From Thermodesulfobacteriota bacterium (GTDB lineage Bacteria; Desulfobacterota; Binatia; Bin18): a DNA stretch of 64,000 bases. Positions 1 through 64,000 of this stretch are shown piece by piece (positions within the stretch are counted from its first letter, which is position 1; each line of letters opens with the position of its first letter). Made by a program: the position numbers and the translations under genes. The stretch lies in NCBI GenBank assembly GCA_964291405.2, contig OZ219926.1:1376001-1440000 (forward strand), given 5' to 3'. The notes beneath the pieces were generated by a model. That model was not told the DNA's origin and did no database searches. It saw only the letters and a list, made by a program, of their open reading frames with translations.

Positions 1-2
1 TG

Positions 3-521
3 CTCGAAGCGGCCTTTGCCCTGCTGGAACGGCCGAGTGGACCGGTTCTCGTAGACTTCCCGGAGACGATCCAAAGCAGGGGTGGGGAGCCCTTAGAGTG
101 TCCGCTTCCGCCTCGTTACGATCCGAACCTGCACCCAGCCATTGACGAAGCACAAGCGTTACGCGCTGCTTACGACCGCGCTGTAGCGAAAACTGGGCGG
201 ACCAGTGTCGGCCGGGTGATCAATGCGGATCAGATTCCTGCCGCACTCGAGAAGTTCGTACGTATCGCCGAAGGGGAAGCCTGGGATCAGGTTGGGCTCG
301 AAGGGACGACTATGCAGGTCGTGCACGATATCCGGGCCTACTACGAAGAGTTGGCCTGCGAACTGGTAGTCGACGAGCCCATTCCGGCGTGGAGCGCTGA
401 GCGTTGGTTCTACGATAAAACCGAGGCCGGTAAGGTGTTGCTGACGGCACGCCGTACGCTGAAGGAGAGTGGGGCGAACCGTCCGATCTGGTTTTTCATG
501 GCCCCGGGCTCACGCCAGTAA
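3..521 (+). CDS. Partial (5' end outside window) protein resembling the C-terminal part of GrdB/PrdB-related (seleno)protein B-like proteins
   Basis: Frame is open from base 3 (LEAAFALLERPSGPVLVDFPETI...CPLPPRYDP) into the listed 216..521 ORF; family resemblance is from recall only. Confidence 0.5.
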   Translation, partial: LEAAFALLERPSGPVLVDFPETIQSRGGEPLECPLPPRYDPNLHPAIDEAQALRAAYDRAVAKTGRTSVGRVINADQIPAALEKFVRIAEGEAWDQVGLEGTTMQVVHDIRAYYEELACELVVDEPIPAWSAERWFYDKTEAGKVLLTARRTLKESGANRPIWFFMAPGSRQ

Positions 522-575
522 AGCCGTCCGTAGTGGACATCGGGTAAAGATTTTTTACAGCGAAAGGAGCGGTGT

Positions 576-1418
576 ATGAAGCTGAGTATTAACGTGCGGA
601 ATTGGGGTCCTCATTCGACCGCTGACATCATGCTCGAATGTGCCCATGCGGCCGATGAGTCCGGACTTGATACGCTCTGGATTAACGAGCATATTGCGAT
701 CCCACCGAATCTCGAAATGCCAGGCGGCTTCCCTGATTTCTCAGAAGGACGGGTTCTCGATCCGTTTGCGACTCTCGCATTCCTCGCCTCGGCGACAAAA
801 CGGATCGGCTTAGGTACGGCCGTCATCCTCCTCCCCTACCGCCCCCCGCTTCCAACGGCAAAACTCGTCGCAACGGTCCATGAACTGTCGGGCGAACGTT
901 TGCGTTTGGGTGTGGGCGTGGGCTGGATGAAAGAGGAATTTCAGGCCCTCGGGGTCGACTACAGTCGGCGCGGGGCAATGACGAACGAAACCTTAGCCTT
1001 TATCCGCCAGTGTTTTGATGGGGACGATATAACTGAAGCGAATGGGCAACCCTTTTTATTTCGGCCCCGTCCCGCCTGCCCCCCAATTTATGTTGGGGGT
1101 GCACCACCGCATAGCCTTGAACGCACGGTAAAATACGGTCACGGCTGGATTCCAGCCGGTGTCGAGGCGGAAGTCCTCAAGCCCGATATTGAAAAGCTGC
1201 AACAGCTGGCAAAGGAAGCCGGCCGCTCGGCGCTTGAAGTGGTTGCCATGAAAACCTTGCCCATCGATGACCCACCAAAGGCGATCGACTACGCGAAAGG
1301 CTTTGCGGAGGTAGGCGTGACCCATCTTGTCCATACCCAAGGGTACGAGAGTGCGGCTGAATATCGACAGAATATCGCTGTTCTCGAAGAAAGAATTCGA
1401 CCAGCTTTAGCCGACTAA
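576..1418 (+). CDS. LLM-class, probably F420-dependent, oxidoreductase (Rv2161c-like)
   Basis: LWINEHIAIP, DPFATLAFLA, GVGVGWMKEEF, PPIYVGG; AAAGGAG RBS. Confidence 0.9.
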   Translation: MKLSINVRNWGPHSTADIMLECAHAADESGLDTLWINEHIAIPPNLEMPGGFPDFSEGRVLDPFATLAFLASATKRIGLGTAVILLPYRPPLPTAKLVATVHELSGERLRLGVGVGWMKEEFQALGVDYSRRGAMTNETLAFIRQCFDGDDITEANGQPFLFRPRPACPPIYVGGAPPHSLERTVKYGHGWIPAGVEAEVLKPDIEKLQQLAKEAGRSALEVVAMKTLPIDDPPKAIDYAKGFAEVGVTHLVHTQGYESAAEYRQNIAVLEERIRPALAD

Positions 1419-1635
1419 GGAAAAGGTTCTGGGAGAGCCGGGCACGACGGGGGCAGTCTTCTTCGAGACCGGATGCGGCAATCGCGCAGAGGGTATCGAG
1501 GTCAGACATCAGTGCGCTCTGACGATGGATCTCGCTGGTTGCGCGGGGATCTCTGAGACGGCGAGCGCCGTTCAGGGTGGACCCTGAGGAGTATTCCACG
1601 TCGCCTCCCGAATACCTCAAACCCTCAGGATGATC

Positions 1636-2031
1636 TTAGTCCATAGCGATGGCTGATATTTCAAACATAGCCCCCGGAGCATAGAGCCCGGTCACTCCAT
1701 GCAGCGCACTACCCGTAGGGGTAGAATCGCCAAAGGCTTTAGCGAGCACATCTAAATTCGCATAAGTTTGTGGCACATCAGTAGTGTATATGAAGTAATG
1801 AACAACGTTAGATAGATTCATGTCAGCTTCTTTCAGAACACGTTCCACATGGTCTATTGCCATGGCCATCTGTGCGCGCATATCACCGACGTGGCAAGGT
1901 TCTCCTGTCTCTTCGTCCATCGCAACTTGGCCAGTAACAAACACAATTCGGGTATAGTCCTCTATGATCTCTCCCTGAGGAACTCCAAGGTTTTTGAAAA
2001 AGGGGGATATAGTGATAGGGGTTCTCTTCAT
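1636..2031 (-). CDS. RidA/YjgF family protein
   Basis: VFVTGQVA, MRAQ, FEISAIA; start reassigned to MKRTP after AAAGGAG; visibly AT-richer than neighbours. Confidence 0.85.
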   Translation of the reverse strand: MKRTPITISPFFKNLGVPQGEIIEDYTRIVFVTGQVAMDEETGEPCHVGDMRAQMAMAIDHVERVLKEADMNLSNVVHYFIYTTDVPQTYANLDVLAKAFGDSTPTGSALHGVTGLYAPGAMFEISAIAMD

Positions 2032-2357
2032 TATTCTTACTCCTTTCCACCTCAATGATAGGCGGTATCTGTTTTCAGAATCGAAGCACTGAGAACTGGA
2101 GATAAATATCATAAGGGCATGGCGTCTGCGAGCAGCGACTAAACATCACCCAGTGCTCGTCCTGGGCGTCCACCTCTCCCCTGTCTGTTGTCACCTGTGT
2201 AGGCAGTGAGACTTTCCCATGGGAATACATGCCCTCACAGCGGCGTCAAAAATGAGCCGTGCTTAGTTTGCAACCAGGACGGCTTCCTATCGGAGAGTCG
2301 ATAAGATATATCTAGGCAACCTGAAAACCGACGTAGGATCATAGAGGATGGAACACC

Positions 2358-4019
2358 ATGACGAACACGACTCAACAGCCACACGGAAACGGATCGCTTG
2401 AATACTGTGACGCCGTCATCATCGGAGCGGGCGTTGGCGGCATGTACGCCTTACACCACCTGCGCGAAATGGGCCTGTCAGTGCGCGTGTACGACGGCGC
2501 CGGCGGTATCGGCGGAACCTGGTGGTGGAACCGCTACCCCGGTGCACGGGTCGATGGTCCGGGCAGTCCTTTCTACTGCTACACCTTCTCGGAAGAGCTG
2601 GTGCGGGAGTGGGACTGGGCCGAGACCCAGCCAAGCCAAGAGCAGGTACTGGACTACCTTGAGCACGTGGCCGACCGGCTCGACCTGCGCCGCGACATCC
2701 AACTTGAGACCTGGATACGCGACGCCCGTTATGACGAAGCGGTCCAGCGCTGGACAGTTGAGACCAGCGGTGGCGAGCGTGTCTCGGCTCAGTTTTTGAT
2801 CTGCGCAGTCGGCACCCTCTCGGCGGCCCACAAACCCGACTTCCCTGGACTCGACGATTTTACCGGTGAGTGCTACCACACCGGCCGCTGGCCGCAGGAA
2901 CCTGTTTCTTTTGAGGGCAAACGCGTTGGCGTGATCGGGACTGGCTCCTCGGGGGTACAGGCGGTTCCTGTAATCGCTCGCGAGGCCGCACACCTGACGG
3001 TGTTCCAGCGCACACCGCAATACAGCATCCCGGCACGTAACCGTCCCCTCGAGCCTGAGTTAATGCAGTACGCCCGCGAAAACTGGGACGAAGTCCGGGC
3101 GAAAATGAACGCCCATCCCGTAGGCATGCCGTTCGAGACCACCTCGCGCTTGGGTATCGAGGACACCCCCGAACAACGCCAAGCGCTCTACGAGGATCTG
3201 TGGCAGAAGGGCAGCTTCAACCTCCTTTTCGGCAGCTATGCCGACCTCCTGACCAATAAGGAGACCAACCGCACGCTGGCCGATTTTATACGCGGTAAGA
3301 TTCGCGAGTGCGTGAAGGACCCCGAGATTGCCGAGAAGCTGATGCCAGACTACTATCTGGGCACCAAGCGCCAGATCCTCGATAATGGCTACTACGAAAC
3401 CTTCAATCGCGATAACGTCACTTTAGTAGACTTACGCGAAGACCCAATTCAGACGGTCACTGCAACAGGTGTACGGACTGAGACCGGCGACCATCCGCTC
3501 GATATGATCGTGATGGCAACGGGCTTCGACGCCATCAGCGGCACTCTGCTGCGCCTCAACCCCAAGGGGCGTGGCGGCGTCGGCCTCAAGGAGAAGTGGA
3601 GCAGTCGCTTCGATAACTACCTTGGTATGGCGATTGCCGACTTCCCCAATCTGTTTATGATCCATGGCCCAGGCTCACCCTCAGTGCTCTATAACATGCC
3701 GCTCGGTGCCGAGCGCGAGACGGAGTGGATCGGCAACTGCGTGCAATATCTACGCGAACGTGGTCTGGGTGCCATCGAGGCGACGCCGGACGCTGAGAAA
3801 GACTGGGACAAAGAGGTCAACGAACTCGCCAACGAGACGCTCTACCCCCTCACTGACTCCTGGTACACAGGCGCCAATATCCCAGGCAAGCCCCGTCAGT
3901 TCTGCGTCCACCTGGGTGGTCCGCTGTACTTTCAGCGCATCTCTGAGGCTGCCGCCAAGGGCTACGAGGGGTTCGTGTTTGAGGAGGAGAACAACGTAGA
4001 CGTCTCCGCCGCGTCCTGA
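2358..4019 (+). CDS. Type I Baeyer-Villiger monooxygenase (CHMO/PAMO-like)
   Basis: GAGVGG, GGTWWWNRYPGARVD, FTGECYHTGRWP fingerprint, GTGSSG, ATGFD, SWYTGANIPGKPR. Confidence 0.95.
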   Translation: MTNTTQQPHGNGSLEYCDAVIIGAGVGGMYALHHLREMGLSVRVYDGAGGIGGTWWWNRYPGARVDGPGSPFYCYTFSEELVREWDWAETQPSQEQVLDYLEHVADRLDLRRDIQLETWIRDARYDEAVQRWTVETSGGERVSAQFLICAVGTLSAAHKPDFPGLDDFTGECYHTGRWPQEPVSFEGKRVGVIGTGSSGVQAVPVIAREAAHLTVFQRTPQYSIPARNRPLEPELMQYARENWDEVRAKMNAHPVGMPFETTSRLGIEDTPEQRQALYEDLWQKGSFNLLFGSYADLLTNKETNRTLADFIRGKIRECVKDPEIAEKLMPDYYLGTKRQILDNGYYETFNRDNVTLVDLREDPIQTVTATGVRTETGDHPLDMIVMATGFDAISGTLLRLNPKGRGGVGLKEKWSSRFDNYLGMAIADFPNLFMIHGPGSPSVLYNMPLGAERETEWIGNCVQYLRERGLGAIEATPDAEKDWDKEVNELANETLYPLTDSWYTGANIPGKPRQFCVHLGGPLYFQRISEAAAKGYEGFVFEEENNVDVSAAS

Positions 4020-4122
4020 GCGCCTCAGAACGTCGACCCGGGCGCTACCCTATACCGATCCGCTTTTGTGGAAGGGCGTCTTGGATTCAGCCGGTTAGGG
4101 GTACAGGGGCCCGCGCCCTTTT

Positions 4123-4776
4123 CTAAACCTCAAAGCGTGCCTGCATCCGCTCCCACCACTTGCCCAAAGACGGGGCAGAATCAAACAGCGGTTCGTCGCT
4201 GACCCGGGTGATCCAGGTGAAGGTGCCGAAAAGACAGAAATCAGCATAGGTTAAAATCTCAAACAAATATTCGTGCCCTAAAGCGACGGCCTCAAGGTCG
4301 GCGAGGACAGATTTGAAGCGTGGACGAAATTCGTCGCGCTTGGCGGCAATATCTTCGAGCGTTGCGCCCAGCCGCGCCTCGAAGTTTTCGCGGAAATAGG
4401 CGCGATCGACCGGCTCGATCTTTTCAAAGACGTCGTACACCACGACCGGAAAGAACGCTGGATGCAGCGTGGTGTCGACATATATATTAAAAAACCGGCA
4501 GGCCTTTTTCATGCCAAGGACAGGAAAGAGCTTGGGCTCTGGGTGCTGCTCTTCCAAATACTCTGCGATTTTCCACGAATCGGAAACAACCGTGCTGTTA
4601 TCTTTGATGACCGGCACACGCTCCTGGTTGGAGAAAGTCAGCTTGTCTTTATCACAAAACCGAATTGGTACAGTGGTATAATCCAGGTTCTTATAGCGCA
4701 GCGCGGCTTTGGTACGGGCACAGAATGGACTGCAGCGCAGGTCATTTGCTCCAGTGAGATCATAGACTTCGATCAT
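4123..4776 (-). CDS. Glutathione S-transferase family protein (beta-etherase LigE-like N-terminus)
   Basis: YDL...SPFC, VPVI, DSWKIAEYLE, YADF. Confidence 0.8.
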   Translation of the reverse strand: MIEVYDLTGANDLRCSPFCARTKAALRYKNLDYTTVPIRFCDKDKLTFSNQERVPVIKDNSTVVSDSWKIAEYLEEQHPEPKLFPVLGMKKACRFFNIYVDTTLHPAFFPVVVYDVFEKIEPVDRAYFRENFEARLGATLEDIAAKRDEFRPRFKSVLADLEAVALGHEYLFEILTYADFCLFGTFTWITRVSDEPLFDSAPSLGKWWERMQARFEV

Positions 4777-4844
4777 TGGGTTTCCCCTCTCTCATATCTC
4801 TAGCGCTTTTCGTCATCGCCAAAAAAAGAGAAGAAGTCAAGGAG

Positions 4845-4876
4845 ACGGGTGGTGGTACAGGTGTACCACCACCCGT
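4845..4876 (-). terminator. Intrinsic terminator-like hairpin
   Basis: Perfect 14-bp stem ACGGGTGGTGGTAC/GTACCACCACCCGT with 4-nt loop; pyrimidine/T-rich tract follows on the minus strand. Confidence 0.6.
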
Positions 4877-5065
4877 TCGCATTTGCCTCTGTAAATTTGT
4901 ACTATGCAATCGTAATCTGGTCGCAGACAGCTTCCTTGGGGGACGGTGTCAGACGGCAAGGAGTTGCAGCGGGTACGGGTTGTGTGCGGCGGCCTCATTG
5001 TCGTTCGAAGGTACGGGGCCGCTCATGCGATTGCATGAATTGAATGATCCGGAGGGTAGAGACTG

Positions 5066-5449
5066 ATGAACAGGAAACATGATGCGGGAGTTGCGAAGCA
5101 CATCGGTACGTACAGCGATGCGGTAGAGATTGATTCCGCACAACGCATTCTCTATGTGTCCGGTACCCCCGGTATTGATGCGGACAGTGGCCACTTGCCG
5201 GACGACTTCGCCGAGCAGGCGGATCTCGCCTGGCGCAACGTCGTGAACATTCTCAAGCGGGCGGATATGGGTGTTGAAGATATCGTCAAACTGACCCAGC
5301 ATCTTATTCGGCGGGAAGACTTGAAAATCTATCGAGAAATACGATCACGGTATTTGGGGACGTGCGCTCCAGCCTCAATGCTCACCCTGCTCCCCGGTCT
5401 CGTTTGGCCGAATATGCTGATCGAGCTGGAGGTCGTGGCCGCGAAATGA
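5066..5449 (+). CDS. RidA/YjgF family protein
   Basis: YSDAV, LYVSGTPG, EQA, IR, PASML, IELEVVAA. Confidence 0.9.
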   Translation: MNRKHDAGVAKHIGTYSDAVEIDSAQRILYVSGTPGIDADSGHLPDDFAEQADLAWRNVVNILKRADMGVEDIVKLTQHLIRREDLKIYREIRSRYLGTCAPASMLTLLPGLVWPNMLIELEVVAAK

Positions 5450-5840
5450 AGCCAGGAAGGCACTGTCAAGTTTTCGGAGGGAAAGCACGAAATTCACTTA
5501 CTGTGATATAGAGTTAGAGTCCTTTTTACGCAGACATCCGATCCGTTGTCGCCGCACGCCAGGTCATAAAGACCCGTTCTCGAAACAGCCGCTAGTGGGC
5601 TACCTCCAAGAGATAGCGTCCAGTCCGAAAGAGACTGAGGCATTCCATGATTACTGCACCTCGAAGCGACCCATCACAAGGGTCCAACAACTTTCCTCCA
5701 TGGAAGTTTATGTCGTGTATCCTCGCAAACCCTCTATGTGCATAATAACTAAACGCTCATATGATAATCTCCTTGCGACGGGGCCGCCCTCCCCTGACTG
5801 AAATCGACCGGCTGATCGAATTTGGGAACAGGCCGCAACG

Positions 5841-7137
5841 CTAGAGAAACCGACTCCGGAGTCGAGCGAGCGGTTGGAGGACAAATCGAGATGCGCCTTC
5901 CATAACACGCTTACTCCGGACTGGCTTGAGATCACGCAGAGGAAAGGCGCATTCTTCCGGATTGTCTGCGACAAACATGTTGGCGACCTGGCGGCCCATC
6001 TGGGTGCCTAACACAATGCCATTGCCGCAGTAGGAATTCGCCGCATACAGGCCAGGGGCAAGAGAGTAGAGGTGGGGGAGAATGTCGGTATTCATCGCAA
6101 TCTGGCCAAAATGGACGTAGCGCCACGCGGGAAGGGCCACCGTGGGAAAAATGCGCTTGAATTTGTTGGTAAATTGCGCGGCCACTTTTTCGGGCTCGAA
6201 AGAGGGAAGGGCAAGCGCGGCGGTACTGGTTCCAAGTCGCCCTTCCGTATCCACTCGTAGGCTGAAAATGTTTGAATAGTCAACGTCGATAAAGCCGCCA
6301 TCCTTCGGCAGCAGTGCGGCACCCTTATCAGGCAGTGGATCAGTCGCAACAAAAGCTAAGGTCCAACGAATAAAGCTGTTCTGCAGGCCCGGCCATAAAC
6401 CTTGCTCATACGCATTTGTCGCCAACAAAACTCGACTGGCCAAAACTGAGCCCTTGGGGGTGAGCAGCTTCCAACGATCTCGCTGCTGCTGAAGCGATTG
6501 CACCGGGCTATTGCTATAGACGTGGACGCCACAGCTCTGAGCAGCGCGGGCCAGTCCCCGCACGTACGATAACGGGTTGATCAAGCCGCTATTCACCACA
6601 CGCATACCGTGCCTATAGCGATCGGTCGGTATCACTTCAGCCAGCTGCGCCGCGTCAAGGATTTCAATCGGATGATCGTATGCCGCCCATTCTTCGGCCT
6701 CAGTTTCGAGCGTATCGCGCATGCGGTCAGTCAGAGACGCGTAGACATGGCCCGTTGTTCGATAATCACACGCAATCTGATACCGCTGGGTTAGTTCATA
6801 AATGTAGCGGCCCTTCAGGGGCAAGGCGATTGAGCCGTTGTCCGCGCTCCTCACCGCCATTTGACGATCTGCGACGGCGGTGTATGGAACCACCAGTTTG
6901 GACACACCCAGCTGCACTGCGTCCTGACGCTCCCCAGCCGGGCTGGCCTGCGTCTAATAGTGCGACGCTCTTACCCGCAGCGGCCAGATGGAGAGCTGCG
7001 GAGCAGCCCGTGTATCCAGCCCCGACAACGGCAACCTCGACATCGCCGTCTCCATCAAGCTGCCGGGCATCTGGTGCGGGTATCGCTGTTTCCAGCCAAA
7101 CGCTTTTGTCTCGATTGTCCCACGCTGAGATATCCAT
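5841..7137 (-). pseudogene. FAD-dependent oxidoreductase (DAO/PuuB-like), frameshifted
   Basis: N-terminal VVGAGYTG...GASGRS in ORF 6796..7137; the body (INPLSY, ATNAY, YCGNGI) is in ORF 5841..6917; several frame changes at about 6805-6915. Confidence 0.85.
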
Positions 7138-7394
7138 AGGTGCACTCCAAAAAAGCTATAGCGATACTCACTTCATCCGCCACACACGGTGTGCCTCACT
7201 ACGATGTAACTTTGACTCCCGTCCGGCCAATAGAAGGGTATTGCACGGCATACCGTCCGCTGCCGTTCTTCGCTTGCTGTCGTCCCTGTTCTTCACGTTC
7301 GCTAAAGCAGTGTCAAGCTCAGGAACAACACTCCCCTAGCAATGGGACATCTTCCGCAGTATTTTCCATTCATTCAAATTGATCAGAGGATCTT

Positions 7395-8582
7395 ATGCGA
7401 ACGAGTCAAGATAGCATTCTTACCACCCACGTTGGCAGCTTGCCGCGCAGCGAACCGCTGATGCGTATGCTGCTCGATAAAGAGCAGGGCAATGCGCTGG
7501 ATGAGGCGAGCTTTGAGTCTCAAGTCAGGGACGATCTGGCTTTCATCCTGCAAAAACAGCGTGAAGTGGGCATTGATATCCCAAACGATGGCGAACTGCC
7601 GCGTCTGGGTTTCTCGTTTTATGTTAAAGACCGCATGACCGGTTTTGGCGGCCATGCCCAGCGGGGCACGGTGACCGATTTTGCTAAGTTTCCAGGCTAT
7701 GTCGCGCTCAAGACGGGCCGCCCGGCTGGTGAAGAGATCAAACAGAGTGCCACCATGTACGACATGCCCGAATGTCAAAGTGCCGTGCTGTATGATGCTG
7801 AGAAACGCGTTGCCCACCAGGAACTACGACTGTTCAGCGAGGTATTAAACAATGATAATGCAACGGCCGAGACGTTTGTCACCGCCGCCACACCCGGTAT
7901 TGTCTCGACCACGCTGTTGCGGAATGCAGACAATCCCGATTACGCCACTGACCGTGATTATGTGCTCGCCCTGGCCGAAGAACTCCGCCACGAATACGAG
8001 CTGATTGTTGAACAGGGCCACATTCTGCAGCTGGATGCTCCGGACCTGGCGATAGAGCGTCAAATCATGTTTCTCAATCAGCCGCTGGACGCGTTTCTCA
8101 AGCGGGTTGAGCTGCACATCGAGGCCATCAATGCTGCCTTGGTGAATATCCCGCGTGACCGGGTGCGTATGCATGTGTGCTGGGGCAACTGGGACGGGCC
8201 GCATATCGACGATATGGACTTGGAGCCGCTTTTGCCGCTTCTCTATCAAGCCAAAGTTGGCGGACTGAGTATTCCGTTTGCCAATCCCCGCCATCAGCAT
8301 GAAGTGAAGCTCTTCAAACGCTATCCCCTACCGTCAGACATGGTCCTGATTCCCGGTCTCATTGACGTGACGACGAACTACCTCGAACACCCCGAAGTGG
8401 TCGCCGACCGAATTGAGACGATCACGAATATTGTTGGGGATCCAAAGCGAATCATCGCTGGCACAGATTGTGGCTTCAGCACCTTTGCCGGTTATGTTAT
8501 GGTTGCGCACGATGTGGTGTGGGAGAAACTGCGGATGTTGTCAGAAGGCGCCAAGCTTGCCACCGCGCGACTGTTTTCATAG
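7395..8582 (+). CDS. Cobalamin-independent methionine synthase II family protein (MetE C-terminal-like / EaCoMT-like)
   Basis: TTHVGSLPR, DGE, QLDAP, HVCWGN, ANPRH, EHPEVVA, TDCGF. Confidence 0.9.
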   Translation: MRTSQDSILTTHVGSLPRSEPLMRMLLDKEQGNALDEASFESQVRDDLAFILQKQREVGIDIPNDGELPRLGFSFYVKDRMTGFGGHAQRGTVTDFAKFPGYVALKTGRPAGEEIKQSATMYDMPECQSAVLYDAEKRVAHQELRLFSEVLNNDNATAETFVTAATPGIVSTTLLRNADNPDYATDRDYVLALAEELRHEYELIVEQGHILQLDAPDLAIERQIMFLNQPLDAFLKRVELHIEAINAALVNIPRDRVRMHVCWGNWDGPHIDDMDLEPLLPLLYQAKVGGLSIPFANPRHQHEVKLFKRYPLPSDMVLIPGLIDVTTNYLEHPEVVADRIETITNIVGDPKRIIAGTDCGFSTFAGYVMVAHDVVWEKLRMLSEGAKLATARLFS

Positions 8583-8625
8583 CCTTTCCAGTCTTCTCTA
8601 CGTAATACAATAAGGAGGAGGACCT

Positions 8626-9207
8626 ATGGAGCCCAGAAATCCAAGCCGTGAAGAGTTAGCGCAGCGGGTCGCTCGCTTTGACCAACTGCAACCCATGTCT
8701 ACGGCCAAAGAGCTTGCCGACATACCCCAGGAGGCGATGGACATCATTTTTGCCCGCACGCTCATGCCGGTGATCCTGGAAAAGACAAAAAATCCGTTCG
8801 GCGATACGGCCGCGATTTATGGCGCAGCAGGTACCACGATGAACGTCTCGGTCTGCCCGCCAGACCAGGGGCCGTGTCTGCACTCCCATAACCACACCTA
8901 TGAAACCTTCATGGTACTGGACGGTGCGTTTGAGTTCAGCGTGGGTGATGACGGCCAAGAAAAAATCATCCTGAACAAATGGGACGTCTTTTCCTGTCCG
9001 CCAGGCATGTACCGGGGCTTCAAGAATGTGGCCGACACTGACAGTGTCTTGCTGACGGTCATTACTGGGGCGGTGCATGAACGCGACGACGTATCGGTCC
9101 CACCCCAAGTGACCGAACAAGTCCGTGACGGCTATGGCGAAGAGGTGCTCAACGCGTTTAAGAAAATCGCCACGTTCAACGAGCGCGATGAAGGCGAACA
9201 GGCATAA
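8626..9207 (+). CDS. Cupin domain protein
   Basis: LHSH...ETF, PPGMYRGFKN; AGGAGG RBS; co-oriented with the MetE-like gene. Confidence 0.85.
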   Translation: MEPRNPSREELAQRVARFDQLQPMSTAKELADIPQEAMDIIFARTLMPVILEKTKNPFGDTAAIYGAAGTTMNVSVCPPDQGPCLHSHNHTYETFMVLDGAFEFSVGDDGQEKIILNKWDVFSCPPGMYRGFKNVADTDSVLLTVITGAVHERDDVSVPPQVTEQVRDGYGEEVLNAFKKIATFNERDEGEQA

Positions 9208-9242
9208 GCGCAAGCCGTATTAGGAAGAGAAGCAACGAGACT

Positions 9243-9423
9243 TAGAGCAAATTACGATTCCGTGTAGCCCTTCGACTTCAGGCGCGTTGCGCCTGCCGCT
9301 CAGGACTAACGGTCTGCCGTTCGTGCTGAGCGTAGCGGAGCGAAGTCGAAGCAGGGATGCCGGAGCGCGTCCGACATGACGAGCACGTAACGGCAGGGCT
9401 ACAGCCTATAGTAAAACGCTCTA
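9243..9423. mobile_element. MITE-like element with internal REP-type palindrome
   Basis: Imperfect terminal inverted repeats TAGAGCAAATTACGATTCCGTGTAGCCC and (reverse complement) TAGAGCGTTTTACTATAGGCTGTAGCCC, each starting with TA; internal CTTCGACTTC...GCTCAG...AACGG/CCGTT...CTGAGC...GAAGTCGAAG. Confidence 0.65.
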
Positions 9424-9527
9424 AGCGAGTAGGGTTACAACTGCCCTGCTCATACCCGCGACATAGGCCGCCCTGCTTTCGGCACTCAGTACCAAGCCGG
9501 TCGATACACAGCTCAGAACAAACGCCA

Positions 9528-10056
9528 CATCCCGCGCAGCATGACCGGGAAGCCTCCCTCCCGATCGAGAACTACGAAGCGCTGAAACGGGAGGGGTTCT
9601 ATGAGCTGACCATCCCCACGAACTTTGGAGGTGGGGGCGCGGGTTTGCTGGACTGGGTGCTGGCCGTCGAGGAGCTGGCCCAAGGGTGTCCGAGTACGGC
9701 CCTCAGCTTCACCATGCATGCCGCCGGGGTGCGGATTCTCATCGACACGCCCACGACTCCGCCGGCCGCCAAACAGCGCATCGCCCAGCTGGTTGCCAAG
9801 GAACACAAGCTGTTTGCCTCCGCTTTTACGGAACCAGGCTCTTCTAGTCTCCTGATCGGCCTGCCCTTTGTCCCGAGCGTCCAAGCCCGGCGAGTCGACG
9901 GTGGGTACATGTTGCAAGGCCGCAAGGCGTTTACCTCGATGGGGGAAGCCAGTGATTATCTGATGCTCATGGTCCATCCGCAGAAATCATCCAATCCCCT
10001 GGAGATGCTGATGCTCCTGGGGCCGTATCCTGCGCCCGGCCTGCGGGTGGAGCATT
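9528..10056 (+). pseudogene. Acyl-CoA dehydrogenase internal fragment
   Basis: HDREASLP..., IPTNFGGGG, EELAQGCPSTAL...MH, TEPG, GRKAFTS; lacks start and the whole C-terminal domain. Confidence 0.85.
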
Positions 10057-10435
10057 TAATGCAGCCATTGACGCTTTGATACATGCCCCAGAGAAAGTAT
10101 CGGATTGCTTCGCTGAAGATGTCCTCTGGATTAACTATGTGCCGCAGCATCTGCCTTATGGTGGTGAGTACAGGGGACTTGATGAACTGGCTAAGCTTTT
10201 CGCTCAATATATGGCAGCGCTCGAAATTGGAAAGCTTGAGTTCGATGAATATTTTGTCACTGCAGACAGTGTTTTAATTGTGACGGGGAACGAATGCGAG
10301 AGTCGGGTGAAATCAACCGGAAAGCATTACACTATGCCGTTTGTTTGGGTTGTCCGTTTTAATGAACATGGAAAAATCAACTATGTACGCGAATATAATG
10401 ACACGTACCCGATGGCAGAAGCATTCAAAGCCTAA
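10055..10435 (+). CDS. NTF2/SnoaL-like protein, probably 5'-truncated (TTG at 10076 is the only candidate start)
   Basis: FAEDVLW, PYGGEYRG, TGKHY, VREYNDT; abrupt shift to AT-rich sequence at the junction. Confidence 0.75.
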   Translation, partial: FNAAIDALIHAPEKVSDCFAEDVLWINYVPQHLPYGGEYRGLDELAKLFAQYMAALEIGKLEFDEYFVTADSVLIVTGNECESRVKSTGKHYTMPFVWVVRFNEHGKINYVREYNDTYPMAEAFKA

Positions 10436-10544
10436 ACAGATCAACCAGCAACGTCCCATGTTAGCTCTGTCCAATTATCTGGCTCGAGTGCGAAATTCAC
10501 GCAGGCTGGATACCTGAACCGCGCAAACTCTGAGGAGGAAACCA

Positions 10545-11087
10545 ATGGGTAAACGAGTACGCCGGGTCCTTACCGGCCACAATGCCGACAACAAGTCCTA
10601 CATCATGGAGGACGGTCCCGCGCCGAACCACATGGAGATGGGCTCGATGGCCGGTCTCCTGGTCACCGATATCTGGGAAACAACCACCATGCCGGCGGAC
10701 AATAGCGGCAGTGCCGATAACGCCGACCGCCCCATTCGCCTCGAGCCGCCGCCGAACGGTACCATCTGCCGCGTGGTTGAATTTCCACCGGACTCGACGT
10801 GGAAGAACGATGCCTCCGGTCTCGAAGGATTCGATTCCATCGGCGCCGGGCACGCGGTCAGTAGTGACAGCGACGATCCAATGATGCACGTCACGACCAC
10901 CACGGACTACGCCATCGTCCTCGAGGGCGAAGTGTGGGCCGTGATGGACGAAGGCAAGACCTGCCTCAAGGCCGGCGATATCCTGGTCCAGCGCGGCACG
11001 ATGCATTCGTGGTCGGTGCGAACGGATCAGACCGCGCGTGTCGCTTTCGTCCTGGTGGATGCTGCACCACTGCCCCATCAGAAATAG
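10545..11087 (+). CDS. Cupin domain protein
   Basis: VRRVLTGH, MHVTTTTDY, LEGE, GDILVQRGTMHSW. Confidence 0.9.
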   Translation: MGKRVRRVLTGHNADNKSYIMEDGPAPNHMEMGSMAGLLVTDIWETTTMPADNSGSADNADRPIRLEPPPNGTICRVVEFPPDSTWKNDASGLEGFDSIGAGHAVSSDSDDPMMHVTTTTDYAIVLEGEVWAVMDEGKTCLKAGDILVQRGTMHSWSVRTDQTARVAFVLVDAAPLPHQK

Positions 11088-11240
11088 GCTGCGTGCAATT
11101 CTCCCAGAGCATCAAGATCGCGCGACCGTGTGACGGTACCGTTTGACGAGCAACCGGACAGAAAGTGTACTCAAGAAGAGTGGCGACCAGAGCGTTCTGC
11201 CAGACGACTCTTCCTTTCCCCCCAAAGTCGCCTATGAACC

Positions 11241-12074
11241 TCAGCCGCCGACTGGCCCAAGTGGAACGGGACCGGTTGGGGGATACGAGCCGTCTGTGTC
11301 GTGCACTTCCTGACCGGTCAGCGGTGGGTCGAATACGCTAATGCCGTGAAAATCGCTCAACGCTTTGACGTGATGGCGGTCTTTCGGCCCGACCACATAC
11401 AGGCCGCCGGGACCGATAATATGCACGGCTCCGGTGGCGGAATCGGTCACCTCAAGCGTGCCGTCTAGCACCACGTTTGCTTCCCAGTGGTGTTTGTACC
11501 ACAAGTCTGCTTCCCCGCCCGCTTGCAGGCGGACCGCCGAAAAGGAGAACCCGAGCTGGTCGGCGGCGGTCAAATAGCGGGCCGTGATGGCGACGCCGCC
11601 CGCGATCACCCGCTCCAAGCCCGCATTACGAACATCGGCGAGAGTTCTGACGAACATGCGATCCTGACCTTGAGGAGCATCACCCGTTGGGGGATAGGAC
11701 CCGTCTGCATCGTGGGTCTCATTGCCTTCGAGCGGCGGGGAGAAGACACTGATGACACGCAGGTCTGATGGTTCCTCACAGATGATGCGATGTCGGTCCT
11801 GAGGACCAACGCAATAGAGCACGTCGGGTTCGAGGGGCCAGCGTTCTTCCGTGGCCCGGTTCTCCAGGGTGGCGTTTCCCGAATACACGTAGTTGGCCTC
11901 CCAGTGGTGTTTGTACCAGACATCCAGTGATCCGACCTGCTGTGTCCGGGCTTCAGACACGCTAAACCCGAGTCTATCGGCTTTGGTGAGCAGACGGACG
12001 GCCGTCGCTTTGCCGTGGGCAATCGAGATAACCCGATCATCGGCTTCCAGTTGGTTCATCGTACGAATCAGCAT
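11241..12074 (-). CDS. Tandem double ectoine-synthase (EctC)-like cupin
   Basis: Two repeats, each with LGFS, WYKHHWEAN, YxVGPxDRH, SVFxPPLxGxExHDxDGSY. Confidence 0.85.
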   Translation of the reverse strand: MLIRTMNQLEADDRVISIAHGKATAVRLLTKADRLGFSVSEARTQQVGSLDVWYKHHWEANYVYSGNATLENRATEERWPLEPDVLYCVGPQDRHRIICEEPSDLRVISVFSPPLEGNETHDADGSYPPTGDAPQGQDRMFVRTLADVRNAGLERVIAGGVAITARYLTAADQLGFSFSAVRLQAGGEADLWYKHHWEANVVLDGTLEVTDSATGAVHIIGPGGLYVVGPKDRHHVKALSDFHGISVFDPPLTGQEVHDTDGSYPPTGPVPLGPVGG

Positions 12075-12190
12075 AGTGGTCCCCCTTTGATGGACTCGGT
12101 ACGAACTGGTAGCAGGTTAGGGAAGTCGGGATAGTCGATTTCCGTGATTTTTGTAATCGTTGTGTCGCCGACTTTCCATTTGAGATTCGT
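12068..12190 (-). pseudogene. N-terminal stub resembling an MBL-fold metallo-hydrolase
   Basis: AAGGAGG RBS followed by ACG in place of ATG, then NLKWKVGDTTITKITEIDYPDFPNLLP. Confidence 0.5.
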
Positions 12191-12202
12191 ATCGACCTCC
12201 TT

Positions 12203-12239
12203 TTTTCACGGCATTCGCGTATTCGACCCACCGCTGACC
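12203..12239. repeat. 37-nt inverted copy of 11316..11352
   Basis: 36/37 identity to the reverse complement of part of the EctC-like gene. Confidence 0.95.
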
Positions 12240-12254
12240 TTGTTGGGAAATACC

Positions 12255-12902
12255 CTACGAGGGGTTTTGCTTTCCCCAGCGATCAAAATGCGTCAGCTCT
12301 TCTGCTGGCCGGCGCGTAATGGGTCCGAACTTCCCTTGAGGGAAACCAATGGGAATGAGCGCAACCGCCCCATAGTTCTCAGGGATACCAAAGTGGTCAT
12401 GCAGCTCTTCTTCAAAGAACATCTGGGCCGTGGTCAGGGTGGCACCCAGACCCAATCCGCGACACGCCAGGAGAATATTCTGCACGCAAGGATACACGGA
12501 GCCGTAAGATGGAGGTGCTTTGCCCACCCGCTGATCCGGGGGTACGGCTGCCGGCCAATCTCTTAATCCGGAGCAGAGGAGCAAGACCGGCACTTCGTGC
12601 ATATGTTCGGACAGATACTGAGCCGCACGACCCATCCGGGCCTGCGAAGAAGGGTCCCCCGGCGCCGGCTGCATTGTGCCAAAGCGGGAGGCTACAGCCC
12701 GGTGGTAGCGCTCTTGTATGAATTTCTTGCCCTCTGGATCCTGCACGACCAAAAACGCCCAAGGCTGAGTGTTTTGCCCGCTGGGAGCTTTTGTGCCCGC
12801 CTCCAACACTTTGCGAATCAGCTCTAAAGGAACCGGGTCCGGCTTGAGCCGTCGCATCGCCCGCATCGTGTTCATCGTCTCAAAAAGGTCTATCTCCGGC
12901 AT
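12255..12902 (-). CDS. Nitroreductase family protein
   Basis: RAMRRLKPDPVP, APSGQNTQPW, QNILLACRGLGLG; start MPEID after AGGAGG. Confidence 0.9.
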   Translation of the reverse strand: MPEIDLFETMNTMRAMRRLKPDPVPLELIRKVLEAGTKAPSGQNTQPWAFLVVQDPEGKKFIQERYHRAVASRFGTMQPAPGDPSSQARMGRAAQYLSEHMHEVPVLLLCSGLRDWPAAVPPDQRVGKAPPSYGSVYPCVQNILLACRGLGLGATLTTAQMFFEEELHDHFGIPENYGAVALIPIGFPQGKFGPITRRPAEELTHFDRWGKQNPS

Positions 12903-12936
12903 GGGTACTCCTCCTTCTGTCCTTTTTGCGTTCTGC

Positions 12937-13194
12937 CAAACCATCGTCATCACCGGCATGGCAACTAACTACTGTTGCATGACGACATCCATCGACACTT
13001 TTAATCGTGATTACGACGTGATCTTCGTCGACGATCTCAATTGCACGATAGCTTCGAGCGACGGGACAGACGCCGCGACGATGCACCGCATCACGGTTGA
13101 GACGCTGAAGGACGGCTTCATCTCCGAGTTGGTTACCGCCGACGATCTCCTAGCGCGGCTCGACGCCGACACCGAAACACGCGCTGCCGTCTGA
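12937..13194 (+). pseudogene. Isochorismatase/cysteine hydrolase C-terminal fragment
   Basis: TIVITGMATNYCCMTT..D...RDYDVIFVDD; no N-terminal half. Confidence 0.8.
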
Positions 13195-13242
13195 TCGGTA
13201 TTGGACTCGTCCCGGACCTGCTGGTGGCGCAAATCGGCTGCA

Positions 13243-13518
13243 CTACACCCCTAACCAATACAGTCCAATAAGGATGACACAGATCGAGACGGCCCACACT
13301 TCAAACGCTATTCGTAGTGGCAATGGCGCCGTTCTGAGTTCCATGAAATCAAGAAAGACGAAACGGATTTTGACAAAGGTGATAATCAAAATGGCGGCGG
13401 TCGCGTAGTGAGATTTCTCCCCAAAACCGAATCCATGCCCAAACTGCCACGACAATCCTGTCGCCACTATCAAGCCGACCCAAATACCGGTCACTCTGGA
13501 TTGAAGCGAAACTGCCAT
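13243..13518 (-). CDS. Cytochrome c oxidase subunit IV family small membrane protein
   Basis: Three hydrophobic helices, K..FV.LDFMELR.AP motif. Confidence 0.8.
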   Translation of the reverse strand: MAVSLQSRVTGIWVGLIVATGLSWQFGHGFGFGEKSHYATAAILIITFVKIRFVFLDFMELRTAPLPLRIAFEVWAVSICVILIGLYWLGV

Positions 13519-13521
13519 GCA

Positions 13522-14109
13522 TCACCGCATCAGATACAGCAGCGCGAAAAGCGCGATCCACAAGATGTCCACGAGGTGCCAAAAACACGCCCCGCTTTCG
13601 AGCACGCCCACGCCTTGAGCATCAAATTCCGCATCGCGCACGGACTGCCAGAGGAAAACCAGCACGCCAATCCCAATCACCATGTGCAGCAGATGAATAC
13701 CCGTCATCAGGTAGTAGTACATAAAGAAATTATTCGTCTCTATGGTCAAACCGGCGGCAAACTTTTCGCCCCATTCAAAATATTTGATGACGACGAAACC
13801 AATACCGCAAAGGGTTGCCACCACGAAACAGCCGCGGGCCCGCGAAAGCTGGCCTGCCCGAGCGCCGTGAACGGCGAGTGCGACCAGCCAAGAACTCGTC
13901 AACAGCAGCACGGTGTTGAGGAGCCCGAGGGTTTGGTTCAGCAGTTGCTGCTGTTCGACGAATAACGCGACTTCTTGCGATCGATCGTAGACAAATACCG
14001 AGAACAACAGAGAAAAGACCAGGATGTCGCCGATGATGAACATCCACACGCCGGTTTCGCCAGGCAGGTGCGGCTTGACCGAGTCCGGCAGCGCGGAAGT
14101 TGAAGACAT
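13522..14109 (-). CDS. Cytochrome c oxidase subunit III family (NorE-like) protein
   Basis: HLPGE.GVWMFI, NTVLLLTSS, KYFEW, YYLMTGIHLLH, FWHLVDILW. Confidence 0.9.
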   Translation of the reverse strand: MSSTSALPDSVKPHLPGETGVWMFIIGDILVFSLLFSVFVYDRSQEVALFVEQQQLLNQTLGLLNTVLLLTSSWLVALAVHGARAGQLSRARGCFVVATLCGIGFVVIKYFEWGEKFAAGLTIETNNFFMYYYLMTGIHLLHMVIGIGVLVFLWQSVRDAEFDAQGVGVLESGACFWHLVDILWIALFALLYLMR

Positions 14110-14124
14110 TGATGAGTCGTCTTT

Positions 14125-14832
14125 CTAGGCGGCCACCGCCGGTTCAGATTGCGCCTGCTGTTTTATCGTGCCCATAAGGATGAAAGGCATCGCGACATAC
14201 CAGGTAAAAAAGACCAGAAAGGGGACCCACCAGACAAACAAGCCATCCCAGGCGAAAGGCCCCGTCTTGAAAAAGGTCAAAAGCCCGCCAGGAACAAACA
14301 GCACCGCCACCCAGAGATTGTAGTACCCGACCCAACGCGGAAATATCGGCTCCGCCTGCTTATCACTCAAGATACACAGGCCGAGGGCAATGTTCTGGAT
14401 GATGAACGGCGCGAAGGTCATTAACAGCGTGATCCAACCAATATCGTTCAGCATCCGGGTCAGCTCAGGATCGTGATCAGGCCGGAATGCCGCTCCCGTC
14501 CAAAACACGGCTGAAAACACAAACACCAGCGTGGTGACACAGCCAGCGCCAAGTTGCGTGTACGTAAATACGGGGACGAGATCGCCTTCGATACGTTTCA
14601 TCTGCATGGACAGCGCTGCAGCGAACGAACAAATAAACCCGGCACTGCTCATAATCAGCAAAATCCCGAAGCGCATGGGCAGGGTGTTTTCGCGATAGAT
14701 CGTCGCAACTTCTTCGGCGCTGAGGTTCGGCGAAATCGGCGGAATGAAATTCGCGAACAAAAACCCGGCCAGACAAATCACGGCGAACCCTATCGCGGAC
14801 CAGGCACAAATCATTTGGTTTCGAATATTCAT
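14125..14832 (-). CDS. Uncharacterised multi-pass membrane protein
   Basis: About 6 hydrophobic segments; AAFRP, LNDIGW, FPRW, KTGPFAWDG; start MNIRN after GGGGGAG. Confidence 0.8.
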   Translation of the reverse strand: MNIRNQMICAWSAIGFAVICLAGFLFANFIPPISPNLSAEEVATIYRENTLPMRFGILLIMSSAGFICSFAAALSMQMKRIEGDLVPVFTYTQLGAGCVTTLVFVFSAVFWTGAAFRPDHDPELTRMLNDIGWITLLMTFAPFIIQNIALGLCILSDKQAEPIFPRWVGYYNLWVAVLFVPGGLLTFFKTGPFAWDGLFVWWVPFLVFFTWYVAMPFILMGTIKQQAQSEPAVAA

Positions 14833-15326
14833 CTCTCCCCCTTTTGAATCTGAGTTGACATTCGAGTTTTGGGCCATCTCGCGCTCATGCCGAAGCAGAC
14901 AGGATAAGCCTAAACCTGCCCATCGCTTGCCGTCAAGCGCTGCCATAAATTAGGTTTTCGTTGACGAGAAATAGCGGCAAAATCAACCTATCCAACCAAG
15001 CCATATGGAAAGATCGGAAAGCGGTATCTCTCCGCGATGGACGATCCGGGCCTGAAGTTCACTGGCGAGTTTTTTGTGGCGCCGGGAGCCGAAGCTGAAG
15101 GATAATGGTGACGCACCTATTGTTTTAGATTGTCGCAGGGATACTGCAATAAATACGTGCGCCCCATTTACCCCGCTAACGCAAGCTATCGCTAGACAAT
15201 AAACCTGACACTTTTTTCGATCGGCCGGCGCAAGCAGCGGGAAGTTAGGGTGGCACGCTGCCGGCTTCGGGTCTATAGTGAATCGACCTAAATATAAAAT
15301 TCACCCACCTACCGGGGAGGAGCATC

Positions 15327-15809
15327 ATGGCCCAGCCCGCATATGAGGTAATCGACACGATTGGAAATCTGAGCCCTGCAGAAAACAAGGCCCGTTATCG
15401 CAAGCTTTACATCGAAGAACTGTGGAACGCCGGCAATACGGATATTGTCGATGAAATCATTCATGACGAGGTGGCCTACCATCAGCCGAGCTTCGAGGGG
15501 GACACCCGCAAGGCGGATCTGCCGGGCATTATCCAGGCATTTCACAAGGCCTTTCCGGCAGGCAATTTCACCTTCACGATCGAAGAGCTCGTGGCGGAGG
15601 ACGACTGGGTGTGCGCCTGGCTTTCGTTCGTGGGTAATCAGAAAGATGAGTTTTGCGGAGTGCCTTCGACCGGCAAAACCCTGAAATTCACCGTTCTCGG
15701 CTTTTACCGATTCAAGGAAGGCAAGGTTATCGAATGCCGCAAGCACAACGTCGGCGACAATATCGACTTCGTCACCGCGATGGGAATTAGGGGGCAGCTC
15801 GGCAGCTAA
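15327..15809 (+). CDS. SnoaL-like ester cyclase
   Basis: ENKA, EELWNAG, AFP, LVAEDD, F.GVPSTGK, RFKEGKVIE. Confidence 0.9.
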   Translation: MAQPAYEVIDTIGNLSPAENKARYRKLYIEELWNAGNTDIVDEIIHDEVAYHQPSFEGDTRKADLPGIIQAFHKAFPAGNFTFTIEELVAEDDWVCAWLSFVGNQKDEFCGVPSTGKTLKFTVLGFYRFKEGKVIECRKHNVGDNIDFVTAMGIRGQLGS

Positions 15810-15939
15810 TACTGTCGCGCGGCGATCGCCTGCGCGTGATGGACGATCCGAGCCTAGGGAAATAGGGTCAGACTCGACTTATCTCTCTACAGTTCCTTAA
15901 CTATCATTACCCGACTCTGCCCCAACGCAGATATTCAAC

Positions 15940-16602
15940 TTACGACCTTTCGGTTTTGCCTGCCCGTACGGCCGCTTGCCGTCTCAGAGAAGGCGGGCCT
16001 GTCGATAATCGCGCTTCATCCGTGGGCACGAATGCGCCGCCGACTTTATCCAGCAGAGTCTGGGCGTTCATTTCGATGCCTTCGCCGCCCGCGGCTTTCA
16101 TCGTAGGAAAGTGTTCGAGCAAATTCTCCGCAGCGCCCCGGTAAACGTGCGATGGGTCGCCAGGCCAGGGCGGTAATGCCGCAATTTGTTCTGCATTGAG
16201 GTCCTTCAGGAAATGCCGGGCCTGCGGCTCCATCCGGACAACGTTCGTCAGGCCTTCGAATTCTTTGTACGCGGCCACCTGTGACACGAGAATCCTTTTC
16301 TCGTAGAACGGATGGTCGCCGAACAGCACCGTCCAGCACGCCTTGCAATAGAAACGGGTGGTATCAGCCGACTCATAATTCATGAATGCGCCCAGTTTCT
16401 CTTCGCCCGTCCTGATACGAAAGTCGTTCGGCAGCCAGCAGCAGTCCGCACAGAGGTTGTGTGGATATTCCGGACCGCCGCGCTTCGTCGCATACCACAG
16501 GGCCGAGATACAATCATGGCAACAACATTCGTGTCGGAAAAGCTCTTTGTTTGCGGGGAAGTCGATACGAACGGAACCGCATTTGCACTGAATAGTCGCC
16601 AT
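15940..16602 (-). CDS. GFA/Mss4-like zinc-binding protein
   Basis: CKCG, CCCHDC, RFYCKAC. Confidence 0.7.
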   Translation of the reverse strand: MATIQCKCGSVRIDFPANKELFRHECCCHDCISALWYATKRGGPEYPHNLCADCCWLPNDFRIRTGEEKLGAFMNYESADTTRFYCKACWTVLFGDHPFYEKRILVSQVAAYKEFEGLTNVVRMEPQARHFLKDLNAEQIAALPPWPGDPSHVYRGAAENLLEHFPTMKAAGGEGIEMNAQTLLDKVGGAFVPTDEARLSTGPPSLRRQAAVRAGKTERS

Positions 16603-16642
16603 GGTTTTTCTCGTGGGTGAGCCTCTGGATCCAGTCACGAGT

Positions 16643-16840
16643 TTAGACTTGGTGCTTAGCGATCAACTCGCGAATCACGGGGACCAAAGTCGTAGGGACT
16701 TCCATAACCGTCTGATCTGGCTCTTCATAGGCTGCCTCATCTTCTGCGACTGCCTCATCTTCAGATTGCTCCTCATAATGCGCAAGTACGCTTTTCACGC
16801 GGTCTTCATCCCAGCCGGGCGGAAATTTGTTGTGGCTCAT
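16643..16840 (-). CDS. Small antitoxin-like protein (orphan)
   Basis: FPPGWDEDRV..VLAHYE.Q.EDEAVAEDEA...VP..LVP.IRELIA; ATGA overlap with a basic upstream stub (FRRRLRRKGKR*). Confidence 0.6.
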   Translation of the reverse strand: MSHNKFPPGWDEDRVKSVLAHYEEQSEDEAVAEDEAAYEEPDQTVMEVPTTLVPVIRELIAKHQV

Positions 16841-16994
16841 CGCTTCCCCTTCCGGCGTAATCTCCGCCGAAAAAAGCTGTTGAGATTCTTTTACCATGAT
16901 CCGCTCATACAAAGCTAACGATGAGGATGACCGAACAGGAAGTTGATGTATTCGAGCGAAGCGAACCGCACGGACAAGGCCCGCTTCGGCCTGC

Positions 16995-17297
16995 TTACCC
17001 ACAGACGTTTTGATTGAGATGATCGCGGAGTGTGTCGCCGGTGTATTCGCGCCGGTGCCGCCCGCGCTTCTGCAAGATGGGGACGACTTCGTCGACAAAT
17101 TCTTTGAAGTTGTTCGGCATGACTGTCGGTGTGAGGTTAAAGCCGTCACCACCGGTTTCATCGAGTATGGCTTCCATCTGGTCAGCAACTTGTTCAGGCG
17201 TCCCGACAAGCTGCGGGCAGCCAATCGTTGCCCCGTAGATTTTCCCGACTTCGCGCATGGTCAGTTTGTCTTTGCCCAAGTCGCCGGCCTTATACGC
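16995..17297 (-). pseudogene. NtaA/DszA-type FMN-dependent monooxygenase C-terminal fragment
   Basis: VGTPEQVAD, DGFNL, FVDEVVPILQKRG..RREY.G.TLRDHL. Confidence 0.85.
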
Positions 17298-17517
17298 GGT
17301 TGTTGGTCTGACGAAAACGGCTGCGCTGGAATACGCCAAGGCCGGCATTCGGGTCAATGCCGTGTGTCCCGGGGCGATTGACACGCCCATGATCGCGCGC
17401 AGCGCGCAAGCCATCCCCGGTTTTGATGAACTCGCCGTCGCCATGGAACCTGTTGGCCGTTTTGGCCAGTCGTCGGAAATCGGGGAAGCCGTCGCGTGGC
17501 TGTGTTCCGATGCGGCA
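17293..17517 (+). pseudogene. Short-chain dehydrogenase internal fragment
   Basis: AVVGLTKTAALEYAKAGIRVNAVCPGAIDTPM...PVGRFG...WLCSDAA. Confidence 0.9.
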
Positions 17518-17635
17518 TTGCCGACCCAGGAGTTATTCTTTCCGCAACTGCTCGCCAGTCCCGATGTGATCGCCCTCGTCGCTGAGGAAGGGGAGACGCC
17601 CCGTGGGAGAGCGGGTAGCAGGAGAGGGTTGCGCT

Positions 17636-17667
17636 GTGTTAAAGACAGAACGTGTTAAAGACGGAAC
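17636..17667. repeat. 16-bp tandem duplication
   Basis: GTGTTAAAGACAGAAC GTGTTAAAGACGGAAC immediately before the amidohydrolase RBS. Confidence 0.85.
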
Positions 17668-17683
17668 ATAAGGAGGGGACATA

Positions 17684-18829
17684 ATGGCGATCTATCCGGT
17701 GATATCGTCAGATGACCATGTGTTTGAGCCAGCGGATTTGTGGACGAGTCGGCTCGATAAGCCATTCCGCGATCGCGCACCCCACGTGATTCATCGCGAC
17801 GAGGATGACACCGACTGGTGGGTATGCGACGGCCTCGTGGGCCTCAGCGGCGGGTCAGGTGGTTCACTGTTGGGCAAGCGCTTTGATGAATCGCCCGACA
17901 AGCTGAGTTTTGCCGATAAGATCGAGAATGTCCGGCCCGGGGCGTATCTGCCCGAAGAACGCCTCAAAGATATGGATGCCGACGGCATCGACCTGGCGCT
18001 GGTGTATCCCACGCAAGGGCTGCTGCTGTACAGCGTGCCAGATAGCACCCTCCTCACCGCCTTATGCAAAGCCTACAACGACTGGCTCGTTGAGTTTTGT
18101 GGCGGGTCGGCGGGCCGGATCAAAGGGATCGCGATGTTGGATATCGACGACATTGGGTCGGCGATCCGGGAGATCGAGCGGTGCGCGAAACTGGGTCTCG
18201 TCGGGGCGATGATTTCGGTGTATCCGGCCGAGGAGAACTCATACGATCGACCTGAATACGAGCCGTTCTGGTCGGCGGCGGAAGATTTACGTATGCCGCT
18301 CAGCCTCCATATTGTGACCAACCGGCCGGCCGCGCAGACCGGCCAAGGCGATGGGGCACTCCGGTCACTGGACGGGCCGATTGATTTCGCGGCCCTGGCG
18401 AATGCGGATCACTGGGTGCGGATGTCCTTAGCCCGAATGATTCTGAGTGGGGTCTTTGAACGCCATCCGCGGCTACAAGTCGGCTCGATTGAACAAGAAG
18501 TCTCGTGGGCGCCGCACTTCATCGAACGCCTCGACTACACCTATACGCAGCGCCCCCAAAGTGGCGGGTATCGGTTTGGGGAAGCGATGCTCCCCAGCGA
18601 TTACTTCCGTCGCAACGTCTTCATCAGCTTTCAAGAAGATGCGGTGGGCTTGCGGGAGCGGCAGTTCATTGGGGTGGACAATCTCCTGTGGGGGTCGGAC
18701 TATCCGCATGCCGAGTCGACGTTTCCGCGCTCGCAACAGATCCTGACGGAGATCTTGGCCGACTGCACGGAGGAGGAGAAGGCGAAGATCGTGGGTGGGA
18801 ACACGGCTCGCATTTACAACCTCGGCTAA
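17684..18829 (+). CDS. Amidohydrolase_2 family protein
   Basis: ISSDDHVFEP, MDADGID, AYNDW, SLH, WGSDYPHAESTFP. Confidence 0.92.
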   Translation: MAIYPVISSDDHVFEPADLWTSRLDKPFRDRAPHVIHRDEDDTDWWVCDGLVGLSGGSGGSLLGKRFDESPDKLSFADKIENVRPGAYLPEERLKDMDADGIDLALVYPTQGLLLYSVPDSTLLTALCKAYNDWLVEFCGGSAGRIKGIAMLDIDDIGSAIREIERCAKLGLVGAMISVYPAEENSYDRPEYEPFWSAAEDLRMPLSLHIVTNRPAAQTGQGDGALRSLDGPIDFAALANADHWVRMSLARMILSGVFERHPRLQVGSIEQEVSWAPHFIERLDYTYTQRPQSGGYRFGEAMLPSDYFRRNVFISFQEDAVGLRERQFIGVDNLLWGSDYPHAESTFPRSQQILTEILADCTEEEKAKIVGGNTARIYNLG

Positions 18830-19286
18830 GGGATGATTAACAAAGACCAAGTAAGAGAGCAGGTGGAAGGAATTGTCTTATTTTTCTAAATTCCACAGTC
18901 TTTGTGGAAATAAGTCGGCTCTTTTCATCCACGGTAAGGAAGGAAAGAGACGGTCGTTTTCTTCCGCACCTTTGGAAAATCATAGGATCGTTGGATTTTA
19001 CCCCGTTGCTGATACTGCTGCCCAATTCAAAGAACACCTCATAGACTGTCGTCAAGGCAAGGTTTTACAAGCCTTCTCATGGCAGTTGAAGAATTCGGCA
19101 GCAGTATCCGTTGCTACGGCATGCCCCTCCTTGCCGCTGTGGAGCACGAAGCCAAGGCCCGAGGCGTGGTGAATGCGCACGAACGGGTACGCATCGTTCC
19201 AACTCTTCACGCCGCATTTTTTCCGGCTCTGCGGAAGGAGTCCCATGCGTCGAGTCTGACCCCATATACCGCGAGTCACGCAAGAC

Positions 19287-20144
19287 TCAGTCCTCCTTTT
19301 TGGACATGAAAGCCGCAAAGACACCTTCGTAGTCCGGATGCCAGCGCGAGAGCGCCGGGCGGTTCTCGGTCATGTCACCCGCCGCCCACTCAATGCGCCG
19401 GTGGTCGATCTCGGGCGTTACATCATTGTCTGGACACAGCACGTAAAAGTCGCCACGGTCCATCGCTGCAAGCAAGTAGTCCGCCACCTGCTCGGGCATC
19501 CAAGCACCGGGGGGCTTTTCCTGCGCGAATCGCTTTGTCAATCCTGTGTACGTAAAACCCGGAATCAGGAGGTGCGCTGTGACTCGGCAGCCGTCGATAA
19601 GGCGGAGTTGATGGGCAAGGCTCTCAGTCAAGCTCTTGATACCGGCCTTGGATACATTGTACGCCGCGTCGCCGGGTGGATTGGTGATGCCCTGCTTCGA
19701 TCCCGTATTGACGATCGCGCAAGGGGTGCCCTGGTCAATCATTCCCTGGGTGAAGACCTGGAGCCCGTGAATCACGCCCCAGAGGTTCACGCTGAGCGCT
19801 CTCCGCCAGCCCTCGTAGTGCTCCCAGGGGGTGCCGCCACCGCGCGCGCCGGCATTGTTCATCAGCACGGCAACCTCGCCGAACTGATAGAGTACGGTGT
19901 CTCGAAGAGCCTGCACGGATTCAAGGCGAGCTACATCGACTGGGGCTGCCAGGATCGCGTCCGTACCTCGCGCGCTCTGCTTCGCGAGGATGTCGGTCGC
20001 GGAGCTGAGCTTCTCCTCGTCCTGGTCCGCGATACACACGTTCAAGCCCAGCGCTACAAGGCGCTCAGCCGTGGCAAAACCAATGCCACTGGCGCCGCCG
20101 GTGATCACCGCCGTACGGTTTGGAGTTAAAGCAGAATGTGTCAT
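19287..20144 (-). CDS. SDR family oxidoreductase
   Basis: TGGASGIG, NNAG, NTGS, YNVSK. Confidence 0.92.
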   Translation of the reverse strand: MTHSALTPNRTAVITGGASGIGFATAERLVALGLNVCIADQDEEKLSSATDILAKQSARGTDAILAAPVDVARLESVQALRDTVLYQFGEVAVLMNNAGARGGGTPWEHYEGWRRALSVNLWGVIHGLQVFTQGMIDQGTPCAIVNTGSKQGITNPPGDAAYNVSKAGIKSLTESLAHQLRLIDGCRVTAHLLIPGFTYTGLTKRFAQEKPPGAWMPEQVADYLLAAMDRGDFYVLCPDNDVTPEIDHRRIEWAAGDMTENRPALSRWHPDYEGVFAAFMSKKED

Positions 20145-20234
20145 TCGGGGGATCCTCCTTGGGTTCGGCGAAACACCTTCCTCGCCACCCAACGCCGTGT
20201 TAACTCGCGTTAGGTGGCATTGTGCGAGGAGCGC

Positions 20235-20567
20235 CTACTCAGTAGGAAGTACGAAACCCATATCCCGCTTCCCACTAGCATCATAGATCTCTGCCGAGTA
20301 GCTCGTAATGTCGCCACGTATATTCGACTCGCTCAATGCTGCCACAAGACTATCCATGTAGGGATACGTGAAATGCTTGTCTAGATACTCTTGGCTATCC
20401 CAGACTTCGAATATTGTGGCACGGTTTGGGGCCGTAACATCGATTACCCAATCATAAATTTGAGCGTCTGGTTCTTTTCTTGAGTTTTCAATCGCGGTTG
20501 TAACGGTTTCTTTGATGCAATCAAATCCTCCCGGCACGTACTCGAACACGACTGCAACGATTGACAT
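20235..20567 (-). CDS. Antibiotic biosynthesis monooxygenase (ABM) family protein
   Basis: SRKEP...Y, FEVWDS...H; GGAGG RBS; AT-richer codon use. Confidence 0.75.
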   Translation of the reverse strand: MSIVAVVFEYVPGGFDCIKETVTTAIENSRKEPDAQIYDWVIDVTAPNRATIFEVWDSQEYLDKHFTYPYMDSLVAALSESNIRGDITSYSAEIYDASGKRDMGFVLPTE

Positions 20568-20648
20568 GCAGTTCCTCCAGGTAAGGCCGGGCAGGGCCAG
20601 TTTGTAGGGTGATGGAGGAACCGGGGTTAGGGAAGTCGCGGCTGTTCC

Positions 20649-21380
20649 ATGAATTTGTCGAGGCGTGTTGCCATACACCCTCAGGCGCGTTATGAACCCA
20701 GCGTAGAAATCGCAGTGGTACGACCTAAAAAAACAGCAAACTCACCTGACTACCGGGCCATCATCTGCGCCGTCGGCCAAGCCTTGTTCGCTGAGCGCGG
20801 TTTTGCCGGCACGACTATCCGCGAGATTGCCAAACAGGCGGGTGTCAATTCAGGCCTGCTGTACCACTATTACTCCAACAAAGAAACGCTGTATCTGTCG
20901 CTGCTGGAAACGGCCGTCAGCGAAATCGTCGTGCAAGTCGAAAACATTGCCACCGGTCCGGGCACCCCGGAGGAAAAAATCCACCAGATTGTCCAGGCGT
21001 GGCTCGCATACTACCAGGCCCATCCACAGAGTTTTCTCCTCATCCAGCGAGCAGTCAATGAACACAGTCCTGCAGCGCAAGCCCTAGCCCAACATTGGTT
21101 TTCGCGTTGCTTCACCGCCATTGACGCCATCACCACCGAAGGCGTCCAACACGGGCTTTTCAGACCGCTGCCGCCCGCCCTCTTGTCATTTGCCATTGAG
21201 GGGCTCCTAGAGCATGCCGTGCACATCCATAAGCTCATAGGGGGCATTAGCCCGGATCTGTCTGGTGCCTCCCTACTGGACGAACTGGCAAATCTGGTCC
21301 TCACCCTATTGCGGGCCGATACCCCCAAGCGAAGCGTTCCTGTTCGCCGTGGCAAGAAGCGCCTACCGAGGCCTCGCTGA
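20649..21380 (+). CDS. TetR/AcrR family regulator (true start probably GTG at about 20715)
   Basis: LFAERGFAGTTIREIAKQAGVNSGLLYHYYSNKETL. Confidence 0.92.
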   Translation: MNLSRRVAIHPQARYEPSVEIAVVRPKKTANSPDYRAIICAVGQALFAERGFAGTTIREIAKQAGVNSGLLYHYYSNKETLYLSLLETAVSEIVVQVENIATGPGTPEEKIHQIVQAWLAYYQAHPQSFLLIQRAVNEHSPAAQALAQHWFSRCFTAIDAITTEGVQHGLFRPLPPALLSFAIEGLLEHAVHIHKLIGGISPDLSGASLLDELANLVLTLLRADTPKRSVPVRRGKKRLPRPR

Positions 21381-21448
21381 GCTGCTCTTTCAGATCGTCC
21401 AGCCCCTCCTCGCCTTACGCCGATAGCGGGAGGCTACCAAAACGAGTC

Positions 21449-21503
21449 TTGACTTAACTAATCGATTGATGTATTATATCAGAAATTCATCGATCGATTA
21501 ATT
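21449..21503 (+). promoter_or_regulatory. Sigma70 promoter overlapped by an operator-like inverted repeat
   Basis: TTGACT(21449)-17 bp-TATTAT(21472); AACTAATCGATTGATG (21456-71) and CATCGATCGATTAATT (21488-503) are 14/16 inverted repeats. Confidence 0.75.
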
Positions 21504-21533
21504 ACAAACCCCGGGAAGGAAAAGGAGAACAGG

Positions 21534-21914
21534 GTGAACGAACAAGAGGTAGATAAAGTTATGGAGCTCGAGCGCGAAGCGTATCGGCTGTACCAGGCCG
21601 GAGATGTCGACGGGATGATAGACAAGATACTGACGGAGAACGCCCGAATATGTCCCCCCGGCTCCGAATCTATTGTCGGGAGAGAAAACCAACGGGTGCT
21701 ATTCAAGGAACTCGCCCAGATGGACGGCTTCGAGCTGTTCTGGGAACCCCTTGAGGCACAGGTGAGCGCGTCTCACGACATGGCATACGTGTATGGAGCG
21801 GTCAGATGGAAAATGCCGGGGAGCGCTGAAGAGGTGGGGAAGTATGTCTCTGTCTGGATGAAGGAGAACGGGGAATGGCGGAACGCCGTAGAAATCCGCA
21901 ATGCCAACGGCTAG
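21534..21914 (+). CDS. DUF4440/SnoaL-like NTF2 protein
   Basis: S.DMAYVYG, GKYVSVW.KENGEW; AAGGAG RBS, GTG start. Confidence 0.85.
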   Translation: MNEQEVDKVMELEREAYRLYQAGDVDGMIDKILTENARICPPGSESIVGRENQRVLFKELAQMDGFELFWEPLEAQVSASHDMAYVYGAVRWKMPGSAEEVGKYVSVWMKENGEWRNAVEIRNANG

Positions 21915-21945
21915 AGGGACGACCGTCAGAGGAGGACCTCCGTGT

Positions 21946-22959
21946 ATGCCGAAACTGAAAGAAATTGGTATTGGCGTCGAGAACGTGAATGCCCGAGATT
22001 ACGTCGCCCAGGCCCAGGCCGCAGAGCGCTTGGGGTTCCACAGTTTCTGGGTGCCGGAGGACTGCGTTTTTCCGGGCGCCTTTAGCTCGGGCGCCGCTAT
22101 CGCAGCGGCGACCAGCCAGATTAAAATCGGCACCGGCGTCATCAACCCCTACACTCGTCACCCCGTCCTCATTGCCATGGAACTGGCCGCGCTGGACCAG
22201 CTCTCCGGCGGGCGGGCCATCCTTGGCCTGGGCGCAAGTATCCGGCTGTGGATTGAGGAGCAGATGGGCATCGACTATGCCAAGTCTCTGTCGGCCCTCA
22301 GAGACGCGGTGACCATCATCCGCCGGCTGCTGGCCGGTGGTGAGGTTGACTATCAGGGCCAGGTGTTTCGGGCGAGTGCCGGCATGCGATTGAATTTGGA
22401 GCCCGAGCGAACGGCAGTGCCGATTTACCTGGCCACGATGGCGCCCAAGGCGGTGGAGCTGACGGGCGAAATAGCGGACGGCTGGGTTCCGTTTGGCGCC
22501 GAGCCGGCGGCCGTGAGACGGGGCCTGGAGCACCTTCGCCGGGGCGCCGTGCGGGCGGGCCGCAGCCTGGCCGACTTCGACTACGGCGCCTTTCTGCTCA
22601 CGGCCGTGGCCGAGGATGACCGGGCGGCGCGGGAGGCCGTCAAGCCGGTGCTGGCGACGACCTTGGCGTGGATGGCGAACCAGCCCCAGCAGCCGATGTT
22701 CACCGATTACGGCCTGACCCCGGAGGACGCCGAGGTGATGCGGCAGAGCTACGCCCGCGGCGAACTCCGCCCGGACTTTGTGAGTGACGCCATGGTCGAT
22801 GAGCTGGTGCTGGCGGGCAGTCCGCAGCGCTGTCGGGAGCGGCTGGCCGCGCGGATCGAGGCGGGCCTGACGAGCGCGGTCTTTTTCATGGCGGGCGATC
22901 CGGAGTTTACCAGGAACCTGGAAGCGTTGTACCGGACGGTGATTCGCGACTTTATCTGA
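21946..22959 (+). CDS. LLM-class oxidoreductase (Mer-like)
   Basis: AERLGFHSFWVPED, GTGVINPYTRHP, LSGGRAILGLG, GEIADG. Confidence 0.92.
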   Translation: MPKLKEIGIGVENVNARDYVAQAQAAERLGFHSFWVPEDCVFPGAFSSGAAIAAATSQIKIGTGVINPYTRHPVLIAMELAALDQLSGGRAILGLGASIRLWIEEQMGIDYAKSLSALRDAVTIIRRLLAGGEVDYQGQVFRASAGMRLNLEPERTAVPIYLATMAPKAVELTGEIADGWVPFGAEPAAVRRGLEHLRRGAVRAGRSLADFDYGAFLLTAVAEDDRAAREAVKPVLATTLAWMANQPQQPMFTDYGLTPEDAEVMRQSYARGELRPDFVSDAMVDELVLAGSPQRCRERLAARIEAGLTSAVFFMAGDPEFTRNLEALYRTVIRDFI

Positions 22960-23071
22960 GCCCGGCGCAGCGCGGCAACGAGAAAATCTCACGGACAGCA
23001 CATGCGCTGGGGAGAGGCACGAACAACCGACCCGGGCCTTTGCGCGACGGTTTGGCCCACGAGAGGAGGTC

Positions 23072-23872
23072 ATGATGGATGCGGATATAGTACGGCAAAA
23101 AGCCGAAACCTTTGCCGCGCTGCACAGAGCGGGCGATCCCCTCATCCTGTTCAACTGTTGGGATGTTGCGACCGCGAAGCTGGCCGCGCGGGCGTTCCCG
23201 GCCGTGGCAACGAGCAGCGGCGCGGTGGCGATGGCCCAGGGATTCGAGGACGGCGAACGGATACCGCTCGATCTGGTCTTGTCGCTGATGGCGCGGATCG
23301 CCGGCGCGGTGGACTGTCCGGTCTCGGTCGATCTGGAGGCGGGCTACTCGGACGATCCCTTGGAGGTGGCGGAAACGGTCGAAAGGCTGATCGCGAGCGG
23401 CATTGTCGGCATTAACCTGGAGGACGGTCTGTCGCAGGGCAAGCGCGCGCTGGTGGCGCCAGACGCCCATGCGAGGAAGATCGAGGCCGTGCGCGGGGCG
23501 GCGGAGCGGACGGGCGTGCCGTTTTTCATCAACGCCCGGATCGACTCGTTTTTGCTCAAGATCGGCGACGCGCAAACCTGCTTTGACGAGACGCTAAACC
23601 GGGCCGCGGCCTACGCGTCGGCGGGCGCGAGCGGCATATTCGTCCCTTTTCTTTTTGACACAGACCTGATCGCCGACCTGGCTGCGCGCATAGCGCTGCC
23701 GCTCAACATCCTGGTGATGCCCACGGCGCCGCCGGTGGCCGCCCTGGCCGAGGCGGGCGTTGCGCGTATCAGCTGCGGCGCTTGGCCGATTGAGGCGTTA
23801 GCGCAGGCGTTTGGTGCGGCAGCGGTCGCTTTCGCGGACACAAAGGACTACGCGTCTGTCCTGGCCTCCTGA
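23072..23872 (+). CDS. Isocitrate lyase/PEP mutase family protein
   Basis: NCWD, ATSS, DGE, VDLEAGY, GINLED, NARID; high GC. Confidence 0.9.
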   Translation: MMDADIVRQKAETFAALHRAGDPLILFNCWDVATAKLAARAFPAVATSSGAVAMAQGFEDGERIPLDLVLSLMARIAGAVDCPVSVDLEAGYSDDPLEVAETVERLIASGIVGINLEDGLSQGKRALVAPDAHARKIEAVRGAAERTGVPFFINARIDSFLLKIGDAQTCFDETLNRAAAYASAGASGIFVPFLFDTDLIADLAARIALPLNILVMPTAPPVAALAEAGVARISCGAWPIEALAQAFGAAAVAFADTKDYASVLAS

Positions 23873-23932
23873 AACGATGTATAAAACAGTTAGTGATATC
23901 ATTAGCATTCGAAGGAGCAGGAGGAGAACAGG

Positions 23933-24853
23933 ATGAACGAACAAGACACCAGTGCCCAGCGGTTCTCGGTCTCGATGCTTGGCCTTGGCTATATGGGCAG
24001 TGCCCTGGCGCGGGCGTTTCTCGCGCAGCAGCATGCGGTCACGGTGTGGAACCGCACGGCGAGCAAAGCCGAGCCCCTGGCCGAGGCAGGAGCCCAAGTG
24101 GCCGCATCGGTGGCCGAGGCCATCACCGCAAGCGACGTGACCGTCGTATGTGTCAGCGACTACCACGGGAGTGATGCCTTGCTGCGTACGGCAGAAATAG
24201 TCGGTCGACTCAAAGGGAAGACATTGGTCCAACTCACGACCGGTACCCCCGAGGAAGCACGGAGCGGCGCGGCCTGGGCAGCGGAGCATGGCGTCGCGTA
24301 TTTGGACGGGGCGATCATGGCGTCTCCGCTCGAGGTGGGCACGCCGGACGGCACCCTCCTGTATGCGGGACCGCAAGCCGCCTTTGACCGCTACAAACCT
24401 TTGTTGCTCAGCCTGGGTGGCAATTCGGTCTTTGTGGGAGAGAGTCCGGGCCATGCGGCTGCGCTTGAGGGCAGCCTGCTCTCCTTCCTGTACGCCAGCT
24501 GGATCGGCTTTCTGCACGGGGCGGCTCTGTGTGAATCCGAGGGGATGTCCATCGAGAGTTACCTCTCGGCGACCCTGCAAATGCTCACGGGTCTGCTGAC
24601 TCCCCTTGTGACAAGCGCCGCCGAGCTGGCCGGTCAGCGGAGCTACGCCAGTGCAGTCTCCTCGCTGAACGCGAATACAATCGCCCTGGAGCATATCGTC
24701 CAGTTTTGCGATGAGAACGGCGTGGACCGCGCCCTCCCAGCCTGTCTGGCGGGCGCCCTACAGCGGGCGGCCGCGGCGGGTCATGGGGAAAAAGACTTGG
24801 CCGCGGTGTTCGAGATTTTTCGGAAGAAGGACAGCGGGGGTGAGACGGATTAG
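23933..24853 (+). CDS. NAD(P)-dependent oxidoreductase, imine-reductase-like
   Basis: GLGYMG, VWNRT..K, YLDGAIMA; Glu rather than Lys at the beta-hydroxyacid dehydrogenase catalytic position. Confidence 0.8.
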   Translation: MNEQDTSAQRFSVSMLGLGYMGSALARAFLAQQHAVTVWNRTASKAEPLAEAGAQVAASVAEAITASDVTVVCVSDYHGSDALLRTAEIVGRLKGKTLVQLTTGTPEEARSGAAWAAEHGVAYLDGAIMASPLEVGTPDGTLLYAGPQAAFDRYKPLLLSLGGNSVFVGESPGHAAALEGSLLSFLYASWIGFLHGAALCESEGMSIESYLSATLQMLTGLLTPLVTSAAELAGQRSYASAVSSLNANTIALEHIVQFCDENGVDRALPACLAGALQRAAAAGHGEKDLAAVFEIFRKKDSGGETD

Positions 24854-24965
24854 CCCTTCAGGAGACGAGACCGGCTGCGTACCGCGCAGCGGTTTCGTGC
24901 AAGGGCCGCTCTTGGGAAACAAACTCCCCCGACAGCCAGAGAATTTCAACAACCATGAAAGGAGA

Positions 24966-26357
24966 ATGGGTATGCGTAGGGCGCTCACACAAGCTGGAAC
25001 GGCTGGCCGAAAGAGAAGCACGGCGGTGTTCGTGCTCCTCTCGGCCTGTCTGTGGGCTGGTTCGGACTTAGTGGCTGATGAGCGTCCACACACCATCAGC
25101 AAAGACACCGTGCTCCAGTGGGTCAACCAGTACCAGGATGCCACGCCGGAGTTTCAGCCGGGCCAGACCCTCACCTTCGAGGACCTTGAAAAAGTGCGCC
25201 CCTTTCTGCCACCTGGGTTCTTCGACGAAGTCGCGTTTCCGGGTGTAACAATTGAGATTGCGTCGACCGGAGACTATGCCCCGCATCCCGTGTATCGTGC
25301 CGCCACTGAACGGTTTGCTGGTCAGACGCGCTTGACTGCAGACGGGGCGCTGGAAGGCTATGTGGCGGGTCAACCGTTCCTCAACGACAGCCTCGACCTC
25401 AAAGACCCGACAGCTGGCCTGAAGGTGGCCTGGAATTTGAACTTCCGCTGGCAGCACTATGGGCAGCGGGCGGAAAAATACTATATGGCGTTAATACGAC
25501 CCGGTGCAGGCCAAGCAGGGTCGAATACGGTCCCAGAGGGCTTCATCGGAGGCGGTGGGGAGCTCGACCGTCTCATGGTCGTACGTTTCCAGCGGGTCTA
25601 TTTTTCTCACTTGGCTATGCTCCCGGACAACAACTATACGCTACCGGCCCATGGCGCAGCAGAGGTTGAATACAAGGAGTACGATGAGTTTATCGAGCCG
25701 TATGATGTGCGGGGGCAGCGGTTCGTGGTCCAACGTGCCCGTGACCCCCACCTGACAGACCAAGCGTGGGCCTACGTCCCTGCGATGCGCAAGGTGCGGC
25801 GCCTCTCCACCGAAGAACGTGCCGACTCCTTTCTGGGGACCGAGATAACGTATGATGATTTCCTGGGGTACTCCGGGCGCATTGTGGAGCAGGACTGGAC
25901 GTTTCACGGTTGGAAAGATGTGCTCCACATCATGAATTCTCGTCATCCCCATGCTCATTTCTCCGGGCCGCGCGGCTGGGTGCCTAACGACCGGTGGGAG
26001 GTGCGCCGGTGTATCGTCCTGGAGCAGACCCCGAAAGATCCGAACCATCCCTACAGCAGCAAGCTCCTGTTTCTCGATGCGCAAACCTACCGCGCCACCA
26101 CGGTCCTCGCGTTTGACCGGGAGGGGAAATTGTGGAGAGTCTGGAACTATCAGAATTCCTGGTCCGAAGATGCCAAGGAGAAGCCAGAGGGCAACCACGG
26201 CACGTTCGTGGCACGCTTTCTGGGCCTGACGGGTATTGATGTCCAAAATCAACGGGCGACGCTCGTCACCATGGGGGAGATGGACTATCCCCAAGTGACG
26301 GTAGAAGAGGTGGAAGAGTTATATAACTTGAACCGGCTCACCGAAGGGAGACGCTAA
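24966..26357 (+). CDS. DUF1329 family exported protein
   Basis: Signal-like N-terminus; YVAGQPF, AWAYVPAMRKVRRL, HPYS...D, DREGKLWR. Confidence 0.85.
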   Translation: MGMRRALTQAGTAGRKRSTAVFVLLSACLWAGSDLVADERPHTISKDTVLQWVNQYQDATPEFQPGQTLTFEDLEKVRPFLPPGFFDEVAFPGVTIEIASTGDYAPHPVYRAATERFAGQTRLTADGALEGYVAGQPFLNDSLDLKDPTAGLKVAWNLNFRWQHYGQRAEKYYMALIRPGAGQAGSNTVPEGFIGGGGELDRLMVVRFQRVYFSHLAMLPDNNYTLPAHGAAEVEYKEYDEFIEPYDVRGQRFVVQRARDPHLTDQAWAYVPAMRKVRRLSTEERADSFLGTEITYDDFLGYSGRIVEQDWTFHGWKDVLHIMNSRHPHAHFSGPRGWVPNDRWEVRRCIVLEQTPKDPNHPYSSKLLFLDAQTYRATTVLAFDREGKLWRVWNYQNSWSEDAKEKPEGNHGTFVARFLGLTGIDVQNQRATLVTMGEMDYPQVTVEEVEELYNLNRLTEGRR

Positions 26358-26620
26358 CCCCGGAGAGGAGATGGGCATGGCAGGACCACAGGCGGAGAGC
26401 ATCGATTTCCAGGGCCGGATGGAGACGATTTACGGGTTTGGCAAACCATTTGCCGACACGCGTAAACCGATGGTGATCCTCGACCCCAAGACGCCGCCGT
26501 GCCAAGTGGTTTCCTGGGAGTCAAGAAGAGCGATGTATGGTAAGCCGTTGTCGGTTTTGACCGGCCGACCAGGATCAGGACCTTAAACCGCCGTTCGACC
26601 TTTTTCTAACCAGCCAGGTG

Positions 26621-26761
26621 TTAGGCAGCGTTCCAATGGCCGCCCGAACAGTGACACCGTCCGACCATCACGATGGCGGCGGCACACGCGGCGATGAGCG
26701 CATCGGCAAACGCCATCCCGGCGGCTCCTGCACCGACGATAAGATAGTCCGGCTCGATCAC
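26621..26761 (-). pseudogene. N-terminal stub of an FAD/NAD(P)-dependent oxidoreductase
   Basis: DYLIVGAGAAGMAFADALI...GGHWNAA*. Confidence 0.7.
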
Positions 26762-26891
26762 GCTCGTGATCCCACATCTGCTAGAAGCTATCTCATCAAT
26801 GTCTGACGGGTGCTCTCTAGGCCGCCGATCCTAGGCAAAAGTGGCGCGGCTCTCCTATTTATGCGATGAATGCTCGACACCATCTTGACCG

Positions 26892-27251
26892 TTATCCTAG
26901 CGATACGTTCAGCAGCCTGGCATAAATCTTGTGCGGCTCTGGTGCGGTGGCCCCAAGTAGATCAATGCTGATGTTCGTAGAATCAAAGTACTCGTACCAC
27001 TCGGCTTCTACGACAACTTTCTCAAATTCGTGCACTTGTTCGGCGCTGCTCAGCCCAAAAACTCCGACGAACCCCTTTTCGGGAGCTTTCGGGAGAGTTT
27101 GATCAATCTTACTCCAGCCCAAAACGATCGCGCCGCCGGCACGCCCAGCGTTTATATAGGCGTCCAGCGATTTCAGATACGCGAGTTTGTCACCTTCACT
27201 CAAAGCGTGCCAACGGGCGTTGGGGTGCCATACGATGGCTAATATATGCAT
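26892..27251 (-). CDS. Small hypothetical protein (DUF6616-like)
   Basis: W.P...W.ALS..., WYEYFD..N; GGAGGAG RBS. Confidence 0.6.
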   Translation of the reverse strand: MHILAIVWHPNARWHALSEGDKLAYLKSLDAYINAGRAGGAIVLGWSKIDQTLPKAPEKGFVGVFGLSSAEQVHEFEKVVVEAEWYEYFDSTNISIDLLGATAPEPHKIYARLLNVSLG

Positions 27252-27300
27252 GGGTTCTCCTCCGGGCCTCTCGCCATATTTGTCTGTCGCTAAGGCCGGG

Positions 27301-27741
27301 CTACAGCCATTCCTCCTCTGTATGCAGGCGGGTCAGGTGAATCTTTTTCATCTTCCACCGGCCATCTTCCTTCACATAGTCTTCGTGATAATGCCCCCAG
27401 CCCTTAAAGTTGCAGGTCGGCAGGCGCACATCGTCAAACATCGACCAGACACCGCGTGCGGTTGTTGGGCTGGTCAGTTCGATTTCCGGCATGTAGCCCT
27501 GATGGATCGATTTTGCGCCGGTCATCAGCGTACGGATGCCGTCAACCAGCGCGTCGCGGCCCTCGATCTTGATGTCGCGCGGCAGATCCTCGCTGGCGCG
27601 CGGTGCGCCCTCGTATAGCGCCGAAATATCGACGGCGAAACATTCGCTCAAAAGATCCCACTGCTGCGTGTCCATCAATCGGAAATAGCGCGCTTTAAGC
27701 TGGCGGATCGCTTCCAAATCGTCGTGTTGGTCGATGGTCAT
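27301..27741 (-). CDS. SnoaL_4/BaiE-like NTF2 dehydratase family protein
   Basis: DLEAIRQLKARYFRLMDTQQW, H.G.MPEI, A.GVW.M.D, GWGHYHEDY. Confidence 0.9.
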   Translation of the reverse strand: MTIDQHDDLEAIRQLKARYFRLMDTQQWDLLSECFAVDISALYEGAPRASEDLPRDIKIEGRDALVDGIRTLMTGAKSIHQGYMPEIELTSPTTARGVWSMFDDVRLPTCNFKGWGHYHEDYVKEDGRWKMKKIHLTRLHTEEEWL

Positions 27742-28027
27742 GTGTTGCTCCCTTGGGCTGTGCGTTGTTTGATCAGCCGTCACGGAATACCCGGACGGGC
27801 TCCTCACATCGAAACTTCCATGCAGGCTTGCCGCGTAAAAGATCGGCCCAGGGTAGCGCGTTTGGGCAACAAAAACGAGGAGCAGCTGCGCCGGGCCATG
27901 GTACAGGTGCACCCCTTATTTTCTCTGTCCCGGAACTCTACCACCGCCCCCAGTGGGACCGGGGAGATGCTGCGCGAGAAGCCTAGTGGCGTGGGGCAGC
28001 GAAGAACATCTGATTGCCGAAAATTGT

Positions 28028-28378
28028 CTATTCGGCTGCGGGCACAAGCGCACAACAGTACAACCGATATTGGAGGGGATAGGAATGCCGGAAGCCGTCG
28101 TCGGAGGAGAGGCCCACCCCGTTGACATAGGAGCCCGCCGGACAGGTTTGAGCCCCCTCGTGGCGGGCGCGCAGCCAGGGCAACCAGGCGCAGTCAGGAC
28201 TTGCCCCCGGCGCGCTAACGGCCCCGGCCTGTTCGCGGGCGGCGTTGGGCGCTTCTAAGCGCAGATACGCATAGGAGCCAAGACCACTGAGGCCGAGTAG
28301 CAGGAGGAGCGCGGCCCACCACCTCCACCGCCCGCTTTTCTGCCTTTCCGACTCGCCTTCCAAATAGATGTCCGTCAT
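28028..28378 (-). CDS. Single-pass membrane protein with Cys-rich C-terminal domain
   Basis: WRWWAALLLLLGL anchor; C.W...CPAGSYVNGV...YCC. Confidence 0.6.
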   Translation of the reverse strand: MTDIYLEGESERQKSGRWRWWAALLLLLGLSGLGSYAYLRLEAPNAAREQAGAVSAPGASPDCAWLPWLRARHEGAQTCPAGSYVNGVGLSSDDGFRHSYPLQYRLYCCALVPAAE

Positions 28379-28383
28379 GACTG

Positions 28384-28425
28384 CCCTCCCAAGAGGAGAT
28401 GGGGCCTGCACCCCTCCTCGGAGGG
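28384..28425 (-). repeat. Partial copy of CCCCTCC..GGAGGGG REP-like element
   Basis: Reverse complement resembles the cores of 37203-37275 and 39651-39752. Confidence 0.6.
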
Positions 28426-28817
28426 AATGGCTTCTCGTCTCTCCTTGATTTCATGCCATAGCCGGAAACCCTGCACAATGGTGGTTTCCGGGGGTGGTCC
28501 CCCTGTCCCACCCCCAAAGACCTGTACCCATCAAGGCTTCCTGAGTACATGGCCAGTCGCCACACGTTCCTCCAGGGCATGTTGGAGCGATGCTTCGCTC
28601 TGGCCCAGCATCGCTCCATCTCGCAGTATGCGTTGACAGCTCTGGGGCTTCTCAGTAGACTGCGTCGTCACTCCACTAAAACACTCTTTTGATCGGCGTT
28701 GAGGGAGAATAGTAGGCTGTTGACAATGACGGAAAAAGTGCTGGCACGCGCCGCAGGACGTGCCTGGCCGTCATTTTTATCCCGCGCACTCTGAGCGGTT
28801 TTTCGTGAGGAATCATT

Positions 28818-30500
28818 ATGGCTGACACACAACTCAATCGTACCAGCGCCCACATCACCCAGCCCAAGTCGCAAGGGGCGTCTCAAGCTATGCTGTACGC
28901 CACGGGGCTGACCGAAGCCGATATGCAGCGCGCCCAAGTCGGTATCGCCAGCGTGTGGTTCGACGGCAATCCGTGCAACATGCACCTGGGCGACATCGCC
29001 ACGAAGGTCAAAGAGGGCGTGGTTGCCGCCGACATGGTCGGGATGCGTTTCAACACGGTTGGGGTGTCCGACGGCATTTCTATGGGCACGAGCGGCATGA
29101 GTTTCTCGCTGCAATCGCGCGACCTCATCGCCGACTCCATCGAAACCGTTATGGGTGCGCAATGGTATGACGGCCTCATCACCATCCCCGGCTGCGACAA
29201 AAATATGCCCGGCGTCATCATGGCGATGGGACGTGTGAATCGCCCGGCCTTGATGATCTACGGCGGCACCATCCGCCCCGGTCACAGCGGCGGTAAGACG
29301 CTCGATATCGTGTCGGCGTTCCAGTGCTATGGCCAGTATATTGCCAAAACCATCACCGACGCCGAGCGCCAGGATGTCGTCCGCCATGCCTGCCCCGGCG
29401 CCGGGGCGTGTGGCGGCATGTACACCGCCAACACCATGGCCTCAGCCATTGAAGCGCTGGGCATGAGCCTGCCGTTCAGCTCCTCGACGCCGGCCACCGA
29501 CTCCGGCAAGCTCGACGAGAGCCTCCGGGCTGGGCAGGCGATGCGCGCCTTGCTGGAGCAGGATATCAAACCGCGCGATATCATGACCCGTCAAGCGTTC
29601 GAAAACGCCATGGTCATGGTCATGGCGCTCGGCGGCTCGACCAACGCCGTGCTGCATCTGATCGCTATGGCTCGCGCTGTTGACGTGGTCCTCACCATCG
29701 ACGACTTCCAGGCGGTGAGTGACCGCGTGCCGTATGTGGCCGACCTCAAGCCCAGCGGCAAGTACGTGATGGAAGATCTGCATAATATCGGCGGCACTCC
29801 GGCAGTGATGCAGTACCTCCTGGACAAAGGGCTGCTGCATGGTGACTGCCTCACGGTGACGGGTAAGACCCTGGCCGAAAACCTGCGGGATCTTCCTGGC
29901 CTCCCGGAAGAACAGGACATTATTCAGCCGATTGAGCGTCCGATTAAAGAGACGGGGCATATTTGTATTCTCAAGGGCAATCTCGCGCCAGGCGGGGCGG
30001 TGGGCAAAATCACCGGCAAAGAAGGTTTGGTTTTCACCGGACCGGCCAAGGTCTTCGACTCGGAAGAGGACATGCTGCACGCGCTCGAACGCCAGGAGAT
30101 CAAACACGGCGATGTCGTGGTCATTCGCTACGAGGGTCCGAAAGGCGGACCGGGTATGCCGGAAATGTTGACCCCCACGTCAGCCCTGGTGGGTGCCGGT
30201 CTGGGTGGTGGCGTCGCGCTCTTGACCGATGGACGTTTTTCCGGAGGCTCGCACGGTTTCCTCATCGGTCATATTGTCCCCGAAGCGCAGGAAGGCGGCC
30301 CGATCGGCCTGATTAAGGACGGCGATATCATCACCATTGATGCGGAGCAAAACATCCTCGACGTTGCCGTCAGCGACGAGGAGATGGCACGCCGTCAGGC
30401 ACAGTGGACCATGCCGCCGTACAAGGCGACGCGCGGGACGCTGTACAAGTATATCAAGAGCGTGAAAAACGCCTCCGAAGGCTGCGTGACGGACGAATAA
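28818..30500 (+). CDS. ilvD: Dihydroxy-acid dehydratase
   Basis: [47 protein letters not shown]. Confidence 0.97.
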
Positions 30501-30589
30501 ATTCTCTGCGCCTCTCCGGCTAACGGCTTGTCGCCTCACCAGGGCGTCTGCTTGTTGAGCCGGCTTCTTGGCGGGCTTCCACCAGCCTT

Positions 30590-30672
30590 GTAGGTCGGCT
30601 TACGCCTACGGCTAAGCCGACATGGCGGGGGCGGGGAGGAGTGTCGGATTACGCTTCGCTAATCCGACCTAC
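30590..30672. repeat. GTAG-family REP doublet (REPIN)
   Basis: GTAGGTCGGCTTACGCCTACGGCTAAGCCGACA ... TGTCGGATTACGCTTCGCTAATCCGACCTAC, inverted pair of palindromes. Confidence 0.8.
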
Positions 30673-30738
30673 TGACTCATCGGTGAGAGCCACGGCTCCG
30701 TCTTCCAAATACTCAGCATCCAGATCGAAACGCCGCTT

Positions 30739-30780
30739 ATAGGCCACACGACCTGTGCGATAGGCCACACGACCTGTGCT
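30739..30780. repeat. 21-bp tandem duplication
   Basis: ATAGGCCACACGACCTGTGC(G/T) twice. Confidence 0.9.
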
Positions 30781-31035
30781 GTGTCACAACTCGCGTACGG
30801 AGTGCCGCTTCATCACGGGTCAGAGCCTGCTCTCGGAGCCGTTGTACTCCCGTGCGTATCGTTGGACAAGCAGCGCCGCCTCCGTAAGCGTGGAATTGAG
30901 GCCACAGCCTTGCACTCGTCACGTTTGACAACTAAAGAAAACAGTGAGGGTCATACCACGGAATGAGGAGATCTTGGCTCTGAACTCACGTAGCGTGAGG
31001 GTAGATGCAGAGCGTTCTGAGGAGGATTTACGCGC

Positions 31036-31866
31036 ATGAGTTATATCGACGTCGTCGAGAAAATCGACGTGCCAAGACCGCACAAGCATTATACCGAGCC
31101 CCATTTTGAAGAGGTGCTTGGCCTTCCGATCGCGTATCGCCGCGAGGGGGCGGGCGAAGCGACGGTTTTGTTTCACGGGGCCGGCTTCACACGCATGTGG
31201 CTTCCATTCTATGCCATGCTTGCAGAAAAACTGGACTTCGTTGCCCCCGAGTGCCCCGGTTTTGGAGAAACGCCACTGCCGCAGTGGGTGCGTGGTTTCG
31301 ATGATCTCGCCATCCTCTATGACCAGTTGTTCGAGCAGCTTGGACTCTCCCACATCCACCTCATTGGCTTTTCGATGGGGGGCTGGGCAGCCGCCGAGTT
31401 CGCTTCGTTTTATCCACGCCGGCTCAAATCGCTCTCGCTCATCACCCCGGTTGGACTGCGTCTTGAAGACGATCCCGGAGTCGACATTTTTCAGCTCTCC
31501 CCACCCGAAGTCATGGACCGTCTATTCAAGGACAAGGACGTGATGCAGGAATGGTTACCGGACGGGGAGGATTTCGATGAAGGCATTCATATGTATAGTG
31601 AATTCTCTGCCGCGGCGCGCCTCATGTGGGCACCGCGTTACAACCTCAAGCTCGAACACCGCCTCCAGCGACTGACCTGTCCAACCCAGGTCATTGGGGC
31701 CGAAGAAGACCGCCTTGTCCCGAACGCCATGTCGGATAAATTTGCCGCAGTATTACCGAACTGCCGACTGATCCGCATCGCGGGCACCGGCCACGAACCA
31801 CTTTTGGAACGGCCGCGTGAACTCGCCGCTATTCTGACGGTTTTTATCGAGGAGGCGACACAATGA
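31036..31866 (+). CDS. Alpha/beta hydrolase
   Basis: HGAG, PGFG, GFSMGG, EDRLVP, GH; ATGA overlap with the next gene. Confidence 0.9.
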   Translation: MSYIDVVEKIDVPRPHKHYTEPHFEEVLGLPIAYRREGAGEATVLFHGAGFTRMWLPFYAMLAEKLDFVAPECPGFGETPLPQWVRGFDDLAILYDQLFEQLGLSHIHLIGFSMGGWAAAEFASFYPRRLKSLSLITPVGLRLEDDPGVDIFQLSPPEVMDRLFKDKDVMQEWLPDGEDFDEGIHMYSEFSAAARLMWAPRYNLKLEHRLQRLTCPTQVIGAEEDRLVPNAMSDKFAAVLPNCRLIRIAGTGHEPLLERPRELAAILTVFIEEATQ

Positions 31867-33200
31867 ACAAGCTGCGTTTTTATTTCTTTCACTTGATGCC
31901 CTACCCCCACATTCCGCCGGCGTCTGAAATCCAGTCAACCTGGGTGTCGTTGTCGAATAAGCATTATGACCCCCATCGCGGCCACTCGCTGTACAACGAA
32001 TACCTCGACCAACTCTCCGCTGCTGAACAATTCGGTTTCGACGCGATTGCCGTCAACGAACATCACGCGAATTTCTACGGCACGATGCCGTCGCCAAATA
32101 TTATCGCCGCGATGCTGGTGCAGCGGACGAAAGAAATCCCGATCGGCATTATCGGCAATGCCATCCCCCTGCATGGCAACCCCCTGCGGGTCGCCGAGGA
32201 AATCGCCATGCTCGACGTTATTTCGGGCGGTCGCATTATTTCAGGCTTTGTGCGCGGCATCGGGTGTGAATATTTCAACAACGGGATCGCGCCGGCCGAT
32301 TCGCTGGAACGCTTCAATGAAGCCCATGACCTGATCCTCAAGGCCTGGACTGATGACGGCCCGTTTACCTGGCAGGGCGAGCATTTCTACGTCCCGAATG
32401 TCAATCCAATTCCGCGTCCGATTCAGCAACCCCATCCGCCGATCTGGATCCCAGGCCAAGGCTCGCTCGAAACGTTACAGTTCATTGCGGAACACAAATA
32501 CACCTATATGATGGTGTTCTCTCCCTTGTGGTTCACCAAGATGGCGTTCGACGGCCTGCGGGAAGAGTGTCATCGGCTCGGTTACGACGCACCCAAGAGT
32601 ATGTTCAACGCCTGCGTACCAACCTACGTGGCCGAGACCGACGAGCAAGCGCACCGCGAGGCGAAAGCCCACCTGTCGTGGGTCTTCAACACCGGGCTCA
32701 AAATCCCTGACCAATTCTTTTTCCCGCCGGGCTATATGTCGACCAAGTCGTTTCGCAACTTCATCGGCTTGCTGCAAAAAGGGAAGGTCAAACCGCAAGT
32801 CAACCTGACCTATGACGAGCTGATCGCCGATCGCTATATCATTGTCGGCTCTCCGGAGACGGTCAAGAACGAACTCGGCTACTACTGCGACGAAGTGGGC
32901 GCGGGTGGTATGATCGGCCCGGGCTCGCCCTACGGACCGATGCCGAACTGGATGGTCATGAAGCACATGCAGATCGTTTCCGAGGAAGTCATGCCCGAAT
33001 TCCGCGAAGCCGACGGCTTGCCGGACTACCAGCGAGCCGAACCGAACTCACAACGCTCGCGTGCCGAACTCGCCGCAGTCAAAGGCAAACCGGAAGAAAC
33101 TGCCCGCTCTCGGGTGACGGGCGGCGGCGACAGACTGATCGAACACCGCCTGGCCCACGTTGCAGAGGTGATTGATCCGACAATGGAACACGCACAGTGA
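31863..33200 (+). CDS. LLM-class flavin-dependent monooxygenase
   Basis: NEHH, PSPN, RVAEEIAMLDVISGGR, PRPIQQPHPPIW. Confidence 0.92.
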   Translation: MNKLRFYFFHLMPYPHIPPASEIQSTWVSLSNKHYDPHRGHSLYNEYLDQLSAAEQFGFDAIAVNEHHANFYGTMPSPNIIAAMLVQRTKEIPIGIIGNAIPLHGNPLRVAEEIAMLDVISGGRIISGFVRGIGCEYFNNGIAPADSLERFNEAHDLILKAWTDDGPFTWQGEHFYVPNVNPIPRPIQQPHPPIWIPGQGSLETLQFIAEHKYTYMMVFSPLWFTKMAFDGLREECHRLGYDAPKSMFNACVPTYVAETDEQAHREAKAHLSWVFNTGLKIPDQFFFPPGYMSTKSFRNFIGLLQKGKVKPQVNLTYDELIADRYIIVGSPETVKNELGYYCDEVGAGGMIGPGSPYGPMPNWMVMKHMQIVSEEVMPEFREADGLPDYQRAEPNSQRSRAELAAVKGKPEETARSRVTGGGDRLIEHRLAHVAEVIDPTMEHAQ

Positions 33201-33387
33201 AGCGGACCCGACAATACCCACAACGGCCTTCCGGCGGGGCGACAGCGATGCTATGAGTCGAGAGCCTGCGCAGGAAGCGCCACGCGAAGGCCCGCGGGGC
33301 ATCATCCCCAGAGCAAGCGCGAGGAGAAGGTGTCGCGGGCCGAAAACGAAGGCTTGAGCTGACCACAATCCGTTGAGGGAACCCTAG

Positions 33388-34716
33388 ATGCAAATCGGAT
33401 ATTTCACCGAACGACCGTATCGCTGGCTGCCCGAAGAGCTCGTTTTGAAGAATCGGGCGTTTTTCGCCATATCGAACGAGCATTTCGACCGCGAAAAGGC
33501 GGCCGACGACTACAATTACTACCTCGACGAGTATTGCTACGCCGAGGACCTGGGCTTCGATGCCCTGGCCCTGAATGAGCATCATGGCAACCCGATCTGC
33601 ATGGGATCGGTCATGAATGTCGAAGCCTCTATCCTGGCTCGGATTACCAGCAAGGCCAAGATCGTCCTGGTCGGAAACCCGCTGCCGGTACTGAAGCATC
33701 CGCTGCGGATGGCCGAAGAGCTGGCCGAGATCGATCTCATCTCACGCGGCCGCCTGGTCACCGGCTGGGTGCGCGGCGCGGGCAGCGAGCAGTTCTTCAA
33801 TAACGCCAATCCGGCCTATAATCGCGAGCTGTTCAACGAGGCCCACGACTTTATTGTGCAGGCCTGGACCAAGCCGGGACCGTGGCGCTACGAGGGCAAA
33901 CATTTTCATTATCGCCACGTAAATCCGTGGGCGCTGCCCTACCAGAAACCCTATCCGCCGATGTGGATTCCCGGAACGCTGAGCCCCGAGACCGTCGAGT
34001 GGTCTGCCGCACATCGGTATCCGTATATCGGGCTTGGCACCCCGCTCCCGGCCACGTGCGAGCTGTGGGACTTCTACGCGGACGAAGCGGCCAAGCATGG
34101 TTATCAGGCCGGGCCGGAGAATTTCGGCTATATGGTCGCAACGGCCGTGGGAGAGACGGAGGAGAAAGCGCAGCAGGCCGCGGCGGGGTTCGTCTACGGG
34201 GGCGGGCAGAATGCCTTCTCGGGGGCGGAATTTATGATGCCGCCGGGCTACAACTCGAAAGCGGCCATTCGCAACTTGGCGAAGACCCAGACCAGCGCGT
34301 GGCTGGGGATCAGCGGCCAGAAGCTGAAGGAGCAGAAGCAGGATGTCGCGGGCGATATCGATTACGCTGCCATCCGGGGCAAGCTGCAGTCAGCGTTGGA
34401 GCGCGGGCAGCAGAATATGCAGGTGATTGTCGGCACGCCCACGACCGTGATCCCTAAAATCAAGGCGCTCATGAGCGTCCTGCGGGTCGGAATCTTCATC
34501 ATCCTGCACCTGCAGGGACCGCACGGTGATGACGAGCGGCGCACCAGCATGCGCTTATTCGCGGAAGAGGTGATACCGGCGCTCAAGGACCACGCGCGGG
34601 CGATCGATCTGACGGACCCGTTTGAGCGTTCGCCCGGCTCGGTGAGCTTGGGAGCCGGGACCAAGCGGGCGCCCGTCGCGGACCGCAGCCCACTATCCGG
34701 GTTGGGATTCCACTAG
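33388..34716 (+). CDS. LLM-class flavin-dependent monooxygenase
   Basis: NEHH, RMAEELAEIDLISRGR, PYQKPYPPMW. Confidence 0.92.
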   Translation: MQIGYFTERPYRWLPEELVLKNRAFFAISNEHFDREKAADDYNYYLDEYCYAEDLGFDALALNEHHGNPICMGSVMNVEASILARITSKAKIVLVGNPLPVLKHPLRMAEELAEIDLISRGRLVTGWVRGAGSEQFFNNANPAYNRELFNEAHDFIVQAWTKPGPWRYEGKHFHYRHVNPWALPYQKPYPPMWIPGTLSPETVEWSAAHRYPYIGLGTPLPATCELWDFYADEAAKHGYQAGPENFGYMVATAVGETEEKAQQAAAGFVYGGGQNAFSGAEFMMPPGYNSKAAIRNLAKTQTSAWLGISGQKLKEQKQDVAGDIDYAAIRGKLQSALERGQQNMQVIVGTPTTVIPKIKALMSVLRVGIFIILHLQGPHGDDERRTSMRLFAEEVIPALKDHARAIDLTDPFERSPGSVSLGAGTKRAPVADRSPLSGLGFH

Positions 34717-34955
34717 CCCACCGGTGGTGTTCCCGGCCGAGACGGAGAGCATCAGCAGGTGCTGGCAAGTTATTAGAGCAGAATGTGGACTTCCGTCGTG
34801 TGAGCTCAGATGGGGCTTCTCCTTAGGCTGTGGACAGGCCTACCGTTGTCGCCAAGTCGTAAACGCTCGATCTCGATACCCCGACAACTTGAAAAGACCC
34901 TTGCCAAGACAAACCCGGTGTGACACGATCGGCTATCTTTAACTGGAGGGTATTT

Positions 34956-36230
34956 ATGGGGCTCAATAGCATCGAGAACAACACTGTGGGGGTTACGGAG
35001 AGCGTTTCATCGGCCTATGTGCCTCCTCTCCAACTCACCGTCGGGCAGCCGACACCCATCGCGGCGAACGGTGGTTTATCTTACATGTCGTTCGACCGGG
35101 ACGGGGACGCGGGAACCGCGGCGGCGATCGAAGCGGCGCTCCGCCAGATTAGGGAGGGGGAAGAGCAGGCGGTCATCGACATGATCGAGAGCGCTCCTCC
35201 TGGCCCGATCGAGACCAGGTGGGGTCTTGGGTTTCGGAGCTACGACGAGTGTCTGGACTATATTCGGGCGAACAACATCCAGGCTCCCGAAGGCGGCGTT
35301 GCACTGCCGCTGCCCTACACCATCCTCGAGCAGCCGTCCTACTCCATCGTCTCGTCCAACGCCATCTGGCGGGACCCGGCGCGTGCGGATGTGGCCAAAA
35401 TGTTTCGCAAGGAGGGGCAGAACATCAGTAGGGGATGTCTCTATTTTCCGCAAATCCTGCGCGATGCGCGCCGGATGGCAGAGTACTACCCCGGTCTCTC
35501 GCCCACGAGCCCCGAGTGTATGGACAAGCTCGGCGTCTCGCTCGCTCATATCGAATCGAAATGCCAGAATTTCTACGACGCCGCCGAGGTGGAGCGCGTC
35601 TTCTACCCGGAGATCGAGAAACTCCTGCTCGATTTCTTCCCCGGTGCGACCGACGCGTTCGTGTACAACCACGGCCTGTTTGACAAGGACTACACGGGCC
35701 CCGTCAAGGAAGATCAGGACAACAAGGACCCGGGGGTCAATACTTACTACGCCGATATCGTCCACAACGACCTGAACGACAACAGCGGCCGCGTGCGGTG
35801 CCGCGAACTGCTGACGAAGAACCTGCGCAACTTTGGGCGCCGGCAGCACTACACCGAGGCGGAGGCCGACGCAAAGATGTCGCGGCGGTTCATGTCGATC
35901 AACCTGGCCAAGCCGATGGAGACCGTGGGCCAGCACCCCTTTGTCCTGTGCGCCTGGCCGTCGTTTGCCGACCAGCCGTATATCACCAACTACCGGATCT
36001 ATGATGACCGCGTGGGCGAGACCACCCGCTTCACCTACCGTCCCAACCACGAGTGGTACTGGTTGCCGCAGCAGACATCGACCGAAGTGTCGATGCTCAA
36101 GTGTTACGACTCGGTCACCGACGGCTCGGTGTCGCGTTGGTCGTTCCACTCGGCCTGCATCGACCCGACTGCACCCAAGGACGCCCCGTGCCGCAAGAAC
36201 GTCGTCGTGCGCTCCTATATCTTCTTCTAG
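34956..36230 (+). CDS. CmcJ/NvfI/AsaB-like Fe(II) oxidoreductase with N-terminal extension
   Basis: FYPEIE, VHND, P.H.WYW.PQQ...EV..LKCYDS, HSA..DP.AP.DAP.R..V.VR. Confidence 0.75.
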   Translation: MGLNSIENNTVGVTESVSSAYVPPLQLTVGQPTPIAANGGLSYMSFDRDGDAGTAAAIEAALRQIREGEEQAVIDMIESAPPGPIETRWGLGFRSYDECLDYIRANNIQAPEGGVALPLPYTILEQPSYSIVSSNAIWRDPARADVAKMFRKEGQNISRGCLYFPQILRDARRMAEYYPGLSPTSPECMDKLGVSLAHIESKCQNFYDAAEVERVFYPEIEKLLLDFFPGATDAFVYNHGLFDKDYTGPVKEDQDNKDPGVNTYYADIVHNDLNDNSGRVRCRELLTKNLRNFGRRQHYTEAEADAKMSRRFMSINLAKPMETVGQHPFVLCAWPSFADQPYITNYRIYDDRVGETTRFTYRPNHEWYWLPQQTSTEVSMLKCYDSVTDGSVSRWSFHSACIDPTAPKDAPCRKNVVVRSYIFF

Positions 36231-36242
36231 GGAGACCCGCAC

Positions 36243-37190
36243 ATGAAAATCGGTGCCCTGACCCCTACCTGGACCGGCTCACTTGCCGGGCAAACGCCGA
36301 CGATCCAACAGTCCTTGGCGTTTGCCCGACATGCGGAAGCCATCGGCCTCGACAGCATTTGGCTGACCGACCATCTGTATTGGGAAGCCTATGCCGACTT
36401 CCGCGCGGTGGGAATCGAGTTGCCGGCGGAATGGGAGGGAGTCAAAGGCGGGCAGTGGGAGTGCTGGACGTTTGCCGCGGCCCTCGCGACGCAAACGTCC
36501 ACGATTCAAATCGGGACCTTGGTCTCCAATACGACCTTCCGGAATCCGGCGTTACTCGCCCGGACGGCGGATAATGTGAGCGCCCTGAGTAACGGCCGTC
36601 TTATTCTCGGCTTGGGGGCCGGTGATTTCACGTCCGAGCATCGCGCGTATGGCTTTGATTTCGAGCGGAATGTCAGCCGCTTTGAGGAGGCGCTCCATAT
36701 CGTCCTGCCCCTGCTCAAAGGTGAGCGTTTCTCCTATACGGGGGAACTGCACCGGGTTGAGGATGCGGAACTGCTGCCGCGTTCCGAGGTCGGGATGCCG
36801 CCGATTTTGATCGGGACATTGAAGGGTAAGCCGCGCATGTCCCGCCTCACGGCGCAATATGCCGATATGTGGAACTGCATGATCGCGTTTAACGATTGCG
36901 CGATCGAGACGTTTCTCGGGGCCTGGGAACCGATCCGCGTGGCCTGCGAACGGCACGGGCGCGATCCCCGGACGCTTTCTCGGGGCGCGACGGTGGCGGT
37001 CAATTTCACTGATGGGCCGTACGAGATTATTCCCACCTCGGTGCCATTCTCCGGTTCGATCCAGCAAATCGCCGATCGTTTTGCCGAGTACGCGGCGCAC
37101 GAGGCAGAGCATGTGTCCGTGATTCCACACCCGTGGAACGAGGAGGGGCTCGATAAACTCGCCGAAGTCGTGGCCTATCTCCGCAAGTAG
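36243..37190 (+). CDS. LLM-class oxidoreductase
   Basis: DSIWLTDH, ECWT, FRNPALLA, SNGRLILGLGAG. Confidence 0.92.
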   Translation: MKIGALTPTWTGSLAGQTPTIQQSLAFARHAEAIGLDSIWLTDHLYWEAYADFRAVGIELPAEWEGVKGGQWECWTFAAALATQTSTIQIGTLVSNTTFRNPALLARTADNVSALSNGRLILGLGAGDFTSEHRAYGFDFERNVSRFEEALHIVLPLLKGERFSYTGELHRVEDAELLPRSEVGMPPILIGTLKGKPRMSRLTAQYADMWNCMIAFNDCAIETFLGAWEPIRVACERHGRDPRTLSRGATVAVNFTDGPYEIIPTSVPFSGSIQQIADRFAEYAAHEAEHVSVIPHPWNEEGLDKLAEVVAYLRK

Positions 37191-37202
37191 GGTGTGATAC
37201 AA

Positions 37203-37275
37203 AAAGGAACCCACCCTGGCCTTCGGCCACCCCTCCAAGGAGGGGAGCAGCACACATCCCCTCTTGGGAGGGGTG
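37203..37275 (+). repeat. REP-like palindromic element
   Basis: AAAGGAACCCACCC..GGCC..CACCCCTCCAAGGAGGGG...ATCCCCTCTTGGGAGGGGTG; direct copy at 39651. Confidence 0.8.
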
Positions 37276-37480
37276 ATGCAAATTACATTACTCGGCGGCC
37301 CCTCGCTCCCCTGCGCAGTTCCTGTCTGTGACAGTGGGCCAGGAGTGCGGGCTTCCAGCCCGCAAGCGGCCAAGATGGCCGCTCTCCCAGGAAACGGGAG
37401 GCTCACGACACAATGTGCATCACCCGTCAAATAGGAAAGAGTCGTATTAACGAAGGCTTACCAGCTCCTCGTATCCGAAG

Positions 37481-38641
37481 TTAGTAGCTCCGCGGCAGGC
37501 CCATCCGTTCGCCCAGGAAATTCTTCACCATCTCGTTTGAGATGGGGCTGAAGGGACCGAGGCGGGCGTCGCGGAAGAGACGTTCCATGGGGGTTTCCTC
37601 GACGAGCCCGTGACCAGCGAGCACACGCATGCAGCGGTCGGTTGCCCGGATCGCCGCTTCGGTGGCGGCCAACTTCGCCATAGCGGCCTCGGAGGCACAC
37701 TCCCTGCCGTTGGATTGCAACCAGGCCGCTTTCTGGGTGAGCAGGCGTATTTGTTCGAGGTCAGTCGCGACGTCGGCCAGCGGATGTTGCAGCGCCTGAT
37801 AACTGCCGATAGGGCGGCCAAAGGCCGTACGCTCTTTGGCATACTCACGCGCCTGATCCAAAACCGCTGCCGTAATACCGACGTACATGGCTGCACACAG
37901 AATGCGCTCTTCGTCGAGAGATGACAGGAGGTGGTACCAGCCGCGGCCCCGCTGGCCGACCATGGCGTCCGCCGGAGCCCGCGCGTCGTCCAGGAAGACT
38001 TCGCAGGTGCAGGCCGCCCGCATTCCCATCAGTTCCAACCGGCGTACCTCGACGCCTGCCTGGTTGCGCGGCGTCAAGATGAGGGACAGCCCACGGGCTC
38101 GTTTGCCTTCGACGTCATCAGTCCGGCACAGCACCAGGATCGCGTCCGCATCGTCAGCGAAAGAGGTAAAGAGCTTTTGGCCGTGGACAACCCACCCGTC
38201 TCCGTCCCGCTCGGCCCGAGTCGTGAGGCCCAGAACGTCCGTGCCACCGCTTGGCTCCGTCATGCCGAATGCCATCAGGAAGTCGCCTGAAGCGAGCCTG
38301 GGAAGCAACTCGGCCTTTTGATCCTGCGACCCATATTCGCGCAGCGTCCGAGCGGTCATGGAGACCAGGAGCCAGTCGGTCGCGAGCGACGGGAAACGGT
38401 AGGCGAGTTCCTCGGTCAGGACGGCAGCCGTCATCACATTGGCGCCACTGCCTCCGAACTCTTCCGGTACGGAAAGGCCCATCCACCCCAGTTCGGCAAA
38501 GCGTTTCCAGAGTGCTCTGGGAATTTTTCGCGACCGGTCCAATTCTCGGATACGGGGTTCGGGCAGCTCCTCCTCAAAAAATCGTCGGACACTGTCGCGG
38601 AGAATGCCGTGCTCTGCAGGCGAATCAAAGTCCATTACCAA
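37481..38641 (-). CDS. Acyl-CoA dehydrogenase family protein
   Basis: PEEFGG, FGMTEP.GGTD, GQKLFTS, EER, R.AFGRPIG..QALQH. Confidence 0.92.
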   Translation of the reverse strand: MVMDFDSPAEHGILRDSVRRFFEEELPEPRIRELDRSRKIPRALWKRFAELGWMGLSVPEEFGGSGANVMTAAVLTEELAYRFPSLATDWLLVSMTARTLREYGSQDQKAELLPRLASGDFLMAFGMTEPSGGTDVLGLTTRAERDGDGWVVHGQKLFTSFADDADAILVLCRTDDVEGKRARGLSLILTPRNQAGVEVRRLELMGMRAACTCEVFLDDARAPADAMVGQRGRGWYHLLSSLDEERILCAAMYVGITAAVLDQAREYAKERTAFGRPIGSYQALQHPLADVATDLEQIRLLTQKAAWLQSNGRECASEAAMAKLAATEAAIRATDRCMRVLAGHGLVEETPMERLFRDARLGPFSPISNEMVKNFLGERMGLPRSY

Positions 38642-38688
38642 GCCCTTCGTTCAGTTGACAGTATCGTCGCCATCCCCCGCGACCGGTC

Positions 38689-39522
38689 TCAACGCAACTG
38701 CAAGAAATGCTCACCCCGGTACAAATCGCCGGCCTTCAGCGAGCCGACATCAAAGGCGCGCAGATCCATGAAGTAGTCGGGTTTGGCGTCCGGGAAGGGC
38801 CGATAGCGGAGATCGTCACCGAAGAAACGCAGCACGACGGTATGGCGGGTCGGGCAGGCGGCATCGACCGGCGCGCCGCCGTGCAACGCCCCGGAATGAA
38901 GCACCACGGCATCACCGGGTTTCAGATCCCAAGAGGCCACGTCCCACGAATTGGGGTCCTCGGCCCGCTCGGCTTCGATGTCCGGCAGGCGCGGAAAATG
39001 CTCGGCGCCCCACAGGGGCCGGGTCGGGTCCTTGGAGTCCATAAACGCCGCTCCATCGTACATGGGGCCGACATGAGAGCTCCTGACGACTTCCAGGGCG
39101 TTCCGAGCCGGCAAGGACTCGAAACTGATCCAGATATTCGCCAGATGAGACCCTTCGGCCGGGAAATAGGGCGTGTCTTGGTGCCACAGGGTCCGGCCCA
39201 CCTCCCCACCGTTTTTGATAAAAATCTCCTCGCCAAAATACCAGACATGCTCCGACCCCCAGAGGTCAGCCAGGAACTCCGCGAAGCCCAGTTTCTTCAG
39301 CACCGGCTCGTAGACTTCGAGTGATTTGGCGGTGCCGAGGTCGTTGTAGTGCGAATCGCTCGTACCTTTGTAGATCTCGAGAGCCGTCGGGCCTGGGTTG
39401 GCGAGGTTGAAGTCCAAACAACGCCGACACTCGGCGAGCTCGGCCGCGCTCAAAAGCCCCTCGGCTTTGATCACCCCATCGCTTGCAAAAGCTTGTCGCA
39501 TCGCTTCGGTTACACGGATCAT
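38689..39522 (-). CDS. Phytanoyl-CoA dioxygenase (PhyH) family Fe(II)/2OG enzyme
   Basis: WHQD, WISF, PGDAVVLH...LHG, R. Confidence 0.9.
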   Translation of the reverse strand: MIRVTEAMRQAFASDGVIKAEGLLSAAELAECRRCLDFNLANPGPTALEIYKGTSDSHYNDLGTAKSLEVYEPVLKKLGFAEFLADLWGSEHVWYFGEEIFIKNGGEVGRTLWHQDTPYFPAEGSHLANIWISFESLPARNALEVVRSSHVGPMYDGAAFMDSKDPTRPLWGAEHFPRLPDIEAERAEDPNSWDVASWDLKPGDAVVLHSGALHGGAPVDAACPTRHTVVLRFFGDDLRYRPFPDAKPDYFMDLRAFDVGSLKAGDLYRGEHFLQLR

Positions 39523-39650
39523 TTTTCGCCTCCTTCGGTGGCGCTCCCATTCGGACCAGCTAGCAGGGCGGAGCGGGTTGTTTGTGTGTTGTTCCTAGCT
39601 CCAAATCCCCTTCCCTTCAAGGTTTCCGTATCTCCACCGCCCGTATTGAT

Positions 39651-39752
39651 AAAGGAACCCACCCCGGCCCTTCGAGCCACCCCTCCGAGGAGGGGAGCTT
39701 TTTTATCCCCTCTTGGGAGGGGTGCCGCGTGAGCGGCGGGGTGGGTTCCTTT
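39651..39752 (+). repeat. Full-length REP-like palindromic element
   Basis: Terminal inverted repeat AAAGGAACCCACCCCG / CGGGGTGGGTTCCTTT enclosing two CCCCTC..GAGGGG hairpins. Confidence 0.85.
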
Positions 39753-39856
39753 CATTGGCCTGAACGGCGGGTATCGAAACTACGTTGAGTGGTCCATGGC
39801 ACATAGATATCAGGAGAGAAGGACTCTTACGCTGTTGACCTTCCCCCGGTAAACGC

Positions 39857-40513
39857 TCAATCTTTCGCTGGCGGTGAGTCCAGAGCGAAGGTCACCACAG
39901 GTAAAACGGCGATAATCAACAGCACAATAAACGAGGGGTTGGACCACTCCATACCCATGGGCCGATAGACCTGGCCGGTTATCGCCGTATTGCCAAAATA
40001 GAGCAACAGAATGAGCCAGCCGCAGCGGCTCCAGAGCCGCATGTTGACCACTGGGTGGGCGGGCGGCGGTGCCGGAGCTGTCATGCCCAATAGCGCCTTC
40101 CAGCGCTGAATATCCCAGAGGATTAACGCCAGCAGCCCCAAACTCATCATGGTGACGACGATAGCGGTGGGCACCACCCCTGTACTCCAGCAAAACACAA
40201 GAATTGCCACAAGAATAGGAGCGACAAGCGCCGCCCCCAAAGTCGCGTGGCGCTGCGTTATCAGCAACACGGCGGCCGTGAGCTGCAGTGCCCCTACAAA
40301 TTGATAGAACCGGCCGGTAGCATGAAAGGCATGCAGGAACTCGTGAAAAACCCCCGTGTTCGCCGGATCGGTAAACGGCTGTCCCAGCAGCTTCTTGAGC
40401 CCTGCGGGAATGAAGGCAAAACCGATCATCATGCGCAATACAATGGTACTGATGTAGATCCCCCGGCATTCATGCGCTCGAGCGATTCGCTCTTCAAGCC
40501 ATGTTAATGTCAT
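39857..40513 (-). CDS. DoxX family membrane protein
   Basis: LR..IGFAFIPAGL.K, TG.FYQFVG..Q, several TM helices. Confidence 0.75.
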   Translation of the reverse strand: MTLTWLEERIARAHECRGIYISTIVLRMMIGFAFIPAGLKKLLGQPFTDPANTGVFHEFLHAFHATGRFYQFVGALQLTAAVLLITQRHATLGAALVAPILVAILVFCWSTGVVPTAIVVTMMSLGLLALILWDIQRWKALLGMTAPAPPPAHPVVNMRLWSRCGWLILLLYFGNTAITGQVYRPMGMEWSNPSFIVLLIIAVLPVVTFALDSPPAKD

Positions 40514-40753
40514 GCTCCGGCCTCAACAATGATACAGTCTATGGCGATCTTCTAAACTGCTTGGGCGCGGGCGACCAGCCCCCCTGCCTCGCTGTGGAGT
40601 AGTGCTTCAACAGGTGCTTTCGATGCTTATACTGACTTGTGGTGCGAGAACTCATGCCTCCGTTATGACATGATGGAGTGACAGATTTGCCAGGATCACG
40701 ATAACTTGACAATACCTCAGTGACCCTTGAATCGTATTCTCTTGGGGAGTGCT

Positions 40754-41176
40754 ATGGGATCAGTAGAGAGTCCGCCCGCTCCGGGCAGAATTAATATGAT
40801 TACACTCCATACAGATCAGTATGCGGACATGCGCCGGTTTTATTCCAAACAATTAGGCATGACGGTCGTGTCTGAAATCGGAGAATTTGTAGAGTTTGCC
40901 TCAGAAGGTATTCGGCTCACGCTGACTAGTCGGGCCGGCCTCAATACCTCCGTTCCATCCGCGAGTCTTGTCAAGCCGCGCTCCGGGTCTGCTGTTGGTA
41001 TTGGGTTTTACTATCAAACAGCAGAAGAGGTAGACCAAGCGTACGAATGCTACATGTCTCAAGGTGTCTCTTTCGTTGCTGCACCAAAGCAGCAAGAGTG
41101 GGGCGAATATACCGCGTTCTTTACCGACCCCGATGGTAATGTCCACGAACTCGTCGCGGTCGTGCAAAGCGCATAG
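40754..41176 (+). CDS. VOC/glyoxalase family protein
   Basis: RFY...LG, P.QQEWG...FFTDPDGNVHEL. Confidence 0.88.
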   Translation: MGSVESPPAPGRINMITLHTDQYADMRRFYSKQLGMTVVSEIGEFVEFASEGIRLTLTSRAGLNTSVPSASLVKPRSGSAVGIGFYYQTAEEVDQAYECYMSQGVSFVAAPKQQEWGEYTAFFTDPDGNVHELVAVVQSA

Positions 41177-41316
41177 TCGTTTCCCACTTCTGACCGTTCA
41201 GTCTCGTGACGCCCTAAACTTGACTTGCGAACACGGACAAATCGGTATCTACTATGGGCCGGAAGAGCGGAGCGCGCAAATCGTTCCATGTCAGAGAGCG
41301 TCAGGGAGGTACCGCC

Positions 41317-42573
41317 ATGAGCCTTTCACCTATGGGAAACTCTCACGTTGACTTCAACTGGCCGACAGCCGGTATGACCTCGGTCCCGTATCAAATCTTT
41401 TGTGACCCCGCGGTCTATCGCCTCGAACAGGAACGCATCTTCAGAGGTCCCACCTGGAGTTATGTCGGACTCGAAGCCGAGGTCGCCAGCCCTGGGGACT
41501 TCAAGTCCACGTTCGTTGGCGACACGCCGATTGTGGTATCGCGTGACAAAGAGGGCGCTCTGCACGCCTTTGTCAATCGCTGCGCGCATCGGGGAGCCAT
41601 GGTCTGCCGCGAGTCTCGTGGCAATAAGGCCAGCCATACCTGCATTTACCATCAGTGGAGTTATAACCAGAAAGGCGACCTGATTGGGGTGCCGTTCCGT
41701 AAGGGGATTAATCAACAGGGCGGCTACCCGGCCGACTTTGATCCGGCACAGCATTCACTCCAGAAACTCCAGGTCGATACCTACAAAGGTCTGGTCTTCG
41801 CGTCGTTCTCTGCTGAGGTCGAGCCTCTCTTCGACTATCTCGGTCCGGCCATGCGTCCGTGGCTCGACCGGGTTTTCAGTCGGCCCGTGCAAGTCCTGGG
41901 CTATACCCGGCAATTCACCCATGCCAACTGGAAACTCTATTCAGAGAATGTGAAAGATCCCTATCATGCCAGTCTGCTTCATCTCTTCCTGACCACTTTT
42001 GGCCTGTACCGTTCCTCCCAAGGCGGAGGCATCACCATGGATGAGACCGGCCGACACAGCATAGTGCGCGCCTACCGGAAGACAGAGCAAGAGGAGACCG
42101 CGGCGTATAAAGGCAAGAATATGCATAGCTATCAAAAAGACTATGCCCTGGCCGATTCTTCTCTGCTCGCCTCGCGTCAGGAATTTGATACCGACTTGAA
42201 TGTCCAAATCCAGACGATCTTCCCGAGCCTGGTTGTCCAGCAGATTCAAAACACCCTTGCCACCCGACAAATTTTGCCCAAGGGACCGGACCGGTTTGAG
42301 CTCGTGTTTACCTTCTTTGGTTTTAAGGATGATGACGAGGAGATGCAGCGCATCCGTATCAAACAGGCCAATTTAGCCGGACCGGCCGGCTATGTCTCAA
42401 TGGAAGACGGCTACGCCACGGAGTTGGTACAGCAGGCGATTGGAAGAGAACAGGGCGAATGCTCAATGATCGAATTGGGTGGTATCGGGACAGAGGACCA
42501 GGAAAACCTCATAACCGAGACGGCTCTGCGTGGCTATTGGAATTACTACCACGACGTGATGGGTTTTTCCTAA
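41317..42573 (+). CDS. Rieske aromatic ring-hydroxylating oxygenase alpha subunit (NagG/AndAc/TphA2-like group)
   Basis: NRCAHRG...CIYHQW Rieske motif; NWKLYSENVKDPYHASLLH; SMEDG. Confidence 0.92.
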   Translation: MSLSPMGNSHVDFNWPTAGMTSVPYQIFCDPAVYRLEQERIFRGPTWSYVGLEAEVASPGDFKSTFVGDTPIVVSRDKEGALHAFVNRCAHRGAMVCRESRGNKASHTCIYHQWSYNQKGDLIGVPFRKGINQQGGYPADFDPAQHSLQKLQVDTYKGLVFASFSAEVEPLFDYLGPAMRPWLDRVFSRPVQVLGYTRQFTHANWKLYSENVKDPYHASLLHLFLTTFGLYRSSQGGGITMDETGRHSIVRAYRKTEQEETAAYKGKNMHSYQKDYALADSSLLASRQEFDTDLNVQIQTIFPSLVVQQIQNTLATRQILPKGPDRFELVFTFFGFKDDDEEMQRIRIKQANLAGPAGYVSMEDGYATELVQQAIGREQGECSMIELGGIGTEDQENLITETALRGYWNYYHDVMGFS

Positions 42574-42602
42574 AACGTCACCCACGTAAGACAGCCGCAC
42601 GG

Positions 42603-42686
42603 TTTATTCAGAATCATCCGTTTTGCTTGACACGCCTGTTTCAAAATGGCCGTTTTATATCCGATAACATCCTATCTGTTAAACTT
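42603..42686 (+). repeat. Direct repeat copy 1 with dif-like core
   Basis: First 50 nt are 47/50 identical to 44618-44667; core ATATCCGATAA-CATCCT-ATCTGTTAAAC at 42657-42684. Confidence 0.8.
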
Positions 42687-42855
42687 CTGATAACGCCATT
42701 AAAAGCGCCTCATTACCGCTGCCTCTCGTTACACGCCTGGCGTTGCGTCCTGCGCTTTTGGAGTTCCGCTCTTGGTTCGCGCCTGATATCCTCAGCCGAG
42801 AACTTTTCCAAGCAGCTGCAGGTCGCCCGAGCGACCAACCGCGAAAGGAACGAGC

Positions 42856-43074
42856 ATGTCTGCGACCGAAATCATCTTTGAAATCACCGAAGACGAGTTG
42901 GACGGCGGATATTGTGCCAGCGCGCTGGGATATGGAATACACACCCAGGGCGACTCACTCGAAGAAATCCGCCGTAATGTCAAGGAAGCCGTTGACTGCT
43001 ATTTCGACGACACCATGCCACGGCCCAAGGTGATTCGCCTCCATTTCGTACGCGACGAGCTTCTGGTGGCATGA
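42856..43074 (+). CDS. hicB: HicB-like antitoxin
   Basis: EIIF.I.ED..GGY.A.ALG..IHTQGD..EE.R.NVKEAV.CYF; ATGA overlap with hicA. Confidence 0.8.
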   Translation: MSATEIIFEITEDELDGGYCASALGYGIHTQGDSLEEIRRNVKEAVDCYFDDTMPRPKVIRLHFVRDELLVA

Positions 43075-43313
43075 AGTTGCCCCGCAACGTCACCGGTGCG
43101 GCCCTGCAAAAGTCGCTTCGCCGTCTGGGCTACGAGGCCACACGGCAACGGGGTTCCCACGTGCGCATGACAACGCAGGTCAACGGTGAACACCATGAAG
43201 TGATTCCTCAGCACAATCCAATCAGGGTGAAGACCTTGTCGAGCCTCCTGAAAAACATCGCCCAGCACCACAAAATGAGTGTAGAAGAACTCCTGCGTGA
43301 ACTCGATCTGTGA
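43071..43313 (+). CDS. hicA: HicA toxin (mRNA interferase)
   Basis: MKLPR, LGYE..RQRGSH, IPQH.P....TL..LL. Confidence 0.9.
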   Translation: MKLPRNVTGAALQKSLRRLGYEATRQRGSHVRMTTQVNGEHHEVIPQHNPIRVKTLSSLLKNIAQHHKMSVEELLRELDL

Positions 43314-43323
43314 AGCCACGATA

Positions 43324-43443
43324 CAGCCCCTGCCCGCGCTGGCGGAAATCCGGGCGGATATTTTGGCACTGGAGCAAGAGACCGAGAGGTTGTTGGGCGA
43401 GATCATTTTCGAGGTCACAGAGGCCGTGGGTGTTGCCCATTAG
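43324..43443 (+). pseudogene. Type I restriction-modification HsdM C-terminal stub fused to a HicB-like stub
   Basis: PL..LAEIRADILALEQETERLLGEII followed by FEVTEA. Confidence 0.6.
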
Positions 43444-43491
43444 TCACCGAGACCCCATGCTGTGTTGCACAGAAATTGTGAGGCTGTGCCC

Positions 43492-43833
43492 ATGAAGAAC
43501 ATCACCGTGTCCGTTGACGAAGAAACCCATCGGCTCGCCCGTATCCGGGCGGCGGAGTTGGACACTTCGGTGTCGGCCCTGGTGCGGAACTACCTGAGAG
43601 GCCTGGTGAGCGGATCGAGAGGAGACCCCACGTCCACATTGCAAGGTGGGGAAACAGAGGTCGAACGCTGGCGGAGGAGGTTGCGCGAGGTCATTGCGGA
43701 CATTCGCGCCGCTTCGAGCGGATTCAGGGCCGCCGACAACCTGCCCCGCGAAGAACTGTACGACCGGGCCAGAGCCAGGGCGGAAGCGCAGGCAGCGGCC
43801 GCCGCCGAAGACGAGACCCGCAAACGTGGGTGA
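43492..43833 (+). CDS. Ribbon-helix-helix (CopG/DUF6364-like) antitoxin
   Basis: MKNITVSVD...ARIRAAE..TSVSALVR.YL...L.REELYDR. Confidence 0.8.
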   Translation: MKNITVSVDEETHRLARIRAAELDTSVSALVRNYLRGLVSGSRGDPTSTLQGGETEVERWRRRLREVIADIRAASSGFRAADNLPREELYDRARARAEAQAAAAAEDETRKRG

Positions 43834-43859
43834 GCGCTGTGCGCCTTGTCGATACGAAT
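43830..43859 (+). pseudogene. PIN (VapC) toxin N-terminal stub
   Basis: GTGA overlap with the antitoxin stop; MSAVRLVDTN, then similarity ends. Confidence 0.55.
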
Positions 43860-43901
43860 TCGCGGCGGTATGGTGTACTGGTCCGGTAGGAGTATCCTGA
43901 G

Positions 43902-44459
43902 ATGACCCTTCTTGTCGTCGGCCTTGTTCTGTTTATCGGGGTCCACTTGATACCGAGCGTCGTGCCCCTGCGCGCCGCGCTGATCGCCCGCCTCGGCCTA
44001 AAACCCTACCGCGGCCTGTTTTCGCTCGTCGCGTTGGCAGGTCTGGTACTCGTGGTATATGGGTTCGCCTGTGCGCCCTTCGAACCGTTGTACGCGCCCC
44101 CAGCCTGGGGCCGCCAAGTGGCGATGGTCACGGTGCCCGTCGCGCTTGTGCTGTTCGTGGCGGCCAACATGCCAACTCATATACGCGCCGTGCTCAGGCA
44201 TCCGATGCTGCTCGGGGTACTGCTGTGGGCAACCGCCCACCTACTCTCCAACGGTGACCTCCGCTCGGTCATGCTGTTCGGCAGTTTCGCGGGCTTTGCG
44301 GTATTCGACCTCGTCAGCGTCGAGGTACGCGGCAAGCGACCATCGACCGACAAGGCGCCGCGCCTCGCGATGGACGGGGCAGCCATCGTCACGGGTCTCG
44401 TCGCCGCCGTCCTGCTCACGGTCTTCCATGCCACCCTCTTTGGCGTGCCGGCGATCTAG
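43902..44459 (+). CDS. nnrU: NnrU family membrane protein
   Basis: GLVLF.GVH, LRHPML.GV.LWA.AHLL.NGD..SV.LFG.F. Confidence 0.9.
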   Translation: MTLLVVGLVLFIGVHLIPSVVPLRAALIARLGLKPYRGLFSLVALAGLVLVVYGFACAPFEPLYAPPAWGRQVAMVTVPVALVLFVAANMPTHIRAVLRHPMLLGVLLWATAHLLSNGDLRSVMLFGSFAGFAVFDLVSVEVRGKRPSTDKAPRLAMDGAAIVTGLVAAVLLTVFHATLFGVPAI

Positions 44460-44617
44460 AAAGTCGCCCCAAAAGCGGCGTAACGCTGCGCCCACCACAC
44501 CAAGTAAGATAAACTTTCCTCGGCTTAGGGCACCCGGCGCCGGATGAGGACAGGACAAGATTTTGAAGAGTAACAGCTCGTTGAGGATTGTTCGGCTACT
44601 CGGTCGAGTAGCCGCGA

Positions 44618-44702
44618 TTTATTCAGAATCATCCGTTTTACTTTACACGCCTGTTTCAAAACGGCCGGAACTGCGTCAGATAAGGTGTTATCTGTTAAAC
44701 TT
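44618..44702 (+). repeat. Direct repeat copy 2 with dif-like core
   Basis: Core GCGTCAGATAA-GGTGTT-ATCTGTTAAAC at 44673-44700. Confidence 0.8.
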
Positions 44703-44724
44703 GCGCGGGCTGGCTCCTCCGCTC

Positions 44725-44919
44725 TTATGAAGAGTTCCTAGTGAATATCCACTTCAAGTTCAGCACACCAATCGCCCCGGCGACCGCCCACAGCAGCATG
44801 CCCAACAGCGGATTGAACGCCAGCCCCACCCCCAGCCCCAGGTAGAAGACCACCACCGCCAGCAGGAACACCCCCACGTGGCCCACTATCCGGAGGGCCG
44901 TGAGCATAGAAGTCATCAT
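44725..44919 (-). CDS. Small two-helix membrane protein
   Basis: GGAGG RBS; two hydrophobic helices. Confidence 0.6.
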   Translation of the reverse strand: MMTSMLTALRIVGHVGVFLLAVVVFYLGLGVGLAFNPLLGMLLWAVAGAIGVLNLKWIFTRNSS

Positions 44920-45054
44920 GCCAGTATCCTCCTGCGCTGCACCGTTGTCACGAACCATGAACGTCCGCGCCGACTGATAGCGTCTTTTCTGTCAAACTTC
45001 AGCCCATTGTGTTGACGTGGACCGCTCCGGTCTTCTGCAGTACATGTAGGCCCC

Positions 45055-45310
45055 GTGAAGATTAACGAACAGCTTCTAATCCGTGTGATGCCAGTGATAC
45101 AAGCCGGACTAGTGGCATCGTTTTTACCCTTGTGATTCTGGTTGCTCTTACGTTCTCGGGACGCATTGACCCCATTGACCTTATTGCGGTCGTGGGGATA
45201 CCGATTGGTCTTTTCCTGCTCGTGTGGATCGTTCTGCTTGTCTGGAGAATTATACAATTCTTGTTTTATCTGGCCTTCGGGCCGTGGCTTGATCAGACTC
45301 CCCGTTCAGC
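45055..45310 (+). pseudogene. Probable frameshifted small membrane protein remnant
   Basis: Hydrophobic reading frame changes near 45128 and continues in ORF 45132; ends are approximate. Confidence 0.35.
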
Positions 45311-45344
45311 AGACTGTGACTATGTCATTCGATCCGGAACTGCT

Positions 45345-47828
45345 CTAGCTCTTCACAACGACCTTTTCGCCGTACACAAATCGGGGTTGGAACCTGTTCA
45401 GGATTGCCGGCAGAACCGTCATTGAGACGAGCAAACACGCTCCCATATTGAGCGACAGCATGGCGCCGAGGTAGAAGTTGGGGCGGAAGCTCGAAGTCAG
45501 AAAGACCAGGAAGCCGCCGATGACGACCACGGCATTAAAAAAGATGGCTTTGCCCGAGGTGGCCATGGTTGCGGCCGTGATGTCTACCGGGTCGGTCAGA
45601 CCGTCCCGGACCTTGACCCGATACTTGTTGAGAAAGTGGATCGTATAATCAATGCCGATGCCAATGACCATGGACGCGGTCAGCGATTTGCCGACCTCCA
45701 GCGGGATGTTGAGCAGCCCCAGCAGACCAAAGCTGAACACCATGACCAGGCTGATCGGAATGACGTTGATCAGGCCCGCGACCCACGAGCGGAACATTAG
45801 GGCGGTCAGCACAAAGACCGCGCCCAGCGAGGTGACCAGACTCGACAGCTGGCCGGACACGACCAATTCGTTCATCCGGTTCAACAGGTAGCCGTTGCCG
45901 GCAATGCCGATCCGAAAACCGCTGTTGGTTTCCCAGCCAAGAACGGTGGGTTGAATACCGGCCAGCCAGCGACCAAAACGGACCATCGGCGCGTCGTGGG
46001 CTGCGGCGTCGGTGTCTCCATTATGGCCGAATTCCTGGATGGCAAAGTCTCGGATCGTCTCGACCACCCGTTCGACATCCCGGGTTCTATCCGACCGCAG
46101 ATACACCGTGACGTTGGCGTGCTGGTAGTCATAGTCGACGATTTCATCAAAGTCGTCGGGATCGCCGGAGAACGAATACAGCAGCAGATACTGGGCGACC
46201 AGGTCCCGCGAGCTGGGGACGACTTCCATCTCTGTGCGGTCCTCGTTCATGACCCGGTTCATGCGTTTGATGTATTCCGCCAGCGACAGCGAGCCGCCAA
46301 CCTGGGGGTCTTGCTCGACCGTGGCTTGGAGGCGGTCGAGCTGGGCCAGCAGCTGCGGGTCTTTGAGGCGGTCCGCCTGCTGGCCCTCGATGGCCACATA
46401 GATGGGCACGGTGCCCTGAAATTTTTCGCGCAAGATGGTGTCGCCGACGCGCAGTTCGTGGCGCGCGTCAAACATGCGAATGACCGACGCATCAACCATG
46501 ATGTGCTGGGCGCCGAACAGGCACAGCCCGACGACGAGTGCCGTCGGGACCCACACCGCCGCCGGACGCCGGGCCACGCCCCGCCCCAGGCGGGACAGCA
46601 GGCTGGCCGCCCAGCCGGTGGCGGCCAGGTCGCCGCTGCGGCTCATCTGCCTGCGCAGGCCACGGCTGACGGTCGGCGGCAGCAGACTCAGCAGGGCCGG
46701 CAGCAGGGTCAGCGAGAAGACCATGGCGGCCAGGATGCCGACCCCGGTAAAGACGCCAAAATAGCGGACCGGGACCATGGCCGAGGTAAGAAAAGATAAG
46801 AAGCCGGCGGCGGTGGTCAGGGAGGTCAAAACGACGGGTTGCCACATCTCGCGCATGGCGGCGAGCACGGCCGCGGACGAGGACGTGTCCGGGTGTTCCA
46901 ACAGTTCGTCGTAATAGCGGCTCAGAATATGAATGCCGTCGGCAACCCCGATCGCCATCAGCACGACCGGCATCATTGAGGTGACGAAGAACATCGGGAG
47001 GCCGGTGGCGGCCAGGATGCCCAGGGTCCAGATCACCGCGGCGACCACGACGGCCAGGGGCAGCAGGACGCCGCGCAGGCTGCGATAGGTACAGTACAGG
47101 GTGGTGACAATCACCACCAGGATCAGGGGCAGGAAGGTCTGCATGTCGCGCCGGCCCTCGCGTTCAAAGTTGACCTCAAGCGCACCGCGGCCGGCCACGT
47201 GGAAGGATTCAGGCACACCGGCCGCTTCTTTTTCCTGAACCATGTCGCGGATCGTGGTATACACCGCTATCCGTTGGGCCGAGCTTTCCTGCGTGCCCTC
47301 CCCCGGCTCCATCTTGGCCATAATCAGCAGCCCGGTGCCGTCCTGTGACACGACCCAATTGACGAACATGCTGTTGGCGAACAGGCTGCGTTTGAGGCTA
47401 GCCAGAGCGGATGGGGTGTGGGGCACGGTTTCCATGAACGGATCGACATTCATGCCGTCGGCCGTGCCGGTGATATTGTCCATGGTCGCGACACTGGCCA
47501 CATCTTCGTCGCGGACCGCCTTGATGCCCGGCAGCAGGGCGATTTTTTCCGAGAACTCTTTGACAATGCCCAGGGTGCGCGGGTTGAAGACGCCGTTTTC
47601 ACCGGGATTGTCGTTGAAGACACCGACCATGATGAGATCGCGTACGCCGAAGCGTTCCTCGACCATCTTGTTATAGTTGATGACCGGATCGTTGGCTGGG
47701 AAATTTGCCTCGACATCGCCCTCAAAGCGCAGGTTTTGCAGGGGGAGTGCGGCCAGAACCGTACTGGCGAGGGCCAGTATGATGACCAGCCATCGAAAAC
47801 GGATGATCAACCGAAAAAATGACTCCAT
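45345..47828 (-). CDS. MMPL/RND family transporter
   Basis: Two repeats; IGVADGIH, TSLTTAAGFLS, GIGIDYTIH, GKAIFFN. Confidence 0.92.
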   Translation of the reverse strand: MESFFRLIIRFRWLVIILALASTVLAALPLQNLRFEGDVEANFPANDPVINYNKMVEERFGVRDLIMVGVFNDNPGENGVFNPRTLGIVKEFSEKIALLPGIKAVRDEDVASVATMDNITGTADGMNVDPFMETVPHTPSALASLKRSLFANSMFVNWVVSQDGTGLLIMAKMEPGEGTQESSAQRIAVYTTIRDMVQEKEAAGVPESFHVAGRGALEVNFEREGRRDMQTFLPLILVVIVTTLYCTYRSLRGVLLPLAVVVAAVIWTLGILAATGLPMFFVTSMMPVVLMAIGVADGIHILSRYYDELLEHPDTSSSAAVLAAMREMWQPVVLTSLTTAAGFLSFLTSAMVPVRYFGVFTGVGILAAMVFSLTLLPALLSLLPPTVSRGLRRQMSRSGDLAATGWAASLLSRLGRGVARRPAAVWVPTALVVGLCLFGAQHIMVDASVIRMFDARHELRVGDTILREKFQGTVPIYVAIEGQQADRLKDPQLLAQLDRLQATVEQDPQVGGSLSLAEYIKRMNRVMNEDRTEMEVVPSSRDLVAQYLLLYSFSGDPDDFDEIVDYDYQHANVTVYLRSDRTRDVERVVETIRDFAIQEFGHNGDTDAAAHDAPMVRFGRWLAGIQPTVLGWETNSGFRIGIAGNGYLLNRMNELVVSGQLSSLVTSLGAVFVLTALMFRSWVAGLINVIPISLVMVFSFGLLGLLNIPLEVGKSLTASMVIGIGIDYTIHFLNKYRVKVRDGLTDPVDITAATMATSGKAIFFNAVVVIGGFLVFLTSSFRPNFYLGAMLSLNMGACLLVSMTVLPAILNRFQPRFVYGEKVVVKS

Positions 47829-47917
47829 GTTTTTCTTCTTTGCAGGTCTGGCAGGCGGCCTGATTCGGAATCACACTAAGTGATACTCGTGTGACGGCGC
47901 AATAACCTGACAGAGTA

Positions 47918-48694
47918 TTAAAAGTCCATCGGCAGCCGTAAATGGTCGCGGTAAATCCGGTCGCGGTGCTCCAATAATTGGGGAGACAGCGCCTCGGCCA
48001 CCACGGGGTCGGCATTCACGAACGAGGCCCGGAAGGCCGCATCCATCGGACACAGATCGAGCGGCAGGGGCTCGACGAGTACGGCGAATGTGGACCAATA
48101 AATGTCCAACGCGGACAGTGTGTCCCCGATCAGATATTGACGACCTTGGGCCTGTTGTTCGGCTAAGCGGGCACTCAGGGTCCGCAGGATCTGGGCGACG
48201 TGCTGAGGAGCGGCTTCGGCGGTGGCCGGGCTATAGCCGTACTTGCCGCCCAGGTAGGACGCCGTCGCTTTGCCCTGCTCGCCCACTTCAGGGTTGGACA
48301 AGAGTCCATGGACGATCATGATACGGCGGGACCAGCCAAAACCGGTCTCCCCGCACAACTCGTTACACAGCCCGAACATGAGAATGCGATCGGTCTCATC
48401 GTCCGGCACGAGCGATGGCTGCGGGGCGAGCCGCTCGACCAGATAGAGTTGTTCATTCCAGGTGGTGCGCGGCCGTTCCTCATTCCAGACGGCGACGGGC
48501 GCGCTGCTCTGACGGGTCCAGTCCTGCAAGGCGGCATCGTGCCCGGCCGCTTTGCCGACCAGCGTAAACGGCAGGTTCTTAACGTGACACATGCCTTTGA
48601 GCCCCTCGGCCCACGGGTTGGGGCGGCCCGGAGGGGCAACAATTCGTAATCCGTCCAGGGTTTTGGCCTGCTCGATGTCGATATAGTCTGCCAT
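47918..48694 (-). CDS. GST-fold protein
   Basis: PW.E..K, SAPV, ERLAP.PSL.P, YLIGD.LSALDIYW. Confidence 0.75.
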   Translation of the reverse strand: MADYIDIEQAKTLDGLRIVAPPGRPNPWAEGLKGMCHVKNLPFTLVGKAAGHDAALQDWTRQSSAPVAVWNEERPRTTWNEQLYLVERLAPQPSLVPDDETDRILMFGLCNELCGETGFGWSRRIMIVHGLLSNPEVGEQGKATASYLGGKYGYSPATAEAAPQHVAQILRTLSARLAEQQAQGRQYLIGDTLSALDIYWSTFAVLVEPLPLDLCPMDAAFRASFVNADPVVAEALSPQLLEHRDRIYRDHLRLPMDF

Positions 48695-48893
48695 GCGGTC
48701 TTCCTCCTCGGTGTTCACACTGTCGAGCCTTTAGAGCAGGAAATGGACGAGAGGACAACTCACCTCTCGGTGTCGGATGACGTTCCACTAACCGACCTGC
48801 GGGATATCACTATCAGTATCACAGTATCATTTGACATCGGCTGCCGCTTCCGGTACGGGAGGTTGGCATCAACGCTGACACTGGAGATACGGA

Positions 48894-49340
48894 ATGAAGC
48901 TTTTTGACACGAACAGTCTCGACTGGATCCATTTCACAGGGGACAACAGGTTCGACTATCCCATCGACTACTGGGCCTCCGTCCTCACGGCGCGGCCGGA
49001 CGGTCACATCGACATCCTGTTTCGCTGGGAGCCCAATTCCTATTGCCACTTTCATCGGCATCTGGTCGACACAACGACGACCGTGCTGCAGGGGGAACAC
49101 CACGTCATCGAGATCGAGCAGGGCAAGGAGATCGAGCACAAGGTCCGTCTTGCCGGTGATTACGCACACAAACCGGCTGGGGACGTTCATATGGAGTATG
49201 CGGGCCCGGCGGGCTCGCTCCTGCTCTTCAATATGTACGCCCCCGATGGCCGGCTCTTCGACATCCTCGACGCGAACGGGAACGTGATCGCTCCCATTTC
49301 GACCGAGGACCTTATGCAACAACAGCGCCTCGCGAGCTAG
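48894..49340 (+). CDS. Cupin (ChrR/DAD-like) protein
   Basis: HFHRH.....VLQGEHH, GDY, GDVHME. Confidence 0.75.
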   Translation: MKLFDTNSLDWIHFTGDNRFDYPIDYWASVLTARPDGHIDILFRWEPNSYCHFHRHLVDTTTTVLQGEHHVIEIEQGKEIEHKVRLAGDYAHKPAGDVHMEYAGPAGSLLLFNMYAPDGRLFDILDANGNVIAPISTEDLMQQQRLAS

Positions 49341-49406
49341 CCATGCGCAGGCTCGCGGATGGAAGGCCACAGCATGTTCCATAACACTGGGCCTTCTACG
49401 CCAAAT

Positions 49407-50504
49407 CTACAGCGAATCTGCAAATCCTTTGATATCGCGGACGGTGGCCGCATATACGTCCGGGATCGCTTTGGGGAAAAGGACGTCGGCGGCGTGGCAG
49501 GTCCCGTTGACGGTCCGGCTGTATACCGGCACCCCCGCTGCCATGAGCCGCTGATAATGGACGAGCCCCTCATCCCGCAGGGGGTCTAATTCGTTGACCG
49601 AGATGACGTGCGGGGGTAACCCCTGGAGGTCTTCCCCGGTTGCCCAGTACGGCCAACACAGCGGATTTTTCGCGTTTTTGCCTTCAGGGTCGTAAACGCT
49701 TGCCAGCACCTCCATCTGGCGACAGTTGATCAGGTAGTTGTCGTTCTCGTACAGAGAGCGCAGTTCCGTGTTCGGCTGTGCCCACCCACCATAAATGTAC
49801 GGGCACAAGGCGTAGACGCCGGCAATTTGTTCAAGGCGTCCGTCCTGCTTGGCCTGCAAACACGTGGCCAGAGCGAGATTCCCTCCGCCAGACTCACCCG
49901 ACGCAATGATCTTCGAGACCCCCAGGCTGGCCTTGTTGTCAAACACCCATTGCAGCCCGCTCGTGCAGTCGTTGAGACCGGCCGGAAACGGATGGTTACC
50001 CAGCTTACCCGCGCCATTCCGGAATTCCACACCAACGGCGACCATACCTACGGCCGCAAGCTCATCACGCCAGCGTCGATACGATGGATCATCGGCTGTC
50101 AGGATAACCATGCCACCGCCGTGCATATGATATACACAGGGCAGCGGGCCGGACGCATTCTGGGGCGTATGAATGTACAGATTGATGTCGTTGCCATCCA
50201 CGCCCTTGATGACCTCGGTCCGCCGCTCAATATTCGGCATCGCCGGCAGGTCAGCGCACAGGGCGGCAAACACCGTTGCCATGCCAGCCTCACTTCCCGC
50301 ACAGAAGTCGAGCTTTTCCGGCAGGGGCGAGTCCGCGTTGACCGGTATGGGCGGCAGGGCCACATCGAGCTTAAAGGGCCCACAGGCGTCGACCAAGCGA
50401 GGATCCGTGCGCGGGTCGGTCTTCATGACCTGGTCCGGATTGCCAAGACGGCCCGGTAAGAGAGGTAGATCGTTCTGGTGTGATTGCGATATCGCTGTTG
50501 TCAT
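49407..50504 (-). CDS. HSL-family (family IV) esterase
   Basis: HGGG, GESGG, ELDPLRDEG, H. Confidence 0.92.
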   Translation of the reverse strand: MTTAISQSHQNDLPLLPGRLGNPDQVMKTDPRTDPRLVDACGPFKLDVALPPIPVNADSPLPEKLDFCAGSEAGMATVFAALCADLPAMPNIERRTEVIKGVDGNDINLYIHTPQNASGPLPCVYHMHGGGMVILTADDPSYRRWRDELAAVGMVAVGVEFRNGAGKLGNHPFPAGLNDCTSGLQWVFDNKASLGVSKIIASGESGGGNLALATCLQAKQDGRLEQIAGVYALCPYIYGGWAQPNTELRSLYENDNYLINCRQMEVLASVYDPEGKNAKNPLCWPYWATGEDLQGLPPHVISVNELDPLRDEGLVHYQRLMAAGVPVYSRTVNGTCHAADVLFPKAIPDVYAATVRDIKGFADSL

Positions 50505-50780
50505 GGTGTGACTCCTTTCTGATTTCCCTGACTAAAGAATGGCATGACTACGTCATCATCGTCCCGTATGCGACGGGGGCCGTAGCGCGCCCTCCTTTCC
50601 TCACCCCCTGCATACCAGACCAGCACGGCAGGGAAAAGAAGTCGGGCGGAAACCTGGTGGCGGCAGACTCGTCGGCACTCACGGTCCGGGCTTGCGCGCG
50701 AAACCTTGGCTGTGAGAGACTCGCAGACGGCTGGCGCTCTCTGAGGAACCCAGCCCGTTAATTCAGAGGGAGGAGCAGGG

Positions 50781-51224
50781 ATGGAACGCATGACTCCTGA
50801 AGAATGCCGGAGTTTCTTACTCAGTCCGGTGCGGACCGGCAAGCTGGCTACCGTGCGGAAAGACGGCCGGCCCCTGGTCGTGCCGGTATGGTATGATCTT
50901 GAGGGAGAGACCCTGGTCTTTATGACCGGGCGTGACTCTATCAAGGCACGCAATATACGCCACGAGCCCAGGGTCAGCGTATGTGTCGATGATGAGGTGA
51001 CACCGTTCGCGTATGTCGAACTCTCAGGCACGGCCGTCATGTCCGATGATGCAGACCAGGTGCGCTATTGGGCGGCACGGATTGGCGGGCGCTATATGGG
51101 ACAGGCGTTAGCCGAGACCTATGGGCAAATCAACAGCGGGTCAGGAGAGTTGATCGTACACGTCACGCCAACGCACCTGTATGGGTATAAAGAGGTGACC
51201 GGCCGGTATCCACAGCCGACGTAG
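50781..51224 (+). CDS. PPOX-class F420-dependent oxidoreductase
   Basis: LATVRKDGRP..PVW, KARNI...PRVS.CVDD. Confidence 0.9.
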   Translation: MERMTPEECRSFLLSPVRTGKLATVRKDGRPLVVPVWYDLEGETLVFMTGRDSIKARNIRHEPRVSVCVDDEVTPFAYVELSGTAVMSDDADQVRYWAARIGGRYMGQALAETYGQINSGSGELIVHVTPTHLYGYKEVTGRYPQPT

Positions 51225-51293
51225 CCTCGGGGACCCGCGCGGTCGGCATGGCAGGTTCCGGTACAACAATTTTTTGAGGCTGCACACCCTGGC

Positions 51294-51992
51294 TCAGGCG
51301 TCGTACAGTTCGGCGTTACGTTGGGCCGCGGCTTTCAGTTCGTCGTCGCTGTAGTCGAAGCGTGGCTTGCCCGCAGGGACGCACAGGCCGCGCTGTACGG
51401 CCTCGCGGGCTTCGACGCGTGCGAGCCAGGCGGTCAGGTGGGTGAGGTCCGAGACATCGACGTTGGCCCACTGATACGCGCGCGCCCACGGGAAAGTGGC
51501 GATATCGACCATCGAATATTCGCCGCAGAGATACTCCTGGTCACGGAGCGCGTCATTCAAGACGCATAGCAGACGTTTCGATTCCGTGACGTAGCGCTCG
51601 ATCGCATATTCGTCGACAATGCCTTTGGGTGCCGCGATGCGCTGAAAAAACATGGCCTGCCCGAGCATCGGGCCGATCGCGCTCATCTGGAACATGAGCC
51701 ACTGCATGGCCTGGTGACGCAGCTGGGGATCGGTCGGCCAGAGCTTGCCGCTCCGCTCTGCAAGGTAGAGCAAGATCGCTCCCGATTCGGCCAGTACGAA
51801 GTCGTCATGGTCATGGTCAACGATGACGGGAATACGTCCATTCGGATTGAGTTTGAGAAACTCCGGGGTCTTCTGTTCATTTTTGTTGAAGTGGAGATAC
51901 TCCACGTCGTAATCGATGCCGAGTTCTTCAAGGGCAATAGAGGCTTTCCACCCGTTCGCGGTCGGGGCGGTATACAAGGTGATTTCGCTCAT
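51294..51992 (-). CDS. Glutathione S-transferase, YfcG/YghU (nu class)-like
   Basis: TANGWK, NPNGRIP, ESGAILLYL, QWLMFQM..GPM.GQ. Confidence 0.92.
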   Translation of the reverse strand: MSEITLYTAPTANGWKASIALEELGIDYDVEYLHFNKNEQKTPEFLKLNPNGRIPVIVDHDHDDFVLAESGAILLYLAERSGKLWPTDPQLRHQAMQWLMFQMSAIGPMLGQAMFFQRIAAPKGIVDEYAIERYVTESKRLLCVLNDALRDQEYLCGEYSMVDIATFPWARAYQWANVDVSDLTHLTAWLARVEAREAVQRGLCVPAGKPRFDYSDDELKAAAQRNAELYDA

Positions 51993-52198
51993 AGGTCTGG
52001 TCCTCAAGATGTATAGAGAGTCGCGGAGCAAGTGGATGTATTTGCTCCGGTGAGCATGGTTCCAAAAAATGCCGAGAGAAACAACCGGCTGAGCAGTCAC
52101 GGCAATTTCATGATTGCCATTCGTTCATGACGGCCCTACAGTTCGGATGAGCAGAATTTCAGCTTTGAACGGATACTATTGGCCGCAAAGGAGATGCT

Positions 52199-52606
52199 AT
52201 GCAGGCACGTACGCCCGAAGAAATCGATCATCTGTTTGTGAAGGCCATGAATGAGGGTGATGTTGAGGCCATGCTGACCCTCTACGAGCCGGACCAAGTC
52301 TTTGTCTCCCAGCCGGGACAACCCGTGGTGCGTGGAGTCGGGGAGTCTTTGCGTGAGAAGCTCCGCGATTTTACGAGTCTGAGGCCCCGACTCAAGATTG
52401 AGATGAAGCATGTGGTGGAAGCTGGCGACATCGCGTTGTACTGCTGCCAGTGGACCATGCAGGTCACAGGACCTGATGGTCAGGAGCAGACTCTGTCCGG
52501 CCGAGATGCGAATGTGGCCCGCCGTCAGCCCGATGGGACGTGGCGCATCCTCATCGATAATCCTTTTCACGAGGAGTATATGCTCAAGGAGAGCACTGCC
52601 TCATAA
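52199..52606 (+). CDS. SnoaL/DUF4440 NTF2 protein
   Basis: GDIAL, VARRQPDGTWR.LIDNP. Confidence 0.88.
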   Translation: MQARTPEEIDHLFVKAMNEGDVEAMLTLYEPDQVFVSQPGQPVVRGVGESLREKLRDFTSLRPRLKIEMKHVVEAGDIALYCCQWTMQVTGPDGQEQTLSGRDANVARRQPDGTWRILIDNPFHEEYMLKESTAS

Positions 52607-52719
52607 GTATCAGAGAGCCGGCGGTCTCTCGTGACGTATGGTCAACTTATGACTCTCGCTTGACGTGCGGAAATTTCCGTGTTCGGGTAAGAAAATCATT
52701 TAATGTAGGAGGGCATGTA

Positions 52720-53055
52720 ATGGCAGATGTCGGGTCCGAAAAGGTCTTCGAGAACGACAAGGTGATCGTTTGGAACTTCGAGCTCGCTCCGGGCGAGGAA
52801 ACGCCCGTGCACACGCACGAGCACAGCTATATGTGGTACGCGATCTCGGGCGCGCCCCTACAGGTGACCGACGAGAACGAGGAGGACTTGGGCACAATGG
52901 AGGTGCCGACGGGCGCAATCTTTTCGCTGAAAGTGGAGGATGGCGAAATCGAGGTTGTATCCGGGCCGGGCAAGGGGATGCGCGTCCCGGCACGTCATAA
53001 GGCACGCAACGCCGGAACCACGCCGTATCGAGAAGTCCTGGTCGAGTTTAAATAA
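52720..53055 (+). CDS. Small cupin
   Basis: FENDKV.VW...LAPGE....HTH, H.ARN.G. Confidence 0.85.
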   Translation: MADVGSEKVFENDKVIVWNFELAPGEETPVHTHEHSYMWYAISGAPLQVTDENEEDLGTMEVPTGAIFSLKVEDGEIEVVSGPGKGMRVPARHKARNAGTTPYREVLVEFK

Positions 53056-53199
53056 ATCCCGGCGCTGCTCCGTCCGTTAAGATAGAGAAACTCCCGTCCC
53101 GATCGTCCTGCTTCGACCGGCCCGGTACGAACGGGTTTGGACTGTCCCGCCCTGACCTTCTTCGTTCGCCCCGAGCGCAGGGAAACCCCGTACAGAGCC

Positions 53200-54420
53200 C
53201 TACCGTTCTTGGGCCTGACGAGCCAGCCGCGCGTACCCGTCACGGGTCTGCGGCAAGCGGCGGTCTAAAATCCGCGATGCGATGACCGTGCGCAGGATCT
53301 GGGCCGTACCGCCCCCAATCGTGAACATGCGAGCGTCACGCACCATGCGTTCAGCCGGTGTATTGCGCGAATAGCCTTTGGCTCCAAACACCTGTAAGGC
53401 GTCATTTGTGACCTTAATGGCCATTTCCGAGGCAAACAACTTTGCTTGCGCGGCCGCATTCGGGTCCGGGAACGGGCTGTCGTGGGAGCCGCGCGAACGG
53501 GCCGCGCTGTGGATCATGAGCCGCGCCGCTTCGATCTGCGTCGACATATCGGCCAGCATCCACTGCAAGCCCTGAAACTCGGCAATCGGCCGACCAAACT
53601 GTTCCCGATCCAAAGCGTATTGTTTTGCTCCTTCATAGGCTCCGGTTGCCAGCCCCAAAGCAACCGTGCCCGCGCCAACCCGTTGGGTGTTGTAAGCGTT
53701 CATTAATTCGGCAAAGCCGCGCCTGAAGCCGCCCGGCGGTGTTAACACGCGGTCGGCGGGCAGTTCGAGATCTTCGAAATATACTTCGGCCTCAGGAATA
53801 CCCCGCAAGCCCATCGTGGGCTCCCGTTGACCGATGCGCAACCCACGATCCTGGTCGCGAACGGCAATAAATCCACCGATGCCCTGCTCTGTCCCCTGTC
53901 CGTCAAACACGCGGGCGAAGATCAGATGGAGTTGCGAAACACCGCCCCCGGTAATCCAGTGCTTCATGCCGTTCAGCACATACGTATCGCCGTGTTTATC
54001 GGCTCGCGTGGTCATCTCCGAGGCGGCGCTGCCGGCCTGAGGCTCGGTAATACAGATGGCGGGCTTATCCCCGGCCAGGACAAGAGCGGCGGCGAGATCT
54101 TTTTGTGCCGGCGTGCCGTAGTGCATGATGGCGGAAAGCGCCCCCATATTCGCTTCGACCGCAATGCGTCCGGTCACCCCGCACACTTTTGCCATCTCTT
54201 CGATGACGAGCACCACATCGAGATAGCTCAGTCCTGTCCCACCGAACTCCGGCGGGACGGTCATGCCAAAGAATCCAGCTTCATGCAACGCACGGACATT
54301 CTCCCAGGGGTATTGTTCGCTGCGATCGACCTCCGCAGCACGCGGTGCGATCACGTCCTGGGCCAATTCGCGCGCCCGTGCCCGTAACGCAAGCTGCGAC
54401 TCAGTCAGCGTGTAATGCAT
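53200..54420 (-). CDS. acd: 3-sulfinopropionyl-CoA desulfinase-like acyl-CoA dehydrogenase-fold enzyme
   Basis: EQYPW, GRI, LAGDKPAICITEP.AGSAASEMTTRAD, WITGGGVS.LHLIFARVF, AYN.QRVGAG, RDARMFTI, LPQTRDGY match Acd of Advenella as recalled. Confidence 0.85.
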   Translation of the reverse strand: MHYTLTESQLALRARARELAQDVIAPRAAEVDRSEQYPWENVRALHEAGFFGMTVPPEFGGTGLSYLDVVLVIEEMAKVCGVTGRIAVEANMGALSAIMHYGTPAQKDLAAALVLAGDKPAICITEPQAGSAASEMTTRADKHGDTYVLNGMKHWITGGGVSQLHLIFARVFDGQGTEQGIGGFIAVRDQDRGLRIGQREPTMGLRGIPEAEVYFEDLELPADRVLTPPGGFRRGFAELMNAYNTQRVGAGTVALGLATGAYEGAKQYALDREQFGRPIAEFQGLQWMLADMSTQIEAARLMIHSAARSRGSHDSPFPDPNAAAQAKLFASEMAIKVTNDALQVFGAKGYSRNTPAERMVRDARMFTIGGGTAQILRTVIASRILDRRLPQTRDGYARLARQAQER

Positions 54421-54434
54421 TGCCGAAATCCTCC

Positions 54435-55814
54435 CTACAAGTGCAAGTGGGCAGCTCTTTGCCGCGCGTGTTCCGCACGCGAGTCGTCACCGCACGCCTG
54501 TAACACGGTTGCGTACTTTTGCCAGCTCCCAAGACTGCTCGGTCTCAACAACGCCCGCTGCGCCAGCAGCGCCCGTGCCTGCTCGTAGCGTTCGGCGCGG
54601 ATGGCGGCCTCGATGAGAATCTGTGTAAAAATATCGCGCTGCGCATGAGACCCTCCGATCCCAAACCAACGGTCGCGCAGCGGCCACAAGACATCGACCG
54701 CCCGCGCATACTCCCCGTTTTCAAACGCCAGTACTCCTTCACACATCGGCACCACCACATCCGCCATCAGCGAAGCAGCATAATTGTCTGGGGTAGGTGC
54801 AAACGATTCGAGTGCATTGATATACGTCCGCGCGGTCTCCTGGTCGTCCGCGGATGCCAGCGCCATCAAACTATGCAGATCGGTAAAAGCCAGCACATGA
54901 TCATCGACCCGCTTCCGCGCGTACTCCGCCAAGGGCTCCCAGCGATCACCCACATCAACCCCCAGCAATTCCAGGCGCTTGAGCAGCGAAGCGCCGTTTT
55001 GGACATCCAGGAAGAATTCCGTGTTCGCGGTCAGTATCCGATTGTCATAGACGTCCAGGGTAAAATCATAGTCCCCCCGCTCAAGCGCGAATAAGGCCAG
55101 GTGCCACCAATTATGGCCTTGAAACGGGTTTCGATCCGCCCATTGCTCGACCGGCCGATCGATCAGCGCAATCCCTTCGTCCAGACGGCCCTGCATCTCC
55201 ATTACGTGGGCGACCGAGTGGATCGCCCACAGGTCATCCGGGTTCAGGTCAATGGACCGGCGACCAAAGGTTTCGGCTTGCGCATAATCGCCGCATTCTT
55301 CAAGCGCGAAGGCCAACATGCCGAGGACGAAGCTGTAACCGGGGATCGACTCGTCCCACAGGTCGAACACGCCGGCGACGGTATTGCGAATGACATAACT
55401 CCGACCGGTCCAGAAAGTCGAATGGTGGTGCATTTTGAGCGCCAGCAGGTCGTGAGGATAGTCGGCCAATATGGCCTCCCAGGCCGCACAGGCCCGTTCG
55501 AGATTGCCGGTGGCCAACCCTTCCAGGGCGTCACAGTGCAGACGTTCGCGGCGGGCGTCGTCCGCAAGATGTTCGCGGGCGTGTGACGCGCTGGCCAGCA
55601 TTTTCGGGCGGACCGCGACCGTCTCAAGCATGGACATAATATAGCCCCGGACCACGTGGGCCATTGGAAAATCCGGGTCGAGTTCGAGGACGCGCTTCAG
55701 ATTTTTCGGCGCGACGAGACGATAATTCCAGAGGTCCGTGAGCACCTTGTCGTACTCGGTCAGAGCCTCGGCATTCGTCACCGTGATATCAAGACCGCGA
55801 ACGTCGGTTGGCAT
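54435..55814 (-). CDS. TTC38-like TPR protein
   Basis: YPHDLLALK, GMLAFALEE, DLWAIHSVAHVMEMQG, HNWWH.AL, GGSHAQRD. Confidence 0.88.
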   Translation of the reverse strand: MPTDVRGLDITVTNAEALTEYDKVLTDLWNYRLVAPKNLKRVLELDPDFPMAHVVRGYIMSMLETVAVRPKMLASASHAREHLADDARRERLHCDALEGLATGNLERACAAWEAILADYPHDLLALKMHHHSTFWTGRSYVIRNTVAGVFDLWDESIPGYSFVLGMLAFALEECGDYAQAETFGRRSIDLNPDDLWAIHSVAHVMEMQGRLDEGIALIDRPVEQWADRNPFQGHNWWHLALFALERGDYDFTLDVYDNRILTANTEFFLDVQNGASLLKRLELLGVDVGDRWEPLAEYARKRVDDHVLAFTDLHSLMALASADDQETARTYINALESFAPTPDNYAASLMADVVVPMCEGVLAFENGEYARAVDVLWPLRDRWFGIGGSHAQRDIFTQILIEAAIRAERYEQARALLAQRALLRPSSLGSWQKYATVLQACGDDSRAEHARQRAAHLHL

Positions 55815-56007
55815 GAGATTTCTCCTTTGTGTTACGACAGCCACATTGCTGGGTCCAATTCAAATAGACCGGGCAGCAAAAACGGGGAATGACCGGTATT
55901 CCCCCCGCCACATTACCCGTACTCTCAGTGGACAACAATCCGGCAGACACCGAATGGGTCTATTGATTTGATGAGGGTAAAGTCGGATGAACAAAGCTCA
56001 ACACCGC

Positions 56008-56034
56008 CAAGACTTCTTTGTCTCCAAAGGATAT
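56008..56034 (+). promoter_or_regulatory. Duplicated leader core, copy 1
   Basis: CAAGACTTCTTTGTCTCCAAAGGATAT, 26/27 identical to 56970-56996. Confidence 0.7.
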
Positions 56035-56087
56035 ATCATCTGCTTAATGTGTGAACGAAGAGCCGAAGTGCATAAGGGAGGATCGGT

Positions 56088-56933
56088 ATGAGTGTCCTGG
56101 ATGGACCGCGGACAGAATGGCGTCGGATTTTGCACGAAGGCCAGCCCAAATGGGTCAAACCGGACGGCGACGGGCTGCTGCTGGGCGATGGCCGGGCGAT
56201 TCATGAGGCCGAGGCCGCCTATCTGCCGCCGTGCGAACCAAGCAAGATCCTGTGTATTCACCTGAATTATGAATCGCGCCGGGCCGAGTTCCGCGTCCCA
56301 CCGATTGAAACGCCCACGTATTTCCAGAAGCCGACAACGGCGCTGAACAGCCACCGGGGCTCCCTCGTGCGTCCGCACGACACGAAGTATCTCAACTACG
56401 AAGGGGAGGTGGCGGTGATTATTGGGAAACCGATGCGCAACGTGGGCCGCGCTGAGGTGTGGGAGTATATCGCGGGCTTTGCGCCCGGTAATGACGTGGG
56501 GAGCCAGGACTTTCGCGATACGGATGCGGGCTCGATGCTGCGCGTCAAAGGGATGGACGGCTTTTGCCCGATTGGCCCAGGCGTCGTGAGTGGGGTGGAC
56601 ATTCGCCAGGCCACGCTCCGGACCTACCTCAATGACACGGTCGTACAGGAAGGCGCTCTGAGTGAGATGATCTTTCCGATCGACTATATCCTGGCCGATC
56701 TGTGTCGCTATATCACGCTCCTGCCTGGAGATGTGATTATGTCGGGCACACCCAGAAACTCACGCCCAATGAATGTTGGGGATCTCGTCGAGGTTGAGGT
56801 TTCCGGTTTGGGGCGACTCTCGAATCGGGTCGTCGAAGCGCCAGCACCCCCATATCAGGTTGGGCATCAACCGACCGACACCGATGCCGTCCGCCGCGTC
56901 GCCTTAGGGTCGGATTGGCGGCGTGAGAAATGA
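56088..56933 (+). CDS. Fumarylacetoacetate hydrolase family protein
   Basis: FQKP, YEGE, ND, KG.DGFCPIGP, LLPGDVI.SGTP. Confidence 0.92.
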   Translation: MSVLDGPRTEWRRILHEGQPKWVKPDGDGLLLGDGRAIHEAEAAYLPPCEPSKILCIHLNYESRRAEFRVPPIETPTYFQKPTTALNSHRGSLVRPHDTKYLNYEGEVAVIIGKPMRNVGRAEVWEYIAGFAPGNDVGSQDFRDTDAGSMLRVKGMDGFCPIGPGVVSGVDIRQATLRTYLNDTVVQEGALSEMIFPIDYILADLCRYITLLPGDVIMSGTPRNSRPMNVGDLVEVEVSGLGRLSNRVVEAPAPPYQVGHQPTDTDAVRRVALGSDWRREK

Positions 56934-56969
56934 TGAAAGCGAGATCGGGCTGATGAAGCTCGACCCCAT

Positions 56970-56996
56970 CAAGACTTCTTTGTTTCCAAAGGATAT
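56970..56996 (+). promoter_or_regulatory. Duplicated leader core, copy 2
   Basis: CAAGACTTCTTTGTTTCCAAAGGATAT. Confidence 0.7.
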
Positions 56997-57051
56997 GTTA
57001 CCTCGTAGCGTTTGAATGAAGAGCTGAGATTGAAGAAGGAGGACTGCGAGA

Positions 57052-58881
<1,830 letters not shown>

Positions 58882-58893
58882 ACGAGGAATACG

Positions 58894-59646
58894 ATGCAAC
58901 CTATCCTCTTGTATGGCGTGCCGTTTTCGCAGCCGGTGCGCGCGGTCATGTGGCTGATGCTGTATAAGCGGACGCCGTTTGAAATGGTCCTGATCAACCC
59001 TGGCTCAAAAGGGGAAACCGGGAGCCGCAACCCGGCCTATCTGGCCAAAAATCCCGGCGGGACGATTCCCACGATCGAAGAGCCGGACACTGGCTTTGTG
59101 CTCAGCGAGGCGCACGCCATCATGTGTTATTTGAGCAATACGCACGGCTGGGAAGACGTGTATCCGACGGATTATCGGCTACGCGCCAAGGTAGACTGGT
59201 ATTTGCATTACCACCACCGCAATGTCCGCGACGCCTCCGTCGGACTGGTCGCACCGAAGATCCGCAAGGATCTGAATATCCCGGACGTCATTCAACAAGC
59301 CGCACACGCGACCCTGACGAAGGCACTCCACGCCTTGGAGTCGAGTTGGCTGGCGGAATCCCGCTATTTGATGGGCGAACAACTCACGCTGGCCGACTTT
59401 GCCGCATACGTGGAGATCGGACAGTTGCAGCCGGGTTTTACCAACGTCTACGATTTCGCGCCCTTCCCCAACGTGCGACGTTGGTTAGACGAGATGAAAC
59501 GCGTTGACGGGCACGACGACGTGCACGTCGTGCTGGCGGAACTCGGCGATATCAGTGGCGAGCCACCGACCATGGAGGCGATCAGGAACGCGAACAAAAA
59601 CGCGCTCAGGGTCTTGAAGGCAAAACTGAGAGAATTGACACCATGA
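58894..59646 (+). CDS. Glutathione S-transferase (theta-like)
   Basis: SQPVRAV, NP.GTIP, LSEAHAI, LTLAD. Confidence 0.88.
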   Translation: MQPILLYGVPFSQPVRAVMWLMLYKRTPFEMVLINPGSKGETGSRNPAYLAKNPGGTIPTIEEPDTGFVLSEAHAIMCYLSNTHGWEDVYPTDYRLRAKVDWYLHYHHRNVRDASVGLVAPKIRKDLNIPDVIQQAAHATLTKALHALESSWLAESRYLMGEQLTLADFAAYVEIGQLQPGFTNVYDFAPFPNVRRWLDEMKRVDGHDDVHVVLAELGDISGEPPTMEAIRNANKNALRVLKAKLRELTP

Positions 59647-60785
59647 TGGAACCCCAGGGATACTGTGCGGACGCGTTCGCAGCCGTTCACGAGGCATTTC
59701 AGGAGAACTTTGCGACGGGCGAGGAGCTGGGCGCCAGCGCGTGTGTCGTCCACGACGGAGAAGTGGTCGTTGATCTGTGGGGGGGCTCCTCAGGGCCGAG
59801 TGGCGAGTCCTGGCAGCAGGACACCATCGTCAACGTATACTCCACCACCAAAACCATGGCCGCGGTCTGCATGTTGATGCTCGCCGACCGCGGTCTGATC
59901 GATTTCGACGCTCCGGTTGCGCGCTACTGGCCGGAGTTCGCTCAGAACGGCAAGGAGAGTGTCCTGGTTCGCCATGTGATGAGCCACTCGGCAGGGTTAT
60001 CGGGTTTCGACTCACGCGTCGAGATCGAGGAACTCTACAACTGGGATGATATCTGCGGCAGGTTGGCCCGCCAGGCACCCTGGTGGGAGCCCGGGACTGC
60101 CTCGGGATACCACGCCATTACGCAAGGCTATCTGCAGGGAGAAATCCTGCGCCGGGTCGACGGCCGCAGTCTGGGCACGTTCTTTCGCGAGGAGGTCGCG
60201 ACCCCGCTTAACGTCGATTTTCACATTGGGCTGGACACCCAACACGATGGACGCGTGGGTGAGATGGTTCCTCCTTCGGCGACCATGGACCAGATGCCGG
60301 GCGATCCGGATTCGATTGCCACGCGGACCTTTCGGTCTGCCGCGTTGACGGGCCGCGAGCCACAGACGCGCGCGTGGCGTGCGGCGGAGATTCCGGCCGC
60401 AGGAGGGATTGGCAATGCACGGGCCGTCGCCCGCGTGCATGGGGCACTGGCTGCGGGCGGCGCGCTTGACGGCGTCCGGCTGATGGCCCCTGAAACGGTA
60501 GCAGTGGCACAACAACGGCAGACTAATGGTAAGGATCTCGTGCTCGACGTGTGGATGCTGTTCGGCATGGGCTTTGGCTTGATGAACCCGCGGATTCCGT
60601 TTACGCCGAGCCCCGGCGCCTTCTACTGGGGCGGCTGGGGCGGGTCCATTGCCGTGGTTGACCCCGATACCCGCACTTCGATCGCCTATGTGATGAACAA
60701 AATGGGCGAAAGCACGCTGGGAGATCAGCGCTCGGCGAGGATTATCGCGGCGACCTATGCCTCACTGAAACAGGAAGGCCGGTGA
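59643..60785 (+). CDS. Serine hydrolase (beta-lactamase fold, family VIII esterase)
   Basis: STTK (SxxK), YWPEF, HSAGL, GYH, WGGWGG. Confidence 0.92.
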   Translation: MMEPQGYCADAFAAVHEAFQENFATGEELGASACVVHDGEVVVDLWGGSSGPSGESWQQDTIVNVYSTTKTMAAVCMLMLADRGLIDFDAPVARYWPEFAQNGKESVLVRHVMSHSAGLSGFDSRVEIEELYNWDDICGRLARQAPWWEPGTASGYHAITQGYLQGEILRRVDGRSLGTFFREEVATPLNVDFHIGLDTQHDGRVGEMVPPSATMDQMPGDPDSIATRTFRSAALTGREPQTRAWRAAEIPAAGGIGNARAVARVHGALAAGGALDGVRLMAPETVAVAQQRQTNGKDLVLDVWMLFGMGFGLMNPRIPFTPSPGAFYWGGWGGSIAVVDPDTRTSIAYVMNKMGESTLGDQRSARIIAATYASLKQEGR

Positions 60786-61690
60786 TGACCCAAGCAGTAG
60801 GGCCTAATCCGAACTACCGCTACGAGCCCAAGCCCGTTGATGAAATCGTTGTCAGGGCGTTCAACTTCGACTTTCCCGACGATCTCGACCCCAAGTGGGC
60901 AAAGAACTCGGTGGTCAGATCGCATATGTTCAACGGCCTTTCGTTGACCATGCCGTATCTTGAACCCTATTTGATCAAGTCGATCCGGCAAGCGCTGCCG
61001 CTTATTCGGGAGGAACGTCTTCGAGAAGACATCAAAGGGTTCTGCGGCCAGGAGTCCCGCCACTACGCGTGTCACCGGCGGCTCAACGAACTCATCAAGA
61101 AAAACGGCTATCCCGAGCTGACCGAAATCGAGCAGCGTATGGAGCGGTCTTACGCCCGTCTGCAAACGCGCAGTCTGGAGACCCAGCTCGCCTACAACGC
61201 CGGGTTCGAGACAATGACGGCGGGCTTTACCCGCTGGATGACCACAAAACGCTGGGCGCTGTGGGGCGGCAATTGCCCGTGGGTTTCCTCGTTCTGGGTG
61301 ATGCATATGGTAGAGGAAACGGAGCACAAAACCGTTGCCTATGATACCTATATGGCCTGTTCGGGCCGCTCTCTGAAGCGGGCAATCGGCGTTCTGCACG
61401 GCAGTTTTCATGTGCTCGGCTACGGCCTCATCGCCATGCGGGAAGCGCTACGCAAGGACGGTCTGTGGGGCCAGCCCGGTACGATGCTCGAACTCGCGAG
61501 AGAGATGGGCACCCTCCTCTGGAACGTTGGTCCCTCTCTGTTACGCGCTATGCGCCCAGGGCACAACCCGCGTTACGACGAAGACCCGCAGTGGCAAAAG
61601 GACTGGGTCGCGGCACACAAACACTTAGCGCCTGACGCACCCATTCCCTTGCTTGATACCTCCGACCCGGACGTTCCGGTGCCGTTCTGA
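60782..61690 (+). CDS. Metal-dependent hydrolase (ferritin-like ExxH family)
   Basis: GQESRH, FE..T, H..EETEHK.VAYD. Confidence 0.85.
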   Translation: MMTQAVGPNPNYRYEPKPVDEIVVRAFNFDFPDDLDPKWAKNSVVRSHMFNGLSLTMPYLEPYLIKSIRQALPLIREERLREDIKGFCGQESRHYACHRRLNELIKKNGYPELTEIEQRMERSYARLQTRSLETQLAYNAGFETMTAGFTRWMTTKRWALWGGNCPWVSSFWVMHMVEETEHKTVAYDTYMACSGRSLKRAIGVLHGSFHVLGYGLIAMREALRKDGLWGQPGTMLELAREMGTLLWNVGPSLLRAMRPGHNPRYDEDPQWQKDWVAAHKHLAPDAPIPLLDTSDPDVPVPF

Positions 61691-61796
61691 GCAGAACCAA
61701 TCAATAAAAGTCGGAACCGTCGAGTGACCGCCAGGGGCAAGCCGCCGCGCGCCAAGGTTCCCCGGAAGGAACGCCCGACGCGCGGCATATTCTTGT

Positions 61797-62786
61797 TTAA
61801 CCCAGATGGGGGAGGACGTCGGCGGCAAAGCGCTGCATAGACCCCCGCGACACAGCGCGATCCATGCCGGGGAAATGGAAGAACAGCACGAGTTCATCTA
61901 TGCCCGACTCAGCTTCAAACGCTTTGATCTCATCGAGCACCTTTTGTGGTGGGCCGGTGAAGAAATTACTCAGGTCACGGAATCCATCAGACGTATTCGT
62001 GCGGTCTTCTGGTTTGTCATTGGCTTCATGCATCCACTTGGCGTAATAATCGACCTGGTAGTTGACGTGCGGCCAGACTTTATCTAACTCGCTGTCGTCT
62101 TTTTCGGTCACATAGCACGAACGCAGGATGCGGACCTGGCCGGGCTCGCGGCCGAGGTCGGTACAGGCCGTCCGGTAAATATCAATGTCTTCGGTGTTGC
62201 CAATGGGCAGAAAATGACAGCCCATGCGTGCCACGCGCTGAATGCCTTTTTCGCTCCGCGCCCCAACCATCAGGGGTGGCCCTCCAGGCTGGGCTGGGGA
62301 TGGCGTGACCATAATGTCGGTGTAGTTCCAAAACTTCCCAACATGAGAAAATGTTTCCCCAGACCACGACTTGCGGAGGATGTCGACACCTTCGGTCAGC
62401 GCTGAGCCTCGTCGCTTGTGATCCTTTTCAAAGCCTGTAAACTCGCCTACGCGATAGCCCTGGCCCAGGCCAAGAATGAGCCGGCCTCGCGAAATGAGAT
62501 CGACGACCGCTGCGTCTTCGGCGACACGAACGGGGTCGTGCAGGGGGAGGAGTAAGACGAAGGTGCCGAGACCGATGCGCTGTGTTCTGGCAGCCACCGC
62601 TGAGAGGACGGCGAGCTGGGAGGGGAGATAGCCATCCTCAAGAAAATGGTGCTCCGTCGTCCACGCGGTATCAAAGCCGAGCTCTTCAACGGCAACCATA
62701 TCGTCGATGGTATCGTTATACAGGTCGGCGTAGGGTTGCGCCCATTGGGGCGGATTCCGAAAGTCAAATAAACAGCCTGTCTTCAT
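61797..62786 (-). CDS. LLM-class flavin-dependent oxidoreductase
   Basis: WTTEHHF.EDGY.PS, P.RVAEDAAVVDLIS.GRL.LGLG.GY. Confidence 0.92.
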   Translation of the reverse strand: MKTGCLFDFRNPPQWAQPYADLYNDTIDDMVAVEELGFDTAWTTEHHFLEDGYLPSQLAVLSAVAARTQRIGLGTFVLLLPLHDPVRVAEDAAVVDLISRGRLILGLGQGYRVGEFTGFEKDHKRRGSALTEGVDILRKSWSGETFSHVGKFWNYTDIMVTPSPAQPGGPPLMVGARSEKGIQRVARMGCHFLPIGNTEDIDIYRTACTDLGREPGQVRILRSCYVTEKDDSELDKVWPHVNYQVDYYAKWMHEANDKPEDRTNTSDGFRDLSNFFTGPPQKVLDEIKAFEAESGIDELVLFFHFPGMDRAVSRGSMQRFAADVLPHLG

Positions 62787-63002
62787 TACCTTGCTCCTTT
62801 CGTCAGGGCGAAAATGTTTGGTCTTGCTTGAATAGACGAGGTCTCGTGTCCACGACGGGCCGGTGGGCCTACATGTGAGCGGGAGTCGTCAGAATAAGAC
62901 GGGAATCCTCCAGCCCATCATTCCGATAATGGACAATGGCCCGATGGTCGGGGTTCTGCACCAGTTTCCCTTTCTTCCAGCGACCTCACACGATGCACGG
63001 CC

Positions 63003-63998
63003 TTATCCGAGTGTATTCACCGCAGATGGGAACGTGTTGATCCCCAGCGCTTCCCGAAAATCCGCGGTGGGTTGCACGACCATCGCATCGACGCTGATGC
63101 CAATCGCATTGGCGACGCGGTCCAGCATGCTGAAGTTGCCGCCGATGATCGACGCCGTCGTGACCGCCTCGGGACCTAATCGCTCGGCAATGGCATCCCG
63201 TGCGGCCGCCAGTTCTGCGGTATCGGGTTTCATCAAAGCACCGGCGAATCTCACGAGTTCGCACCCGTGTTCCACCCCGCTGTCAATACGTGCATCGATC
63301 GCGCCAGCTAACTCGTAGCTTCGATCGTGGGCTTTTCCGCTCTCCCGGAGCAGATGGGCATGCCACGTGGTTCAGTAGAAACACAGGTTCTGTTCCGAAA
63401 CCTTGGTTGCGACGAGTTCTATCTGTGCTCGCGAAAGTGCGTGGTCTGATGTGGCGTGAAAATTGAGCAAATGCTCAGCTCCGAAATACTGTTGACTGAC
63501 CAGGTTAATCACGCGGCGGGCTTCATCCGGGACGAGGCTCACGGCGCGAAAAATATTCCCCGCCGGACTTTCTCCATATAACGATTCGGCTAATGCGCCA
63601 CCTGCCGGAGCGCTGGGGACACTCGCGGTAAAGAATCCCTCATCGACGGCTTCGGCGGGGCGTTCGAAAGAGGGGAGCGTATCGTCGGCGAGCTCCGGTA
63701 ATTTTCGGGGTGGTATGCCAAGACCGCGGGCAAAGACGTCAAGATTGGAGAGTCGCGACACCAGCGAGACGATTTCAACATACGCGCCCTCGCTCACACC
63801 CTGGGCTTGGATGTTCTGGCAAAACTTGCGATCGATGTTTTGCGAATCAACCGCCACCGCCCGTGCCAATCGCACTGCCGCGTCAGGGAGTTTGGCCTGG
63901 GCGACCAGCTTCTCATCGTCGACCGATTCTTGTAAGCCCTGTTCGCATTGAGCGATACGCGCAGTGGCGGCAATGGCGGTTCTCTGTGCGGCGGTACC
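63003..63998 (-). CDS. AhpD-like alkylhydroperoxidase-related selenoprotein (partial; in-frame UGA at 63372-63374)
   Basis: ORFs 63372..63875 and 63003..63275 are in the same frame, joined by 32 stop-free codons: LSRAQIELVA..VS..NLCFY-UGA-TTWHAHLLRES; frame is open to the window edge. Confidence 0.8.
63336..63354 (-). promoter_or_regulatory. Candidate bacterial SECIS hairpin
   Basis: UCUGCUC-CGGGA-GAGCGGA; apical loop begins 24 nt after the UGA and has G at position 2. Confidence 0.6.
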
Positions 63999-64000
63999 CC

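Follow-up and report, generated by a model that had tools for sequence, protein, structure and literature searches.

The 64,000-nucleotide stretch of DNA analysed here (the window) belongs to an uncultured Binatia bacterium associated with sponges (genome G000). It is best read as the centre of a chromosomal plasticity zone of ~120 kb, in which small-molecule enzyme genes and a few toxin-antitoxin or defence modules are gained or lost, duplicated and relocated, one to a few genes at once. We consider it probable (about 0.6) that this is a recombinase-free gene-turnover hotspot, shaped by illegitimate deletion, duplication and insertion together with homologous exchange among co-resident relatives. 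Gene-exchange hotspots of this type are already known in bacteria, and it is not a novel cassette machine. On this reading, rare illegitimate (RecA-independent) events, namely deletion, tandem duplication and insertion, would create new junctions; duplication followed by loss would reorder genes; and homologous recombination in flanks or repeats that co-resident close relatives share would pass the variants between them. Such turnover may be tolerated since each gene in the zone stands alone and can be dispensed with individually.

Gene content of the window

A codon-usage gene caller found 60-62 ORFs in the 64 kb, close to the ~55 genes of a preliminary description made from the sequence alone. 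The recurrent enzyme families named there agree with Pfam counts, which gave six LLM, two BVMO-like, four GST (one weak), two RidA, five NTF2/SnoaL and five cupin genes (one weak). This enrichment is real but modest, the genome background comprising 172 LLM genes, and the NTF2 and cupin enrichment counts are biased by query choice. Pfam also identified a single regulator, as had been claimed, namely one TetR gene (20649-21380). No tRNA or Rfam RNA was found in the window. Two other genes are placed as follows:

28818-30500: ilvD
63003-63998 (-): AhpD-related selenoprotein gene, one gene split by UGA

The latter is no stub, being a single gene interrupted by UGA. Rieske-alpha, MMPL and DUF1329 genes without partners had been regarded as an oddity, but their paralogues elsewhere in the genome are equally solitary. 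Many window genes have same-genome paralogues at 50-80% amino acid identity, and a paralogue at ≥50% identity exists for 28% of them, compared with 14% in a random set of 700 genes (Fisher p = 0.008).

Block order among congeners

All 12 congeners drawn match the window, and seven congeneric genomes, about 90-97% identical, carry its blocks. The blocks discussed below are:

1..27291: reshuffled sub-zone, with blocks 92-99% identical to congeners, differing order and many gene-sized indels
7447..10504: G000-specific segment with a MetE-like gene, a cupin gene, a MITE, an acyl-CoA dehydrogenase (ACAD) stub and a low-GC SnoaL gene
17520..19202 (+): Amidohydrolase_2 block, 1.7 kb
19203..26621: 7.4-kb segment with SDR, ABM, TetR, DUF4440, LLM, PEP-mutase-family, reductase and DUF1329 genes
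28558..64000: mostly collinear accessory backbone with ilvD, LLMs, ACADs, BVMO and GSTs
34897..36241 (+): CmcJ/NvfI-family oxidoreductase unit, the sole block inverted and relocated in relatives

Block order in the first 27 kb varies among the seven congeners, and the locus is a gene-turnover hotspot around ilvD. Turnover across the whole window, as had been proposed, is an overstatement: in the right half (28-64 kb) the genes are mostly collinear and inherited vertically, and congeners differ here and there in the presence or absence of single genes. For about 8.6 kb of the window, none of the seven has a counterpart of at least 85% identity in its homologous region. One inter-block site holds unrelated content and different stubs species by species; at the site of 7447-10504, G004 has merely 431 bp with an SDR N-terminal stub. 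The endpoints of 19203..26621 are contiguous in four relatives. Moreover, the Amidohydrolase_2 block shows a median identity of 99.5% among seven genomes versus 91.5-97.5% for eight other blocks, and its local context differs from genome to genome; it has recently spread between species.

Compared with G004, a focal 160 kb contained 25 indels of at least 300 bp and eight non-collinear adjacencies; of two 180-kb control regions, the first had 9 such indels with 7 non-collinear adjacencies and the second 15 with 1. Indel density is thus about 2-3 times that of the control regions for this one comparator genome. The control regions are fluid too, so the focal excess is only about 2-3-fold; turnover is high genome-wide, and the overlapping ends of the contig show four gene-sized indels in 30 kb between strains. 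These comparisons are unrooted and show differences between genomes, each of which may be a gain or a loss.

Displaced blocks keep their orientation, only four of 24 (about 12 distinct units, in relatives that are not independent) being inverted, all four of them the CmcJ/NvfI unit, which has a 92.5%-identical paralogue 47 kb leftward. The relatives' zones contain direct segmental repeats of 150-2024 bp at 88-100% identity and 0.8-9 kb apart, some of which could be haplotype mis-joins, all genomes being metagenome assemblies with 1-8% contamination.

Gene remnants and inserted elements

The following scars and dispersed elements were found in the window:

5841..7155 (-): DAO-family FAD oxidoreductase pseudogene
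9243..9423 (+): MITE-like repeat, 181 bp
9357..10079 (+): ACAD stub, N and middle domains only
12871..13191 (+): isochorismatase C-terminal stub, profile positions 114-160 of 175
16995..17295 (-): NtaA/DmoA-family LLM stub, last ~100 aa
17294..17516 (+): SDR internal piece, 74 aa
26416..26606 (+): DUF1302 remnant, aa 409-472 of a 591-aa paralogue, adjoining DUF1329
26624..26830 (-): FAD/NAD(P)-binding oxidoreductase remnant, with a 43-aa N-terminal piece near 26631-26760
27893..28557: MITE-like insertion, 665 bp, splitting a 317-aa SnoaL_4 ORF
37192..37430: REP-like dispersed repeat cluster at a block boundary, with a second cluster at 39651-39751
43324-43407: HsdM remnant, last 28 aa

The total is about 9-10 scars rather than the "at least 12" scar junctions counted earlier. 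Six of the eight stubs then named were recovered (ACAD, isochorismatase, NtaA, SDR, HsdM and FAD oxidoreductase, the last both as the N-terminal piece and as the broken DAO gene), whereas MBL and PIN stubs were found neither by Pfam/NCBIfam in every gap frame of 35 aa or more nor by blastx against the organism's own proteome. The frameshifted DAO gene (three small deletions of 1, 2 and 2 nt relative to an intact 439-aa ORF in G004), the DUF1302 remnant and the two MITE-like insertions were absent from that description.

Most stubs in G000 are scars left by deletion from genes that sister species still have intact. NtaA, SDR, FAD oxidoreductase and HsdM are fragments in G000 and intact genes in relatives, the NtaA/DmoA-family gene at 447 aa, the FAD/NAD(P)-binding oxidoreductase at 465 aa in G001, and the SDR gene in G001 and G005 at the place of the 74-aa piece. 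This piece is 99% identical, in inverted orientation, to an intact copy 55 kb rightward (G000:C3:1448137-1448359). Most stubs have no intact copy inside G000 and are therefore scars of deletion, not duplication joints; for this particular genome, duplication-loss is accordingly less convincing as the main engine. In addition, the operon partner of DUF1329 (DUF1302) has been deleted, and the ACAD stub adjoins a SnoaL gene of 44% GC (10076-10435) at a junction bridged by unitigs in two runs. Among the inserted elements, the 181-bp repeat has five other copies at 98-100% identity, one of them separated by 34 bp from the single match to a Y1 (IS200/IS605-type) transposase in the genome, and the 665-bp element has a second, 98% identical copy (G000:C3:4573084-4573745).

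Deletion erosion, offered earlier as the alternative to acquisition, is therefore also at work, since most stubs are remnants of genes intact in relatives. In its pure form, in which a larger ancestral island was trimmed differently in each species and nothing was acquired, it would further explain the decaying DAO gene, the low coding density (0.805, the 4th percentile of the genome) and the 6-13 kb present in at least three relatives and absent from G000 at 27290, 52650 and 56940. However, in 16 congeners and the 201 Binatia genomes searched, nothing matches segments 7447-10504 and 12109-13231 at more than 72% identity, the 665-bp element is inserted where the site is empty in G005 and G011, and the near-identical amidohydrolase block lies in differing contexts across species. 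Blocks are moreover reordered, not merely missing, and relatives carry recent duplications. Pure erosion is thus an unlikely account, although the best placed of the alternatives.

Orientation and composition against the whole genome

Alternating gene orientation and visibly different base composition had been listed as anomalies. Among the genome's 64-kb windows, strand switching reaches only the 73rd percentile and the spread of gene GC the 88th, neither unusual for this genome. The singleton fraction, at 0.55, falls at the 93rd percentile. Mean codon usage of the window genes lies at the genome's 51st percentile and is native. Native codon usage and enriched intragenomic paralogues together make most of the enzyme "library" look home-grown or swapped among close kin, not serially captured from afar.

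These data bear on a classical horizontally acquired genomic island, built from distant donors and with mobile elements since decayed. A few compositional outliers would fit such an island (the SnoaL gene at 44% GC and 21901-23872 at 66% GC), as would the two MITE-like insertions and the three transposase ORFs and toxin-antitoxin, RM and DarTG modules in the relatives' zones. Nevertheless, native codon usage, a GC spread only at the 88th percentile, the many moderately similar same-genome paralogues, a window free of tRNA and integrase, and a right half collinear across the genus make this origin improbable, more so than erosion.

Junctions and recombination machinery

No integrase or attC array had been noticed, and our searches agree. 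No tyrosine recombinase lies in the window (the genome has three, the nearest 244 kb away), a crude scan gave 0 attC candidates, and the genome's one match each to Y1, DDE_Tnp_1 and rve are all outside the window, which is also free of IS elements. Ku and ATP-dependent ligase were not found, and repeats of at least 400 bp are almost absent from the genome. Joining appears to be site-nonspecific, as suggested earlier: no motif common to junctions was found, and among 113 junction clusters only a local repeat motif survived correction. The suggestion of a microhomology-type process fared less well, as the junctions are near-blunt, and their overlaps of 0-3 nt (with one exception of 10 nt) are little above chance expectation. 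Of the units said to be bracketed by short direct repeats of different kinds, two pairs were confirmed:

42600..44702 (+): 2-kb unit with HicB/HicA, the HsdM remnant, a DUF6364-like gene and NnrU, between ~90-nt repeats (42600-42686 and 44615-44702)
55969..57003 (+): FAA-hydrolase gene between 73-nt repeats

The 73-nt repeats are copies of the BVMO leader, which is single in G002, G006 and G011, where the FAA-hydrolase gene is absent. At the site of the first unit, G002 has a type I RM system and DarTG.

Such brackets might point to a cryptic cassette system that is site-specific, whether integron-like, Xer/dif-module-like or new, and whose sites and enzyme escaped recognition. So might block edges that recur at the identical base in several comparisons and a ~27-nt palindrome-containing motif, which has three copies between 42.6 and 45.0 kb and is enriched at junctions (Bonferroni 0.009). 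However, the bracketing repeats vary from unit to unit and are copied from neighbouring genes or leaders, recurrent edges are expected if a single G000-lineage event is viewed against every relative, and the motif is confined to one 2.4-kb spot, the rest of the genome having four looser matches with 1-2 mismatches. A search for an E. coli-type dif site found none (nine matches to a loose core pattern compare with 3.5 expected), genes face both directions, and the distance to any tyrosine recombinase and the empty attC scan count further against such a system, which we regard as very unlikely.

Assembly support

G000 is a metagenome-assembled genome with 4.6% contamination. The ends of its main contig overlap at 98-99% identity, which means that two strains were merged, and unitig depth is uneven between blocks in the run with the highest share of the sampled words, a pattern that also fits co-resident relatives in one sample. 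In each of two sequencing runs, taken from different studies, 92-93% of these words are present, and their unitigs, identical or nearly so, bridge 10076, 10505, 12105-13243, 14870-15281, 21917-23052 and 23875-26622; among the unitigs listed, bridging is not shown for junctions 17295 and 17516/17520. Given these bridges, the own consistent order of each of seven other assemblies (most in 1-6 contigs) and an alternative joint in a third run that reproduces the order of G010, it is highly improbable that mosaic order and stubs stem from chimeric joining of strain variants.

Comparison with known systems

The recombinase-free turnover hotspot proposed here most resembles horizontal transfer hotspots devoid of mobile genetic elements. 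According to Oliveira et al. 2017 (Nat Commun; PMC5635113), half of hotspots are without recognisable mobile elements and 27% have neither an integrase nor a transposase; the authors propose double homologous recombination in the flanking regions. As in those hotspots, accessory genes turn over rapidly in one chromosomal interval without integrase, prophage or ICE, and spread by homologous recombination with close relatives is proposed. In contrast, the order of blocks inside the zone changes here as well, many junctions run through genes and leave stubs behind, fresh segmental duplications occur in sister genomes, and the taxon is an uncultured sponge symbiont.

Like integrons and CALINs, the zone gains, loses and reorders units of one to a few genes at one locus. 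Unlike these attC cassette arrays, it has no IntI and no attC-like sites in a crude scan, its genes have their own upstream regions and run in both directions, and its junctions fall inside genes.

Gene order can also change by tandem duplication and then random loss, and innovation-amplification-divergence is a view of how paralogues are born. Correspondingly, blocks keep their orientation when they move, the window is enriched in paralogues, and direct repeats flank 1-9-kb units in relatives. In contrast, most G000 stubs are deletion scars without an intact nearby copy, and G000 contains no amplified array.

Finally, the spot at 42.6-45.3 kb, with HicAB, a VapB-like gene and the HsdM remnant, and with type I RM and DarTG in G002, is akin to defence and toxin-antitoxin islands. 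It forms only a small part of the zone, however, most of which is made up of catabolic or redox enzymes.

Gene content of the locus

The studied genome (G000), from a sponge-associated Binatia bacterium, comprises 4.95 Mb in three contigs with a GC content of 57.8%, and sequence of the window was recovered in 23 runs of 17 studies, mostly sponge metagenomes. According to Murphy et al. 2021 (PMC8262859), sponge association characterises one order of the Binatota, and multiple ladA-type (LLM) genes are encoded in the phylum. Genes of the window were called with a codon-usage model trained on long ORFs of G000, which gave 60-62. Pfam matches confirmed the families named in the preliminary description (LLM, BVMO, GST, NTF2, cupin and RidA) and its single regulator, a TetR gene. 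Besides the genes listed below, there were four GST genes (one a weak match), five NTF2/SnoaL genes, two RidA genes and two intact ACAD genes.

Genes of the window (Pfam, unless stated otherwise)
576, 21901, 31863, 33388, 36243 and 61797: LLM genes (n = 6)
2358 and 57052: BVMO-like genes (n = 2)
11241-12074: double EctC-like gene, one of five cupin genes
20649-21380: TetR gene (n = 1)
28818-30500: ilvD
34920-36230: ORF of 436 aa, CmcJ/NvfI oxidoreductase family (NCBIfam, without a Pfam match)
42856-43313: HicB/HicA
63003-63275 and 63372-63998, minus strand: UGA-split AhpD-related (CFYUT-type) selenoprotein gene at the right edge of the window

The split pair at 63003-63998 is no scar but a single selenoprotein gene interrupted by UGA. 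The idea that the ORF at 34920-36230, whose unit is inverted in relatives, encodes a transposase was dropped upon its NCBIfam assignment. Scans of the window for tRNA and Rfam RNA genes found none. On the minus strand, 13246-14946 carries CyoD-like (COX4_pro) and CyoC-like (COX3) genes after a 273-aa ORF without a known family; this block has no subunit I or II nearby and was found in all seven relatives compared. The two arms of a 37-nt inverted repeat (11316-11352 and 12203-12239, 97% identical) flank a segment with most of the double EctC-like gene and the sequence upstream of it. A DUF4440 gene and an NAD-binding reductase gene, unrelated to each other, agree in 24 of 25 nt of their ribosome-binding site and start region (21523-21547 and 23922-23946).

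The window was ranked against all 64-kb windows of the main contig. It stood out only in part, with coding density (0.805) and mean gene length both at the 4th percentile, singleton fraction (0.55) at the 93rd and strand switching (0.38 switches per gene) at the 73rd; the windows immediately to its left are sparser still. Gene GC spread ranked at the 88th percentile and mean codon usage at the 51st, with two clear outliers, the SnoaL gene at 10076-10435 (44% GC) and 21901-23872 (66% GC). Using window proteins as phmmer queries, we counted about 172 LLM, 47 ACAD, 30 GST and 12 BVMO genes genome-wide; the window holds six LLM genes against 2.25 expected and is about 10-fold enriched in GST and BVMO genes, whereas NTF2 and cupin counts are biased by query choice. 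Rieske-alpha, MMPL and DUF1329 genes had seemed special for lacking operon partners, but their paralogues elsewhere in G000 are equally solo, so that orphan status is a style of this genome. By cumulative GC skew, which shows no slope between 1.1 and 2.9 Mb, the window is at neither origin nor terminus.

Assembly support

Two runs from different studies, X18 and X19, one of which may be the source of the assembly, contained 93% and 92% of the sampled words, respectively, with all 30 bins covered. Their unitigs, with 0-7 differences, span 9508-11043, 12074-13272, 14779-16032, 20791-23861 and 23832-26720. The Logan unitigs listed did not show bridging at 17295 and 17516/17520, where they end at repeat branch points. 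A third run (X3) joins 15883 to 20588, which is the order of the congener G010. Block depth in X18 is uneven, at about 32-57 versus 80-150, these depths being sums over all organisms in the sample. Such unevenness fits several related populations with only some blocks in common.

Gene turnover among relatives

The locus is a real gene-turnover hotspot without mobility genes. Matches to the window were present in all 12 congeners drawn, and for seven of these a region of 80-120 kb was compared with it by local megablast. As the preliminary description had anticipated, these congeners show turnover around the locus, in the form of reordering and indels. Compared with congener G004, the region is overall collinear at about 95% identity, reaching 27 kb past the window on either side. 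Within 1-27 kb, blocks (gene-sized shared segments) occur in different order in the relatives. In window coordinates, the order in G004 is 1-1411, 1627-2048, 5691-7446, 10505-12105, 2344-5506 and 13239-14870, followed by 20583-21917, 19267-20194, 16983-17295, 17520-18870, 15248-16624 and again 16983-17295. The remainder (28-64 kb) is mostly collinear, with presence or absence of single genes, so that calling the whole 64 kb a hotspot was an overstatement. The variable genes here are the cupin gene 48894-49340, the FAA-hydrolase gene 56088-56933 and the HicAB-to-NnrU unit, the site of which is a small island of defence genes whose contents differ between genomes. At 27290, 52650 and 56940, additional segments of 1-13 kb occur in relatives. 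At 85% identity or more, about 8.6 kb of the window matches none of the seven regions, and about 6.4 kb matches all of them. For 7447-10504 and 12109-13231, no match above 72% was found (201 Binatia genomes, including 16 congeners; two candidates scored per genome).

Among 60 representatives of genes specific to the relatives' versions of the zone (the plasticity region around the window) were three transposase ORFs and no integrase; the remainder comprised further LLM genes, P450s, CoA-transferases, a Rieske gene, an RND pump, toxin-antitoxin pairs, DarTG and a type I RM system. At the HicAB-to-NnrU site, congener G002 holds a segment (L037, G002:C6:371947-381565) with hsdM, BrnT-like, hsdS, DarT, a DarG-like macro-domain gene and a 1002-aa ORF.

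Comparison of the focal region and two control regions of G000 with G004
Focal region, 160 kb: 47 blocks, 25 indels of at least 300 bp, 8 non-collinear adjacencies, 80% aligned
Control A, 180 kb: 39 blocks, 9 indels, 7 non-collinear adjacencies (mostly one 27-kb translocation), 93% aligned
Control B, 180 kb: 36 blocks, 15 indels, 1 non-collinear adjacency, 78% aligned

The ends of the main contig (1-29551 and 4860337-4895696) overlap with 98-99% identity and differ by four gene-sized indels, one with a 7-bp direct repeat and two being replacements without homology; the contig was probably circularised by way of two strain variants, leaving about 30 kb present twice in the assembly. The fluid controls and these contig-end indels indicate that turnover is genome-wide and that the zone is about 2-3-fold hotter.

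Duplication, orientation and repeats

Orientation is preserved in the reordering, which goes with segmental duplications in sister genomes. Across the seven comparisons, 20 of 24 displaced blocks keep their orientation, the four inverted ones all being the CmcJ unit; counted as distinct units, about 11 are orientation-kept and one is inverted, the comparisons not being independent. The relatives' zones contain direct repeats of 150-2024 bp with 88-100% identity, 0.8-9 kb apart, for example 576 bp (100%) in G004, flanking the amidohydrolase block and the next one, 2024 bp (99.4%) in G001 and 1351 bp (100%) in G011. In G000, two copies of the BVMO leader (73 nt, 73% identical to each other) flank the FAA-hydrolase gene. 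The genome has no other close copy, and genomes without the FAA gene have one leader. Similarly, repeats of about 90 nt bracket the HicAB-to-NnrU unit, and at this position the 3' end of the Rieske gene is duplicated over 197-206 bp in G004. A paralogue of at least 50% amino acid identity exists for 28% of window genes, compared with 14% among 700 genes drawn at random (Fisher p = 0.008).

Two MITE-like elements lie in the window. A 665-bp insertion (27893-28557), with a second G000 copy of 98% identity, splits a 317-aa SnoaL_4 ORF, and its site is empty in G005 and G011. The other, of 181 bp (9243-9423), has five further copies (98-100% identity), one of them (locus G000:C3:981889-982333) 34 bp upstream of the genome's single match to a Y1 (IS200/IS605-type) transposase, a 113-aa open frame. 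The short copies are probably miniature derivatives of this Y1 element. At 37192-37430 and 39651-39751, exactly inside variable spacers between blocks, lie clusters of a REP-like hairpin repeat that occurs in dozens of copies across the genome.

Truncated genes

Stubs were searched for with Pfam on 195 stop-to-stop gap frames, with NCBIfam on 33 ORFs or frames, and by blastx of the gaps against the own proteome. Six of the stubs named in the preliminary description (ACAD, isochorismatase, NtaA, SDR, FAD oxidoreductase and HsdM) were recovered, but these searches found no MBL or PIN remnant. The DUF1302 remnant, the split SnoaL_4 ORF and the 181-bp element came in addition to those named.

Stubs and remnants in the window
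9357-10079: ACAD stub, N and M domains
12871-13191: isochorismatase C-terminal piece
16995-17295: NtaA stub, last about 100 aa
17294-17516: SDR internal piece, 74 aa
26416-26606: DUF1302 remnant adjoining DUF1329
near 26631-26830: FAD/NAD oxidoreductase N-terminal remnant
43324-43407: HsdM remnant, last 28 aa, matching the 708-aa HsdM of G002

Most stubs are, judging from the relatives' sequences, deletion scars. The NtaA gene has 447 aa in G001, G002, G010, G011 and one G004 copy, and the NtaA-containing ORF is longer in G005 and G006 (464-521 aa). A first reading of the 313-bp NtaA block, as a stub conserved throughout the species with the same edges, was rejected, since relatives keep the whole gene and the G000 form is a deletion scar. 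The SDR gene is intact at the corresponding site in G001 and G005. The SDR piece of G000 has a 99%-identical intact counterpart at a distance of 55 kb, in inverted orientation; no stub has an intact same-orientation copy nearby, and only the SDR piece has an intact copy. Three deletions, of 1, 2 and 2 nt and all outside homopolymers, break the DAO gene relative to the intact 439-aa ORF of G004. The proposal of serial acquisition or overwriting is partly right, and erosion, its stated alternative, is at work too. The junction stubs can serve as markers of illegitimate deletion.

Exchange of the amidohydrolase block between species

The block at 17520-19202 has a median pairwise identity of 99.5% (minimum 99.0%) in seven genomes, whereas eight other blocks have medians of 91.5-97.5% (ilvD, 97.1%). 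Its Amidohydrolase_2 gene (17684-18829) is 99.0-99.9% identical in seven species, versus 89-98% for other shared blocks. What adjoins the block on the left varies between genomes: G001 and G005 have the complete SDR gene there, G000 and G002 each a different SDR fragment, G004 part of the NtaA gene, and G010 and G011 other sequence. The final 44-48 bp of the block continue, in four relatives, straight into the sequence of 26622-26773; G000 therefore holds 7.4 kb (19203-26621) between these points. This pattern of identity looks like a gene-specific sweep across species, and close relatives appear to exchange at least one unit. Having recently crossed species boundaries, the amidohydrolase unit may be under strong selection in sponges.

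Mobility genes and junctions

The reported lack of an integrase was upheld by a whole-genome PF00589 search, which gave three tyrosine recombinase matches, none in the window and the nearest 244 kb away. Y1, DDE_Tnp_1 and rve have one match each in G000, all outside the window. Self-comparison of the genome gave 14 repeat pairs of at least 400 bp, none being an IS in the window, and apart from the two MITE-like elements no integrase, transposase, prophage or ICE was found in the G000 interval. A crude attC scan of our own, by pattern alone and of low power, gave no candidates in the window and none in 30 simulations.

The junctions are near-blunt and non-specific. Where abutting G000 blocks lie apart in a relative, they overlap by 0-3 nt or are separated by 1-8 filler bases, with one case of a 10-nt overlap, so that microhomology-type joining was overstated. 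Ku and ATP-dependent ligase domains were not found in the 97.5%-complete genome, which makes classical NHEJ unlikely. The suggested motif search, run as k-mer enrichment on 113 junction clusters, yielded no more than a local repeat: AAGTTTA (in 5 clusters, Bonferroni 0.009) and a marginal 8-mer alone were enriched. AAGTTTA lies in a ~27-nt repeat that is present three times at 42.6-45.0 kb, all matches elsewhere in the genome being looser (1-2 mismatches). A dif-like reading of this repeat was not supported by dif-type searches. The E. coli-type dif motif, perhaps not that of the host, had no match with up to 3 mismatches, and a loose core pattern had nine matches versus 3.5 expected, three of the nine being one local direct repeat.

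Interpretation and comparison with known systems

A more far-reaching reading of the mechanism, to which we give only about one chance in five, is that the zone is a recombinase-free "paralogue nursery", in which duplication and loss together with loop-out and re-entry of units would feed large enzyme families. Recurrent local tandem duplication followed by random loss would reorder and multiply stand-alone enzyme genes with orientation kept. Single-gene units with unit-specific direct repeats could leave by looping out and enter related genomes again through RecA-dependent (Campbell-type) recombination, and the 99.5%-identical amidohydrolase block would be a unit caught mid-sweep. The families supplied in this way would be the very large ones of LLM, BVMO and GST genes that sponge-associated Binatia have. 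The locus offers a base-resolved example of an uncultured, mobile-element-poor symbiont lineage maintaining a fluid oxidoreductase and hydrolase gene set.

Among known systems, tandem duplication with random loss keeps orientation and flanks units with direct repeats, as in the relatives' zones, but leaves an intact same-orientation copy near the fragments, unlike the G000 stubs. Integrons and CALINs have arrays of attC sites (R''/R' cores with a paired stem) between mostly co-oriented, promoterless cassettes, and integrons an IntI-type recombinase beside the array, whereas the window has no such recombinase (the nearest tyrosine recombinase being 244 kb away) and its genes switch strand 0.38 times per gene, 55% being singletons with their own upstream regions. 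Xer/dif (pdif-type) modules are bounded by XerC/XerD sites in inverted pairs, none of which was found with the E. coli-type motif, which may not be the host's. The window is unlike tRNA-linked genomic islands in tRNA/tmRNA target, integrase and deviant composition alike, and unlike IS or composite transposon regions, where repeated IS flank mobile segments. The closest likeness is to MGE-free HGT hotspots, which have excess turnover in one interval between conserved flanks, as the zone does relative to two controls, and which, like the G000 interval, are without integrase, transposase, prophage or ICE. Such hotspots are also marked by raised homologous recombination in their flanking core genes, of which the one block with 99.5% identity across species would be an indirect sign here. 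The locus reveals no new recombination machine and is of a kind already described, that of gene-turnover hotspots without mobility genes (Oliveira et al. 2017, PMC5635113).

Follow-up and report, generated by a model that had tools for sequence, protein, structure and literature searches.

A single gene on the minus strand, at the end of the 64-kb window (the whole stretch of DNA that was analysed), very probably encodes a selenoprotein of about 363 amino acids that belongs to the NCBIfam family NF041238, with one in-frame TGA read as selenocysteine (Sec). It is best described as a genuine selenoprotein of an already known kind that is routinely mis-split, and its value lies in annotation, with low novelty. 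The observation reported in a preliminary description of this DNA was confirmed, and its interpretation as a hidden selenoprotein is supported by the results given below.

Reading frame and family assignment

A single frame on the minus strand extends from position 63998 to a TAA at 63005-63003 and is broken only by the TGA at 63374-63372, in agreement with the preliminary description, which had reported two open reading frames (ORFs) in one frame with only a TGA between them. When the TGA is read as U, the join becomes ...SEQNLCFY-U-TTWHAHLLRESG..., which reproduces the junction described earlier (NLCFY*TTWHAHLLRESG). The visible protein has 331 residues and database homologues stop before the TGA, as expected from the earlier claim of one protein of more than 330 amino acids split by gene callers. 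Past the TGA, the first in-frame ATG, GTG or TTG comes at codon 33 (GTG), and the 32 codons ahead of it hold neither a stop nor a start, again as described. The features of the locus are as follows (coordinates, strand, description):

63375..63998, minus strand: first coding part, 208 codons corresponding to residues 33-240 of the ~363-amino-acid protein; 5' end cut by the window edge; ends in ...SEQNLCFY; assigned by its match to the NF041238 profile from position 24 onward
63372..63374, minus strand: TGA codon, very probably read as selenocysteine; U209 of the visible protein, approximately U241 of the full-length protein; motif C-F-Y-U-T
63006..63371, minus strand: second coding part, 122 codons in the same frame as the first; TTWHAHLLRESG...NTLG
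63003..63005, minus strand: true stop TAA, which terminates the read-through frame
63336..63354, minus strand: SECIS-type hairpin; 5' arm 63354-63348, loop CGGGA 63347-63343, 3' arm 63342-63336; overlaps the codons of H-L-L-R-E-S-G
63360..63419, minus strand: codons of the AhpD-type proton relay; E194 63419-63417, C206 63383-63381, Y208 63377-63375, U209 63374-63372, H213 63362-63360
61797..62786, minus strand: LLM-class luciferase-like oxidoreductase of 329 amino acids, co-directional downstream neighbour after a 216-nt gap; given as context, with putative operon membership

Given that 38 complete relatives begin with an ATG 32 codons upstream of the first residue seen here (lengths 361-374 amino acids), the first 32 codons of the gene probably lie outside the window.

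The read-through protein scored 285 bits against NF041238 (cutoff 175, E=9e-85) and covered profile positions 24-356 of 357. This is an equivalog model, to which the curated whole-protein cutoff was applied; it is named 'alkylhydroperoxidase-related (seleno)protein' (AhpD_rel_CFYUT) and its members are expected to consist of an N-terminal region followed by an AhpD-fold domain, with a full length of approximately 357 amino acids; 331 residues of the gene product are seen in the window. The C-F-Y-U-T motif of the window protein is identical to that spelled in the model name and occurs as NLCFY-U-TTWH; the columns of the motif, defined with Sec or Cys at its fourth position, are invariant in 39 sequences. 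A full-length relative that is 96% identical to the window protein (L006) scored 307 bits, and the clade of Binatia and gammaproteobacterial forms as a whole scored 285-307 bits, with 359-440 bits for other members. Five full-length non-Sec forms (four with Cys and one with Gly at the Sec column) also scored above the cutoff (359-415 bits).

General models of the AhpD superfamily gave scores below their thresholds: 19.2 against a gathering score of 23 for Pfam CMD (PF02627), 37.9 bits against a cutoff of 81.8 for the peroxidase-related model TIGR01926, and 26.6 against 27.8 for the AhpD core domain (TIGR00778). Since NF041238 was matched far above its cutoff and the general models were not, the protein is assigned to NF041238 and not to the classical single-domain 'AhpD-like' selenoproteins. 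The label 'AhpD-like' used in the preliminary description stands for the AhpD-fold domain and for the CxxU motif with its His, but not for membership in the classical AhpD-like group, given the TIGR01926 score. Those classical proteins (AhpD-like 1, COG2128/TIGR01926, and AhpD-like 2, PF02627), as they are presented in PMC1088965 and PMC2398784, have in common with the window protein an AhpD/CMD-fold catalytic domain, CxxU and a bacterial SECIS straight after the UGA; they are single-domain proteins of approximately 180 amino acids, whereas the window protein carries an additional N-terminal region of approximately 160 amino acids.

According to a table in a 2026 review (PMC13188914), NF041238 corresponds to 'hypothetical protein 1' of the 2005 Sargasso Sea selenoproteome, which Zhang, Fomenko and Gladyshev (PMC1088965) introduced as a set of four sequences in which a CXXU motif is conserved and a bacterial SECIS is predicted. 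As far as the family is presented in these sources, it shares with the window gene the CFYUT motif with its CxxU, the predicted length, the two-part layout and the SECIS hairpin past the UGA, and no essential difference was seen between the two. The earlier statement that the class is not new thus holds, with a description in 2005 (PMC1088965) and a curated NCBI model. AhpD-like selenoproteins in general are presented as abundant in marine metagenomes in PMC2398784. A full-text literature search for 'CFYUT' returned nothing.

The selenocysteine column, the active site and the hairpin

A word-indexed homologue search listed 120 homologues, nearly all of approximately 240 amino acids and covering 63% of the query. 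All 22 of the database homologues selected for alignment end at C-[FLV]-Y, one residue ahead of the TGA column. The DNA of 41 related loci was taken from species-representative genomes by using a 14-sequence alignment of close relatives, and these loci span 32-96% protein identity to the window protein. Seventeen are labelled Candidatus Binatia or Binatota (16 at 82-96% identity, and L029, a second copy at 58%), 22 are proteobacterial MAGs (Gammaproteobacteria, Proteobacteria, Pseudomonadota, Enterobacteriaceae) and one 'uncultured bacterium' (43-69% identity), and two lie at 32-34% identity. The codon at the Sec column is TGA in all 41 loci, with a mixture of TAA, TAG and TGA as terminal stops.

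A profile search of 1.84 billion representative proteins returned 2530 matches at E<=0.001, 224 of them at E<=1e-30. By manual count, 96 of the best 150 representative clusters among the 2530 matches end exactly at profile position 240, and the same best 150 also include full-length proteins of 324-429 amino acids. In 34 aligned full-length distant relatives, the Sec column is occupied by Cys (29), Gly (3) or Ser (2). The column is likewise Cys in the AhpD-fold proteins of the PDB entries 6k40, 2oyo and 2pfx, where it is the second Cys of CxYC. As judged from these alignments, the Sec and Cys forms are a classical Sec/Cys pair. The expectation that homologs would have Cys or UGA at this column, with conservation on both sides, was borne out by the TGA in 41 of 41 loci and the Cys in 29 of 34 full-length relatives.

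A profile built from 39 family sequences matched solved AhpD-fold proteins over positions 159-333 (6k40, E=6e-13; 2oyo, E=2.7e-9; 3c1l, E=8.8e-9; also 2pfx and 2prr), and Mycobacterium tuberculosis AhpD (1gu9/1knc) was matched at E=0.035. In pairwise alignment to the solved structures, the Sec column pairs with the second Cys of C-x-Y-C, followed by His, which agrees with the earlier proposal that Sec replaces the second Cys of a CxxC motif followed by His. The C-terminal two thirds of the protein are thus assigned, from aligned sequences and structures, to an AhpD/CMD-fold domain in which Sec occupies the second Cys position of CxxC. In mycobacterial AhpD, the second Cys is the attacking nucleophile. 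The N-terminal region of approximately 160 residues had no sequence match in Pfam or the PDB; a comparison of this region with the AhpD domain by hhalign (E=0.03, probability 1.6%) gave a weak hint of internal duplication.

Five relay columns, E226, C238, Y240, U241 and H245 (E194, C206, Y208, U209 and H213 of the window protein), are invariant in the 39 read-through sequences. The corresponding residues are given in PMC3141380 as Glu118, Cys130, His132, Cys133 and His137 for the proton relay of M. tuberculosis AhpD and as Glu36, Cys48, Tyr50, Cys51 and His55 for PA0269, and by these numbers the relay spacing of the window protein is identical to both. The three proteins (1knc/1gu9 for M. tuberculosis AhpD, 2o4d for P. 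aeruginosa PA0269) thus share a five-residue relay of the form Glu...Cys-x-(His/Tyr)-Cys...His, in which the middle residue of the window protein is Tyr, like that of PA0269. Unlike both, the window protein has Sec for the second Cys and is double in length, and its role as a peroxidase adaptor is putative.

That this organism inserts Sec, what redox reaction the protein carries out and which partner it has are inferred along the following lines. A ribosome would arrive at the UGA (63374-63372) and the hairpin 17 nt downstream, with its CGGGA loop, would be bound by SelB carrying Sec-tRNA(Sec), upon which selenocysteine would be inserted and 122 further codons translated. By analogy with its family, the product would be a thiol/selenol oxidoreductase, alternating between a selenol/thiol pair and a selenenylsulfide, that hands on reducing equivalents either to a peroxidase or to a small oxidised substrate. 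Many relatives have a GST-family gene next to this one, and the partner could therefore be glutathione-linked. No measured selenium incorporation, enzyme activity or other biochemical characterisation of any family member was found in the literature.

The hairpin named in the preliminary description (a 7-bp stem with the loop CGGGA, beginning 17 nt past the UGA) was found at 63354-63348 and 63342-63336. It has an energy of -8.6 kcal/mol when folded alone, and its 5-nt loop begins 24 nt past the TGA. A published bacterial SECIS (bSECIS) model, in the form stated in PMC13188914, has a loop of 3-9 nt, an upper stem of >=4 bp, a G in the first two loop positions, a distance of 16-37 nt from the UGA and an energy of <=-7.5 kcal/mol. 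The window hairpin falls within all of these limits (5-nt loop, 7 bp, 24 nt, -8.6 kcal/mol), and the bacterial SECIS search proposed earlier was in this way positive with respect to the constraints published there. The geometry of the model was found in 40 of 40 sequences of relatives, each with a hairpin of 4-9 pairs and a loop of the form CG[U/G]G[A/G/C] that starts 24 nt after the UGA. An energy of <=-7.5 kcal/mol was reached by 12 of the 40 hairpins folded alone and by 38 of 40 in a constrained 57-nt fold.

The core of the hairpin (C-T-C C-G-K G-A-G A-G) is invariant or nearly so in nucleotides and is fixed at synonymous sites. The Leu codon in the hairpin is CTC in 40 of 40 sequences, against 30.5% of the Leu codons elsewhere in the same 40 genes, and the Arg codon is CGK (CGG or CGT) in 40 of 40, against 31.6% elsewhere, with the commonest Arg codon, CGC, absent. 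Similarly, Glu is encoded by GAG in 38 of 38 (42.5% elsewhere in the same genes) and Ser by AGY in 40 of 40 (45% elsewhere in the same genes). Synonymous choice is free at the Thr and His codons a few positions upstream of the core. The 11-mer CTCCGKGAGAG occurs once in the window (0.02 occurrences expected) and once in 37 of the 41 loci at a constant offset from the TGA; the four loci that lack it are two truncated contigs and the variants L033 and L034. Unlike the folding energy, this 11-mer exceeds chance, as does the fact that all relatives examined keep the TGA, the frame and the loop sequence. Part of the conservation in the hairpin region is at the protein level, since L-R-E after the motif is also kept in Cys-containing solved AhpD-fold proteins.

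Folding energy was rejected as evidence for the hairpin, given that it is not significant in the window: the z-score against shuffles is -0.57, with 50 of 200 shuffles folding equally well, and when the codons of the window are recoded synonymously, 14.8% of the versions are as stable. Among the 40 sequences, three natives rank in the best 5% of their own synonymous recodings (median rank 0.27). Covariation was also weak, with 80.2% of cells paired under the 7-bp model and 78.5% in shuffles, and with double changes in two of seven pairs; RNAalifold retained only the 3 invariant apical pairs. In one subgroup of relatives, the lower stem is in a shifted register with a bulged U, which is part of the reason that covariation is too weak to stand alone. 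We read the conserved feature as an apical stem-loop, short and sequence-specific, that lies at SECIS distance, as predicted from the pattern of conservation, and not as a strong helix.

The stem-loop shares with the E. coli fdhF-type SECIS its position in the coding sequence just 3' of the UGA and a G followed by G/U in a small apical loop, and the bulged U of the stem is present in the one subgroup of relatives only. It differs in that its sequence is unrelated, its stem is short (4-9 bp) and without an Rfam match, and binding of SelB is here a prediction. An Rfam scan of 62900-64000 returned only a chance-level match to flg-Rhizobiales (13 bits against a gathering score of 55), and Rfam holds no model for this SECIS-type element.

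The gene products that would deliver Sec are encoded near two of the relatives. In L028, a tRNA-Sec gene (1136-1229), selB, selA and a fusion of an oxidoreductase (Ndh) to SelD lie 3-9 kb upstream of the gene, and in L040 a tRNA-Sec gene and selB lie beside it; in the other 39 of 41 loci, no Sec machinery was found within 10 kb of the gene. Within the 64-kb window, there is no tRNA gene of any kind, selA, selB and selD had no match among the 69 larger ORFs, and tblastn of the L028 Sec-machinery proteins gave no match.

This absence of Sec machinery among the genes of the window, together with the unremarkable stability of the hairpin, would suit a reading in which the UGA is decoded as an ordinary amino acid (Cys, Trp or Gly), either by near-cognate decoding or through a lineage-specific change of code. 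Such decoding is nevertheless very unlikely. TGA serves as a normal stop in the window, where the gene for cytochrome oxidase subunit III (13522-14109) aligns with its profile up to the final position and is terminated by a TGA, and it is also the terminal stop of the very gene discussed here in the Binatia loci L007, L009 and L011; that TGA ends ordinary genes in the window and this gene in its own Binatia relatives argues against a general code change. The recoded site is moreover a redox-active Cys position, where Sec usually sits, and it is followed at SECIS distance by a conserved loop with G-G/U. The Sec operons beside two relatives and the curation of NF041238 by NCBI as a selenoprotein also speak against an ordinary amino acid.

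Coding constraint past the TGA

The frame after the TGA runs for 122-131 codons in the 39 loci that reach far enough and contains neither another stop nor a frameshift. Differences between the window and relatives of the same length cluster at third codon positions downstream of the TGA, as they do upstream; for L015, differences at codon positions 1/2/3 number 22/17/64 downstream and 56/41/129 upstream. In the first 32 codons past the TGA, a segment ahead of any start codon in Binatia, 71 synonymous and 49 non-synonymous differences were counted over 15 Binatia comparisons, which are not independent of one another. As far as these patterns of substitution indicate, the tail after the TGA evolves as coding sequence under purifying selection.

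If the TGA were instead a real stop, the locus would encode a 240-amino-acid protein and a separate C-terminal protein made from an internal start, as two genes or as halves that assemble. Gene callers everywhere split the locus in this manner, C-terminal fragments are stored as database entries of their own (e.g., P0235, 116 amino acids), and the window and 14 of the 15 close Binatia loci (L014 being the exception) have a GTG 33 codons past the TGA. Across 40 sequences, however, the position of the first in-frame start past the TGA varies from codon 2 to codon 47, and there is therefore no conserved restart; an independent start for the second part, which the preliminary description had named as grounds for abandoning its reading, was thus not seen. 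The codons ahead of the start (T-T-W-H...) are conserved as protein with free synonymous change and include the catalytic His, and a stop inside the CxxC motif would take away a catalytic residue. Full-length relatives are in addition single proteins with Cys at the column. A real stop is on these grounds extremely unlikely, and a single read-through gene is preferred.

A pseudogene, or a nonsense codon introduced by sequencing error, has next to no probability: some related MAG contigs do have breaks in a neighbouring gene (an in-frame TAG in the GST gene of L021 and a TAA in that of L037), but the same TGA in 41 of 41 loci from independent assemblies already refutes this reading by conservation, and the 122-131 downstream codons of 39 loci are under purifying selection with no other stop or frameshift.

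Genomic neighbourhood, lineage and annotation

The last 7 kb of the window are collinear with Binatia MAG contigs at approximately 95% nucleotide identity (95.5% over 5885 nt for L001), and the window is therefore placed in a Candidatus Binatia genome. In a quick unrooted tree, 37 Sec forms fall in one clade (support 100), apart from a pair of Sec forms, L040 and L041. The window and the other Binatia sequences, 16 in total, make up a single clade (support 100) that is nested among Sec forms of Gammaproteobacteria, and the gene may accordingly be a horizontal acquisition. The close relatives seen all use Sec.

In 11 of 15 Binatia loci, too, a homologue of the LLM oxidoreductase follows the gene on its strand. 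Immediately upstream, 18 of 39 loci have a GST-family gene, which is transcribed divergently in all 15 of the close Binatia loci and co-directionally in L015, L021 and L037. In the window itself, the upstream (GST) side of the gene falls beyond position 64000. AhpC was not found among the 69 ORFs of the window, and the side upstream of the gene lies outside it. Neither terminator-like nor promoter-like sites were found in 62600-64000. The GST neighbour was also considered as a second selenoprotein and was rejected, because the codons that break it are TAG in L021 and TAA in L037, and not TGA. A scan of the GC-rich window for in-frame TGA joins gave 98 candidates, and apart from the present gene none of them combined a recognised gene with a convincing redox motif.

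The use of selenocysteine appears to be unrecorded for the Candidatus Binatia lineage: in the full-text literature, nothing was found that ties Binatia or Binatota to selenocysteine, although the selenoprotein database of PMC13326102 may list Binatia. One full-text match for Binatota together with seleno- has the term in its reference list only. A broader proposal, in which the gene is at once the first recorded sign of UGA read as Sec in Candidatus Binatia, a horizontal acquisition, and an AhpC-independent, glutathione-linked hydroperoxide or disulfide reductase that acts with the neighbouring GST, is unlikely to hold in all of its parts together.

With the family in print since 2005 and covered by a curated NCBI model, no new biology follows from this window, and the meaning of the result is one of annotation. 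In almost all public records, standard callers truncate the gene at the UGA. NCBI names a gammaproteobacterial member 'alkylhydroperoxidase-related (seleno)protein', yet the stored protein is the 240-amino-acid truncation, and the Binatia members are unnamed in the public collection. Reading the gene correctly restores a catalytic residue and one third of the protein, and marks the organism as a likely selenium user.

Origin of the Binatia copies

In a quick, unrooted tree of 73 family proteins, the 16 Binatia sequences of the AhpD-related family grouped as a single clade, which was nested among Sec forms from Gammaproteobacteria. One Binatia MAG carried a second Sec copy (locus L029, on the same contig as locus L011), which was 58% identical and grouped with proteobacterial sequences in the same tree. 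This nesting and the grouping of L029 hint at horizontal transfer of the family gene, although the tree is unrooted and comes from a quick search.

Genes near the selenoprotein gene and its relatives

The most recurrent neighbour of the selenoprotein gene was a GST-family gene (GST_N + GST_C), found upstream in 18 of 39 loci; in the window, the upstream flank where it would sit is beyond position 64000. Two examples are:

L001:8898-9716 (-), GST-family gene
L015:9028-9861 (+), GST-family gene

In locus L021, 37 nt separated the end of the GST-family gene from the start of the selenoprotein gene. The GST-family gene was interrupted in-frame in L021 (by TAG) and in L037 (by TAA), neither of which is TGA. 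Additionally, P0096, a 226-aa database protein encoded on a 1.28-Mb contig, had a GST N-terminal domain fused to the middle of the AhpD-related protein. The AhpD-related portion was 86% identical and its C-terminal end was likewise at CFY; P0096 may have arisen by rearrangement or by chimeric assembly.

In the gammaproteobacterial MAG behind L028, a compact Sec operon lay upstream of the family gene at a distance of 3-9 kb, and Sec genes were also present in locus L040:

L028:1136-6955, tRNA-Sec, selB, selA and a pyridine-nucleotide-disulfide-oxidoreductase/SelD fusion
L040:7144-9553, tRNA-Sec, a thioredoxin-reductase-like gene and selB

Other enzyme genes and partial genes in the window

The window was rich in luciferase-like oxidoreductases of the LLM/F420 type, of which it contained five copies, and several GST-like genes were also present within it. 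The enzyme genes and partial genes noted in it were:

576-1418, 31863-33200, 33388-34716, 36243-37190 and 61797-62786, LLM/F420-type oxidoreductases
2358-4019 and 57052-58881, two Baeyer-Villiger-type flavin monooxygenases
9357-10435 (+), acyl-CoA dehydrogenase, N-terminal part (240 aa, ending at TGA), then an overlapping 119-aa ORF in a different frame
11241-12074 (-), 277-aa protein with two tandem matches to an ectoine-synthase subfamily model (130 residues; 224 bits, cutoff 128)
17257-17658 (+), SDR-family reductase, only the C-terminal third open (profile positions 162-236 of 253)
53200-54420 (-), acyl-CoA-dehydrogenase-family gene (3-sulfinopropanoyl-CoA desulfinase equivalog model, 675 bits against a cutoff of 600)

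The 277-aa protein is a duplicated cupin. The acyl-CoA dehydrogenase at 9357-10435 is possibly a frameshifted or split gene. The SDR-family piece looks like a gene fragment, the remnant of a rearrangement; within it, 17294-17516 (223 nt) was 96-98% identical to DNA of loci L001 and L008 that lies upstream of their selenoprotein gene, at a distance of about 8 kb.
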